Part shown: positions 1 to 64,000 of the stretch, piece by piece
How positions within the stretch are numbered: position 1 is the first letter of the stretch
Layout: each line of letters opens with the position of its first letter
Assembly (NCBI GenBank): GCA_964016885.1
Contig: CAXHJY010001283.1
Coordinates: 1 to 64,000, forward strand
Reading direction: 5' to 3'
Length of the DNA: 64,000 nucleotides
DNA from: Eledone cirrhosa
Taxonomy: Eukaryota
Notes under the pieces: generated by a model
What the model saw: the letters and a program-made list of their open reading frames with translations, nothing else
Told to the model about the DNA's origin: nothing
The model's database searches: none
Made by a program: the position numbers and the translations under genes

Positions 1-114
1 CCCCTGCATATCTTTCCTTCTCTCTCCATCTTCCCTACTTTTCTCTCTTCCTGTTCCACTCTATCTTCCCCAACAACCCCACTTAAGGGTTTTTACATTG
101 TATATTTACCATTC

Positions 115-226
115 TGCTCTGAGGAAACAGTGGTCACAGCATTGGATATTCGAGTTCTGCAAATACTTGTGAATTTGCACGTAGCGGAACTAGGCTGCAG
201 TACCACCGTGGAAACACTTGTAAGCA
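115..226 (+). ncRNA. Type I hammerhead ribozyme motif with extended stem II (probable Penelope-like terminal repeat)
   Basis: Stem I TGCT/AGCA, core CTGAGGA (119-125), stem II ACAGTGGT/ACCACCGT, GAAAC (211-215), short stem III, GTA cleavage triplet, then AATAAA at 232. Confidence 0.75.
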
Positions 227-276
227 CACGGAATAAACTACCTTTTTATGATGTCTACCTGTTATTATTCATTCTT

Positions 277-1420
<1,144 letters not shown>

Positions 1421-2620
1421 CCCCTTCTGGGAAATGGTCGTGCTCGGTGTGTAGGAAAGGAGTAGGCAGAAACTCCATTTTATGTCCCAAATGCAAAGTA
1501 TGGGTGCATAAAAGATGTAGTGGGATCGCAGGTAAGCTAACTAAGAATATAGATTTTATATGTGGCCGGTGCTCTGGTGCAATAAGTAGCAGCAAGTGCC
1601 CACAAACTACTAGCTCTTTCAATTGCGCAGAGGGTTCTATAGAAATAGTGGACAGCTTCCGTTACCTGGGCGATAAAATCAGCAGTGGGGGAGGGTGCTC
1701 TGAAAGTACTGTAGCTAGAGTCAGAACTGGTTGGAAAAAGTTCAGAGAGCTTATACCACTATTAGCTGCTAAAGGGTTCTCACTAAAAATGAAAGGCAGG
1801 TTGTACGATGCCTGCATACGAACAGCAATGCTGCATGGCAGTGAGACCTGGGCATTGTGTGCAGAGGATATACGCAGACTAGAGAGGAACGAAGCTTGCA
1901 TGCTCCGCTGGATGTGTAACAATAATATACGTGAACGGCAAAGCATAAACGAACTAAGGAATAAATTAGAGATAAGAGGGATCAGATGTTGTTTACTCGA
2001 GAGAAGGCTACGTTGGTATGGACACGTGATGCGCATGAAAGTCGATAGCTGTATAACAAAGTGCAGGGCAATAAAGATAGACGGTAGTCACGGAATAGGC
2101 AGACCTAGAAAAACCTGGGACGAGCTGATAAACTCCGACATCACACACTTACACCTCTCCAAGACAATGTCACTGGACCGAGACCTTTGGCGGTACTCAG
2201 TAACAGAGAAGACCCGCCTTACCTAAATATATAGTAAAACCTACTCCAGCCAGTAGGCATCTCTAACAAATACACCCCGTCCCACCACCCCCACCCGATC
2301 CACACCACCCCGTTCTATGTAAAGTTATGTTGGTGCCGCGCCATCGAGGCCGAAACAAATGAGATCGTGTAGGTGTCACGACAAAAAAACACACAGTCCA
2401 CGCTGTAATGTGGCCGTGTAGGCAACACGGTAAAAAACCTCCCAGACCCACACTGTAAATGTGGTTGGTGTTAGGAAGGGCATCCAACTGTAGAAAACCT
2501 GCCAGACAGTCCTATGCGAGCAAGACAATCACTCTTGCCTCAAGTGGGACTACCCCCGTCCAAACCCATGCAAGCGTGGAACACGGACGTTAAACGCTGA
2601 TGATGATGATGATGATGATG
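1421..2620 (+). mobile_element. 5'-truncated RTE-clade LINE (family A): C4HC3 finger, RT C-terminus, 3' UTR, (GAT)n tail
   Basis: Open frame [15 protein letters not shown]...MLHGSETW...[11 protein letters not shown]...GRPRKTW; ends in gatgatgat. Confidence 0.92.
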
Positions 2621-2644
2621 ATATATATATACATATATATATAC

Positions 2645-2693
<49 letters not shown>

Positions 2694-2694
2694 C

Positions 2695-2725
<31 letters not shown>

Positions 2726-2774
2726 CATATATATATACATATATATATACATATATGTACATATATATATATAC

Positions 2775-2823
<49 letters not shown>

Positions 2824-2832
2824 CATATATAC

Positions 2833-2873
<41 letters not shown>

Positions 2874-3034
2874 CATATATGTACATATATATATATCCAT
2901 ATATATATATATATATATCCATATATATATATATCCATATATACATATATATATATATACATATACATATATATATATATATATACATATATACATATAT
3001 ATATATATATACATATATACATATATATATATAT

Positions 3035-3067
<33 letters not shown>

Positions 3068-3142
3068 TATATATACATATATACATATATACATATATAC
3101 ATATATACACATATATATATATATACATATATACATATATAC

Positions 3143-3174
<32 letters not shown>

Positions 3175-3182
3175 ATATACAC

Positions 3183-3229
<47 letters not shown>

Positions 3230-3684
3230 CACATACATATATATACACATACATATATATACACATATATATATATACATACATATATATATATACACAT
3301 ACATATATATATACACATATATATACACACATATATATACATATACATATATATACATACACATATATATATATACATATATATATATACACATATACAT
3401 ATACATATATATACATATACATATATATACATATACATATATATACATATACATATATATACACATATATATACATATATACATATACATATATATACAT
3501 ATACATATATATACATATATACATATATATATATATACATACATATATATACATATATATATATATACATATATATACATATATATATATATACATATAT
3601 ATACATATATATATATATACATATATATACATATATATATATATACATACATATATATATATATACATAAATATATATATATAC

Positions 3685-4428
<744 letters not shown>

Positions 4429-4431
4429 TAA

Positions 4432-4503
<72 letters not shown>

Positions 4504-4516
4504 CATATATATATAC

Positions 4517-4793
<277 letters not shown>

Positions 4794-4794
4794 C

Positions 4795-4851
<57 letters not shown>

Positions 4852-4888
4852 CATATATATATACATATATATATATATACATATATAC

Positions 4889-4919
<31 letters not shown>

Positions 4920-4928
4920 CATATATAC

Positions 4929-5001
<73 letters not shown>

Positions 5002-5017
5002 TTATACATATATATAC

Positions 5018-5116
<99 letters not shown>

Positions 5117-5155
5117 CATACATATATACATATACATATATACATATATATATAC

Positions 5156-5186
<31 letters not shown>

Positions 5187-5209
5187 CATATATATATACA
5201 TATATATAC

Positions 5210-5240
<31 letters not shown>

Positions 5241-5341
5241 CATATATATACATATATATATATATACATATATATACATATATACATATATATACATATA
5301 TACATATATATACATATATATATATATACATATATATATAC

Positions 5342-5372
<31 letters not shown>

Positions 5373-5437
5373 CATATATATACATATATATACATATATA
5401 TATATACATATACATATATATACATATATATATATAC

Positions 5438-5484
<47 letters not shown>

Positions 5485-5683
5485 CATATATATATACATA
5501 TATATATATACATATATACACATATATACATATATATATACATATACATATATACATATATACACATATATACATATATATATATATATACATATATACA
5601 TATATATACATATATATATATATATACATATATATACATATATATATATATATACATATATATACATATATACATATATATAC

Positions 5684-5846
<163 letters not shown>

Positions 5847-5847
5847 C

Positions 5848-5907
<60 letters not shown>

Positions 5908-5908
5908 C

Positions 5909-5976
<68 letters not shown>

Positions 5977-6141
5977 TATAGTATTAGTTATACTATTTAT
6001 GGTTATGTAAACACAAAACCTTAAGCAGTTGTAAGTATTTTACACACACCCTAAATAGTGGTAGGCAGTAATGTATTACTACCTTATTACCAGTAAGTTA
6101 AGTAGCTCAATGTAAAAACATCAGATGATTTACAGAGCAGT

Positions 6142-6449
6142 TATATGAAATATAAGAATCAAAGAACTGTTCAAAACATTATTGTGCTTACAGCTGTTTC
6201 CTCCAAACCGAGGTTTGGATTCTTCGGAGCAATTTATTAATGTATGGACAGTTATATGACCTCCTTTTCACCAAGAGACATACCAATACATATTCAATAT
6301 GTATTGGTATGTCTCTCGGCTGAAAAGGAGGTCATATAACTGTCCATGCATTAATAAATTGCTCCGAAGAATCCAAACCTCGGTTTGGAGGAAGCAGCTG
6401 TAAGCACAATAATGTTTTGAACAGTTCTTTGATTCTTATATTTCATATA
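6142..6449. repeat. 308-bp near-perfect palindrome carrying two inverted hammerhead motifs
   Basis: Arms of about 153 bp around a single C at 6295, with one indel and few mismatches. Hammerhead motifs at 6185-6231 (-) and 6360-6406 (+). Confidence 0.95.
6185..6231 (-). ncRNA. Minimal hammerhead ribozyme motif, variant core CCGAAGA
   Basis: Minus strand reads TGCT-CCGAAGA-A-TCCAAAC-CTCG-GTTTGGA-G-GAAA-CAGCTG-TA-AGCA. Palindromic stem III as in Penelope minimal hammerheads. Confidence 0.7.
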
Positions 6450-6549
6450 TTTCATACATATACATATATATATACATATACATCTATACATCTATATATA
6501 TACATATACATCTATATATATACATATACATCTATATATATACATATAC

Positions 6550-6580
<31 letters not shown>

Positions 6581-6936
6581 CACACATATATATATACATA
6601 CATATACATATATACATATACATATATATACATATACATACATCTATATATATATATATACATCTACATACATATACATCTATATATATATATACATCTA
6701 TATATATATATACATATATATATATATACATCTATATATATATATATACATCTATATATATATATATACATCTATATATATATATATACATCTATATATA
6801 TATATATACATCTATATATATATATATATATATATACATCTATATATATATATATATATATATACATCTATATATATATATATATACATCTATATATATA
6901 TATATATACATCTATATATATATATATACATATATA

Positions 6937-8547
6937 GGTTCCCTGCTTGTGTCTTGAAGGCGTGTCAACACCAACTTGCTTCTCCTCTTGCCAATCTGTG
7001 GCGGAACTCACTGGATGCTGGATATGTGCCAGAAAACCTTCTATCCCAGTCTGTTGTCCCAGTTTTCAAAAAGGGAAACAAATCCCTTGCCGTGAATTAC
7101 CGTCCAATCTCACTCACCTCTCATATCATTAAGGTATTTGAGCGAGTGGTGAGATCGCGAATGACCCACTTCCTTGAGAGTAACAATATGCTGAACTCCA
7201 ACCAGCATGGATTCCGTAATGGAAGGGATTGCCTGACGCAACTACTGCATCACTTTGATGACATTTTGAGAGCCTTGGGAGAGGGTTCCAACACTGATGT
7301 TATCTACCTTGATTTCAGCAAGGCCTTTGACAGGGTTGATCATAACATTCTACTGAGAAAGCTGTCCAATATTGGTGTCACTGGAAAGCTGCTGCAGTGG
7401 ATCAAGAGCTTCCTGTCAAACAGAACCCAACATGTTGTAGTTGAGGGAGTCAAGTCAAGCCCAGCCAAGGTCAGTAGTGGAGTCCCACAAGGCACTGTGT
7501 TGGGCCCACTTCTCTTCATCATCTATATTAATGACATCACTGACATCATCAAACACAGCAACATTAAAATTTTCGCTGATGATTCCAAGCTCCAAAAGGT
7601 CATCAATGGCGTGGATGACCGGATTAAGCCTTCAGTCAGACCTACTGGCTGTTACCCAATGGGCAGAAAAGAACAACATGTTACTGAACGAAGACAAATT
7701 CGAACTGATCCACTTTGGAAAAGAGGATGCTCTGAAACTCCCGTACTCCCTTCCCTCCGGGGAAACTCTCGTGGCATCTAACAACATCAGAGACTTGGGA
7801 GTAACCGTGGACAGCAACATAAGCTGGACCACGCATATAAGCAGCAAAGTTGACATGGCCCGCAGAATGTGTTCCTGGATCCTCAGAACCTTCCAGTCGA
7901 GAGATTCCCGCACCATTATCCTTCTCTTCTCTACTTTCGCCCGACCACACCTTGAATACTGTTGTCCACTGTGGTCTCCCCACACGAAACAAAGTATCAT
8001 GAAACTTGAAGCTCCTCAAAGGGCAATCACGAAAAAGATAGATGGCATGTCAGACCTTGACTACTGGGGTCGATTGGAAAACCTGAAACTTTACTCACTC
8101 CAACGTCGCCGTGAGCGTTATATTATCTGCATGATGTGGAAAATGTTCCATCATCACTGCCCAAATGATGTTGGCATCGCCTTCAAGATACACCCAAGGC
8201 TTGGGCCCCGTGCTATCCGTCCCATTCAAAAATCTAAATCGCAACTCATAACAACAATACGGCACAATTATTTCACCTCAATCGGCCCTGCTCTCTTCAA
8301 CATCACACCAGGACACGTCAAAACAGAAACTGACCACACAAAATTCAAGAAGTCTTTGGACAAATTCCTCCAAGTAATCCCGGACAAACCACCCACACCC
8401 GGATATGTCTCCGCAAACAGTAATTCTCTTCTCGAATGGGCCATGGTGCCCAAATCCTGAATTGAAAGACTTCGCCAGGTGGTGCTATTAAGTTAGACAT
8501 GGCCTGGGCCAATACTGGCCAAAACATTTCAAAGTTATTCAAAGTTA
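6937..8547 (+). mobile_element. 5'-truncated CR1-clade LINE (RT and C-terminus) inserted in a (TA)n tract
   Basis: [37 protein letters not shown] and RPHLEYCCPLWSP motifs. One frameshift near 7625. Tandem ttcaaagtta tail. Confidence 0.93.
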
Positions 8548-8783
8548 TATATATATATATATATACATCTATATATATATATATATATATATAAATATAT
8601 ACATCTATATATATATATATATACATCTATATATATATATATATACATCTATATATATATATATATATATATAAATATATACATCTATATATATATATAT
8701 ATACATCTATATATATATATATATATACATCTATATATATATATATATATATATATACATCTATATATATATATATATATACA

Positions 8784-8821
<38 letters not shown>

Positions 8822-9297
8822 TATACATCTATATATATATATATATACATCTATATATATATATATATATATATATAAATATATACATCTATATATATAT
8901 ATATATACATCTATATATATATATATATATATATATACATCTATATATATATATATATATACATCTATATATATATATATATATACATCTATATATATAT
9001 ATATATATACATCTATATATATATATATATATACATCTATATATTTATATATATATATACATCTATATATATATATATATATATATACATCTATATATAT
9101 ATATATATATACATCTATATATATATATATATATATATACATCTATATATATATATATATATATATACATCTATATATATATATATATATATATACATCT
9201 ATATATATATATATATATATATACATCTATATATATATATATATATATTTACATATATATATATATATATATATATACATCTATATATATATATACA

Positions 9298-9341
<44 letters not shown>

Positions 9342-9357
9342 TATATATATATATACA

Positions 9358-9401
<44 letters not shown>

Positions 9402-9429
9402 TATATATATATATATATATATATATACA

Positions 9430-9467
<38 letters not shown>

Positions 9468-9489
9468 TATATATATATATATATATACA

Positions 9490-9525
<36 letters not shown>

Positions 9526-9588
9526 TATAATATATATACATATATATATACATCTATATATATATATACATATATATATATACATCTA

Positions 9589-9619
<31 letters not shown>

Positions 9620-9671
9620 GTATATATATACATATATATGTATATATATATGTATATATGGAGGCATAGAT

Positions 9672-10015
9672 GGAGGCACATGGCTTAGTGGTTAGAGCAT
9701 TGGCCTTGCAATCAAAAGGTTGTGAGTTCAATTCTCAGACCGGGTGATGTGTTGTTTCCTTGAGCAAGACACTTTATTTCACATTGCTCCAGTTTACTCA
9801 GCTGTAGAAATGAGATGATAGGGACTGAGGTCCATATCATTCCACTGCAAAGTGGTCGTGGTGGTGCCACGGCAAAAAAGCACCCAGCACTCACTGTAAA
9901 TGAGGTTGGTGTTAGGAAGGGCATCCAGCTGTAGAAATCAAGCCAGAATCAGTTCCCGTCCCACCCTTGCAAGCAGGGATAAAGCGGACATAAAATGAAA
10001 AATGAAATGATGAAA
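9672..10015 (+). mobile_element. tRNA-derived SINE with CORE-like central domain and RTE-derived tail
   Basis: A box TGGCTTAGTGG, B box GTTCAATTC, ccttgagcaagacacttta motif. Near-identical copy at 48795-49140. Confidence 0.85.
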
Positions 10016-10026
10016 TGAATATATCT

Positions 10027-10440
10027 ATCTAAGGCAGGTAAAATTCCCGAGATCCATGGACGAGTTCTCTCCAGCGGTCTCTGTCCCTCATTATCGCTGC
10101 CATATCCTGCATCTCCAACAGACCAGTGTCTGTCCTTAGGGCATCAACATATGTTAACCTTGGTCTTCTTCTTCTAGTGTGTCCATGTAGGGGCTCCCAA
10201 AGGAGCACTGACTGCAATGTCAACTCTGGATGTCAGTGAGCATGTCCAGCTAACCTCAGTCTCCTCTGTGCTACTTTCGAACTGACTTTTGGGATGCTCC
10301 CATACAGCTCTGAGTTTTTCATCCTCAGTGTATACTGATTAATGTTCAGAGCCATCCTCAGCATTCTCGTGTAGGACCCATCCACCATCTGAGTGAGTCT
10401 CTTGGTCAGTGTCCAAGTCTCAGACCCGTGCAGCAATGAA
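10027..10440 (-). mobile_element. RTE-clade LINE family C, 3' fragment
   Basis: [14 protein letters not shown]...RRLRLAGH...GRPRLTYVD. Copies at 15732-16105, 31006-31436 and 46452-46890. Confidence 0.88.
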
Positions 10441-10497
10441 GAGATGTATATATATATATGTATATATATATATATAATATATATATATATGTATATA

Positions 10498-10585
<88 letters not shown>

Positions 10586-10586
10586 C

Positions 10587-10637
<51 letters not shown>

Positions 10638-10643
10638 TACATC

Positions 10644-10676
<33 letters not shown>

Positions 10677-10772
10677 GTATATATATATGTATATATATAT
10701 GTATATATGTATATATAATATATATATATATAATATATATATATATATATAATATATATATATATGTATATA

Positions 10773-10853
<81 letters not shown>

Positions 10854-10869
10854 GTATATATATATATAC

Positions 10870-10912
<43 letters not shown>

Positions 10913-11711
10913 GTGAAAGCAACTGGTGCGTGTGTTTCTTATTGGCAACATGACCCTCCCAAAGTATAACAATATCGGTTTCAACACACGATTTCAGATA
11001 AAGAATCTTGCTAAACAAATTCAGAAACGAAATATATATATACATATATATATACACATATATATATACATATATATATATATACATTTATATATATACA
11101 TATATATATGTATATATATACATATATATATTTCTATATAAACGTATATATATATATAAACGTATATATATATAAACGTTTATATATAAACGTTTATATA
11201 TAAACGTATATATATAAACGTATATATATATATAAACATATATATAAACATATATATATATATAAACGTATATATATATATAAACATATATATAAACATA
11301 TATATATATATAAACGTATATATATATATAAACGTATATATATATATAAACGTATATATATATATATATATATATACGTATATATATATATATATATATA
11401 TACGTATATATATATATATATATACGTATATATATATATATATATATACGTATAATATATACGTATATATATATACGTATATATATATATATGTACGTAT
11501 ATATATATATATGTATATATATATATGTATATATATATATATGTATATATATATATGTATATATATATATGTATATATATATATGTATATATATATATGT
11601 ATATATATATGTATATATATATATGTATATATATATATGTATATATATATATATGTATATATATATATGTATATATATATATGTATATATACATATGTAT
11701 ATATATATATG

Positions 11712-11742
<31 letters not shown>

Positions 11743-11749
11743 GTATATA

Positions 11750-11800
<51 letters not shown>

Positions 11801-12116
11801 GATAACCCTCCCTTGTGAATATATCATAGAACAGACAAGGGGAAGACGGAGGCTCTGTAAGCCGTAATGTAGGCAACTCGTCTAGGAGAGCTACAACTCC
11901 GAATAATTTGGTGCGGCGGGGTAGAGAAGTCCCCTAAGTCCAGTAAGACAACTTCGCTAGTGCTGGTGGCACGAATAAAAGCATCCAGTCCATGCTGTAA
12001 AATGAAGGGGTAGATAGGGCCCCTGAATCCAGTAAGACACCCTCTCTAGTGCTGGTGTTAGGAAGGGTATCCAACTAGTATAATAAATGCCAAAATTATG
12101 AGCACAACAAATAAGA

Positions 12117-12158
<42 letters not shown>

Positions 12159-12364
12159 ATAGATAGAAATAAACACACAAAGAAGTGACAGAGAGGAATA
12201 GAAAAATCTAAAGCAATGCAATAAAAACAAACTAAATGGAAGCAAACTACATTTAGAATAGCACATGTCAACCTAAGCATAAAGCAAGACTATGTTACAA
12301 AAATTAGAAATCAAATCCAGGTTCACCTGCAATGTATACATATATACATACACACACATATATA

Positions 12365-13458
12365 CTTGTCTAAGACTAAAGTTCTAGTATGTAGAAAGGA
12401 AAATAGAGCACAGGTACCCTCTGGGAAATGGCCATGCTCACTGTGTAAGAAAATAGTAGGTAGAAACTCCATATGTCCCAAATGCAAACTATGTATACAT
12501 AAAAGATGTAGTGGGATCACAGGTAAGCTATCTAAGAATGTAGATTTTATATGTGGCCGATGCTCAGGTGCAATAAGTAGCAGGTGCCCACAGGATACTA
12601 GCTCCTTCTGATGGTTCTATAGAAATAGTAGGCGCTTTCCATTACCTGGGGGACAAAATCAGCAGTGGAGGAAGGTGTTCTGAAAGTACAGTAGCCAGAG
12701 TTAGAACGAGATGGAAAAAGTTCAGAGAGCTAATACCGCTGTTGGCCACAAGGGTTTTTTCTCTAAAAGTGAAAGGCAGATTGTATGATGCTTGTATACG
12801 AACAGAGATATTACATGGTAGTGAGACATGGGCATTGTGTGGTGAAGACTTGCGTAGATTAGAAAGAAATGAAGCTTGCATGCTCTGATAGATGTGTAAT
12901 AGTAATATACGCGAACAGCGAAGCATAAAAGAATTGAGAAACAGACTAAGCACAAGAGGTATCAAATGTGTTCTGTAGAGGAGATTACGTTGGTATGGAC
13001 ATGTGATGGGTCTGAAGGATGACAGCTGTATAAAAAAGTGCAGAGCAATGAAAATTGATGGAAGCTATGGAGTGGGTAGACCAAGAAAAATCTGGGATGA
13101 GGTGATAAAAACCTGACCTTGCCCACTTACACCTCTCTAGGACAATGACACTGCATCGAGATCTTTGGCACCATGCAGTTGTACAGAAGACCTGCCTTCC
13201 CTTACGTTCGAAGTTAAATCTACAGTCAGTAGGCACTACTTAACCCAATTTACACCCCATCCTCCCATTTCCATTCCGTCCATTGTGTTGACACAACAGT
13301 CCACAGTATAAATGTGGTGGGTGTTAGGAAGGGCAACCAGCTGTAAAAAACTGCCAGAGACATTTCCGTACGAGTGAGACACGGTCTCCCGACCATTCCC
13401 GCATCAAATGGAACAAAACTGTCTAACCGATGCTAGCAATGATGACAATGATGATGAT
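12365..13458 (+). mobile_element. Degenerate RTE family A 3' fragment
   Basis: Same motifs as 1421-2620, with stops and frameshifts; (GAT)n tail. Confidence 0.88.
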
Positions 13459-13637
13459 ACATATATATAATAATACAAGGACAATTTGTTAGGCCTTCAT
13501 TATGTTTATTGATTGGTGACATACGTTTTGCTATTGATCAGTTCAACAAATCGTCCTTGTATTATTATATTACACTGTCTAGCTCTACACCTCAATACTG
13601 ATGTGAACCTACAGTAACTTCATGTTACACTACCTGG

Positions 13638-13670
<33 letters not shown>

Positions 13671-13706
13671 ACCAGTACATTGTTATGTTTTTCTGTTCAA
13701 TTTCTA

Positions 13707-13765
13707 GCTATCTGATGAGGCCATAGCTGTTGTATAATGGTTATCACCGAAATATATATAACAGC
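13707..13765 (+). ncRNA. Minimal hammerhead ribozyme motif
   Basis: GCTAT-CTGATGA-GG-CC-ATAGCTGTT-GTAT-AATGGTTAT-CA-CC-GAAA-TATATA-TA-ACAGC, followed by AATAAA. One mismatch in stem I. Confidence 0.7.
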
Positions 13766-13821
13766 GACTATAAATAAACAAAGTTAATTTTAACCTGTTG
13801 ACTTACACTTGTTTACCACAA

Positions 13822-14370
13822 TCACCATCACCATTTTACATCCGCTTTTCCTTGCTTGCAAGGTCCGGGTAGGTCCTATTCAGCACAGCATCTCTCCATT
13901 TGTCACAGTCCTTCGTCATCTCCACCGTGAGTTTCAGCGATCTGAGATCAGCTCTCACCACCTCCGCCCATGTTTTTCGTGGTCTTCATCTACTGCGTCT
14001 TCCTTCCACTGGCATTTCTTGGTACTTCTTTACCCAGCGGTTATCCTCCATGTGCATCACATGTCCATACCATAGCAGTCTTCTCTCCCGCAAACCACAT
14101 CTTATCCCTCTTATACACAGTTTCTCTCTCAACACAGCACATGTCCATACCATCTCAGTCTTCTCTCCCACACACTACAACTTATCCCTCTTATACACAG
14201 TTTCTCTCTCAACACATCCATGCTTGGTCGTTCACGTACATTGACATTGAACATCCAACGGAGCATACTTGCTTCATTTCTCTCCAGCCGTCACATATCC
14301 TCTGCAGTTGCTGCCCATGTCTCACTACCATGCAGCATCGCGCATTTCACACAGGTACATATAACCGTCC
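13822..14370 (-). mobile_element. RTE family B 3' fragment with internal duplication
   Basis: RERRLLWYGHVMHMED...EMPVEGRR; about 90 bp is locally duplicated. Confidence 0.85.
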
Positions 14371-14493
14371 TTTATATATATATATATATCTATATATATA
14401 CTCATACAAGTGAACATCAATGCTATTGTAAAGTTAAGCCAGTGCAGAAATTACAGAAGAAAAGAATAATAATATTAATAATTGCTTCTACTT

Positions 14494-14686
14494 TAGGCAC
14501 AAGGCCAGCAATTACCCAGTACATTACTGGTTCTTTATTTTATCGACCCCGTAAGGATGAAAGGCAAAGTTAACCTCGACGGGATTTGAACTCAGACCGT
14601 AAAGGGACGTAACTATGCTGGAAAGCATGGCGTCCGACTCTCTACCGATACTGCCAATCCACCGCCCTACTTTTGGCACAAGGCCA
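14494..14686 (-). mobile_element. tRNA-derived SINE with Nin/Deu-like central domain
   Basis: Minus strand has tggcagtatcgg and gagttcaaatcc boxes plus gcctttcatccttacggggtcgataaaataaag. Second copy at 52418-52578. Confidence 0.75.
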
Positions 14687-15640
14687 ACAACTACCCCAGT
14701 GTATTACTGGTACTTAATACTAAACTTTATAATAATAAAAACGCTGATATACATTGTTACAAGTAGTGGAAGCTGTTACTGATTTAAAAAACAGAGACAT
14801 GCACAAGTGTTTGTCATTATTATCATCACTATTATGTAAGAATCTTTGTTAAGTTCCAAACACCCCTGTTCTGTGACTTAAATAACAGAGACATGCACAT
14901 AGAAAGAGTTAACCTCCTTCGCAAGGTGGGGACATAACTACACCTCTCCTACTGCAGAGGATGAAGGGGTGGAGCCAGAGCTAGCTGTAATAGTGCATAT
15001 TGAAATAGAAGCCGTGAAACAAACAGTGTGTGTGTGTGTGTACACACACACATACATAATTCGTTTTTGAATTTGTTTTGTGAGATTTCTTATCTGAAAC
15101 CGTGTGTTGAAACAGATTCTGTTATACTTTGGGAGGGTCATGTTGCCAATAAAAACACACACCTGTTGGTTTTCACTCCATTTTATTACAAAAACAAGAT
15201 GGTGTAAAACAGAACAAAGGAAAGATGCAAAACAAAAACCTAGTCACTGAGAAGGTCACAGAATGTGTGATGAAAGAGCTTTGATAATATATAAACAACC
15301 TTCCGGTTACCAAACCAACCAACCGGAAATTTATAATAAATTGAAGTGAAAACCAACATGTGCGTGTGTTTCTATTGGTAGTATATAGCCCTCCCAAAAT
15401 TACAATATATATATATATATATATATACAACAATATATATATATATATGCTTCGTTTTTGAATTTGTTTTGCAAAATTTTTTATCTGAAAACATTTGTTT
15501 TTATGTATTTAATTATGTGTTTACTTGTCACTAGTTAGTTGTTCGTTCTATCTGTGTGTCTGATTTGTTTTGTTAGTTTGGTTTTTGTATGTGTCTGTAT
15601 GCTTTCATTTTGTCCTTAATTACTAGTGATGTTGCTATCC

Positions 15641-16105
15641 CATCCAGCATCTGAGTGAGTTTCTTTATCAGAGTCCAAGTCTCAGACTCGTACAGCAGCA
15701 CAGACTCCACTGTAGCAACGAAGAAACGGATCACTCCAATGGTGGATGGTTGCTACACGAGAATGCTGAGGATGGCTCTGAACATTAATCAGTATACACT
15801 GAGGATGAAGAACTCAGAGTTGTATGGGAGCCTCCCAAAAGTCAGTTCGAAAGTAGCACAGAGGAGACTGAGGTTAGCTGGACATGCTCACTGACATCCA
15901 GAGTTGACATTGCAGTCAGTGCTCCTGTGGGAGCCCCTGCATGGACACACTAGAAGAGGAAGACCAAGGTTAACATCTGTTGATGCCCTAAGGACAGACA
16001 CTGGTCTGTTGGAGATGCAGGACATGGCAGCGATAATGAGGGACGGAGACCACTGGAGAGAACTTGTCCATGGATCTCGGCAGTTTTACCCGCCCTAGAT
16101 AGATA
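15641..16105 (+). mobile_element. RTE family C insertion with 5' inversion and 15-bp TSD
   Basis: 15641-15730 is antisense and 15732-16105 is sense. TSD gatgttgctat(c/t)cca at 15628-15642 and 16106-16120. Confidence 0.85.
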
Positions 16106-17041
16106 GATGTTGCTATTCCACTCATGTTTTCTGTTTAATTTTGGTTGGAGTTCGTTTATATTTGTCACCTCTGTGATTTGCCTGAGCATTGCATCTTTTC
16201 TGTGTGTGGATATAATTTTTATCTCTGTTCTCTAATACATATATATATAGGTATGTATATATATGAATGGCGATTTGAGACTTAATTTTTCTAATAACCA
16301 ATATTTCACTAACTTATTAATTTGTGTCTGAGATACATTGGCCGAGTGCTTATGGTGGGAATTTTCGTCTCCTGCCATCACATAAATTTATAAATTGGTA
16401 GCCAATCAGGGGACAGCATTGTGATGCGTAGAGATTCCAGTTGATAATCGCTTCACTGTGTTGGCCGCCACATACAGTCATAGCCGGCATGGACTGGAGT
16501 TGAATTCTGTCGATTGATTGGTTATTGATTAGGCGAAACCCGCTGCTGAAACCACATGCGCCGATTATGCATTGTTGCATAATATATGCAGACAGAGGGT
16601 GCTGTGCACTCTACTGCTGCATCAAGTGTGGCCGAAACTCGAGTTTGATAAAGATTGAAGATACCCCTTTACGTGTGTTGTATTGAAGCGAATAACTATG
16701 TGTCTACTCTGGGAGTGTATCCTACATTACCTATTGAGTACGCTGAGATTCAACTGGTCCTAGCAGTGATAACTATACTAGGTCTATCAACTTATTATAT
16801 ATATATACTACACACAGAGATAAGTGCATGCACAGTGTAGAGAGAGAGAGAGAGAGGGGGCGGGGCGGATGTGTTGTTTAAAAAATAAAAAAACCAGCAA
16901 AAACAAAACAAAACTAAAATAACAACAAACAAATTCTATCTGCCTTCTTCCTTCTCCTACACCCCCGTACACATTGCATATGTAAGGAGGTGCAACATCT
17001 GCAAACGCACAAGTGCAGTCATGCAGGTTATGTAAACTTAC

Positions 17042-17136
17042 CCCACAAATGGTGTGCTGTATACAGGTGTCCGATGGACGAGAAGAAGCCTGCAACGGCT
17101 TCATTGTTGGTGCGTCGATGTTGGATGCCTCGAGCC
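17042..17136 (-). CDS. NIPSNAP: NipSnap exon (approx. exon 8): [31 protein letters not shown]
   Basis: 95 nt, tgttag|...|gtaagt. Matches [31 protein letters not shown]. Confidence 0.96.
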
Positions 17137-17706
17137 CTAACAGGAGAATTACAGGAAGAGGTATGTGGGAAAGGTGGGTTTTTTTTTTTTTATTAATTAA
17201 ATTAAATAAAAAAAAACAAAAAAACATGTTATAAAATTTCTTTGCAGGCGCAACAACAATAAGAAAAAAATATATATAAAATGTGGGTAATATTAAATAT
17301 TATCCAATTACATGTATGAGAATAACTCAATGTAAAATAACAAGTATGCTACAGAGCTGAGATACTTTATAAACAACAGTGTTTTAGAACATTTAATTAC
17401 TTACGATCAGTTCATCAAAGCACAGTTATCCCAGTTTCCTGAGTTACCTTCTCCTAGAAGAATGCTTGGACAAAGGCTGGGGTCCTTCACTCCTAGGGGT
17501 TTAACCACGCGATCGGGTATCCAGGCCAATTTTTTCTATGTCCCCACGCATATATACACACATGATTGACTTCTTACTAGTTAGGCAAATACTAAGGCAT
17601 ACTCCGGGGAAGAATGTACCCCCCAACATAGGTTAGTCGTTAGTGACATCTCAATAACCAAGAGACAGAATGAGACACACAGGAAGGTCTGGAAGCTAAA
17701 GGACCT

Positions 17707-18520
17707 TTCATCATCATTTTACGTCCGCTTTTCCCTGCTTGCAAGGGTGGGACGGGTCTTATTCAGCACAGCATCTCTCCACTTGTCACGGTCCTTCGTC
17801 ATCTCCACAGTGAGCTTCAATGATCTGATGTCTGTTCTCCCCACCTCCGCCCATGTTTTTCGTGGTCTACCTCTACCACGTCTTCCTTCAACTGGCATTT
17901 CCTGGCACTTCTTCACCCATCGGTCACCCTCCATGTGCATCACATGTCCATACCACCTCAGTCTCCTCTCCCGTACACTACATTCTATCCCTCTCTGACA
18001 CAGTTTCTCTCTCAACACATTCATGCTGGGTCGTTCACGCACATTGACATTGCACATCCAACGGAGCATGCTTGCCTCATTCCTCTTCAGCCGTCGCATA
18101 TCCTCTGCGGTTGCTGCCCATGTCTCACTACCATGCAGCATCGCGCTACTCACACAGGCATCATACAACCAGCCTTTCGTACGCAGAGAGAAACCCTTCT
18201 TCGTCAAGAGAGGAAGCAGCTCCCTAAACTTTTTCCAACCCGTCCTTATTCTAGATACTATGGCCTCGGAACACCCTCCTCCCATGCTAATCTGATCTCC
18301 TAGGTACCGGAAGCTATCCACCACTTCTATAGCACCCACCTGCATTTGAAAAATGTGTCTATCAATGCGACTTCTGTCTAATTTCCCTGTACATCTACTG
18401 CATACGTATTTCTCCCTGCCTGTTAGTTTGCCTGCTATCCCACTACATCTCTTGTGTACCCAGGATCTGCATTGTGTGCATTTTATAGAATTTATGCCAG
18501 TTCCTTTTCTGCATATCGAA
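17707..18520 (-). mobile_element. RTE family B 3' fragment
   Basis: ORF 17719-18582: CSICRKG...MLHGSETW...GRPRKTW. Closely related to 40980-41775. Confidence 0.92.
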
Positions 18521-18737
18521 CATGCTGTGCAAGTGGAGAGATTACTGATTACATTAGACAGTGTAACACAATCTCTCTTCAATTTCTGTGCATATTGTCA
18601 ATTACAATTTTATTTGATGTATCATATCTACATGTATATATATTTGCATATAATATCAATATACACATTACACATGCTAGCAGAAAACCACTTGAAGCGT
18701 GGTTTTTCTGCTAGTAAAAACAATATCGATTACTTAC

Positions 18738-18769
18738 CAATTGTTGCCCCATTCAATCATTGTACCAGG
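18738..18769 (-). CDS. NIPSNAP: NipSnap micro-exon (approx. exon 7): PGTMIEWGNN(W)
   Basis: 32 nt, ttttcttccag|...|gtaagt. Matches the conserved PGTMIEWGN motif. Confidence 0.96.
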
Positions 18770-18973
18770 CTGGAAGAAAAAGAAATTGAGAAATATATCT
18801 TAGACAACAATAACACAGGACCAACATCTCTGGAGTTATTCAGTAATACAGAAGACCCACATTCAAATGAGCACAGACTAAAGCATACATACAGTATGGA
18901 CCAACTTCACCCGCCCCTTCCATATTCCACCCCTCACACACACACCTCCCCAATCCACTACACCCTTCCCATC

Positions 18974-19812
18974 AAAGTACCTAGTACACACTGTAAAGTG
19001 GTCATGTAGGTGTCACAACAAAAAGTACTCAGTCCACACTGTAAAGTGGTCATGTAGCTGTCACAACAAAAAGTACCCAGTACACACTGTAAAGTGGTCA
19101 TGTAGGTGTCACAACAACAAGTACCCAGTACACACTGTAAAGTGGTCATGTAGGTGTCACAACAACAAGTACCCAGTACACACTGTAAAGTGGTCATGTA
19201 GGTGTCACAACAAAAAGTACCCAGTACACACTGTAAAGTGGTCATGTAGGTGTCACAACAAAAAGTACCCAGTATACACTCTAAAGTGGTCATGTAGGTG
19301 TCACAACAACAAGTACCCAGTACATACTGTAAAGTAGTCATGTAGGTGTCACAACAAAAAGTACCCAGTACACACTGTAAAGTGGTCATGTAGGTGTCAC
19401 AACAAAAAGTACCCAGTATACACTCTAAAGTGGTCATGTAGGTGTCACAACAAAAAGTACCCAGTACATACTGTAAAGTGGTCATGTAGGTGTCACAACA
19501 AAAAGTACCCAGTACACACTGTAAAGTGGTCATGTAGGTGTCACAACAAAAAGTACCCAGTACACACTGTAAAGTGGTCATGTAGGTGTCACAACAAAAA
19601 GTACCCAGTACACACTGTAAAGTGGTCATGTAGGTGTCACAACAAAAAGTACCCAGTACACACTGTAAAGTGGTCATGTAGGTGTCACAACAAAAAGTAC
19701 CCAGTACACACTGTAAAGTGGTCATGTAGGTGTCACAACAAAAAGTACCCAGTACACACTGTAAAGTGGTCATGTAGGTGTCACAACAAAAAGTACCCAG
19801 TACATACTGTAA
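18974..19812. repeat. 48-bp minisatellite (about 17 copies) inside an RTE 3' UTR
   Basis: Unit cactgtaaagtggtcatgtaggtgtcacaacaaaaagtacccagtaca. Runs into the normal RTE tail (aggaagggcatccagctgta...gatgatgat) ending near 19946. Confidence 0.95.
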
Positions 19813-19979
19813 ATGAGGTTGGCATTAGGAAGGGCATCCAGCTGTATGAGCAAGAAGTAGTCACCTGACCTAACATTGCCCACAACAGGACAACTCATCT
19901 AACCCATGCTAGAGTGGAAACATGAACATTAAACGGTGATGATGATCTCAGCTATGACAATATGGAAACCTTATATATC

Positions 19980-22900
19980 ACTCTGTAAAGTGGTAGTGTT
20001 GGTGTCATGATATAATACACCCAGTACACTCTGTAAAGTGGTAGTGTTGGTGTCATGATAGAATACACCCAGTACACTCTGTAAAGTGGTAGTGTTGGTG
20101 TCATGATAGAATACACCCAGTACACTCTGTAAAGTGGTAGTGTTGGTGTCATGATAGAATACACCCAGTACACTCTGTAAAGTGGTAGTGTTGGTGTCAT
20201 GATAAAATACACCCAGTACACTCTGTAAAATGTTAGTGTTGGTGTCATGATATAATACACCCAGTACACTCTGTAAAGTGTTAGTGTTGGTGTCATGATA
20301 TAATACACCCAGTACACTCTGTAAAATGTTAGTGTTGGTGTCATGATATAATACACCCAGTACACTCTGTAAAATGTTAGTGTTGGTGTCATGATATAAT
20401 ACATCCAGTACACTCTGTAAAGTGGTAGTGTTGGTGTCATGATATAATACACCCAGTACACTCTGTAAAGTGGTAGTGTTGGTGTCATGATAGAATACAC
20501 CCAGTACACTCTGTAAAGTGGTGGTGTTGGTGTCATGATAGAATACACCCAGTACACTCTGTAAAGTGGTAGTGTTGGTGTCATGATAGAATACACCCAG
20601 TACACTCTGTAAAGTGTTAGTGTTGGTGTCATGATATAATACACCCAGTACACTCTGTAAAGTGGTAGTGTTGGTGTCATGATAGAATACACCCAGTACA
20701 CTCTGTAAAGTGGTGGTGTTGGTGTCATGATATAATACACCCAGTACACTCTGTAATGTGGTAGTGTTGGTGTCATGATATAATACACCCAGTACACTCT
20801 GTAAAGTGTTAGTGTTGGTGTCATGATATAATACACCCAGTACACTCTGTAAAGTGGTAGTGTTGGTGTCATGATATAATACACCCAGTACACTCTGTAA
20901 AGTGGTAGTGTTGGTGTCATGATAGAATACACCCAGTACACTCTGTAAAGTGTTAGTGTTGGTGTCATGATATAATACACCCAGTACACTCTGTAAAGTG
21001 TTAGTGTTGGTGTCATGATATAATACACCCAGTACACTCTGTAAAGTGGTAGTGTTGGTGTCATGATATAATACACCCAGTACACTCTGTAAAGTGGTAG
21101 TGTTGGTGTCATGATAGAATACACCCAGTACACTCTGTAAAGTGTTAGTGTTGGTGTCATGATATAATACACCCAGTACACTCTGTAAAGTGTTAGTGTT
21201 GGTGTCATGATATAATACACCCAGTACACTCTGTAAAGTGTTAGTGTTGGTGTCATGATATAATACACCCAGTACACTCTGTAAAGTGGTAGTGTTGGTG
21301 TCATGATATAATACACCCAGTACACTCTGTAAAGTGGTAGTGTTGGTGTCATGATATAATACACCCAGTACACTCTGTAAAGTGTTAGTGTTGGTGTCAT
21401 GATAGAATACACCCAGTACACTCTGTAAAGTGTTAGTGTTGGTGTCATGATATAATACACCCAGTACACTCTGTAAAGTGTTAGTGTTGGTGTCATGATA
21501 TAATACACCCAGTACACTCTGTAAAGTGGTAGTGTTGGTGTCATGATATAATACACCCAGTACACTCTGTAAAGTGGTAGTGTTGGTGTCATGATAGAAT
21601 ACACCCAGTACACTCTGTAAAGTGTTAGTGTTGGTGTCATGATATAATACACCCAGTACACTCTGTAAAGTGGTAGTGTTGGTGTCATGATATAATACAC
21701 CCAGTACACTCTGTAAAGTGGTAGTGTTGGTGTCATGATAGAATACACCCAGTACACTCTGTAAAGTGGTGGTGTTGGTGTCATGATAGAATACACCCAG
21801 TACACTCTGTAATGTGGTAGTGTTGATGTCATGATATAATACACCCAGTACACTCTGTAAAGTGGTAGTGTTGGTGTCATGATAGAATACACCCAGTACA
21901 CTCTGTAAAGTGGTAGTGTTGGTGTCATGATAGAATACACCCAGTACACTCTGTAAAGTGGTAGTGTTGGTGTCATGATATAATACACCCAGTACACTCT
22001 GTAAAGTGGTAGTGTTGGTGTCATGATAGAATACACCCAGTACACTCTGTAATGTGGTAGTGTTGGTGTCATGATATAATACACCCAGTACACTCTGTAA
22101 AGTGGTAGTGTTGGTGTCATGATATAATACACCCAGTAAACTCTGTAAAGTGGTAGTGTTGGTGTCATGATAGAATACACCCAGTACACTCTGTAATGTG
22201 GTGGTGTTGGTGTCATGATAAAATACACCCAGTACACTCTGTAAAGTGATAGTGTTGGTGTCATGATAAAATACACCCAGTACACTCTGTAATGTGGTGG
22301 TGTTGGTGTCATGATAAAATACACCCAGTACACTCTGTAAAGTGATAGTGTTGGTGTCATGATATAATACACCCAGTACACTCTGTAAAGTGGTAGAGTT
22401 GGTGTCATGATATAATACACCCAGTACACTCTGTAAAGTGGTAGTGTTGGTGTCATGATATAATACACCCAGTACACTCTGTAAAGTGGTAGTGTTGGTG
22501 TCATGATATAATACACCCAGTACACTCTGTAAAGTGGTAGTGTTGGTGTCATGATAGAATACACCCAGTACACTCTGTAAAGTGGTAGAGTTGGTGTCAT
22601 GATATAATACACCCAGTACACTCTGTAAAGTGGTAGTGTTGGTGTCATGATATAATACACCCAGTACACTCTGTAAAGTGGTAGTGTTGGTGTCATGATA
22701 GAATACACCCAGTACACTCTGTAAAATGGTAGTGTTGGTGTCATGATATAATACACCCAGTACACTCTGTAAAGTGGTAGTGTTGGTGTCATGATATAAT
22801 ACACCCAGTACACTCTGTAAAGTGGTAGTGTTGGTGTCATGATAGAATACACCCAGTACACTCTGTAAAGTGGTAGTGTTGGTGTCATGATAGAATACAC

Positions 22901-25900
22901 CCAGTACACTCTGTAAAGTGGTAGTGTTGATGTCATGATATAATACACCCAGTACACTCTGTAAAGTGGTAGTGTTGGTGTCATGATAGAATACACCCAG
23001 TACACTCTGTAAAGTGGTAGTGCTGGTGTCCTGATATAATACACCCAGTACACTCTGTAATGTGGTAGTGTTGGTGTCATGATAAAATACACCCAGTACA
23101 CTCTGTAAAGTGGTAGTGTTGGTGTCATGATAGAATACACCCAGTACACTCTGTAAAGTGGTAGTGTTGGTGTCATGATATAATACACGCAGTACACTCT
23201 GTAAAGTGGTAGTGTTGGTGTCATGATAGAATACACCCAGTACACTCTGTAAAGTGGTAGTGTTGATGTCATGATATAATACACCCAGTACACTCTGTAA
23301 AGTGGTAGTGTTGGTGTCATGATAGAATACACCCAGTACACTCTGTAACGTGGTAGTGTTGGTGTCATGATATAATACACCCAGTACACTCTGTAAAGTG
23401 GTAGTGTTGATGTCATGATAGAATACACCCAGTACACTCTGTAAAGTGGTAGTGTTGGTGCCATGATATAATACACCCAGTACACTCTGTAAAGTGGTGG
23501 TGTTGGTGTCATGATAGAATACACCCAGTACACTCTGTAAAGTGGTAGTGTTGGTGTCATGATAGAATACACCCAGTACACTCTGTAAAGTGGTGGTGTT
23601 GGTGTCATGATAGAATACACCCAGTACACTCTGTAAAGTGGTAGTGTTGGTGTCATGATAAAATACACCCAGTACACTCTGTAAAGTGGTAGTGTTGGTG
23701 TCATGATAGAATACACCCAGTACACTCTGTAAAGTGGTAGTGTTGATGTCATGATAGAATACACCCAGTACACTCTGTAAAGTGGTAGAGTTGGTGTCAT
23801 GATAGAATACACTCAGTACACTCTGTAAAGTGGTAGTGTTGGTGTCATGATATAATACACCCAGTACACTCTGTAAAGTGGTAGTGTTGGTGTCATGATA
23901 GAATACACCCAGTACACTCTGTAAAGTGGTAGTGTTGATGTCATGATAGAATACACCCAGTACACTCTGTAAAGTGGTAGAGTTGGTGTCATGATATAAT
24001 ACACCCAGTACACTCTGTAAAGTGGTAGTGTTGGTGTCATGATATAATACACCCAGTACACTCTGTAAAGTGGTAGTGTTGGTGTCATGATATAATACAC
24101 CCAGTACACTCTGTAAAGTGGTAGTGTTGGTGTCATGATAGAATACACCCAGTACACTCTGTAAAGTGGTAGAGTTGGTGTCATGATATAATACACCCAG
24201 TACACTCTGTAAAGTGGTAGTGTTGGTGTCATGATATAATACACCCAGTACACTCTGTAAAGTGGTAGTGTTGGTGTCATGATAGAATACACCCAGTACA
24301 CTCTGTAAAATGGTAGTGTTGGTGTCATGATATAATACACCCAGTACACTCTGTAAAGTGGTAGTGTTGGTGTCATGATATAATACACCCAGTACACTCT
24401 GTAAAGTGGTAGTGTTGGTGTCATGATAGAATACACCCAGTACACTCTGTAAAGTGGTAGTGTTGGTGTCATGATAGAATACACCCAGTACACTCTGTAA
24501 AGTGGTAGTGTTGATGTCATGATATAATACACCCAGTACACTCTGTAAAGTGGTAGTGTTGGTGTCATGATAGAATACACCCAGTACACTCTGTAAAGTG
24601 GTAGTGCTGGTGTCCTGATATAATACACCCAGTACACTCTGTAATGTGGTAGTGTTGGTGTCATGATAAAATACACCCAGTACACTCTGTAAAGTGGTAG
24701 TGTTGGTGTCATGATAGAATACACCCAGTACACTCTGTAAAGTGGTAGTGTTGGTGTCATGATATAATACACGCAGTACACTCTGTAAAGTGGTAGTGTT
24801 GGTGTCATGATAGAATACACCCAGTACACTCTGTAAAGTGGTAGTGTTGATGTCATGATATAATACACCCAGTACACTCTGTAAAGTGGTAGTGTTGGTG
24901 TCATGATAGAATACACCCAGTACACTCTGTAACGTGGTAGTGTTGGTGTCATGATATAATACACCCAGTACACTCTGTAAAGTGGTAGTGTTGATGTCAT
25001 GATAGAATACACCCAGTACACTCTGTAAAGTGGTAGTGTTGGTGCCATGATATAATACACCAAGTACACTCTGTAAAGTGGTGGTGTTGGTGTCATGATA
25101 GAATACACCCAGTACACTCTGTAAAGTGGTAGTGTTGGTGTCATGATAGAATACACCCAGTACACTCTGTAAAGTGGTGGTGTTGGTGTCATGATAGAAT
25201 ACACCCAGTACACTCTGTAAAGTGGTAGTGTTGGTGTCATGATAAAATACACCCAGTACACTCTGTAAAGTGGTAGTGTTGGTGTCATGATAGAATACAC
25301 CCAGTACACTCTGTAAAGTGGTAGTGTTGGTGTCATGATAGAATACACCCAGTACACTCTGTAAAGTGGTAGTGTTGGTGTCATGATAGAATACACCCAG
25401 TACACTCTGTAAAGTGGTAGTGTTGGTGTCATGATATAATACACCCAGTACACTCTGTAAAGTGGTAGTGTTGGTGTCATGATAAAATACACCCAGTACA
25501 CTCTGTAAAGTGGTAGTGTTGGTGTCATGATATAATACACCCAGTACACTCTGTAAAGTGGTAGTGTTGGTGTCATGATAGAATACACCCAGTACACTCT
25601 GTAAAGTGGTGGTGTTGGTGTCATGATATAATACACCCTGTACACTCTGTAAAGTGGTAGTGTTGGTGTCCTGATATAATACACCCAGTACACTCTGAAG
25701 TGGTGGTGTTGGTGTCATGATAGAATACACCCAGTACACTCTGTAAAGTGGTAGAGTTGGTGTCATGATAGAATACACCCAGTACACTCTGTAAAGTGGT
25801 GGTGTTGGTGTCATGATATAATACACCCAGTACACTCTGTAAAGTGGTAGAGTTGGTGTCATGATATAATACACCCAGTACACTCTGTAAAGTGGTAGTG

Positions 25901-28670
25901 TTGGTGTCATGATATAATACACCAAGTACACTCTGTAAAGTGGTAGTTTTGGTGTCATGATAAAATATACCCAGTACACTCTGTAAAGTGGTAGAGTTGG
26001 TGTCATGATATAATACACCCAGTACACTCTGTAAAGTGGTAGAGTTGGTGTCATTATATTACACACCCAGTACACTCTGTAAAGTGGTAGTATTGGTGTC
26101 AAGATAGAATACACCCAGTACACTCTGTAAAGTGGTAGAGTTGGTGTCATGATATAATACACCCAGTACACTCTGTAAAGTGGTAGAGTTGGTGTCATTA
26201 TATTACACACCCAGTACACTCTGTAAAGGGGTAGTGTTGGTGTCATGATAAAATACACCTAGTACACTCTGTAAAGTGGTAGTGTTGGTGTCATGATAGA
26301 ATACACCCTGTACACTCTGTAAAGTGGTAGTGTTGGTGTCATGATAGAATACACCCAGTACACTCTGTAAAGTGGTAGTGTTGGTGTCATGATATAATAC
26401 ACCCAGTTCACTCTGTAAAGTGGTAGTGTTAGTGTCATGATAAAATACACCCAGTACACTCTGTAAAGTGGTAGTGTTGGTGTCATGATAGAATACACCC
26501 AGTACACTCTGTAAAGTGGTAGTGTTGGTGTCATGATATAATACACCCAGTACACTCTGTAAAGTGGTAGTGTTGGTGTCATGATGGAATACACCCAGTA
26601 CACTCTGTAAAGTGGTGGTGTTGGTGTCATGATATAATACACCCTGTACACTCTGTAAAGTGGTAGTGTTGGTGTCCTGATATAATACACCCAGTACACT
26701 CTGTGAAGTGGTGGTGTTGGTGTCATGATAGAATACACCCAGTACACTCTGTAAAGTGGTAGAGTTGGTGTCATGATATAATACACCCAGTACACTCTGT
26801 AAAGTGGTGGTGTTGGTGTCATGATATAATACACCCAGTACACTCTGTAAAGTGGTAGAGTTGGTGTCATGATATAATACACCCAGTACACTCTGTAAAG
26901 TGGTAGTGTTGGTGTCATGATATAATACACCAATTACACTCTGTAAAGTGGTAGTGTTGGTGTCATGATAAAATATACCCAGTACACTCTGTAAAGTGGT
27001 AGAGTTGGTGTCATTATATTACACACCCAGTACACTCTGTAAAGTGGTAGTATTGGTGTCATGATAGAATACACCCAGTACACTCTGTAAAGTGGTAGAG
27101 TTGGTGTCATGATATAATACACCCAGTACACTCTGTAAAGTGGTAGAGTTGGTGTCATTATATTACACACCCACTACACTCTGTAAAGGGGTAGTGTTGG
27201 TGTCATGATAAAATACACCTAGTACACTCTGTAAAGTGGTAGTGTTGGTGTCATGATAGAATACACCCTGTACACTCTGTAAAGTGGTAGTGTTGGTATC
27301 ATGATATAATACACCCAGTACACTCTGTAAAGTGGTAGTGTTGGTGTCATGATAAAATACATCCAGTACACTCTGTAAAGTGGTAGTGTTGGTGTCATGA
27401 TAGAATACACCCAGTACACTCTGTAAAGTGGTAGTGTTGGTGTCATGATATAATACACCCAGTTCACTCTGTAAAGTGGTAGTGTTAGTGTCATGATAAA
27501 ATACACCCAGTACACTCTGTAAAGTGGTAGTGTTGGTGTCATGATAGAATACATCCAGTACACTCTGTAAAGTGGTAGTGTTGGTGTCATGATAGAATAC
27601 ATCCAGTACACTCTGTAAAGTGGTAGTGTTGGTGTCATGATATAATACACCCAGTACACTCTGTAAAGTGGTGGTGTTGGTGTCATGATATAATACACCC
27701 TGTACACTCTGTAAAGTGGTAGTGTTGGTGTCATGATAGAATACATCCAGTACACTCTGTAAAGTGGTAGTGTTGGTGTCATGATATAATACACCCAGTA
27801 CACTCTGTAAAGTGGTGGTGTTGGTGTCATGATATAATACACCCAGTAAACTCTGTAAAGTGGTAGTGTTGGTGTCATGATAGAATACATCCAGTACACT
27901 CTGTAAAGTGGTAGTGTTGGTGTCATGATAGAATACATCCAGTACACTCTGTAAAGTGGTGGTGTTGGTGTCATGATATAATACACCCAGTAAACTCTAA
28001 AGTGGTAGTGTTGGTGTCATGATAGAATACATCCAGTACACTCTGTAAAGTGGTAGTGTTGGTGTCATGATAGAATACATCCAGTACACTCTGTAAAGTG
28101 GTGGTGTTGGTGTCATGATAAAATACATCCAGTACACTCTGTAAAGTGGTAGTGTTGGTGTCATGATAGAATACACCCAGTACACTCTGTAAAGTGGTAG
28201 TGTTGGTGTCATGATAGAATACATCCAGTACACTCTGTAAAGTGGTGGTGTTGGTGTCATGATAAAATACATCCAGTACACTCTGTAAAGTGGTAGTGTT
28301 GGTGTCATGATAGAATACACCCAGTACACTCTGTAAAGTGGTAGTGTTGGTGTCATGATAGAATACATCCAGTACACTCTGTAAAGTGGTGGTGTTGGTG
28401 TCATGATAAAATACATCCAGTACACTCTGTAAAGTGGTAGTGTTGGTGTCATGATAGAATACACCCAGTACACTCTGTAAAGTGGTAGTGTTGGTGTCAT
28501 GATAGAATACATCCAGTACACTCTGTAAAGTGGTGGTGTTGGTGTCATGATAAAATACATCCAGTACACTCTGTAAGGTGGTAGTGTTGGTGTCATGATA
28601 GAATACATCCAGTACACTCTGTAAAGTGGTGGTGTTGGTGTCATGATAAAATACATCCAGTACACTGTAA
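19980..28670. repeat. About 8.7-kb satellite of 48-bp units (about 180 copies) with higher-order duplications
   Basis: Unit ctctgtaaagtggtagtgttggtgtcatgat(a/g)aatacacccagtaca; no spacers. Confidence 0.98.
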
Positions 28671-28899
28671 GGAATTAGTGCTGCAGCTTATGTAGGTTTA
28701 GTCGGTCTCCTACAAGGATGTATCTCATAGGAGGTCTTGGATGTTTTAATAATAGGGACCCCAGTCCTACCATGAAAAGCAATGTGAAATGAAGTGAATT
28801 GCTCAGAAATGCAATACACAATTCTGTCCACAAATCATGTAGGTGAATCGGGGGTGTAGATATGATGTGAAATTTAACAGAAGACTGAGAGGATGTGGG

Positions 28900-30458
28900 C
28901 AGGGCCGTCTTAACGCATGGGCACGCTGGGTAGTTGCCCGGGGGCCCCACGAGGATAGGGGGCCCATGCTAATCTATGTATGTAGCGACCACCTCTCTAA
29001 AGTGTTTTTTTTAAAAAGTTCTGGCAAAATGGTATTAAAATTAATATAATTTTTCTTTACAAAACTGGTCACTCCTTCAAACCGTACACCAGCCACTTTT
29101 TAAAATATTTGTTATAATAAATATATTAATTATAACCTCATAATACTGGCAACAACAACATTTTTTTTAATATAAAAATTCCCTACATAATAAAAAAATT
29201 TTAATTAGAATATTTAGTTTCTGTGGCAATTGAGCATCATGATACCATTACAGTTTTTTGTTTGGTAAGATTTGAATGGCGACCCTCAGGGAATATTTGG
29301 TTTAACCCTTTAGTGTTCAAACCGCCCGAAAACACCCACACTAAACATTTATTCTAAAAATAAACAAACCATCATCAAAATCTCGTCAATTCGAGACTGC
29401 TGCAAGATTAGGCCTTTACCGTGAAAATTAACACTTAATATAGTGAAACAACTTAAAACAACAAGTGTTTTTTTAACTTTGAAAGTGCAAGTAGCGATAC
29501 CGACTTTGAAGGTTTTATACATGGCGACATTCAGAATAAACAAGAAACAAATGATAATATTAGTGATTTATCATCAAATGAATCAGATGTTTATATTTCT
29601 GAAATTTCGTCCGACGATGATTGTTTTGAAAGTGAAAATGAAGGAGATCTCCAGGACGCCATTGAAAATATTACAGCAATGTGGTTGAAAAATACCACAC
29701 CAATATATGTTCCTGATTTTATTTAAATTACTGGTCCACAACACACATTACCTCCCGATGCTAAAGCACTGGATTATTTCTTTTTGTTTTTACCACAAAC
29801 TTTCTTCTAAGTTGTGGCAGAAGAGATTAATCGATATGCCCAACAACAGATTTCAAATCAGGTAAAACCCGATCTGTTATGGCGACCAACAGATGTTGCA
29901 GAAATGCAAGCATTTTTTACCGTAAATAATATGTTCGGTATAAAACAATTTCCAAGACTGTGGAGGAGAAAGTTCATTTTCAAGACTGAGACTTATAAAA
30001 AATCAGCTTCACAGCAGTGTTTGAACTGGCTTTCACTCATGTGTATGGAAAATGAAATCCTGAAAACCATTGACTTCAAGCCAATTATAAAGCAATTCTC
30101 TTCAAAGAAATTTCGCAAATATTTGTATTGACCACCTGATTATTAATAAATAGTTCATCGTAATTTGATACTGCGCGATCTCTGTCTGTATGTTTTATGA
30201 ATTGAATATCATTTGTGCTGAAATTTTTGTGTTTTTCAAGGCTCATGTTATATTGTTCAAACGTTTGTGTTAATTAATCTTTGATGTACCACATGTTTTT
30301 AATGTATAAACACTGATTTCGTTGGAAATACCAATACAATGAATATATCTTTAATTATATTGATCATTTGTATTTTTATTCCTGTGAGTGGTTGTGTAGG
30401 TAGGGGCCTCAGTGCTCTGCTTTGTCCGGGGGCCTATAATGCTGTTAAGATGGCCTTG
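28900..30458 (+). mobile_element. Non-autonomous hAT transposon with 8-bp TSD, carrying a piggyBac left-end fragment
   Basis: TIRs cagggccgtcttaac and gttaagatggccttg. TSD GATGTGGG at 28892-28899 and 30459-30466. hAT dimerisation-domain remnant (LNWLSLMCMENEILKTIDF) near 29965-30130. Confidence 0.9.
29306..29960 (+). mobile_element. piggyBac left end with degenerate transposase N-terminus (PGBD4-like)
   Basis: TTAA|CCCTTTAG end. Translation LDYFFLFLP...VAEEINRYAQQ...WRPTDVAEMQAFF...FGIKQFP. Confidence 0.85.
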
Positions 30459-30488
30459 GATGTGGGGTATATCTCTGGTCTGACTTAC

Positions 30489-30632
30489 CTTCAAAACATA
30501 ACTTCGCAACTCATAGATGTGACTGCGACTGGCTGATGGTGTTTCACGTGGCCAAAAACTAAAACGCAATAGAATCTGGTTACGTCGAGAACGTAACATC
30601 TTGTTACGTTTTGATCGGAACTCCAAGAAGTC
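30489..30632 (-). CDS. NIPSNAP: NipSnap exon (approx. exon 6): [48 protein letters not shown]
   Basis: 144 nt, phase 0/0, ttgcag|...|gtaagt. Matches [27 protein letters not shown]...IYELRSY. Confidence 0.96.
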
Positions 30633-31005
30633 CTGCAATAAAAAAATAAGAGATGTGATATAGCATGTGAGTAAATGAGTGAGAGAGAGAGAGAGAGAGT
30701 ATAGAGTAAGTGTGTGTGAGAGACAAAGACACATACACACAAATATATATTCGTAAGTATGGAAAAACGGATGTAAAAACGATGATGATCACACACACAC
30801 ATATGTATATGAGTGCTACTGATAACATGTAACCCAGTACAACCTGTTGCATGGGAGGGTCTCGGCGACTAAACCGGCAACCCCACCAAGTTTACTTGGT
30901 GAGGAGGGTGATTCTGGACACCCTGCAGGACAAAAAATAAAACCTGACAAAGGGTGGAAGAACTCATAAGAGTCAATGGCCATCCAAAAATGTGTAAAGA
31001 TGTAT

Positions 31006-32869
31006 TCTAGGGTGAGTAAAATTCCCCGAGATCCATGGAGAAGTTCTCTCCAGTGGTCTCTGTCCCTCATTATCGCCGCCATGTCCTGTGTCTCCAACAG
31101 ACCAGTGTCTGTCCTTAGGGCATCAACATACGTTAACCTTGGTCTTCCTCTTCCAGTGTGTCCATGTAGGGGCTCCCACAGGAGCACTGAGTGCAATGTC
31201 AACTCTGGATGTCGGTGAGCATGTCCAGCTAACCTCAGTCTTCTCTGTGTCACTTTTGAGCTGACTTTTGGGAGGCTCCCATACAGCTCTGAGTTCTTCA
31301 TCCTCAGTGTATACAGATTAATGTTCAGAGCCATCCTCAGCATTCTCGTGTAGCACCCGTCCACCATCTGAGTGAGTTTCTTGGTCAGTGTCCAAGTCTC
31401 AGACCTGTACAGCAGCACAGATTCCACTACAGCAATGAGTGCCTGAGATGGAGAAGAAGCTCAGGGACAACCAGAACGGCTTCAGAGAGGGAAGATCAAC
31501 CACCAGTCACATCCTGATGCTGAGGAGGATATTATAGGGAGATAGAGCAAAGTGCCTTCCTGCGGTCATGGTTTTCATTGACTTTAGGAAGGCCTTTGAT
31601 TCTGTGGACCGTTACTGCCTGATGAAGATCTTACAGGCTTATGGCATCCCCAAGAAGATAGTGGACCTGATATCACTGCTCTACACCAACACCCAAGTCA
31701 TTACACCTGATGGGATGACAGAGTTCTTTGAGATACTGTCTGGAGTGCTCCAGGGAGATACATTGGCTCCCTACCTTTTTATCATCGTAGTGGACTATTG
31801 TATGCACCTTGCACTGGAGAAACACCAGGACTCTGGCTTTACTGTAGCACCGGCTCAGAGCAGGAGAGTTAGGGCGAAAAAGGTATCGGATGCTGAATTT
31901 GCCGACGACAGTTTTAATAATAATAATAATAATAATAATGAAATATTGTGTACAGTGCTCAGGTGCACTACAACTCATCAAAAAGTGTATGTATAGTACA
32001 TAGGGTAATGTACAAACATCAGGAAAATGAACAGTGCAAGAGTCATGATATACACATAATAATGAAATTATTGTGTAAAGTGCTCAGGTGCACTACAACT
32101 CGTCAAAGGTGTATGTATAGTACATAGAATAATACACAAATGTCAGGGAAGTACATGTGTGTATGTGTTAGCTGTAGTGTTGGCGGATCTCGGGAAGCAT
32201 GGAGGCCTTAAAGGATGCAGTGTCTCGACAGCTAACAACTGATGCAGGTAGTTTGTTCCATGCTTCAGCAACTCTGAGCGTGAAAAAATGTTTCCGAAAG
32301 TCATGGGAACTGTGCTGTTTTCTTACTTTGTAGGCATGTCCACGTGTGTTAGACACATGGAAATCAAAAAGGTACTCAGGGTTGTTGTTGGCAAGATGGT
32401 TAACAATTTTGTGGGTGTTTACCAAGTCAGTTGCCAGGCGTCGGAGCTTCAATGAAACCATGCCCAGGGAAGCAAGGCGCTCAGAGTATGGTAGATGCCT
32501 GATGGAGGGTATTCACTTGGTTGCACGTCTCTGAACAGTTTCCAGGCGGTCAATGTTGGTGACAAATACAGTGAAGGAGGCAGAGGATTTGATGCAGGAG
32601 GTTGAGACTGTGTCGATGAGTGTGGTGCTGAGAATGAATGAGACTAAAACAAAATATCTGGTAGAGAATGTTGAGAAGCCAGAGGGGATCAGTAATGTAG
32701 GCGGGAAGCCGCTAGAATTGGTTGAGGGCTTCCTGTATTTGGGAGCAAAGATTGGGAATACAGAAGATGATGTGGTTGAGAGGAAGAGAAAGGCCTGGGC
32801 GGTGTGCCACAGCTTGAGTTTGGTGTGGAAGTCGGACCTTTGGAAAGACCTGAAAATCCGCCTCTTCAT
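31006..32869 (-). mobile_element. RTE family C insertion with 5' inversion and 13-bp TSD, later interrupted by CR1
   Basis: 3' part on minus strand (31006-31436). Inverted RT part on plus strand (31440-31912 and 32552-32869; FIDFRKAFDS, GVLQGDTLAPYLF, FADD). TSD tgtaaagatgtat at 30993-31005 and 32870-32882. Confidence 0.88.
31913..32551 (-). mobile_element. CR1-clade LINE 3' fragment
   Basis: LETVQRRATK...TRGHAYK...RKHFFTLRVAEAWNKLP; (TTA)n tail. Confidence 0.85.
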
Positions 32870-33405
32870 TGTAAAGATGTATATACATGTGTATGTATGT
32901 ATATATATATACATGTATTCATGTGTATGTATATGCACGGGGACATACAAATAATTGGACTGGATACCCACTTGCGCGGTTAAACCACTGGGAGTGAAGG
33001 ACCCCTAGCCTTTGTCAGGGCATTCTTCTAGGAAAAGGCAACTCAGGAAACTGGGATAACTCCGATATAAAACCTGTGGCTAAGTAGTTACCGATGATGT
33101 TGATCTTTTCTTCTTTTCGGGTTATAGCTACTGTCGCTCAGAGAGTGGGATTGATTCAGTGCACAGTCTTTCCTCACTTTAAAAAAGTGAGAGAACGGTC
33201 AGAGATACACTGGCTCTTCCGATGATTTTGTTTCAATATTATTATGTATGAATATATATATATTCAGGTTTGTGGTTCACCACTGTATAGAGCTGGTCTA
33301 TTCCGTATGGCCAATTGTAATGTAATAATATAGAGAGTACTCAACGTAAGGCAGTTCAACCGTCTTTATTTTTGTAGTTGGTGGTGCTATTACGGAGTTA
33401 AATAT

Positions 33406-33461
33406 TATAATGAAATGACAGGAGGCTGGATTTACACAAATCCAGCCTCCTGTCATTTCAT

Positions 33462-33465
<4 letters not shown>
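33406..33465. repeat. Perfect 28-bp-arm inverted repeat with 4-nt loop
   Basis: tataatgaaatgacaggaggctggattt-acac-aaatccagcctcctgtcatttcattata. Confidence 0.95.
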
Positions 33466-33489
<24 letters not shown>

Positions 33490-33494
<5 letters not shown>

Positions 33495-34070
33495 TTATAT
33501 TGTTATACTTTGGGAGGGTCAAAAACACATGCACCTGTTGATTTTCACTTCAATTTATAAATTTACGGTTGGTTGGTTCAATAACTGTAAAGTTGTTTAT
33601 ATATTGTCAAAGTTCTTTTGTCACATTCTGTGACCTCCTCAATGACTAAGCTTATATTTTGTGTGTTGTGTTTAGTTTGCGCATGTGTTACATCCGTGTG
33701 TGTGTGTGTTTATTTACTTGTCACTAGTTGGTTATTTGTTCTATCTGTGTGACTGATTTGTTTTGTTAGCTTGGTTTTTGTGTGTGTCTGTGTGTCTTCA
33801 TTTTGTCCTTGATTACTAGTGATGTTGCTTTTCCACTCATGTTTTCTGTTTGATTTGGGTTGGAGTTTGTTTATATTTGTTGCCTCAGCGAGGATATAAT
33901 TTTTATCTCTATGTTCTTTAATGTGCCCCTATGTTCTATTTTGGGATATTGATGGAGTACTGAGGAGTTTTTCCAATCCCGGAGTTCTCACTTCCTTTCT
34001 CCTTTGGTTGTCTCACATGATAGATTCTTTGAACAGATGATTATTGAGCTTTGTGCAGAGAATCATTATT
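33490..34070. repeat. Unclassified dispersed repeat
   Basis: Homologous to 15050-15640/16106-16240 and 10912-11030. Provides the empty site for the RTE insertion at 15641. Confidence 0.7.
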
Positions 34071-34094
34071 GATATATATTTTATATATATTGAT

Positions 34095-34805
34095 TAAACC
34101 TAAAATTAGTATGTATCATCATCATCACCGTTTTACGTCCGTTCTTCCACGCTAGCATGGGTTAGACGAGTTGTCCTGTTGTGGGCAGTGCCTGGTCGGC
34201 TGACCATGCCTTGCTCATACAGGAACTGATTTGCTTGATTTCTACAGCCGGATGCCCTTCCTAACACCAACCTCATTTACAGTGAGTGCTGGGTGCTTTT
34301 TCGCGGCGCCTACACGTCCACTTTACAGTGTGGGCTGGGTGCTTTTTTTGCCGTGGCACCTCCACGACCACCTTGTGGTGGGGGGTGTGGGGGCATATTG
34401 TGTATATGCTTCAGCTTGTACCCATGGGAGGTCGGGTACTCTGTATTACTGCGTGACGCCAGAAGTCACGATCGTGTGTCATTGCCTTTGAGAGGTGTAA
34501 TTGGGTAAGGTCGGCTTTTATCACCTCATCCCAGGTTATCTTGGGTCTCCCCACTCCGCGGTTTCCATCGACTTCTAGTGTTCTGCACCCTTTTATGCAG
34601 CTGTCATCCTTCATACGCATCACATGTCCATACCAACACAACCACCTCTCCTGCACACAGCATTTGATTCCTCTTATGCTCAGTCTCCCTCTCAATTCAT
34701 TTATGCTTTGTCGTTCACGTATATTACTGTTACACATCCATCGGAGCATGCAGGCTTCGTTTCTCTCTAATCTACGTAAGTCTTCCACCTTCAGCGCCCA
34801 GGTCT
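34095..34805 (-). mobile_element. RTE family A 3' fragment, close relative of 49925-50622
   Basis: [27 protein letters not shown]...; full 3' UTR. Confidence 0.92.
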
Positions 34806-35281
34806 GTATGTATATATATATATAAAAATAAACTTTTTAATATGTATGTGTGTGTGTAATATATCCATCATTGTCAATTAACGCCCATCTTCCACGCTAG
34901 CATGGGTTTTGCCCCAATTAGAGGCAAGTTGTGTCGGGTGATTGTGTCTCACTCTAAAGGAGAGTTTCGGGCTGGTTTTCTACAGCTGGATGCCCTTCCT
35001 AATGCCAACCACATTTACAGTGTGGACTGGGAGCCTTTTTACCATGTCTCCTCCACAATCACTTTACAGTGTGGGCTGGATGTTCTCTACAGTGTGGACT
35101 AGGGAGGGGGAAAAAGATGTGGACAGGGTAGTAGGGGAGATATGGTTACTGCTAAGGGAGGTGGATGAGAGGGGATAGCAGGTTGAGGAAGATGTTGCCT
35201 ACTAGGTATAAGTCTTATCCCTAGAACAATGGAGGGTGGGTCTTCTGTAAAACTGCATAGCACCAAAGGTCAAGGTCCTGA

Positions 35282-35319
<38 letters not shown>

Positions 35320-35351
35320 TTTTGATATATATATGTGTGTGTAATATATAT

Positions 35352-37915
35352 CATCATCATCATCGTTTATCTTCCACGCTAGCATGGGTTAGATTGTTTT
35401 GTCCCACTTGAGGCGAGATTGATCAGGAGACCGTGTCTCACTCGTACAGAACTGTCCCTGTCAGGTTTTCCACAACTGGTGCCCTTCCTAATGCCAACCA
35501 CATTTACAGTGTGGACTGGGAGCCTTTTTACCGTGACTCCTCCACAACCACTTTACAGTGTAGACTGGGTCCTTTTTATCGTGTCACCGACATGACCACT
35601 TTACAGTGGATGGAAATGAGAGGATGGAGTAGGGTGTGAGGGGTGGGGTGTGTATTTGGTTAAGAGGTGCCTACTGTCTGTAGGTTTAAGATTGTTTGCA
35701 AGGGAAGGCAGGTCTTCTGTACAACTGCATGGCGCCAAAGACCTTGATCCAGTGACATTGTCTTAGAGAGGGGTAAGTGAGCAAGGTCAGTTTTTATCCC
35801 CTCATCCCAGATTTTTCTTGGTCTACCCACTCCGTAACTTCCATCAATTTTCATTGCCCTGCACTTTTTTATATAGCTGTTGTCCTTCATATGTATCACA
35901 TGTCCATACCAACGCAATCTACTCATGGAATTTCTACCTACTCCTTTCTTACACACTGAGCATGGCCCTTTCCCTGAGGGCACCTGTGCCCTATTCTCCT
36001 TTCTACAAACTAGAACTTTAGTCTTAGACAAGTTAACTTTAAGGCCTTTCGATTCTAGGCCATGCTTACATGTTTGGAATTTCTTCTCTAGTTCAGCCAT
36101 AGATTCAGCTATGAGAGTTAGATCATCTGCATATAGAAGTTCCCATGGGCAGCCAATCTTAAACCCCACTGTTAATAAACAGGAGGGGGCTAAGGATGGA
36201 GCCTTGGTGAACACCAACTTTTATGCTAAATTCTTCACTGTATTCATTGTTAATTTTAACCTTACTGACTGTTTCTTTATACATGGCTTGTATAGCTCTC
36301 ACAAGCCATTCATCTACACCTAGTTTTCTAAGGGCCCACCAGATAATGGAGCAGGGGACTCTGTCAAAGGCTTTCTCCAAGTCAACAAAAACTTAGAGGG
36401 GTTTACTTTTAGCTAGGTACTTCTCCTGTTGTTGCCGTACAAGGAAAAGAGCGTCTGTGGTACTTTTACCTGACACAAACACAAACTGCATTTCATCTAG
36501 ATCAATTCTCTCTCTGATTAGTTGTGTTATAACTTTTTCTGTGACCTTCATGACCTGGTCAACTAATTTAATACCTCTCTAGTTTTCTCGATCTAGGGCA
36601 TCTCTTTTACCCTTGTAACAGTTGACGATGTTGCTGCTATGCCAGTCATTTGGTATGACCTCATTCAGTATAACTTAGTTTACTATCCGGGTGACCATAG
36701 TATGTCCCACCATTCCAGATGCTTTCAACATCCCAGCAACTATCTCCGAAGGCCCAGCTGCCTTGCCTGTCTTCATATCTTTGATTACCTTACTTACTAC
36801 ACTACCATCAACTTGCACTGCTGGTCCTTCTATTGGATCATTTAGTAGTCTCTCGTAGTGACACTTCCAAGCTATCTTATCAGTATCAGTGAGGGCAAGT
36901 ACACCATCGTCATTACGGACGCACATCTTCCTGGCAATATAATTCTCCTTGACATATTGCCTCACAATCCTGAACACTCCATGTCTTTGACCCTCACGTA
37001 GTAGAATATACTTGAACTTACTATCTTCTGCTTCCCTGTTTGCGAAGTACACTCGTCTCCTAGCTACCCAATAGAGTTCTCTACTATCCCCATCCTGCCA
37101 TTCTTTCCAAGCCTGCTTTTTGCCCTTGATGGACTCCTCCACCTTACTGTTCCACCACCATGTCACTCTCCTCCTACCTATAGGTCTGCTCCAGCCACAG
37201 ATTTCATCTGTCGCCTTCAACAGGTTAAATTTCAAGAATTCCCACTGTTCCTCTATATTGTATGTCTCTAATTGCTCTTCCTTACTGTCAAAAGCATCAA
37301 GTAATATGCTTTTAAATTTGTTACTGGCTGTGGGGTCCTTCAACTTCCATATTCTTCTCAAGGTAGTCCTCCTCTGTCGTCGAGTACATCTGGTCCTGAC
37401 TATGAGGTCACTAACTATGAGGCTATGTTGGGAGGTGCATTCTTCGTGAGGGAGGGACTTAGTGTTTACAACAGACACTCTGTCACGTCTTCTAGTAAGG
37501 ATATAATCTATCTGGCTGGCGTGTTCCCCTGATCTATTGGTGATGAAATGATTGTCTTGTTTTTTTGAAGTTTGTGTTACAGATAGTTAGGTTATTAGCG
37601 TCACAGGATTCCAGGATTCTGAAGCCTTCTTCATTTCTATTACCAACCCCATAGCCTCCATGGATTCCGTCATAGCCATCACTATGTTGTCCAATGTGAC
37701 CGTTTAGGTCGCCAGCAATAATTTTGTAGTCACTGTCAGTTACTTGGGAGGTAGCGAGCATTAGCAACTCATAGAACCTGTCTTTTATAACATCTGGTAG
37801 TCCAGATTGGGGTGCATAAGCAGATATTATTGACACAGTTGTTCTATTTAGAACTAGTCTTATTTTAATTATTCTGTCATTCACTCTATTAATGGCAATT
37901 ACCTTATCTACCCAT
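35352..37915 (-). mobile_element. Internally deleted RTE family A element with AP-endonuclease and RT remnants
   Basis: IISAYAPQ, IIAGDLNGHIG, IDYIL, SQHSL (APE); KAAGPS, DLEKAFDRVP, ELLYADDL (RT). Confidence 0.92.
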
Positions 37916-37932
37916 TTATATATATACATATA

Positions 37933-38135
37933 TAGTTGGCGTTCCTTCGGCAACTGTTGAAACCAGCGCAATGATTCATCTACCATCTCTTCTAATGAAG
38001 TGAAAAGAAATTTTCAAAGATGTTGCTTTAATAACTTGAACACCTAACGATCACAAATTTAAGTTGAGACAATAGGGTGATTGTCACTATTCTCCTCTGG
38101 AAAATATCTTTTGTGGATTGAGCAGTTCGATGCAT
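37933..38135 (-). mobile_element. Decayed mariner-like transposase C-terminal fragment
   Basis: Frameshifted translation HRTAQSTKD...LNLCDR*VFKLLKQHL...FTSLEEMVDESLRWFQQLPKE resembles the region after the mariner YSPDL motif. Confidence 0.55.
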
Positions 38136-38402
38136 GAATTATAAACTCACAAGAATGACAATAAAATAATTATACATAGGCCTGTGACAAAATACAGCAT
38201 TCATACAGAATATCGCACACATACAACAAAGTTCAAATTCCAACTAATATTAACTACATTTACTGCTATATACGGCACAACCTACTATACGTTATTGCCA
38301 CGCCAAATATATATACACACATACATACATAGAGAGTGGATAGGAAAGGTTTAAGACAACGAAAGATTAGTACAAATTTATAGAGAAACAACCACAATTT
38401 AC

Positions 38403-38473
38403 CTTGTCAGTTCTATACTTCACTGTGGCATTGTTTAATGCTGGGTAGCCACCATCGTATTCCCAGATGTGAA
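38403..38473 (-). CDS. NIPSNAP: NipSnap exon (approx. exon 5): HIWEYDGGYPALNNATVKYRTDK
   Basis: 71 nt, atacag|...|gtaaat. Matches NIPSNAP HLWRYEGGYPAL. Confidence 0.95.
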
Positions 38474-38526
38474 CTGTATGGTAGAAAAAACAAAAATGTA
38501 AAATTTACAGAAGCTTACACCAATTT

Positions 38527-39040
38527 AAGCTTAACTGGTGTCCTACGAGGTTTTGGGTGTTTTAATGATAGGGACCCCAGTCCTATCATGTTACATCTCA
38601 TACCTATGTAGGTTTAGCTGTTCTCTTACAAGGTTGTATCTCATAGGAGGTTTCTTGGGTGTTTTAATGATAGGGACCCCAGTCCTATCATGAAAAGACA
38701 GGACACCAGTCTTTTGCGAGAGTCAACCTCCAGTTGTTGCTGGTACTCATTTCTTTTCAGCTGTGTGGACTTGAGCAATGTGAAATGAATTTCTTAACCC
38801 CTTAGCATTTAAACCGGCCAGAATTCTCTCACCTATTTCTGTTCAAACCATTCATCGCCAGCTGCTCATAATAACTGCTCATGATAAATAATATCAAAAT
38901 CTTACAGATTCAATTTCATGTAAAATAATTATGTGAAATAAAGTGTTTACCATGAAAACACAATAGTACATATAGAGTAAGGTAAATGCTAAAGGGCAAC
39001 CTTATGATTGTGAGTTCAACACCTTAGCCATTAGGCCACG
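38527..39040 (-). mobile_element. tRNA-SINE remnant interrupted by a piggyBac-type MITE (38798-38996)
   Basis: MITE ends ttaa|ccccttagcattta and taaatgctaaaggg. The SINE body recurs at 28687-28810 and in the 44662-45283 array. Confidence 0.65.
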
Positions 39041-39139
39041 GACTTTCATTTTTGCAACAGTCCTGATAGAAACATAAATATTCAGATATATGCATAACTC
39101 AAGCTAGCATAGAAAGTGGATGTTTAACGATGATGATGA

Positions 39140-39189
<50 letters not shown>

Positions 39190-39400
39190 ATATATATAAC
39201 CCGAAAAGAAGAAAAGATCAACATCATCGGTAACTACTGAGCTGCAGGTTTTATATCGGAGTTATCCCAGTTTCCTGAGTTGCCTTCTCCTAGAAGAATG
39301 CCCTGACAAAGGCTAGGAGTCCTTCACTCCCAGTGGTTTAACCGCGCGATTGGGTTTCCGGGCCAATTATTTCTATGTCTGCACGCATATATACACACAT

Positions 39401-41775
39401 GATTGACTTCTTGCTAATTAGGCAAATACTAAGGCATACCCTGGGGAAGAATGTACCGCCCAACACAGGTTAGTTGTTAGTGACATCTCAGTAAGCAAGA
39501 GATGGAATGAGACATACAGGAAGGTGTGGAAAAAAAAAGTCTGGAAGCTAAAAGACCTTTCACTTAAATATAAATTTAGGAAAGCCCTTCAAGATGTGTA
39601 TGACGAAAAAGAAGACGATTTAGAATTGTATGACATAGATGATAACTGGAATTTCTTACGTGACAACTTACTGCAGGCTACTGATGAAACTTGTGGCTGG
39701 AGCAGAGCTCCAATCAGACAGAGAGTGAACTGGTGGTGGAACAGCACAGTAGATAAGGCCATTAGAGACAAAAGACTAGCATGGAAGGCTTGGAAAAAGG
39801 GTGGGAGTAGGGAAGGATATACAGCCGCTAAGAGAGAAGCTAGACGTCAGGTGTACTTAGCACACAGGGAGGCGGAGAGTAGGGGGTTTGCCAATGTTCT
39901 GCGACGGGAAAATCAGAGGCGTGCGGTGTTCCACATTGCAAGGCAGTGTGTCAATGCAAATCAGGATATTGTGGGAGATAAATGTGTCCAGGATGATGCC
40001 GGTGTACTTAGTGTCACGAATGATCAGAAAAAGGAGGCCTGGAAATGTCATTATGAGAGACTGGTGAATGTGGAGAACGAATGGGAGAGAGAGAAATTAC
40101 CCTTAATAGATCCGACAGAGGGACCAGCTATTGAGATTGACGAATATAGGGTCCAAGAGGTGATTAGGGAAATGAAAAATGGTAAGGTTGCTGGACCATC
40201 GGGGATAGTTGCTGAGATGCTGAAGGCATCAGGGGACGTAGGCACTAAACTGGTTGCACGCATCATCAATCAGGCTATATATGGTGGTGTCATACCCAAA
40301 GACTGGTGCAGCAGTATTCTCATAAATTGCTACAAAGGTAAAGGGAATGCTCTGGAGAGGAGCAATTATAGGGGTATAAAACTGATAGATCAGGTTATGA
40401 AAGTGGCAGAAAGGATATTAGCACAACTAATTAGAGAAAGGGTCAAACTAGATGAGATGCAGTTTGGTTTTGTGCCTGGGAAGAGTACAACAGATGCCCT
40501 CTTCTTGGTGAGACAATTACAAGAGAGGTTCTTAGGGAAAAATAAGCCACTATACTTAGCCTTTGTTGACCTAGAGAAGGCCTTTGACAGGGTACTCCGA
40601 TCTGTCATCTGGTGGTCCCTAAGGAAACTAAGTGTTGAAGAATGGCTTGTGAGGACAGTGCAAACTTTGTACAGAGGTACTGTCAGTAAAGTCAGGGTAA
40701 GAATGGAGTTTAGTGAGGAATTCCAGATTCAAGTAGGAGTACATCAAGGTTCGGTCCTCAGCCCACTCTTATTCATTATAGTCCTCCAAGCCATAACAGA
40801 GGAGTTTAAGACTGGCTGTCCATGGGAACTTCTCTATGCTGACGATCTGGTTCTTATAGCAGAATCAGTAGAGGAGCTAGAGAATAAATTCTAGCTATGG
40901 AAACAGCAGTTGGAAGCAAGAGGACTGAGAGTGAACGAAGCTAAGACAAAAATGTTGATGAGTAGAAAAGAGGAAATGGCTATGTTCGATATGCAGAAAA
41001 GGAACTGGCATAAATTCTATAAAATGCACACAATGCAGATACTGGGTACACAAGAGATGTAGTGGGCTAGCAGGCAAACTAACAGGTAGGGAGAAATACG
41101 TATGCAGTAGATGTACAGGCAAATTAAACAGAAGTCTCATTGATAGACAAATTTTTCAAATGCAGGCAGGTGCTATAGAAGTGGTGGATAGCTTCCGGTA
41201 CCTAGGAGATCAGATTAGCATGGGAGGAGGGTGTTCCGAGGCCATAGTATCTAGAATAAGGATGGGTTGGAAGAAGTTTAGGGAGCTGCTTCCTCTGTTG
41301 ACGAAGAAGGGTTTCTCCCCGCGTACGAAAGGCCGGTTATAAGATGCCTGTGTGAGGAGCGCGATGCTGCATGGTAGTGAGACATGGGCAGCAACTGCAG
41401 AGGATATGCGACGGCTGGAGAGAAATGAGGCAAGCATGCTCCGTTGGATGTGCAGTGTAAATGTGTGTGAACGACCCAGCATGAATGTGTTGAGAGAGAA
41501 ACTGTGTCTGAGAGGGATAGAATGTAGTGTATGGGAGAGGAGACTGAGGTGGTATGGACATGTGATGCGCATGGAGGATGACCGATCGGTGAAGAAGTGC
41601 CAGGAAATGCCAGTTGAAGGAAGACATGGTAAGAGGTAGACCACGAAAAACATCATATCGTTGAAGCACACGGTGGAGATGACGAAGGACCGTGAAAAGT
41701 GGAGAGATACTGTGCTGAATAAGACCCGTCCCACCCTTGCAAGCAGGGAAAAGCAGACGTTAAATGATGATGATG
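39401..41775 (+). mobile_element. RTE family B LINE, about 2.4 kb, with 456-aa open RT frame
   Basis: End of APE (IDFLL...EECTAQHRLV), NYRGIKL, QFGFVPGKSTTDA, GVHQGSVLSP, LYADDL; stops at 40892 and 41340; (GAT)n tail. Confidence 0.95.
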
Positions 41776-42083
41776 ATAATATAAAACTCAAAACTAAAAC
41801 TGAATACTAACTAATACTTATTACTAATTTATACTTATTCCTAATTAAACTATTTTTCACTGGGAAAAATTTGTCAGCATTTTCTTTTCCTTTTTTACTA
41901 ATATATATATATATATGTGTATTTTAATTATGTCTCATATAAAATAATACAACTGGCTATCTGCAAAATACATATAGTTAGCACCCTAAACATAAAATTG
42001 GGATTATACTAAGGTATATCCTAATGTTTGTTGAGTGAGATGGAAGCCAGTCAGAGTATAGCTTAAAGCTTTCTCTGTTAATG

Positions 42084-42116
<33 letters not shown>

Positions 42117-42621
42117 GTTGTAGTTTGCTTGAAGCATTGTTGAATAGGAAACACAAATTTAAATAATTTTGAAAACCATACAATGCACTAGAAAATTAAA
42201 ATTGCTAAGATAACAATACAATCTTACCTTAGCAAATTTAATAATCCCAAATATTTTCAGGTTTAAAAACCCATTATAAAAGGAGTATCCCTGCAAGAGA
42301 CTTCAAGGCTCAATCGGAGATGACTTGTTAGGAAGACAGATTTAAGTTAAACGAAATGAAAAGAGGTTAAAATTTTGAGCGTGCATCAAGGAGAATATTT
42401 CAACAATGTTGACAATAACATCAAGTCCACACTGTAGAGTGGTCTTGTAGGTGCCACAGTAAAAAAGCACCCAGTACTCACTGTAAATGAGGTTGGTGTT
42501 AAAAGGACATCCAGCTGTAGAAATCAAACCAAAATCAATTTTGTATGACCTGGCACTGCCCACAACAGGACAACCCGTGCTAGAGTGGAAAAATGGACGT
42601 AAAACGGTGATGATGATGATG

Positions 42622-42657
<36 letters not shown>

Positions 42658-42703
42658 CACACACACATATATATATATGTATATGTGTCCATATACTACT
42701 CAC

Positions 42704-42795
42704 TGGCTTCATCTTGGTCACCAACTTCTACTGTAAAACTTCCCACCAACTGGGCGCCCCATTGTTTCTCATGTACCAATTTTTGGAACTCATTG
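42704..42795 (-). CDS. NIPSNAP: NipSnap exon (approx. exon 4): NEFQKLVHEKQWGAQLVGSFTVEVGDQDEA(I)
   Basis: 92 nt, ttgcag|...|gtgagt. Matches NIPSNAP LVGTWNTWYGEQDQAV. Confidence 0.93.
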
Positions 42796-43376
42796 CTGCA
42801 AAATACCATTTAGAAAGAGATGAAGCAAGACAGCTGAAAATGGAAGGAAAAAAATGTTTTATTAATATGGCTGGTTAAAAATTAATTATTTTTTGTTTCT
42901 TCATCAACACCTATCTTTCTTCTAGAATTCCTTACAAACGTGCATATATAGACATACATACATGAAGAGAATATATTGGTGCATTCTACAATGCCAAAGA
43001 CAGGCTCAAGAGGATTCTTCTGTCATATCAAAGAGATGACAACTTTCTTACAGCTGGTTTTGTGATAAAATACACCCAGTACACTCTGTAAAGTTGTTGG
43101 TGTTAGGAAGGGCATCCAGCTGTAGAAACAGTGCCAAATAAAGGGTTGAAAGGAATCTTCTGCTGGGTCAAGGACATGACGATTTCCCTAGTTCGTTACG
43201 TAAAATGGTTGGTGTTAGGAAAGACATCTAGCTGTAGAATCCATGTGAAAAATTGTAACATACAAATAAAATATGGTCTTCTAATCTATTTAGACAGGCA
43301 GTAACTTTGAATAAGAACAGACTTCCAACACAGAAAGTCGATGTAAAATGATAATGATGATGATATAATATGTTAA

Positions 43377-44440
43377 CGCTTTTAGCATTTAAACTGTTCG
43401 TATCCAGCCAGAATTCCCTCACATCTTTCTGTTCAAACTGGCCACTCATACTTGTGTTAAGGTATTGTTCTCAAAATAAATATCAAAATCTTGTAGATTC
43501 GATATTATGTGAGATAATCTTCTTCACCCACTTATTCCCGAAGAGGTCATGGAGTCAGAGTCCTGAAACACTCCAGTTGATCATGTGAGAAGCAACGATC
43601 TCCAACTGGATCCCCAAGTGAGACCAGCCAAGCTCATGGATGTTATTCAACCATCTTGCTCAGGGTCTACCCCTGGGTCTCCTGCCAGTTGTTTTCGTCC
43701 TTAAAATCTGTCTGGTGATTCTTTCCTGAGACATTCTAAACACATATAGTATCAGAGCTGTGACATCTCCATTCAGAGATTCTTTCCTGAGACATTCTAA
43801 CCACATGTCATAGTATCAGAGCTGTGATCTCTCAATTCAGAGATTCTTTCCTGAGATATTCTAACCACATGTCATAGTATCAGAGCTGTGATCTCTCAAT
43901 TCAGAGATTCTTTCCTGAGACATTCTAACCACATGTCATAGTATCAGAGCTGTGATCTCTCAATTCAGAGATTCTTTCCTGAGACATTCTAACCACATGT
44001 CATAGTATCAGAGCTGTGATCTCTCAATTCAGAGATTCTTTCCTGAGACATTCTAACCACATGTCTGTAGTATCAGAGCTGTGATCTCTCAATTCAGAGA
44101 TTCTTTCCTGAGACATTCTAACCACATGTCCATAGTATCAGAGCTGTGATCTCTCAATTCAGAGATTCTTTCCTGAGACATTCTAAACACATATAGTATC
44201 AGAGCTGTGACATCTCCATTCAGAGATTCTTTCCTGAGACATTCTAACCACATGTCATAGTATCAGAGCTGTGACATCTCCATTCAGAGATTCTTTCCTG
44301 AGACATTCTAACTACATGTCATAGTATCAGATCTGTGATCTCTCAATTTAGAGATTCTTTCCTGAGACATTTTAACCACATATCATAGTATCATAGCTGT
44401 GATACAATAGTAGATATAGATTAATGTAAACGCTAAAGAG
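43377..44440. mobile_element. piggyBac-type MITE with TTAA TSDs containing an RTE 3' fragment and a 64-bp array
   Basis: ttaa|cgctttagcattta ... taaacgctaaagag|ttaa. Same family as 38798-38996. Confidence 0.75.
43717..44402. repeat. 64-bp minisatellite (about 11 copies) derived from LINE coding sequence
   Basis: Unit gattctttcctgagacattctaaccacatgtcatagtatcagagctgtgatctctcaattcaga. Contiguous with the minus-strand RTE fragment RMSQERITRQIL...GRRPRGRP at 43517-43740. Confidence 0.9.
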
Positions 44441-44661
44441 TTAAAACTTGCTATTATAATTCTAGCCAAAGAAATAGCCATCCCAAAGTAACAGATTAAA
44501 TAAAGTTTCATTTTATTTTTATTATACACACTTTTCCAAAATATTTTGCATCAGTTCATTTTAGCAAACTTTTTTCACAAGCAAAAAAGTTGGGGAAAAA
44601 AAAAAAAAAAAAAAAAAAAAAATGTATATCCAAATATTTAACTGTATGGAAAATGGTAGTT

Positions 44662-45283
44662 GTTACATCTCACACCTATGTAGGTTTAGCTGGTCTCCTA
44701 CAAGTTTGTATCTCACAGGAGGTTTCTTGGGTGTTTTAATGATAGGGATCCCAGTCCTATCATGTTGTTACATCTCACACCTATGTAGGTTTAGCTGGTC
44801 TCTTACAAGGTTGTATCTCACAGGAGGTTTCTTGGGTGTTTTAATGATAGGGACCCCAGTCATATGATGTTACATCTCACACCTATGTAGGTTTAGCTGG
44901 TCTCTTACAAGGTTGTATCTCACAGGAGGTTTCTTGGGTGTTTTAATGATAGGGACCCCAGTCATATCATGTTACATCTCACACCTATGTAGGTTTAGCT
45001 GGTCTCTTACAAGGTTGTATCTCACAGGAGGTTTCTTGGGTGTTTTAATGATAGGGACCCCAGTCCTAGCATGTTGTTACATCTCACACCTATGTAGGTT
45101 TAGCTGGTCTCCTACAAGTTTGTATCTCACAGGAGGTTTCTTGGGTGTTTTAATGATAGGGACCCCAGTCATATGATGTTACATCTCACACCTATGTAGG
45201 TTTAGCTGGTCACCTACAAGGTTGTCTCTCACAGGAGGTTTCTAGGGTGTTTTAACGATAGAGACCCCAGTCCCATGATGAAA
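44662..45283. repeat. 102-105-bp tandem repeat (6 copies) derived from a SINE segment
   Basis: Units start at 44662, 44767, 44869, 44971, 45076 and 45178. The monomer also occurs at 28687-28780 and 38527-38697. Confidence 0.92.
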
Positions 45284-45452
45284 AGTCTCCCTCTTTGGTG
45301 GGAATGAAGATGGTGGTTGTGATGGTGATGGTGTTAATGGTGTTGCTATTCATGTTGGTGATGGTGGTAATGATGGATTTGGTAGTGGTGGTGATGGTGG
45401 TAATGGTGATAGTGATTGGGTAGGGGATGACCTAGAAAAGACCACTACTTAC

Positions 45453-45498
45453 TATTGGGCGAGATATTCTTCCATACATTCTGGCTTGACACAGTGAA
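45453..45498 (-). CDS. NIPSNAP: NipSnap exon (approx. exon 3): (V)HCVKPECMEEYLAQ(Y)
   Basis: 46 nt, ttccag|...|gtaagt. Matches NIPSNAP FHNVKPECLEAY; phases fit both neighbours. Confidence 0.93.
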
Positions 45499-45721
45499 CT
45501 GGAAATATAGTAAACAGAAGGATGTGAGAGAAATATACATACATATATATACACACATACATATATATATATCATCATCATTTAATGTCGATCTTCCAGG
45601 CTCGCTTGGGTCAGACAGGAATTGTCCCACTTGAGGCCACATTGGTCGAGTGACTGTCTCGCTTGTAATTGACAGTATCTGACAGGTTTATATATATGTA
45701 TATATATATACATATATATAT

Positions 45722-46335
45722 CATCATCATCATCATTTTATGTCCTGCTTGCAAGGGTGAGATGGGTCCTATTCAGCACAGCGTCTCTCCACTTGTCAGG
45801 GTCCTTTGTCATCTCCTCGGTGAGTTTCAGCGATCTGAGGTCTGGTCTCACCACCTCAGCCCATGTTATTCGTGATCTCCCTCTACAGGGATTTCTTGGC
45901 ACTTCTTTACCCAGCGGTCATCCTCCATACTATCTCAGTCTTCTCTCCTGCACACCACAACTTATCCCTCTTATACCCAGTTTCTCTCTCAACACATCCA
46001 TGCTTGGTCGTTCACGCACATTGACATTGCATATCCAACGGAGCATGCTTGCTTCATTTCTCTCCAGCCGTCACATATCCTCTGCAGTTGCTGCCCATGT
46101 CTCACTACCATGCAGCATCGCGCATCTCACACAGGTACATATAACCGGCCTTTCGTTCATAGGAAAAAACCCTTCAGAGGAAGCAGCTCCCTAAACTTCT
46201 TGCAACCTGTCCTTATTCTAGATACTATAGCCTTGGAGCACGCTCCCCACTTGCTAATCACCTAGGTATCAGAAGCTATCAACCACCTCTATAGATCCTA
46301 CCTGCATTTGAAAAACGTGTCTATCACTGCCACTT
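45722..46335 (-). mobile_element. RTE family B 3' fragment, degenerate
   Basis: Homology to 41160-41775. Confidence 0.85.
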
Positions 46336-46451
46336 CTACTATCGATTTTTTTTTCGTTCAGATCTAGCTGTTGAAACGGGTGGAGCTCAGCCATCGGGAT
46401 CCCAAATTTTTCATATGCATATACACTCACATGTATATATATTTGAGATAG

Positions 46452-46890
46452 GTGTGGAAGTCGGACCTTCGTAAAGACCTGAAGATCTGTCTCTTCATTG
46501 CTGTAGTGGAGTCTGTGCTGCTGTACAGGTCTGAGACTTGGACACTGACCAAAAAACTCACAATGCTGAGGATGGCTCTGAATGTTAATCAGTATACACT
46601 GAGGATGAAAAACTCAGAGCTGTACGGGAGCCTCCCAAAAGTCAGCTCGAAAGTAGCACAGAGGAGACTGAGGTTAGCTGGACATGCTCACCGACATCAC
46701 TACACTCAGTGCTCCTGTGGGAGCCCCTGCACGGACACACTAGAAGAGGGAGACCGAGGTTGACATATGTTGATGCCCTAAGGACAAGCACTGGTCTCTT
46801 TGAGACGCAGGACATGGCAGCGATGATGAAGGACAGAGACCGCTGAAGAGAAATCGTCCATGGATCTCGGGAATTTTACCCGCCCCAGAT
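46452..46890 (+). mobile_element. RTE family C 3' fragment
   Basis: WKSDLRKDLKICLFIAVVESVLLYRSETWTLT...RRLRLAGH. Confidence 0.88.
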
Positions 46891-47209
46891 ATATATATAT
46901 ATATATACACACAAACATATCGATACGTTTATGACTTTATATAATCAAAATTTCTCCTTAGTGACACGACTTCTCTCTCTCTCTATATATATATATAAAC
47001 ATTTGCCCATATTAATAAAAACATTTTTAGACTTTCAGAAGCTGATATGTAAAACTGTTGAAGCAAAATATTGGAATTCGAATTCTCTGAAAACCTACAT
47101 CGAATTAACAGTTCTAGATGTGCTCACTCATATATCAGTTACATAACTATTAATCCTTTAATTGTGAAATTGGTGTATTCATTTAATTTATTAATTTCAC
47201 TCTCTCCAA

Positions 47210-47404
47210 CATGAATGGACCTGTTACTTTTATCTAAAGACATTTTTTCCAATTTCACCCCACCCGTCCCTTCAATCTATCTTATTTCTCATTCTTTCTT
47301 CTGATGAAGGACTAGCATCGGAAACGTTCAGACCCTCTTCCTGCTATTTCAAGCGTTAACCTAATATATTCTTTCCATATACTGATTGTGTTGTTTCTGT
47401 TTAC

Positions 47405-47408
<4 letters not shown>
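47210..47408 (+). mobile_element. Solo Penelope terminal repeat with minimal hammerhead (47297-47332)
   Basis: Homologous to 60857-61060. Reads TCTT-CTGATGA-AG-GACTAGCATC-G-GAAAC-GTTCAGA. Confidence 0.8.
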
Positions 47409-47445
<37 letters not shown>

Positions 47446-47452
47446 GAAATGA

Positions 47453-47535
47453 CTTCTACAGGACTAGAACTGTTTCATTCGGAAGAAATCATCAGGAAAG
47501 TAGAGGGCTTTCCTGATGATTTCTTCCGAATGAAA
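47453..47535. ncRNA. Inverted pair of hammerhead cores in a 28-bp-arm palindrome
   Basis: Arms 47473-47500 and 47508-47535. Minus strand reads TTTC-CTGATGA-TTTC-TTCC-GAAT-GAAACAG-TTCTAGTC-CTGTA-GAAG. The plus copy is truncated after GAAA. Confidence 0.65.
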
Positions 47536-48794
47536 TGTTTTGACGTTTATAAGCATTGTTATGGACCACGTCCATTATTCGCATTTTTCACCCTTCGGAG
47601 GTGTTCTGATAGCGCAATCCCCACGAATACCGGGGAACAACTGTATTTCAAATATCTTCAAATGTTTCCTTTCTCTCATATTATAAACTTGCATAAAAAA
47701 CCCTCAAAAACTTGAAATTTATTTTTTAGTTATGTCTATTAATATATGTGTGTGTCTATTAATGTATGTGTCTATTAATGTATGTGCGTGTCTATTAATG
47801 TATGTATGTGTCTATTAATGTATGTGACTATTAATGTATGTAAGTGTCTATTAATGTATGTATGTGTCTATTAATGTATGTGTCTATTAATGTATGTAAG
47901 TGTCTATTAATGTATGTATGTCTATTAATGTATGTACGTGTCTATTAATGTATGTAAGTGTCTATTAATGTATGTATGTGTCTATTAATGTATGTATGTG
48001 TCTATTAATGTATGTATGTGTCTATTAATGTATGTGACTATTAATGTATGTAAGTGTCTATTAATGTATGTATGTGTCTATTAATGTATGTGTCTATTAA
48101 TGTATGTAAGTGTCTATTAATGTATGTATGTCTATTAATGTATGTACGTGTCTATTAATGTATGTAAGTGTCTATTAATGTATGTATGTGTCTATTAATG
48201 TATGTACGTGTCTATTAATGTATGTACGTGTCTATTACTGTATGTAAGTGTCTATTAATGTATGTATGTGTCTATTCATGTATGTAAGTGTCTATTAATG
48301 TACGTGTGTGTCTATTAATGTATGTATGTGTCTATTAATGTATGTGTCTATTAATGTATGTATGTGTCTATTAATGTATGTATGTGTCTATTAATGTATG
48401 TATGTGTCTATTAATGTACGTGTGTGTCTATTAATGTATGTATGTGTCTATTAATGTATATATGTGTCTAATAATGTATGTAAGTGTCTATTAATGTATG
48501 TATGTGTCTATTAATGTATGTATGTGTCTATTAATGTATGTATGTGTCTATTACTGTATGTGTCTATTACTGTATGTATGTGTCTATTAATGTATGTATG
48601 TGTCTAGTAATGTATGTGTGTGTCTATTAATGTATGTGTGTGTCTATTAATGTATGTATGTGTCTATTAATGTATGTATGTGTCTATTAATGTATGTATA
48701 TGTCTATTAATATATGTATATGTCTATTAATGTATGTGTCTATTAACATATGTATGTCTATTAATGTATGTATGAGTCTATTAATGTATGTATA

Positions 48795-49140
48795 GAGGCA
48801 CATGGCTTAGTGGTTAGAGCATTGGCCTTGCAATCGAAAGGTTGTGAGTTCAATTCTCAGACCGGGTGATGTGTTGTTTCCTTGAGCAAGACACTTTATT
48901 TCACATTGCTCCAGTTTACTCAGAAGTAGAAATGAGATGATAGGCACTGGGGTCCATATCATTCCACTGCAAAGTGGTCGTGGAGGTGCCACGGCAAAAA
49001 AGCACCCAGCACTCACTGTAAATGAGGTTGGTGTTAGGAAGGGCATCCAGCTGTAGAAATGAAGCCAGAATCAGTTCCTGTCCCACCCTTGCAAGCAGGG
49101 AAAAGTGGATGTAAAATGAAATGATGATGATGATGATGAT
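48795..49140 (+). mobile_element. tRNA-derived CORE-like SINE with RTE tail
   Basis: Near-identical to 9672-10015. Confidence 0.87.
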
Positions 49141-49409
49141 GTCTATTAATGTACGTATGTGTCTATTAATGTATGTATGTATATGTCTATTAATGTATGT
49201 ATGTGTCTTAATGTATGTATGTGTCTATTAATGTATGTATATGTCTATTAATGTGTGTATGTCTATTAATGTATGTATGTCTATTAATGTATGTATGTAT
49301 ATTAATGTATGTAAGTGTCAATTAATGTATGTATGTGTCTTAATGTATGTATGTGTCTATTAATGTATGTGTGACTATTAATGTACGTGTGTGTCTATTA
49401 ATGTACGTA

Positions 49410-50622
49410 TTCCAAACCTGGAAGCAGGGACTAGAGAGAAAGGGCCTCAAAGTCAACATGACAAAGACTAAGGTCCTTATAAGTAGACGAGAAAACAGAA
49501 CCCAGATCCCCTCAGGGAAATGGCCTTGCTCAGTATGTAGGAAAGGTGTAGGTAGGAACTCCATTCTTTGCCCCAAATGCAAACAATGGGTACACAAGAG
49601 ATGTAGCGGGATCTCAGGAAGCTTAATTAAGAATGTAGGATTCACATGCAGCAGCTGTGCTGAAACAGCAAGCAAACAGCCACAGGAAACAAGTACCACC
49701 AATCTCTGGGAGGGCCCTGTAGAAACAGTAGACAGCTTCTGCTACCTAGGTGACCGAATTAGCAACGGAGGTGGGTGCTCAGAAAGTACAATAACTAGGG
49801 TAAGAACGGGATGGAAGAAGTTTAGGGAACTACTACCACTGCTAGCTGCAAAAGGCTTCTCCCTCAGAATGAAAGGCAGACTGTATGATGCGTGTATCCG
49901 AACAGCGATGTTGCATGGTAGTGAGACCTGGGCGCTGAAGGTGGAAGACTTACGTAGATTAGAGAGAAACGAAGCCTGCATGCTCCGATGGATGTGTAAC
50001 AGTAATATACGTGAACGACAAAGCATAAATGAATTGAGAGAGAGACTGAGCATAAGAGGAATCAAATGCTGCGTGCAGGAGAGGCGGTTACGCTGGTATG
50101 GACATGTGATGCGTATGAAGGATGACAGCTGCATAAAAAGGTGCAGAGCACTAGAAGTTGATGGAAACCGCGGAGTGGGGAGACCCAAGATGACTTGGGA
50201 TGAGGTGATAAAAGCCGACCTTACCCAACTACACCTCTCAAAGTCAATGACACACGACCGTGACTTCTGGCGTCACGCAGTAATACAGGGTACCCGACCT
50301 CCCATGGGTACATGCTGAAGCATATAAACAATATGCCCCCCCCCCCCCCACCGCAAGGTGGTCGTGGAGGTGCCACGGCAAAAAAGCACCCAGCCCACAC
50401 TGTAAAGTGGACGTGTAGGCGCCACGAAAAAGCACCCAGCACTCACTGTAAATGAGGTTGGTGTTAGGAAGGGCATCCAGCTGTAGAAATCAAGCCAGAT
50501 CAGTTCCTGTATGAGCAAGGCATGGTCAGCCGACCAGACACTGCCCACAACAGGACAACCCGTCTAACCCATGCTAGCGTGGAAGAACGGACGTAAAACG
50601 GTGATGATGATGATGATGATGA
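49410..50622 (+). mobile_element. Young 5'-truncated RTE family A LINE
   Basis: Uninterrupted frame FQTWKQGLE...PPMGTC* (to 50318), then 3' UTR and (GAT)n. Confidence 0.95.
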
Positions 50623-52208
50623 TGTGTCTATTAATGTATGTATGTGTCTATTAATGTATGTATGTGTCTATTAATGTATGTGTGTGTCAATGTATGTGTG
50701 TGACTATTAATGTATGTGTGTGACTATTAATGTATGTGTGTCTATTAATGTATTTATGTGTCTATTAATGTATGTGTCTATTAATGTATGTATGTGTCTA
50801 TTAATGTATGTATGTGTCTATTAATGTATGTATGTGTCTATTAATGTATGTATGTGTCTATTAATGTATGTGTCTATTAATGTATGTATGTGTCTATTAA
50901 TGTATGTATGTGTCTATTAATGTATGTATGTGTCTATTAATGTATGTGTATGTCTATTAATGTGTGTATGTCTATTAATGTATGTATGTGTCTATTAATG
51001 TATGTATGTGTCTATTAATGTATTTAAGTGTATATTAATGTATGTGTCTATTAATATATGTATGTGTCTATTAATGTATGTATGTGTCTATTAATGTATG
51101 TATATGTCTATTAATGTATGTGTGTCTATTAATGTATGTATATGTCTATTAATGTATGTGTGTGTCTATTAATGTATTTAAGTGTCTATTAATGTATTTA
51201 AGTGTATATTAATGTATTTATGTGTCTATTAATGTATTTATGTCTATTAATGTATGTGTGTCTATTAATGTATGTATATGTCTATTAATGTACGTGTGTG
51301 TCTATTAATGTATTTAAGTGTCTATTACTGTATGTACGTGTCTATTAATGTATGTATGTGTCTATTAATGTATGTATGTGTCTATTAATGTATGTGTGAC
51401 TATTAATGTACGTGTGTCTATTAATGTATGTATGTGTCTATTAATGTATGTATGTGTCTATTAATGTATGTATGTGTCTATTAATGTATGTATGTGTCTA
51501 TTAATGTATGTGTGTCTATTAATGTATGTATGTGTCTATTAATGTATGTATGTGTCTATTAATGTATGTATGTGTCTATTAATGTATGTACGTGTCTATT
51601 AATGTATGTACGTGTCTATTAATGTATGTACGTGTCTATTAATGTATGTACGTGTCTATTAATGTATGTACGTGTCTATTAATGTATGTATGTGTCTATT
51701 AATGTATGTATGTGTCTATTAATGTATGTGTGACTATTAATGTACGTGTGTCTATTAATGTATGTATGTGTCTATTAATGTATGTATGTGTGTATTAATG
51801 TATGTGTGTCTATTAATGTATGTGTGTCTATTAATGTATGCGTCTATTAATGTATGTATGTGTCTATTAATGTATGTATGTGTCTATTAATGTATGTATA
51901 TGTCTATTAATGTATGTATGTGTCTATTAATGTATGTATGTGTCTATTAATGTATGTGTGTCTATTAATGTATGTGTCTATTACTGTATGTATGTGTCTA
52001 TTAATGTATGTACGTGTCTATTAATGTATGTACGTGTCTATTAATGTATGTACGTGTCTATTAATGCATGTATGTGTCTATTAATGTGTGTATGTGTCTA
52101 TTAATGTATGTATGTGTCTATTAATGTATGTATGTGTCTATTAATGTATGTGTGTCTATTAATGTATGTATGTGTGTGTGTTTCACATGTTATTTTGAAT
52201 AATTTTTG

Positions 52209-52373
52209 AATAGGCTTCATAGCCGGTAAACCCAACCCTAAAGGGACGCAATAGGCTTCTTATCCGGTAAACCCAACCCTAAAGGGACGCAATAGGCTTC
52301 GTATCTGGTAAACCCAACCCTAAAGGGACGCAATAGGCTTCGTAGCCGGTAAAGCCAACCCTAAAAGGACGCA
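52209..52373. repeat. 41-bp tandem repeat, 4 copies
   Basis: aataggcttcgtagccggtaaacccaaccctaaagggacgc at 52209, 52250, 52291 and 52332. Confidence 0.9.
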
Positions 52374-53291
52374 ACTCTCGCCGGGATCCCGGAAACTAAT
52401 AAATAGTTTATACTTCTGACACAAGGCCAGCAATTACCCAGTGCGTTTCTGGTACTTTATTTTATCGACCCCGTAAGGATGAACGGCAAAGGTAACCTTG
52501 GCGGGATTTGAACTCAGAATGGCAAGGGCCGTAACTCCATGCATCAAAGCATGGCGTCCAACCCTCTACCGATACTGCCGTAGTGTTTCAGAACCCATGT
52601 AGTGATTACTGCCCTTAACCCTTGTCCTGACTTTCTGTAAAATTCTTAATCTCGAAAATTTTTGTGACACCTCCACGACCACTTTACAGTGGGAGGGGGT
52701 GGGGGCATATTGCCTATATGCTTCAGCTTGTATCAGTGGAAGTTGGGTCTTCTGTATTACTGCGTAACACCAGAGGTCACAGCCCTGTGTCATCACCTTT
52801 GAGAGGTGCATTTTGGGTAAGGCCAGCTTTTATCACCTCATTCCAGGTCTTCTTGGCTCGCTCCACTCCAAGGCTTCCATCGACTTCTAGTGCTTTGCAC
52901 CTTTTTATTTTGCTGTCATCCTTCATATGCATCACATGTCCATACAAACGCAATCTCCTCTGTATACATTTATATGTATGAGTATATAAACATAAATACA
53001 CATACATTCACACGTCGCTGCGAGAAAGAGTGTTTTTTTTTCGATGTAGCGAGGAATTTGGGCTGCTTGGGGTTCAATTTTCGTTTGTTGTACTGAAATA
53101 TTCATTGTAATGAATTATCTTTGTTTTAATAAGCTTGTGGCGGGGATTGAAAAAAAAGTTTGTTATACTGAAAAATTCATTATAATGGTATTTGTTATAA
53201 CAGAATTTTACCTGTAGAACAAGCATAAAACTAATATTTCTTCAATGTACTATGTCTTTTGTTATTTATATTTTCCTTTTGCATATATATA

Positions 53292-53952
53292 TCTATATAT
53301 ATAAAAGAGAGATGTTTATTGGTTGGTTGAATCACAGAAATACAAACACACACATCTAAAGAGAGAGACACAGAGGGAGAGGCAGAAAGAGAGAGAGAGA
53401 TAGGCTGTTATACAGAGAGAGATACAATTAAAGTGTTAGATATTCACAGAGAGAGAGTAACGTCCCACAAAAGTTTAGAAATGGCTTAAACTATAGACCC
53501 TTTGATTTATAGGAAAGTTTAACAATATTGTGTTAACTTTATAAAGTCTTTGATTTTACAGAACAAAGAAAAACTGATACTATTTGAAATTAATCTACCC
53601 TCCAGCTTTTATCCAGATACTACTTACAGTCCGTACTAACGAAGCAACACTTCAGAAGAAATGTTATGTCATATATTGCTGTGTTTCAGATGACCTCCTT
53701 TGGAACTGAAAAAGATCATACTGACTGCGGTTATTTCACATTTTAAATCCAAGGCCAATGCTACCATTTAATCAGCAGTTTACTCCCCCAGACTAATAAG
53801 GAAGTTTTATGATTGTTTTTATATCTCTCTCATACACACACACCCACACATTACGGTCTCACCTCATACCAGACAACACACCCACTACAGTTGTTTTCTC
53901 TTTTATCCATCTCTTAACTATTCTCCCAGGTGAAGCTGGGTACCTCAGCTAG
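53292..53952 (+). mobile_element. Non-autonomous Helitron
   Basis: A|TCTATATAT start; subterminal hairpin cccaggtgaagctggg; CTAG|T end. Internal Rep-helicase N-terminal remnant FQMTSFG...F*IQGQCYHLISSLLP. Confidence 0.85.
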
Positions 53953-54276
53953 TATATATATATGTATATATATCATCATCATCACCATTTTACGTTGATT
54001 CTGCCACGCTAGCATGGGTTAGACAGGTTGTCCTGTTCTGGGCAGTGTCCGGTCGGCTGACCTTGTCTTGCTCATATGGGAACTGATTCTGACTTGATTT
54101 CTACAGTTGGATACCTTCCTAACACCAACCTCATTTACAGTGAGTGCTGGGTGCTTTCTTTTCTGTGGCGCCTACAGGACCACTTTACAGTGTGGGCCGG
54201 GTACTTTTTTGTCGTGACTCCTCCACGACCACTTTGCAGTGGCAGAGGATGGGGGCATATTGCCTATATTCAACTT

Positions 54277-55686
54277 TGGCTGGGTCCATCAGGTCTCTGT
54301 TCTTAGCCCTCTTCTGTTTATTATCGTTCTGCAGGCAATAACGGAGTTTAAGACTGGCTGTCCATGGGAACATCTGTATGCAGATGACCTAACCCGTATA
54401 GCCAAATCTATAGCTGAACTAGAGATGAAATTCCAAACCTGGAAGCAAGGCCTAGAATCTAAAGGTCTTAAAATCAACCCTGGCAAAGACTAAAGTCCTA
54501 GTAAGTAATAGGGATAACAGAGTACAGATCTCCTCTGGGAAATGGCCCTGTTCAGTGTGCAGAAAAGGAGTAGGTAGAAATTCCATTCTATGTTCCAAAT
54601 GCAAGCAATGGGTACACAAGAGATGTAGTGGGATCTCAGGCAGGCTAACAAAGAATGTAGGTTTTACTTGTGGCCGGTGCACAGGGGCAGTAAGTAGCAA
54701 GAACCCTCAGGATATAATCACCTTCAAATGCTCAGAGGGTTCAGTTGAAGTGGTAGATAGTTTCTGTTACCTGGGAGACTAAATCAGCAATGGGGAGGTG
54801 GTGGGGTTGTTCTGAAAGTAGCCAGAGTGAGATCGGGTTGGCAAGAGTTCATGGAGCTACTACTGCTGCTCACTACAAAAGGTTTTCCCCTCAAAAGGAA
54901 AGGCAGACTCTATGATACATGTATACAAACAACAATGTTTCATAGCAGCGAGACCTGGGCACTGTGTGCTGAGGACCTGCAAAGATTGGAAAGAAATGAA
55001 GCCTCCATACTTCACTGGATGTGCAATAGCAATATACGTGGACGGCAAAGTATAAATATACTATAGGAGAAATTAGACATAAGAGCAATCAGATGTGTTC
55101 AGGAGAAGAGATTACATTGGAATGGACATGTGATGTGTATGAAAGATGACAGCTGTATAATAAGGTGCAGAGTGCTCAAAGTTGATGGTAACCATGGTGT
55201 GAGCAGGCCTAGGAAGACTTGCGATGAGGTGATAAGAGCTGACTTTGCACAATTACACCTCACTCTGGTGCTATGCAGTTTTACAGAAGACCCACCCTCC
55301 ATTGTTCTAGGGTTGAGGCATATACCTAGTAGGCAACATCTTCCTCAACCTGCTATCCTCTCCCATCCACCTCCCTTAGCAGTAACCATATCTCCCCTAC
55401 TACCCCGCCCCACTCTCCCTAGTCCCCACTGTGTTGTGTCGGTGACACAACAAAGGTACCCAGTCCACACTGTAAAATGGACATGTAAACGACATGACAA
55501 AAAGTACCCAGCACACACTGTAAATGTGGTTGATGTTAGGAAGGGCATCCAGCTGTAGAAAACCAGCCCGAAACTCTCCTATATGAGCAACATATGGTCA
55601 CTCGACCCAACTTGCCTCTAATTGGGACAAACCCGTTTAACCCATGCTAGCATGGAACATAAACATTAATCGATGATGATGATGAT
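54277..55686 (+). mobile_element. Degenerate RTE family A fragment (preceded by a minus-strand 3' UTR copy at 53973-54270)
   Basis: VHQ.SVLSPLLF, LYADDL, C4HC3 finger; (GAT)n tail ends about 30 nt from the exon 2 donor. Confidence 0.88.
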
Positions 55687-55719
55687 GAACAACACTATAG
55701 GCAACAGGGAATGTCTTAC

Positions 55720-55874
55720 CTTGTAACTCATTAACTGTCTCCTTGGAAGAAAGCTGACTTGAATGAGACTCACTGGTTGTTGGTAGGGTGCGGACCCTGA
55801 GAAGGTTTTTTAGCCATCCACGGCTTTCTTCAGCTTCTGCAGGTTGACTTCCCTGGGCAGATACTGCATAAGTC
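55720..55874 (-). CDS. NIPSNAP: NipSnap-family gene, coding exon (approx. exon 2): TYAVSAQ...GWLKNLLRVRTLPTTSESHSSQLSSKETVNELQ
   Basis: 155 nt between gtgcag| and |gtaag. The translation resembles NIPSNAP1/2 [33 protein letters not shown]. Its last base G plus TT of the next exon gives Val. Confidence 0.9.
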
Positions 55875-55917
55875 CTGCACAATACATCAATAATGAGAAA
55901 ATATGATTAATAAACTC

Positions 55918-56683
55918 TGAAAGGCAGATTGTAAGATGCTTGTATACGAACAGCTGTTACATGGCAGTGAGACTTGGGCATTGTGTGCAGAGGAACTACA
56001 CGAACAGCAGAAATTAGGAATAAGAGGGATCAGATGTTGTTTACTTGAGAGAAGACTATGTTGGTATGGTCATGTGATGCGCATAAAAGACAACAGCTGT
56101 ATAAAAAAGTGCAGGGCGATCAAAATTGATGAAAGCTATGAAGTAGGTAGACCCAGAAAAACCTGGGACGATTTGATAAATTCCGACCTTACACACTTAC
56201 ACCTCTCTAAGACAATGTCACTGGACCAAGATCTTTGGTGCCATGCAGTAATACAGAAGACCCGCCTTGCCTATGTACAAAGCAAAACCTACAGTCAGTA
56301 GGCACCTCTTAACCAAATATACACCGCAACTCACTACCCCTACTCCATCCCACCCCCCACTCCTACCAACACCACCCTTTCTCTGTAAAGTTATGTTGGT
56401 ACCACAACATCCAGTCCTAAATAAACTAGGTTGTGTAGGTGTCACAAGAAAATACACACAGTCCACACTGTAATGTGGCCGTGTAGGTAACACGGTAAAA
56501 ACCTCCCAGCCCACACTGTAAATGTGGTTGGTGTTAGGAAAGGCATCCGACCGTAGAAAACCTGCCAGATAATTCTATACGAGCGAGACATGGTCACCCG
56601 ATCAAATTTGCCTCAAGTGCGACAATCCTGTCTAACCAATGCTAGTGTGGAAGATGGACGTTAAACGATGATGATGATGATGA
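55918..56683 (+). mobile_element. RTE family A 3' fragment
   Basis: [10 protein letters not shown]...WYGHVMR...GRPRKTWD; 3' UTR. Confidence 0.88.
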
Positions 56684-56962
56684 TAAATATGGTTAACTTG
56701 CATAAAATAAAGATGCACAGAAAATGATTGACGCAAACATATGATTAAATCTAATGAATGTCACTGCCTATGGTTTTCAAATATTTTTGAAAATAATAAA
56801 GAATTTGGAGGGATTTCAAAATTAACGTTCTCATTATTAATTTGGTGTTTGGAACATAACTTAAAGGTTCTTACATAAAATGGAAAGTTTTTAGTTAAAT
56901 ATAACACTTTAACATAAACAGTTTTGTATCACAGAACCAGGAGTGTCAAGGACAAAACTTAT

Positions 56963-58072
56963 CACTGTAAAGTGGTTATGTAGATGTCACAACAAAAAGT
57001 ACCCAGTCCACACTGTAAAGTGGTCATGTAGGTGTCATAACAAAAAGTACCCAGTCCACACTGTAAAGTGGTCATGTAGGTGTCACAACAAAAAGTACCC
57101 AGTATACACTGTAAAATGGTCATGTAGGTGTCACAACAAAAAGTACCCAGTACACACTGTAAAGTGGTCATGTAGGTGTCACAACAAAAAGTACCCAGTA
57201 CACACTGCAAAGTGGTCATGTAGGTGTCACAACAAAAAATAGCCAGTACACACTGTAAAGTGGTCATGTAGGTGTCACAACAAAAAATAGCCAGTACACA
57301 CTGTAAAGTGGTCATGTAAGTGTCACAACAATAAGGACCCAATACCCACTGTAAAGTGGTCATGTAGGTGTCACAAGTATCCAGTACATACTGTAAAGTG
57401 GTCATGTAGGTGTCGCAACAAAAAGTACCCAGTCCACACTGTAAAGTGGTCATGTAGGTGTCACAACAAGTACCCAGTACACACTGTAAAGTGGTCATGT
57501 AGGTGTCGCAACAAAAAGTACCCAGTCCACACTGTAAAGTGGTCATGTAGGTGTCACAACAAGTACCCAGTCCACACTGTAAAGTGGTCATGTAGGTGTC
57601 GCAACAAAAAGTACCCAGTACACACTGTAAAGTTGTCATGTAGGTGTAACAACAAAAAGTACCCAGTACACACTGTAAAGTGGTCATGTAGGTGTTGCAA
57701 CAAAAAGTACCCAGTACACACTGTAAAGTTGTCATGTAGGTGTCGCAACAAAAAGTAACCAGTACACACTGTAAAGTGGTCATGTAGGTGTCGCAACAAA
57801 AAGTAACCAGTACACACTGTAAAGTGGTCATGTAGGTGTCACAACAAAAAGTACCCAGTCCAAACTGTAAAGTGGTCATGTAGGTGTCATGACAAAAAGC
57901 ACCAAGCGTGTATGTGGTTAGTGTTAGGAAGGGCATCCAGCTGTAGAAATCTAGCTAGAAACAGTTCTATATGAGCAAGACAGTCACCTGACCCAACTTG
58001 CCTCCAATGGAACAAACCTGTATAACCCATGCTACCGTGGAACATGGACGTTAAACAATGATAAATGATGAT
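56963..58072 (+). repeat. Second 48-bp minisatellite (about 19 copies) inside an RTE 3' UTR
   Basis: Same unit as 18974-19812; ends in the RTE tail. Confidence 0.93.
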
Positions 58073-58139
58073 ATGTATGTATATATCCATGCATCTTTCC
58101 AGTCTCATTTTCACCAAAACAAAATAAAAGTCACATCAC

Positions 58140-61060
58140 CTTTTTAAGTGGCTGTCTCCACCATCACCTCAAGTTCCACCCCACCTCTTACTTTGCTCCC
58201 ACCACTGAGCTCATCCTTATCCACTCCTCTTGCCAGCTCATGCAGGCGACTATCCAATCAATACTCGACCGAGATCTCCCCAAGGCCTACCTCCACCCCC
58301 TCATCCAATTCATCCTTTACCTCAATCGCCACCTCTTCAATTTCCTCACTTCCATTAAAAACAAGAAACTCCACTCACTCCACTCCCCACCACCACCCAT
58401 ACTCATATCACCTCCAACCCTAACCCCTCTATCCCGTCACCTACCATCCCCTTTCCTCTCCCCACCACTGAATCTGCACACGCTTTGCCCAACCACCTTA
58501 ATCCCTCTTCCTCTCTCACATCCCTGCACTGTAGTCATCATACCCCAGGACGTACCACTCCCCGAAGCTGAGTGTTCCCTCCTCGCCCATGGTTTGCATT
58601 TTATACCAACCACATCTACCTGCAATGAGTTTCACACACGTACAGATATTGAAGGGTTCTTTCGTTGATTAAAGCTGAAAGCTTTTTTTCACGACACAGA
58701 CGGATGACTTCACTCGTCTCAGTCACCAGCAATCAGACTGGACGCCGAGCTCTGGCCAGTTCACCACCCTCGACTCCTTTGTCGATACTTGTCGACGTAC
58801 TGTGAACCGCTTCCGTTTCCACCAGCATTCTCGTCGCTCTAACATTACGCTGGCTGAGCTCTCTGCAACCCACAGCATCGCGATGACATTGTCATCAAAC
58901 CCGCTGACAAAGGTGGCACTGTGGTGGTTTGGAGCGCTGACCTTTATAAGGCTGAGGCCCTTCACCAATTCACGATACCCTTTTTTATTGCCCTTTATCC
59001 TCCAACCCCACTCTTGGCTATCAACAACTCGTGCCCTCCACCTCCACCAGCTCATCTCCTCCTCTCTCCTACCCCCCTCCCCAACCACAAACCTCATAGT
59101 ATGCACCTCTCGTACACCCACCATCTACTTCCTCCCCAAAATACACAAACAAAATAATCTCGGCCGTCCTATCGTTTCTGCGTGCAACTGCCCCACCAAG
59201 ATAATTTCCGAGTATTTAGACACCATCCTTGCCCCGTTGGTCGGCAATATCCCCTCCCACATCCACAATACTAATCATGCCCTTAGACTCTTCAACTCTT
59301 TCTCCCTCCCCTCCCCAGCCCCTCTCGCCTTCTCTTTACCCTGGACATCACCTCTCCCTATACCGTCATCCCTCATGATGGCCTCCAACAATTTTTAGAC
59401 TTAAGCCCTACCTCTGACCCCAGCATTACCACTCTTCTCCGCCTGGCTGAGCTTGTTCTCACCCTCAATGGGTTTTCCTTTTCCGGTGAATTCTATCAGC
59501 AGGTCTCTGGGTAGCGATGGGACCCAGAATAGGACCAAACTATGCCAACTTGTTTGTTGGCTATGTCGAAGCCCAGATCTTCTCCCAGTATGCTGGACCG
59601 ACTCCTGAGCTATATGGTCGTTATATTGACAACTGTATCGGTGCCACCTCTCTATCACGTGAACAGCTCGACTGCTTTCTATCTTTTGTCCTATCTTTCC
59701 ATCCTGCTCTCACCTTCACCGATTCTTGCCTCTTTTCTAGATATCTCTCTATCTATCACTCTCACCACACCCTCTCTACTTCCGTCTATAAACCAACAGA
59801 CTCCCACTCTTATCTCGACTTCACCTTCTCCCATCCAAACCACACCAAACACTCCATACGCTATTCCTAATTCCCATCTTTGTCGGCTCTGTAGCCAGGA
59901 CGATTTCAAAGCCCATTCCCTTCACATGGCTTCCTGCTTCATCCAACATAGATATCCCTCCACCCTGATCAAAGCTGCTCTCACCCACGCCCATGAAATT
60001 AACCACCCCATCACCCTGGCGACATATCCTCTGTTCCTTCCGCACTCTTCTCTTCTTGTTTTTTCCTAACCCACCTATTACCATATTTAAGCGCGCCCGT
60101 AACCTCCTGGTAGATAGTTCCTTTATGTCCTCTTCCACGACTCCACCTGGCTCTCATCCTTGTTCTTGTCCCCGCTGCAACACTTGTCCTTTCATTTCCA
60201 ACCTTACAGGCCCTAACGGATTATTCCATATCCGCCACTCCTTCACATGCACCTCCACCCACATTGTCTATGCCCCCCCCCCCCCCCCCCCCTGTTCCCT
60301 TTGCGGAGCCTTATACATCAGACAAACGGGACACCGTTTTGCTGAACATTTGAGGAACATACAACTCGGTTTGGATACTCCCGTTCTTCTGGTCATTCTT
60401 CCCTACATGTCTCAGTCCTGGGTGTCACTTTACATCACAGATCACAGGCCTCGTGCACTAGGACTCAACAGAGTCTGATTTACCGCCTTGGGTCCTGTTT
60501 CCCTCATGAACTCAACTCCCCTCCCCAATTTCTTTAATACCCCGTCCGTTATCACACACACTTGTACATTCACCCCTAGATTTCTATCACTCTTTCATGA
60601 TCATAAACATACTCTTACAACTAATACAGACCAACAAAATACACACACTCCACTTTTCCCTTCACAGCTCTGTATACACACACACCCCCTTATAGTAACA
60701 TACTTTTGCTCATAGCTTCGTACTTACAAGCACACACAATCTTCTACTTACATATACACACACGCGCACAAGTATAGCTCTTTATACAAAACATTTTTTT
60801 TTGTATTGCAGTTAGACACGCTCTATCGCCAGCATCAACAGTTTTGCAAGAGATGTCAACATGAATGGACCTATTATTTTTATCTAAAGAGATTTTTTCC
60901 AATTCCACCCCGATTGTCCCTTCAATCTATTTTATTTCGCATTCTTTCTTCTGATGGACTAGTGTCCGAAAAGTTAAGACCCTCTTTCTGCTATTTCAAG
61001 CGTTAACCTAATATATACCTTCCATATACTGTACCGATTGTGTTATTTCAGTTTACCTTT
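58140..61060 (+). mobile_element. Degenerate Penelope-like element (RT and GIY-YIG) with terminal hammerhead remnant (60947-60979)
   Basis: IVIKPADKGG, YFLPKIHK..GRPIVS, MG.RIGPNYANLFVG, RYIDN, FTCTSTHIVY..C..C...YIRQT..RFAEH. C-rich strand; many frameshifts. Confidence 0.9.
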
Positions 61061-61071
61061 TACATATATAT

Positions 61072-62408
61072 ATGAAGAAGTGCCAGGAAATGCCAGTTGA
61101 AGGAAGACGTGGTAGAGGTAGACCACGAAAAACATGGGCGGAGGTGGTGAGAACAGACCTCAGATCATTGAAGCTCACGGTGGAGATGACGAGGGACCGT
61201 GACGAGTGGAGAGATGCTGTGCTGAATAAGACCCGTCCCACCCTTGCAAGCAGGGAAAAGCGGACGTAAAATGATGATGATGATGATATATATCATCATC
61301 ATCATCACCATCACCATTTTACGTCCACTTTTCCACGCTAGCGTGGGTTAAACGGGTTGTCCTGTTGTTGGCCATGCCAGGTCAGGTGACCATGTCTTGC
61401 TCATACGGGAACTGATTTTGGCTCAGTTTCTACAGCTGGATGCCCTTCCTAACACCAACCTCATTTACAGTGAGTACCGGGTGCTTTTTTACCGTAGCGC
61501 CTACACAGGTGCTTTCTTGTCGTGACACCTCCATGACAGTGGGAGAGGGTTGGAGTGTATTGTCTATATGCTTCAGCTTCGGCTTGTACGCATCTTCTGT
61601 ATTACTGCGTGACGCCAGAAGTCACGGTCCTGTGTCATCACCGTTGAGATGTAATTGGGCAAGGACAGCTTTTATCACTTCATCCCAGGTCTTCTTGGGT
61701 CTCCCCACTCCGCGACTTCCAGCGCTCTGCACCTTTTTATGCAGCTGTCATCCTTCATATGTATCACATGTCCATACCAACGTAACCTCCTCTCCTACAT
61801 ACATTTGATTTCTCTTATGCTCAGTCTCTCTCTCAATTCGTTTATGCTTTGCTGTTGGCATATATTACAATTATACATCCATCAGACCATGCAGGCTACG
61901 TTTCTTTCTAATCTATGCAAGTCTTCTACAGACAGCGCCCAGGTCTCACTTCCATGTAACATTGCTGTTTGTATGCATGTATCATACAGTCTGCCTTTCA
62001 TTTTGAAGGAAAAGCCTTTTGCAGCTAGCAGTGGCTCCCTGAACTTCTTCCATCCTGTTCTTACGCTTGTTTCCTGTGGCTGTTTGCTGCTTACTGTCCC
62101 GGCACAGCTACATGTAAAGCCTATATTCCTAACTAAGCTTCCTGAGATCCCACATCTCGTGTACCCATAGTTTGCATATGGTGCAGAGGATAGAGTTCCT
62201 ACTAACACCTTTCCTATATACTGAGCAAGGCCATTTACCTAAGGGTCTGCCTTTCATTTTGAGGGAAAAGCTTTTTGCAGCTAGCAGTGGTAGTAGCTCC
62301 CTGAACTTCTTCCATCCCATTCTTACACTGCTTAATGTACTTTCAGAACACCCGCCTCCGCTGCTAATTCGGTCACCTCGGTAGCAGAAGCTGTCTACTG
62401 TTTCTACA
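61072..62408. mobile_element. Tail-to-tail RTE fragments: family B (+, 61072-61287) and rearranged family A (-, 61292-62408)
   Basis: Homology to other copies in the window. Confidence 0.85.
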
Positions 62409-62444
62409 TATATATATATATATGTACATACATATAAATCAGAT

Positions 62445-63060
62445 GGATTCAACAGAGTACTCGATACTTGGGGTAGTAGAGTATGGTTACATTATAAAGA
62501 GTCATGACCCCGACGGCCGAGTTCCTGCCGTTTCAACAGCTGGTTCCTGATTCTGGAATGGTTTGTCTTGCTGCCTGAATGCCGGTCGCTTTGCACATCA
62601 CACAGAGCTAAACCTCATTTTTAAGAGAGCTTTGGCCCAAGCAAAAATCCCCTCAATTTTGGAACCATCTGGTTTGTCCAGAATTGATGGGAAAAGACCT
62701 GATGGCCTTACCCTGTGCCCCTGGTCGAGAGCAGATGCCTTGTCTGGAACGTCACACTTAGCGACTTTTTTGCTTCTTCCCACATCACGGATGCTGTGGT
62801 TAGTGTGAGAGCCACAGCTTCTGCAGCCGAACGGAGCAAAATCCTAAAATACCGTGATCTGCCGGCCAACTACATTTTCCAGCCTGTGGCGTTCGAGGGA
62901 GTCGGGCTACTGACTGCGTGATACCTATCTTCACTGTTGGCTCGCCTAACAGAGGTAACTGGTGATGCTCCTGAGGGTGCTTGGTTGTTCCAGTACCTCA
63001 GCCTCGCCATCACACGAGGTAACGCTGTGAGCATGTAGGCTTGCCTCAAAAGTTATTAGA
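62445..63060 (+). mobile_element. CRE-clade non-LTR retrotransposon 3' fragment (restriction-like endonuclease)
   Basis: GRFAHHTELN...EPSGLSRIDGKRPDGLTLCPWSR..CLVWNVT...AAERSKILKY...FQPVAFE: PD-(D/E)xK RLE signature of CRE elements. Confidence 0.8.
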
Positions 63061-63199
63061 GAGGTTTCCCAATGCTCCTCGCAATATTATCTTTTGCTCT
63101 GGTAGTGGCTCAACTATCCAACCCTTTCGCCTGCCTTTTGTTGTATGTGGTGCTAGATGTGTGTATTACCTGTTTGTTTTTTTCCCCTTCAGATCCAGC

Positions 63200-63588
63200 G
63201 CATAGGTCGACCCCTAAAATTCTGAGATATAATTCAGGTTTAAGCCTATATTCGTCGGATAAGACGACCGGCACTCTCAGTCGCAAGTTAAGTTCTAACT
63301 CCGAGTAAACCATCCTACCCTTACCTTAATGAACCTATGGTAACCTACCCTATGAGCTATGACAAGTCGTTGATATTATAATCTCTGCGTTAAATAGATT
63401 TAACAAATATGAGACTCAGTAGAAAATAATTGTGGTAGGCTGCTAGAGTTAGGTAAGTGGTGTACAACAAGTGTTAGGCAGGCCATCTCACTGTTTACCC
63501 CTTTATATTCGTCGGACAAGTCGACCCCTGGTTTTGGAAAGATTTTTTTAGGCTCCAAATGTCGACTTGTATGCCGGTATATACGGTA
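63200..63588. mobile_element. pogo/Tc2-type DNA transposon end
   Basis: Terminus gtcgacttgtatgccggtatatacgg|ta with internal taagtcgacc-type repeats. Confidence 0.6.
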
Positions 63589-63641
63589 TATATATATATA
63601 TAAATTACAGAATAATCAAAACTATGTTCAAAACCTTTTAT

Positions 63642-63688
63642 TGCTGACAATCGTTTCTTCCAAACTTTCATTTGGAATCATCGGAGCA
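63642..63688 (-). ncRNA. Minimal hammerhead ribozyme motif, variant core CCGATGA
   Basis: Minus strand reads TGCT-CCGATGA-TTCCAAA-TGAAAG-TTTGGAA-GAAAC-GATT-GTC-AGCA. The flank resembles 6155-6185. Confidence 0.72.
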
Positions 63689-64000
63689 CTAGTAAAGTTT
63701 AGACATATAATTAACCTCCTATTCCACAGAACAATTGTAAAGATACATAGATGTTAGTGTTGTTATTAACAGTGTCATATTTAGAGAGTGAAGATGATAT
63801 CAGTATAAGTGGATGCAACAAAGATTATAAAAGAATAATACAACAATTATAGAGGAATTAAAGAAGAAAGTTACTCACAAAACGAGGACATTAGCAGTAC
63901 ATATACAAGCGTATAGAAAGTGCAGATGTGTTAGGCATGTACAGAATAACCAGGTAAGAAACAAGCAATGGTACTCGGCATATATATCTCACAGTATGGC

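What the first reader, a model, noticed from the sequence alone, without database searches (positions are those of the whole stretch)
6142..6449. 308-bp palindrome that places two hammerhead motifs back to back
Seen: near-perfect arms with a 1-nt centre, each ending in a hammerhead motif that points outward and has a palindromic CAGCUG stem III; the plus-strand copy has GAAG instead of GAAA. No coding sequence is present. Known: Penelope insertions often form inverted terminal-repeat junctions, and minimal hammerheads can cleave as dimers. Inference: either a Penelope insertion by-product or a tiny non-autonomous ribozyme-bounded hairpin element. Any transcript would fold into about 150 bp of dsRNA (ADAR or Dicer substrate). 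The minus-strand copy is sense to the NipSnap pre-mRNA.
Basis: partly seen in the sequence, partly recalled or inferred. Interest (0 to 1): 0.72.

Follow-up and report, generated by a model that had tools for sequence, protein, structure and literature searches.

The report
Head-to-head ends of Penelope jumping gene
This 308-base mirror sequence is two truncated ends of a young, abundant Penelope-type jumping gene joined head to head, a known insertion layout rather than a separate ribozyme element; its many sister copies show fixed end points and short stuttered repeats that likely record how the gene's enzyme starts copying.

Summary
The palindrome is real: arms 6142-6294 and 6296-6449, 1-nt centre, 4 differences. 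It is the minimal inverted insertion of a young Hydra-clade Penelope-like element (4.2-kb unit, 832-aa RT/GIY-YIG ORF; 2,165 hammerhead-pattern matches genome-wide). Centres vary freely (25 neighbouring inverted pairs, 135-6,247 bp apart), and no other inspected copy has this centre, so the mini-element idea fails. The motifs are variant hammerheads (U4C core; plus copy also A15.1G) on opposite strands, buried in a -253 kcal/mol duplex, so they cannot pair in cis. The layout is published, and this scan found it before on other DNA, including this genome. Not found in my paper searches: 41 of 41 typed inverted insertions have exactly one tailed end; both end points abut the same 9-nt motif; free ends carry template-matched repeats (up to 71 nt of TC) that internal junctions lack. 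Likely mechanism: both cut DNA strands prime cDNA on one RNA at two signal-defined sites, with reiterative copying at the start.

The parts
5978..6141 (-). 164-nt tail: element sequence between end point A and end point B; in full copies it is the stretch between pLTR and ORF
   Evidence: 100% identical to L020:4669-4832 over 164 nt; in L020 the ORF begins 4 nt after it
6142..6294 (-). left arm: 5'-truncated 3' end (pLTR) of the element, continuing into the tail (B-type end)
   Evidence: 97% to the reference 3' end; 3 non-majority alleles
6185..6231 (-). type I hammerhead-like motif with U4C core, unpaired bases flanking stem II and palindromic stem III; predicted cut after 6189
   Evidence: structure compatible in 18 copies (93% of cells paired) but covariation not above shuffles
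6293..6297 (.). inversion junction: near-palindromic 5-mer centred on C6295; both arms reach the same template position
   Evidence: both arms align back to unit position 3879, overlapping at 6293-6297
6296..6449 (+). right arm: 5'-truncated 3' end of the element, stopping at end point A (no tail)
   Evidence: 98% to the reference 3' end
6360..6406 (+). second hammerhead-like motif, with an added rare A15.1G change at 6394; likely impaired
   Evidence: allele seen in 2 arms among the 174 aligned; 15.1/16.1 mutants are at least 10-fold slower (PMC3088659 passage)
6450..6456 (+). 7-nt repeat of the element's own last bases (stutter) between end point A and the microsatellite
   Evidence: same feature at 12 of 48 free A ends and 0 of 44 internal junctions
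4431..5977 (.). left part of the (TA)n-type microsatellite target
6457..6936 (.). right part of the (TA)n-type microsatellite target
17031..17189 (-). context: ORF holding the most downstream NipSnap exon found; the insertion likely lies in the following intron
   Evidence: Pfam NIPSNAP E 4e-4, profile positions 21-54 of 102

Best explanation
The palindrome, with its one-sided 164-nt tail, is one small inverted insertion of a young Penelope-like retroelement in a (TA)n tract, likely built when both cut target strands primed reverse transcription on the element's RNA and the two short cDNAs were joined end to end. Shown: the parent element, the two fixed end points A and B, the one-tail rule, variable centres, short overlaps at junctions, a 9-nt motif directly behind both end points, and repeats confined to free ends. 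Inferred: an RT-endonuclease dimer nicks both strands; one primer starts at site A and the other at site B, each positioned by the motif; both usually copy the same RNA; the RT often slips and recopies the first 2-9 template bases; here both cDNAs stopped at one template position and annealed through a 5-nt near-palindrome with a central C-C mismatch, which gives the 1-nt centre. The hammerheads are passengers of the pLTR and are predicted to be inactive in this duplex.
For: Parent: full copies carry arm + tail + 832-aa ORF + 3' UTR + arm; 9 of 13 loci checked hold an ORF of at least 829 aa. Abundance: 2,165 pattern matches against 1 in the reversed control, plus 4,907 in older subfamilies. 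The first 100 matches on C1 give 25 divergent pairs 135-6,247 bp apart, 8 tandem spacings of 4,172-4,201 bp and 0 convergent pairs. Of 67 clusters, 46 are inverted: 41 have one A and one B end, none has A+A or B+B, and 5 have an untyped end (two ends were set by hand). All 13 inverted pairs of older subfamilies have the tail at one outer end (read from the BLAST table). Junction overlap is 1-15 nt in 32 of 41; both arms stop within 12 nt of each other in 6 of 41, against 0.75 expected, with 0 of 20,000 permutations as high. Arms are closer to each other than to the median other copy in 45 of 55 pairs and share 139 non-majority alleles, 23 of them rare. The 9-mer TAACTGCTC occurs twice in the 4.2-kb unit, exactly at A and B; it is present at A in 14 of 14 aligned copies, and at B in the 4 that read past B. 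Literature: inverted 5'-truncated copy plus one-sided tail (PMC8557442, PMC3846280); two internal RT start sites, cutting of both strands and a predicted dimer (PMC11167929); hammerheads 100-700 bp apart on opposite strands (PMC4209133).
Against: The window's own arms are among the 9 of 55 pairs that are not closer than the median other copy (4 differences against 3.0), so this locus does not itself show a shared template. Shared alleles could also come from one source locus or from later gene conversion. No empty target site was seen, so no target duplication or nick position is known. BLAST overlaps overstate microhomology. The sample required an intact hammerhead pattern in one arm. 21 of 67 clusters show one orientation only, although several have a few inverted terminal bases by eye. 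No read or contig listed from 4 public runs spans this junction, so it rests on the assembly.
Confidence: 0.85

Rival explanations
1. Fold-back (self-priming): one cDNA, or an antisense RNA, snaps back and copies itself to give the second arm, as proposed for rotifer Penelope elements.
For: Symmetric centres are enriched (6 of 41 against 0.75), the window is of this class, and the two arms usually share alleles. PMC3846280 proposes self-priming (passage).
Against: A fold-back copy cannot reach further upstream than its template, yet either the A arm or the B arm can be the longer one by kilobases. An A-started fold-back has no template for the tail. 35 of 41 junctions are asymmetric.
Confidence: 0.1
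2. A tiny non-autonomous hairpin element, bounded by ribozymes, that moves as a unit.
For: Five other loci match the whole 308 bp at 95-97%.
Against: Those five have centres that differ from the window's. No other inspected locus shares this centre. Sizes form a continuum up to full elements. The hammerheads sit inside the arms, 47 nt from end A.
Confidence: 0.02
3. Assembly or fold-back read artefact.
For: The contig is small (75,969 bp) and unplaced, the flanks are microsatellite, and no listed read spans the centre.
Against: A fold-back read would mirror the tail and the flank. Here the arms differ at 4 sites, and the ends follow the family's A+B rule and stutter.
Confidence: 0.02
4. For the end repeats only: they arise after insertion by DNA replication slippage at the element/microsatellite boundary, not by the RT.
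For: The flanks are unstable repeats; 9 stuttered junctions are followed by the tail; an earlier scan note (e1-9239765) favoured DNA slippage for a different stutter. Long TC runs may have grown later.
Against: The same seed is unexpanded at 44 of 44 internal junctions in the C1 sample and at 863 genome-wide, against 316 matches of the free-end stutter pattern (all 100 listed are stutters). The repeat unit follows each subfamily's own terminal template, and a 9-nt unit is a poor slippage seed. Internal junctions, however, lack the adjacent (TA)n, so this control is imperfect.
Confidence: 0.3

Closest known systems
Hydra clade of endonuclease-bearing Penelope-like elements (PMC8557442; section 11, passages and supplement part 2 read)
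   Same: C-terminal GIY-YIG endonuclease, RW(R/K), DKT, CxCX5C linker, CxxC and CxH around E and N, no CCHH cysteine pair, (TA)n targeting, hammerhead in the 3' region with extra bases flanking stem II. Penelope-13_HM is listed with a 5'-truncated inverted copy and hammerheads on both strands; an Octopus bimaculoides member is listed.
   Different: The unit is about 4.2 kb (listed members 1.1-3.0 kb), the tail is 164 nt (30-40 bp in the paper), and the core is CCGAAGA, whereas every hammerhead row on the supplement page read begins ctga.
Inverted pLTR plus tail insertions of Adineta vaga Pen2a and Drosophila virilis Penelope (PMC3846280, passages)
   Same: Inverted pLTR, tail at one end, palindromes at the junction, microhomology.
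   Different: Here no ORF lies between the arms and the microsatellite hides any target duplication; that paper invokes self-priming.
Anolis Poseidon PAc in vitro (PMC11167929; parts 1-2 of 4 read)
   Same: Two internal RT start sites delimiting the tail, both strands cut and extended, AT-rich target, uncut RNA used as template.
   Different: There the start site has no homology to the target and no strand preference was seen. Here both end points carry TA-rich bases that could pair with a (TA)n primer, abut a duplicated 9-mer, and occur strictly one per insertion.
Minimal PLE hammerheads (PMC4209133; parts 1-2 of 4 read)
   Same: Long stem II, short stem I, palindromic stem III, extra base after A9, pairs on opposite strands 100-700 bp apart.
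   Different: No G10.1-C11.1 pair; U4C core.
Non-LTR retrozymes (bioRxiv 10.64898/2026.07.22.740005, part 1 of 5 read)
   Same: Short non-coding, PLE-derived sequence with a type I hammerhead.
   Different: Retrozymes are head-to-tail tandem arrays with a hammerhead in every unit; this is a single head-to-head pair.
LINE-1 twin priming and 3' repeat slippage of LINEs (recalled; no call)
   Same: Two primers on one RNA give an inversion; slippage at initiation gives terminal repeats.
   Different: L1 inversions copy non-overlapping parts of the RNA; here both cDNAs copy the same 3' part.

Membership tests
EN+ Penelope-like element | single ORF with RT and C-terminal GIY-YIG endonuclease | tested here: met
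   832-aa stop-to-stop ORF in L020; RT motifs YRDD, DINSYY, FLD; Pfam GIY-YIG only weak, E 0.037 at 716-768, and no RVT_1 hit; 771 homologues at E<=1e-20
EN+ Penelope-like element | pLTR partial tandems, inverted 5'-truncated copy, tail at one end | tested here: met
EN+ Penelope-like element | hammerhead motif in the pLTR, sense to the ORF | tested here: met
Hydra clade | DKT instead of DKG; RWK-type motif; CxCX5C linker; CxxC and CxH; no CCHH | tested here: met
   ADKT 135, RWR 51, CxCX5C 691, CNLC 789, CQH 817, one cysteine only inside the GIY-YIG hairpin; among 120 homologues DK[TS] in 119, DKG in 0; criteria
Hydra clade | insertion into (TA)n | tested here: met
   first 20 flank bases over 70% TA/AT steps at 52 of 56 B ends and 38 of 51 A ends; most of the rest begin with the stutter
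Hydra clade | generally shorter than 3 kb | tested here: not met
   unit 4,172-4,201 bp; the paper states this as a tendency, not as a criterion
Hydra clade | phylogenetic grouping with reference Hydra RTs | not tested
   no tree with reference sequences was built
Canonical hammerhead ribozyme | core CUGANGA / GAAA with paired 10.1-11.1 | tested here: not met
   CCGAAGA; unpaired bases flank stem II; plus copy GAAG; no Rfam match
Canonical hammerhead ribozyme | covarying stems | tested here: inconclusive
   93.3% paired, 68 of 500 shuffles as high; stem III changes CAGCTG to CAATTG and stays palindromic, a single event
Canonical hammerhead ribozyme | self-cleavage | not testable with these tools
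   indirect only: 4 palindromes centred near the cut site, both arms stopping exactly there in 2
Non-LTR retrozyme | head-to-tail tandem units each with a hammerhead | tested here: not met
   single inverted pair
Unit-length non-autonomous element | dispersed copies with identical internal structure | tested here: not met
   centre not shared by any other inspected locus

The most novel reading that the evidence does not exclude
This Penelope RT uses a duplicated 9-nt RNA signal to set two internal template starts, one for each target strand, and then copies the first few template bases over and over, as its relative telomerase does. It thereby writes new microsatellite (TC runs up to 71 nt, 9-nt repeats, perhaps part of the TA tracts) at hundreds of chromosomal sites and builds new landing sites for its own family.
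Probability: 0.4. Interest if true: 0.7.

Novelty: new member of a known kind. Interest (0 to 1): 0.38.

Why it matters
The palindrome is an ordinary footprint and needs no new element class. Its family is useful: PMC8557442 names the origin of inverted repeats, tails and microsatellite bias as unsolved. Thousands of near-identical insertions here give sharp rules to test with one purified protein: one tail per insertion, a shared motif at both start sites, and template-matched repeats at free ends only. Repeat addition by a telomerase-related RT at internal sites would bear on telomerase origins and on why such genomes are so rich in microsatellites. The many arm pairs would also be a large predicted source of intronic dsRNA.

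Tried and rejected
Rfam: no hammerhead hit; only generic miRNA-hairpin matches far below gathering scores. NIPSNAP family search of the genome rang nowhere, controls included, so it is uninformative; a DNA search found no second copy of the exon at 30400-30700 beyond a flanking repeat. Sequencing runs: no RNA holder listed. Laying 4 of the 23 listed runs showed the element family but no listed piece across the centre. A-to-I signature: none. Pile-up of palindromes at the predicted cut site, a lead from e1-8622537: only 4 loci genome-wide; both arms stop exactly at the cut in 2 and one arm in a third. That is a weak hint of cleavage, against the many arms copied straight across the site. Two apparent A+A insertions from the stutter list turned out to be A+B, with a stutter before the tail (L137, L138). 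The idea that the tail motif TATTAA or TTCATA is reiterated deep into B-end flanks was not supported. The tail's consensus fold is weak (-16.4 kcal/mol, no covariation gain, 2 of 36 pairs with double changes); a 13-pair hairpin just behind site A is conserved but untested. The end tallies printed nothing because of regex errors and were redone. Paper searches that found no prior report of the one-tail rule, the duplicated motif or end stutter in PLEs; the library lacks most subscription papers (such as Arkhipova 2006), so this is not proof of novelty. The 9-mer has 0 hits in the PMC8557442 supplement. Supplements of PMC11167929, PMC4209133 and PMC3846280 were not read and may describe tail boundaries or core variants; bioRxiv supplements are closed.

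Full report
Observation. The palindrome is as described: arms 6142-6294 and 6296-6449 around C6295, with 3 substitutions and 1 indel, folding at -253.5 kcal/mol (z -43.7), inside a (TA)n-type tract. Each arm holds an outward-pointing hammerhead-like motif. Its core is CCGAAGA (U4C), with an unpaired base on each side of an 8-bp stem II and a CAGCTG stem III. The plus copy has G at 15.1. Rfam does not score it as a hammerhead.

What it belongs to. A search of the own genome gave 88 scored matches among the best 40 of 963 candidates: mostly half-length, plus five other full palindromes whose centres differ from the window's. Walking upstream gave the parent: a 4.2-kb unit with an 832-aa stop-to-stop ORF (L020:4836-7334) flanked by the arm sequence. 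[quoted passage not shown] It meets the sequence criteria of the Hydra clade read in PMC8557442 section 11: DKT, RWR, CxCX5C, CxxC/CxH, no CCHH. It has 771 homologues; the best named ones are from molluscs, 38% identical to an Argonauta hians protein, so a cephalopod host is likely (inference). No tree was built. The family is young and large: 2,165 hammerhead-pattern matches, 4,907 more in subfamilies about 70-80% alike in the arm, and 9 of 13 loci checked with an ORF of at least 829 aa. In the window the element runs from 5978 to 6456: tail, left arm, right arm, stutter.

Not a unit element. In the first 100 positional matches on C1, neighbouring motifs form 25 divergent pairs 135-6,247 bp apart, 8 tandem spacings of about 4.2 kb and no convergent pair. 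The window's centre 19-mer has 12 matches: the window, 10 sites unrelated to the element and one element palindrome with another centre. The layout is published: an inverted 5'-truncated copy with a tail at one end (PMC8557442, passages; PMC3846280, passages), hammerheads on opposite strands 100-700 bp apart (PMC4209133, parts 1-2), and a Hydra-clade example in the supplement. Earlier scan notes report the same layout in this and other genomes.

How it forms. All 67 clusters were fetched and mapped. Ends fall at two points: A, the end of the arm, and B, 164 nt further. Of 46 inverted insertions, 41 are A+B, none is A+A or B+B, and 5 have an untyped end; 21 clusters show one orientation (13 B, 8 A). 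The 13 inverted pairs of older subfamilies also carry one tail each. Either arm can be the longer, which argues against simple fold-back. Junctions overlap by 1-15 nt in 32 of 41, are blunt in 2 and gapped in 7 (two of the gaps are arm pieces that BLAST missed). Both arms stop within 12 nt of each other in 6 of 41, against 0.75 by permutation. Arms are more alike than the median other copy in 45 of 55 pairs (57 found, 2 dropped for under 120 shared bases; this set includes score-selected loci) and share 23 rare alleles; 9 pairs, including the window's, go the other way. With the in vitro result that a PLE protein cuts and extends both strands from two internal RNA sites (PMC11167929, parts 1-2), the likely route is twin priming on one RNP. 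For this locus both cDNAs would have stopped at one template position and annealed through the 5-mer at 6293-6297 with a C-C mismatch (inference).

Two features I did not find in print. First, TAACTGCTC occurs exactly twice in the unit, directly at A and at B. It is invariant at A in 14 of 14 aligned copies and present at B in the 4 that continue; the 19-locus count was selected on the motif and is not independent. Second, free ends often repeat the element's own last bases: 12 of 48 free A ends against 0 of 44 internal junctions, and 3 of 56 B ends by eye. Genome-wide there are 316 matches to the free-end pattern (all 100 listed are stutters), 9 stutters followed by the tail and 863 plain internal junctions. 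In subfamilies whose template ends in TCTCT, 570 ends carry a TC run. In the first 30 the run is 11-71 nt and lies between the element and (TA)n; the 11 free B ends found in those loci face (TA)n, not (GA)n. In unselected loci with that template, 6 of 8 non-internal ends have a TC run and 6 of 6 internal junctions do not. Reiterative copying by the RT is the simplest reading; later DNA slippage is not excluded. Similar slippage at LINE 3' ends is recalled, not checked. The searches that found no report are (listings only, apart from the papers named); PMC4993307 passages do not describe it.

The hammerheads. U4C lowers activity in vitro but was tolerated in a viroid, and changes at 15.1/16.1 cost at least 10-fold (PMC3088659, passages). 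Extra bases around stem II are common in Hydra-clade motifs, but all cores on the supplement page read begin ctga. The stems are compatible in 18 copies without significant covariation. A transcript of this locus carries one sense motif, sequestered in about 150 bp of duplex (about -10.6 kcal/mol for the motif region alone), so dimer cleavage in cis is excluded and any cleavage is unlikely. The sampled arms were copied across the cut site, so their templates were uncut there. Only 4 palindromes are centred near the cut, 2 of them exactly: a weak hint of some cleavage.

Host gene. NipSnap exons lie on the minus strand down to about 17.1 kb. The final exon or exons were not found in the window, which starts at the contig's first base, so the insertion is probably intronic. 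Expression, editing and small RNAs could not be tested.

Verdict. A real, ordinary Penelope footprint from a family not matched to a described one; interest 0.38, carried by the family-wide end rules rather than by this palindrome.

Noticed in passing
window 47473-47535: A 63-bp inverted repeat holds a second pair of hammerhead-like cores (CTGATGA ... GAAA) on opposite strands next to (TA)n; likely the stub of another Penelope family with its centre inside stem II.
   Followed up: no
window 63611-63724: A 70%-identical older copy of the same element end.
   Followed up: no
window 6937-8450: LINE-type reverse transcriptase fragment (Pfam RVT_1, E 4e-28) directly beyond the right microsatellite; another at 39422-40891.
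   Followed up: partly
window 19952-28687: A long minisatellite-like array that gives spurious ORFs up to 2,095 aa, apparently inside a NipSnap intron.
   Followed up: no
window 17722-18597 and 49344-50315: Two ORFs with a PHD finger, probably pieces of a LINE ORF1.
   Followed up: no
L137 (8411-8446) and L138 (1280-1295): The stutter lies inside the tailed arm, between site A and the tail, while the opposite free end also stutters; may mark a pause of the second RT at the first primer site.
   Followed up: partly
L188 and L189 centres: Both arms stop exactly at the predicted hammerhead cut and are joined by TA filler.
   Followed up: partly
flanks of L008, L009, L012, L013 and others: Other large inverted repeats next to (TA)n flank many loci, so several Penelope families seem to nest in each other's TA tracts.
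   Followed up: no
L020:4669-4900: The tail sits where other Penelope elements have a promoter and a 5' UTR intron; it holds GT-rich candidate donor sites and a conserved hairpin just behind site A.
   Followed up: no
L027:41-5995: A 6-kb perfect inverted array of a 466-bp tandem repeat next to an element copy.
   Followed up: no

What the first reader, a model, noticed from the sequence alone, without database searches (positions are those of the whole stretch)
6185..63688. Recurrent variant hammerhead core CCGANGA (U4C) in two diverged copies
Seen: 6185-6231, 6360-6406 and 63642-63688 all have CCGA(A/U)GA rather than CUGANGA. They keep stem I UGCU/AGCA and a UCCAAA/UUUGGA stem II but differ in loop II, stem III and triplet (GUA vs GUC). 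Persistence across diverged copies argues for a family trait rather than decay. Inference: a natural core-variant ribozyme family that canonical searches would miss.
Basis: partly seen in the sequence, partly recalled or inferred. Interest (0 to 1): 0.7.

Follow-up and report, generated by a model that had tools for sequence, protein, structure and literature searches.

The report
Transposon hammerheads with fixed core C
The three motifs are tail ends of Penelope-type jumping genes whose hammerhead (self-cutting RNA) motif carries C instead of the textbook U at one core position in thousands of copies, while the rest of the core stays unchanged, so it likely still cuts, slowly and as a pair, which would suit elements that are likely copied from uncut RNA.

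Summary
Confirmed as a family trait. All three motifs are type I minimal hammerheads with C at position 4. Copies 1 and 2 are the arms of one fold-back insertion; copy 3 is a related subfamily. They are 3' stubs of a Hydra-clade Penelope-like retroelement; an intact copy has an 819-aa RT/GIY-YIG ORF between two hammerhead-bearing repeats. Genome-wide, C4 outnumbers U4 6,459 to 194. Across 11 subfamilies up to 41% diverged, ten other core positions are invariant, all 12 free positions vary, and the palindrome needed for dimer cleavage is kept. Against a required fast cut: copy ends lie 47 or about 200 nt beyond the cleavage site, never at it; some full-length copies came from G8-mutant templates; an unrelated family amplified with A4. 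Best reading: a slow, dimer-dependent ribozyme. Cleavage is untested; no RNA run was listed. This scan noted the same trait before, in this genome and others.

The parts
5978..6297 (-). 3'-terminal 321 bp of a young Hydra-clade Penelope-like element (subfamily A1), 5'-truncated, inserted in (TA)n; its 3' end lies 211 nt past the predicted cleavage site
   Evidence: 99.1% identical to the 3' end of full-length copy L042; end position; TA arrays on both sides
6185..6231 (-). Type I minimal hammerhead, copy 1: stem I 6231-6228/6188-6185, C3 6227, C4 6226, G8 6222, stem II 6219-6213/6208-6202, G12-A15.1 6200-6197, palindromic loop III, GUA; predicted cut between 6189 and 6188
6293..6449 (+). Inverted (fold-back) 157-bp segment of the same insertion, ending 47 nt past the predicted cleavage site
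   Evidence: 98.7% to L042; a transcript of both arms is predicted to be one long hairpin, -259 kcal/mol
6360..6406 (+). Hammerhead copy 2: C4 at 6365, with G in place of A15.1 at 6394
63598..64000 (-). 3' end of a related element (subfamily B1), ending 48 nt past the predicted cleavage site; it continues beyond the window and is followed by inverted segments that hold a fourth C4 hammerhead at contig position 64548
   Evidence: 92.6% to L046; L041 hammerheads; end position
63642..63688 (-). Hammerhead copy 3: C3 63684, C4 63683, GNRA loop II, near-palindromic loop III, GUC; predicted cut between 63646 and 63645

Best explanation
The motifs are pseudo-LTR hammerheads of a Hydra-clade Penelope-like retroelement lineage in which C4 is the inherited majority letter, and they likely act as slow, dimer-dependent and possibly protein-assisted ribozymes. 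Shown: element anatomy, C4 fixation, conservation of the other core letters, and kept self-complementarity of helix III. Inferred: two hammerheads pair through the 8-nt palindrome; C4 weakens the U-turn but leaves general acid G8 and general base G12 in place; occasional cutting at the upstream repeat trims the 5' end 253 nt before the ORF start (for release from read-through RNA, translation or circularisation). Most RNA must stay intact at the downstream repeat, because reverse transcription starts 47 or about 200 nt 3' of the cut site. A slow core costs little, so both C and U at position 4 are tolerated. The window's own copies are dead stubs.
For: C4 6,459, U4 194, G5A 129 exact matches, reversed-pattern controls 0. 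Core left free: 7,166 matches; in the first 100, C4 94 and U4 6; other core changes sporadic. Eleven subfamily majority rows: 10 of 10 other core positions invariant vs 28 of 89 flank columns (Fisher p=3e-5) and 0 of 12 free positions. One stem II pair covaries A-U/G-C (15 and 6 of 22 rows). The helix III 8-mer is fully self-complementary in 10 of 11 subfamilies through four different sequences; self-duplex -11.1 and -5.8 kcal/mol for copies 1 and 3, monomer fold probability 2e-3 or lower. G8-mutant copies in subfamilies A2/A3 number only 49 and the 30 placed on a tree are scattered. Copy 3' ends: 0 of 37 A alignments and 0 of 25 B1 alignments end at the cut site. Literature passages: U4C lowers activity in vitro yet permits viroid infectivity (PMC3088659); a PLE hammerhead needed its protein to cleave, and uncut RNA was the dominant template (PMC11167929).
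Against: No cleavage assay and no RNA data. In a pairwise-mutagenesis study, all single and double CUGA-turn mutants except the C3-G8 swap had low activity (PMC9901934). Three full-length copies carry the same G8 change in both repeats, so templates with a presumably dead core were inserted. An unrelated Hydra-type family has A at position 4 in 44 of 69 matches and a weak stem I, which shows such motifs can erode while the element still spreads. The subfamilies were partly found with core-requiring patterns; reduces this bias but lists only 100 of 7,166 matches. The subfamilies are related, so the Fisher test overstates independence. The downstream flank is also partly conserved.
Confidence: 0.55

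Rival explanations
1. The hammerhead fold is kept for a non-cleaving job (binding the element's protein, setting the reverse-transcription start at +47, or aiding translation); C4 is allowed because chemistry no longer matters.
For: The +47/48 start site lies at the base of a predicted extended stem I in both subfamilies. G8-mutant templates gave full-length insertions. Hammerhead mutants did not affect insertion in vitro (PMC11167929). A translation role for type I hammerheads is reported in RNA viruses (PMC13725137), although there it needed the catalytic G.
Against: Invariance falls on the catalytic letters, H17 varies only among A, C and U, and the dimer palindrome is kept by compensating changes. 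This is the pattern cleavage would select.
Confidence: 0.2
2. C4 is an early step of neutral erosion: the ribozyme is effectively dead and is being lost.
For: The second family went from C4 to an amplified A4 with a weak stem I. Naiad elements spread without canonical hammerheads (PMC8557442).
Against: C4 has persisted across subfamilies up to 41% diverged with no second core change fixed. In the N7=U branch, U4 copies outnumber G5A copies about 3 to 1 (scaled from the listings), so U4 sublineages amplified but G5A ones did not.
Confidence: 0.13
3. C4 is fully compensated: a protonated cytidine rebuilds the U-turn, helped by an extended stem I, and the ribozyme is near wild-type in speed.
For: A protonated C can replace U in a riboswitch U-turn, with pKa above 8.2 (PMC4105743). 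In this clade only C or U amplified (first 100: C 87, U 10, A 2, G 1). An extended stem I is predicted, 83% of cells paired vs 31-42% in slid controls.
Against: Published U4C hammerheads are slower. Covariation in the extension is modest (5 pairs with double changes; 156 of 500 shuffles reach that). No compensating change specific to C4 was seen.
Confidence: 0.12

Closest known systems
Hammerheads of Hydra-clade Penelope-like elements (Craig et al. 2021, PMC8557442; seen: passages, section 11, supplement parts 1-2 incl. File S2)
   Same: Type I hammerhead in the 3' repeat, palindromic short helix III, C-terminal GIY-YIG with CxCx5C linker, DKT motif, (TA)n targets.
   Different: All 26 Hydra rows of File S2 have CUGANGA; here C4 is the majority letter. 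The repeat unit is 4,198 bp, against generally under 3 kb.
Minimal hammerheads of metazoan PLEs, incl. the U3-A8 variant of Schistosoma (Cervera and De la Pena 2014, PMC4209133; seen: text parts 1-2 of 4, supplement passages)
   Same: 4-bp helix I, 7-bp helix II, unpaired base after A9, palindromic loop III, inverted pairs 100-700 bp apart, a family-wide core variant missed by the descriptor.
   Different: U3-A8 is a compensated pair swap; C4 is an uncompensated change in the U-turn.
U4C hammerhead variant of a viroid (Ambros and Flores 1998; not held, seen only as cited in Perreault et al. 2011, PMC3088659 passages)
   Same: Same core substitution; reported slower in vitro but sufficient in vivo.
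   Different: A sequence variant of a viroid ribozyme, not a letter fixed across a transposon lineage with thousands of genomic copies.
Poseidon element PAc of the green anole (PMC11167929; seen: passages)
   Same: Two reverse-transcription start sites 3' of the hammerhead cut site; uncut RNA as template.
   Different: Different PLE clade; there the hammerhead overlaps the ORF start. The passages seen do not state its position-4 letter.

Membership tests
Type I hammerhead ribozyme | Three-way junction, open helix I, order C3-A9 / stem II / G12-A14 / helix III / UH | tested here: met
   stems 91-98% paired across 22 copies
Type I hammerhead ribozyme | Core letters C3, G5, A6, G8, A9, G12, A13, A14, A15.1, U16.1, H17 | tested here: met
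   copies 1 and 3 and all 11 subfamily majorities; copy 2 has G15.1
Type I hammerhead ribozyme (canonical core) | U4 | tested here: not met
   C4 in 6,459 vs U4 in 194
Type I hammerhead ribozyme | Site-specific self-cleavage | not testable with these tools
   no assay possible; no RNA holder listed
Rfam hammerhead families | Match to a covariance model | tested here: not met
   no hammerhead match at E<=10 for a C4 copy or a U4 copy; none among the 150 of 337 rows shown for the window
PLE minimal dimeric hammerhead | Short helix III with a palindromic loop | tested here: met
   10 of 11 subfamilies fully self-complementary; duplex energies
Penelope-like element (EN+) | Single ORF, RT then GIY-YIG, flanked by direct pseudo-LTRs, with inverted 5' segments | tested here: met
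   L042: 819-aa ORF with YRDD; two repeats identical over 1,369 bp; 710-bp inverted segment. Pfam and PDB sequence searches gave no significant hit; assignment rests on motifs, homologs and atlas neighbours with GIY-YIG/RVT_1
Hydra clade | RWK and DKT motifs, CxCx5C linker, CxxC and CxH, no CCHH | tested here: met
   read by eye from the ORF and alignment A2 against section 11: RWR, DKT, CxCx5C, CxxC, CxH present; CCHH not seen
Hydra clade | Insertion into (TA)n | tested here: met
   flanks
Hydra clade | Canonical hammerhead | tested here: not met
   position 4 is C; otherwise the same architecture as File S2
Hydra clade | Grouping with published Hydra proteins in an RT tree | not tested
   published proteins were compared by eye only

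The most novel reading that the evidence does not exclude
C4 is a selected attenuator: Hydra-clade elements have repeatedly evolved a cytidine U-turn that makes the hammerhead a pH- or protein-gated switch, which sets the balance between cut RNA (for translation or circles) and uncut RNA (for reverse transcription). About 40% of the palindromic-loop minimal hammerheads in this genome would be of this uncounted type.
Probability: 0.2. Interest if true: 0.75.

Novelty: new variant of a known kind. Interest (0 to 1): 0.5.

Why it matters
Why Penelope-like elements keep hammerheads is an open question. This lineage offers a natural series in one genome: C4 subfamilies with intact ORFs, U4 sister copies, sporadic G8 mutants and a separate A4 family. 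Together they make the need for cleavage directly testable. It also matters for surveys: C4 motifs are about 42% of the excess-over-control matches to a minimal-hammerhead pattern in this genome, so CUGANGA-only descriptors undercount them.

Tried and rejected
RNA evidence: no RNA holder listed; the runs laid were contigs of unstated kind and say nothing on cleavage. They show C at position 4 with only a minor U share in two runs; they may come from the same organism, so I do not count them as independent. Strong CpG decay as the source of U4 copies: transitions at CpG are only 8 of 991 vs 49 of 8,866 at other C/G sites, a weak effect. An amplified G8-dead subfamily: rejected, 21 label changes over 71 rows; one identical G8C pair at two loci may be a daughter copy. 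Polarity of the U/C change inside the clade: not resolved; the DNA tree is unrooted and noisy, and the U4-rich E sub-branch (9 of 11) has weak support. Independent origin of C4 in the second family: its endonuclease lies outside the starred A+B clade, but on a long, weakly placed branch, so this is suggested, not shown. RNAalifold recovered only stem II. One search used outer helices shifted by one column and is superseded. Private letters shared by paired repeats were few (0 to 5) and do not separate circle from template-switch models. An antisense reading in the B 3' UTR that I recalled as R4/Dong-like is broken by stops and not shared between subfamilies. Literature searches for a prior report; only PMC3088659 held 'U4C' and only PMC13481778 held 'CYGANGA'. 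Not held: Ambros and Flores 1998, Lünse et al. 2017, and one review whose id I recalled. One supplementary file of PMC4209133 was not searchable. PMC4191386, PMC3907566, PMC6061696, PMC6765202 and bioRxiv 10.64898/2026.07.22.740005 (passages) added nothing on C4.
Full report
Observation. A permissive structural scan of both strands finds three hammerhead-shaped motifs in the window, all with CCGANGA and none with CUGANGA; 100 block shuffles gave none under a stricter filter that the three pass. Each reads as type I: 4-bp stem I, C3-A9, one unpaired base, 7-bp stem II with a 4-nt loop, one unpaired base, G12-A14, a 2-bp helix III with a 4-nt loop, GUH, stem I. Copy 2 has G at 15.1. Copies 1 and 2 are the two arms of one fold-back insertion (5978-6297 and 6293-6449), predicted to fold as one long hairpin if transcribed. 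The window therefore holds two insertions, not three.

The element. The window lies in a 3.0-Gb genome. Both sequences are high-copy repeats (1,843 and 1,993 first-look candidates, 40 scored each). Locus L042 is a full-length copy: two direct repeats identical over 1,369 bp and 4,198 bp apart, each with the C4 hammerhead, an inverted 710-bp segment at the 5' side, and one 819-aa ORF starting 253 nt after the upstream predicted cut site. [quoted passage not shown] It shows RWR, DKT, CxCx5C, CxxC and CxH, matching the Hydra clade of Craig et al. 2021 (section 11), as does insertion in (TA)n. Pfam and PDB sequence searches gave nothing significant; 301 database homologs were found among 7,995 scored. 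Copy 3's family carries broken copies of the same ORF at about 55-85% identity, and both families fall in one starred endonuclease clade.

Family trait. Exact patterns give C4 6,459, U4 194 and G5A 129, with reversed controls 0. With all core letters left free and only stems specified there are 7,166 matches. Among the first 100 listed (counted by eye): position 4 is C in 94 and U in 6; changes elsewhere are C3 2, G5 2, G8 6, A9 1, G12 1, A14 1, C15.2 1, G16.2 2, U16.1 1. A general minimal-hammerhead pattern gives 18,378 U4 matches (control 2,893) and 12,184 C4 matches (control 977); 92 of the first 100 C4 matches belong to this clade.

Selection on the fold. From 136 copies, 11 subfamilies of at least three copies were formed (119 copies; 17 left ungrouped), up to 41% apart. 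Ten core positions other than 4 are invariant, all 12 free positions vary, and 61 of 89 flank columns vary (Fisher p=3e-5; the rows are related and partly found by core patterns, so this is a guide). One stem II pair swaps A-U for G-C. The 8-nt helix III segment is self-complementary in 10 of 11 subfamilies through four sequences. That makes sense for the dimeric hammerhead described for PLEs (PMC4209133), and the monomer fold is predicted to be rare. An extended, bulged stem I is predicted in both window subfamilies, with modest covariation. Position 4 is C in 8 majorities and U in 3; one of those three is inflated by U-targeted sampling, while branch E is truly mixed (12 U and 9 C). U4 exceeds G5A in the N7=U branch but not in the N7=A branch, so U4 sublineages could amplify. 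Position 4 behaves as a C/U site in this clade.

Results against a required fast cut. Copy 3' ends cluster 46-49 nt past the cut site and again at 211 nt (A1) or 147-234 nt (B1); none of 37 and 25 alignments ends at the site (some loci overlap). The template therefore ran through the site, uncut or religated, as reported for the anole element (PMC11167929). G8 mutants of A2/A3 are rare (49) and scattered, but three full-length copies share the same G8 change in both repeats, so such RNAs served as templates at least once each. A second, unrelated Hydra-type family has A4 in 44, C4 in 22, G4 in 2 and U4 in 1 of 69 matches, with a weak stem I.

Mechanism. Shown: anatomy, fixation of C4, conservation pattern, end positions. 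Established knowledge: CUGA forms the U-turn, and mutants there have low activity (PMC9901934); U4C is slower in vitro but viable in a viroid (PMC3088659); a protonated C can replace U in another U-turn (PMC4105743). Inferred: a slow, dimer-dependent, possibly protein-assisted ribozyme that trims the 5' end of some transcripts, while most keep the downstream start sites for reverse transcription. I put this at 0.55; a non-cleaving structural role at 0.2, erosion at 0.13, full compensation at 0.12.

Comparison and novelty. It works like a PLE minimal dimeric hammerhead and sits in a Hydra-clade element, but it fails the canonical U4 criterion; all 26 published Hydra rows have U4. U4C is known as a viroid variant, and a 2026 virome survey uses CYGANGA (PMC13481778, passages). 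My searches found no report of C4 fixed in a transposon lineage, but the most relevant paper (Lünse 2017) was not held. Earlier notes of this scan describe the same trait in this genome and others; they are not independent support. Verdict: real, a new variant of a known kind, activity untested; interest 0.5.

Noticed in passing
G000:C1:23459449 (L119, L273, L275); L274-L283: An unrelated Hydra-type family with a 4-bp stem II has A at hammerhead position 4 in 44 of 69 matches and C in 22, with a weak stem I; an endonuclease fragment lies upstream in L119/L273 and L282.
   Followed up: partly
L252, L253, L254: Three full-length copies carry the same rare G8 change in both direct repeats although the repeats differ by 4-5% elsewhere; this suggests one template segment copied twice, or a donor that already had it.
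   Followed up: partly
L263 and L264 (G000:C1:4405500-4410500; C1:404301500-404306000); L122: Further hammerheads downstream of a separate endonuclease clade read U4 in one copy and C4 in another; L122 holds another C4 motif with an 8-bp stem I.
   Followed up: no
L264:117-1049: Three identical canonical hammerheads spaced 466 bp apart, a retrozyme-like tandem array.
   Followed up: no
window 18979-28666, 56963-57903: Arrays of a 48-bp unit, the largest with about 181 copies at 95% match.
   Followed up: no
window 39422-40894, 17719-18597; L041:6246-8923: Fragments of a LINE-like element: RVT_1, a PHD finger inside or after the RT, and an endonuclease domain; many related pieces lie across the window.
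   Followed up: partly
window 277-11800: Kilobase-long (TA)n-type arrays, the insertion target of these elements; they produce the spurious microRNA matches in Rfam.
   Followed up: no
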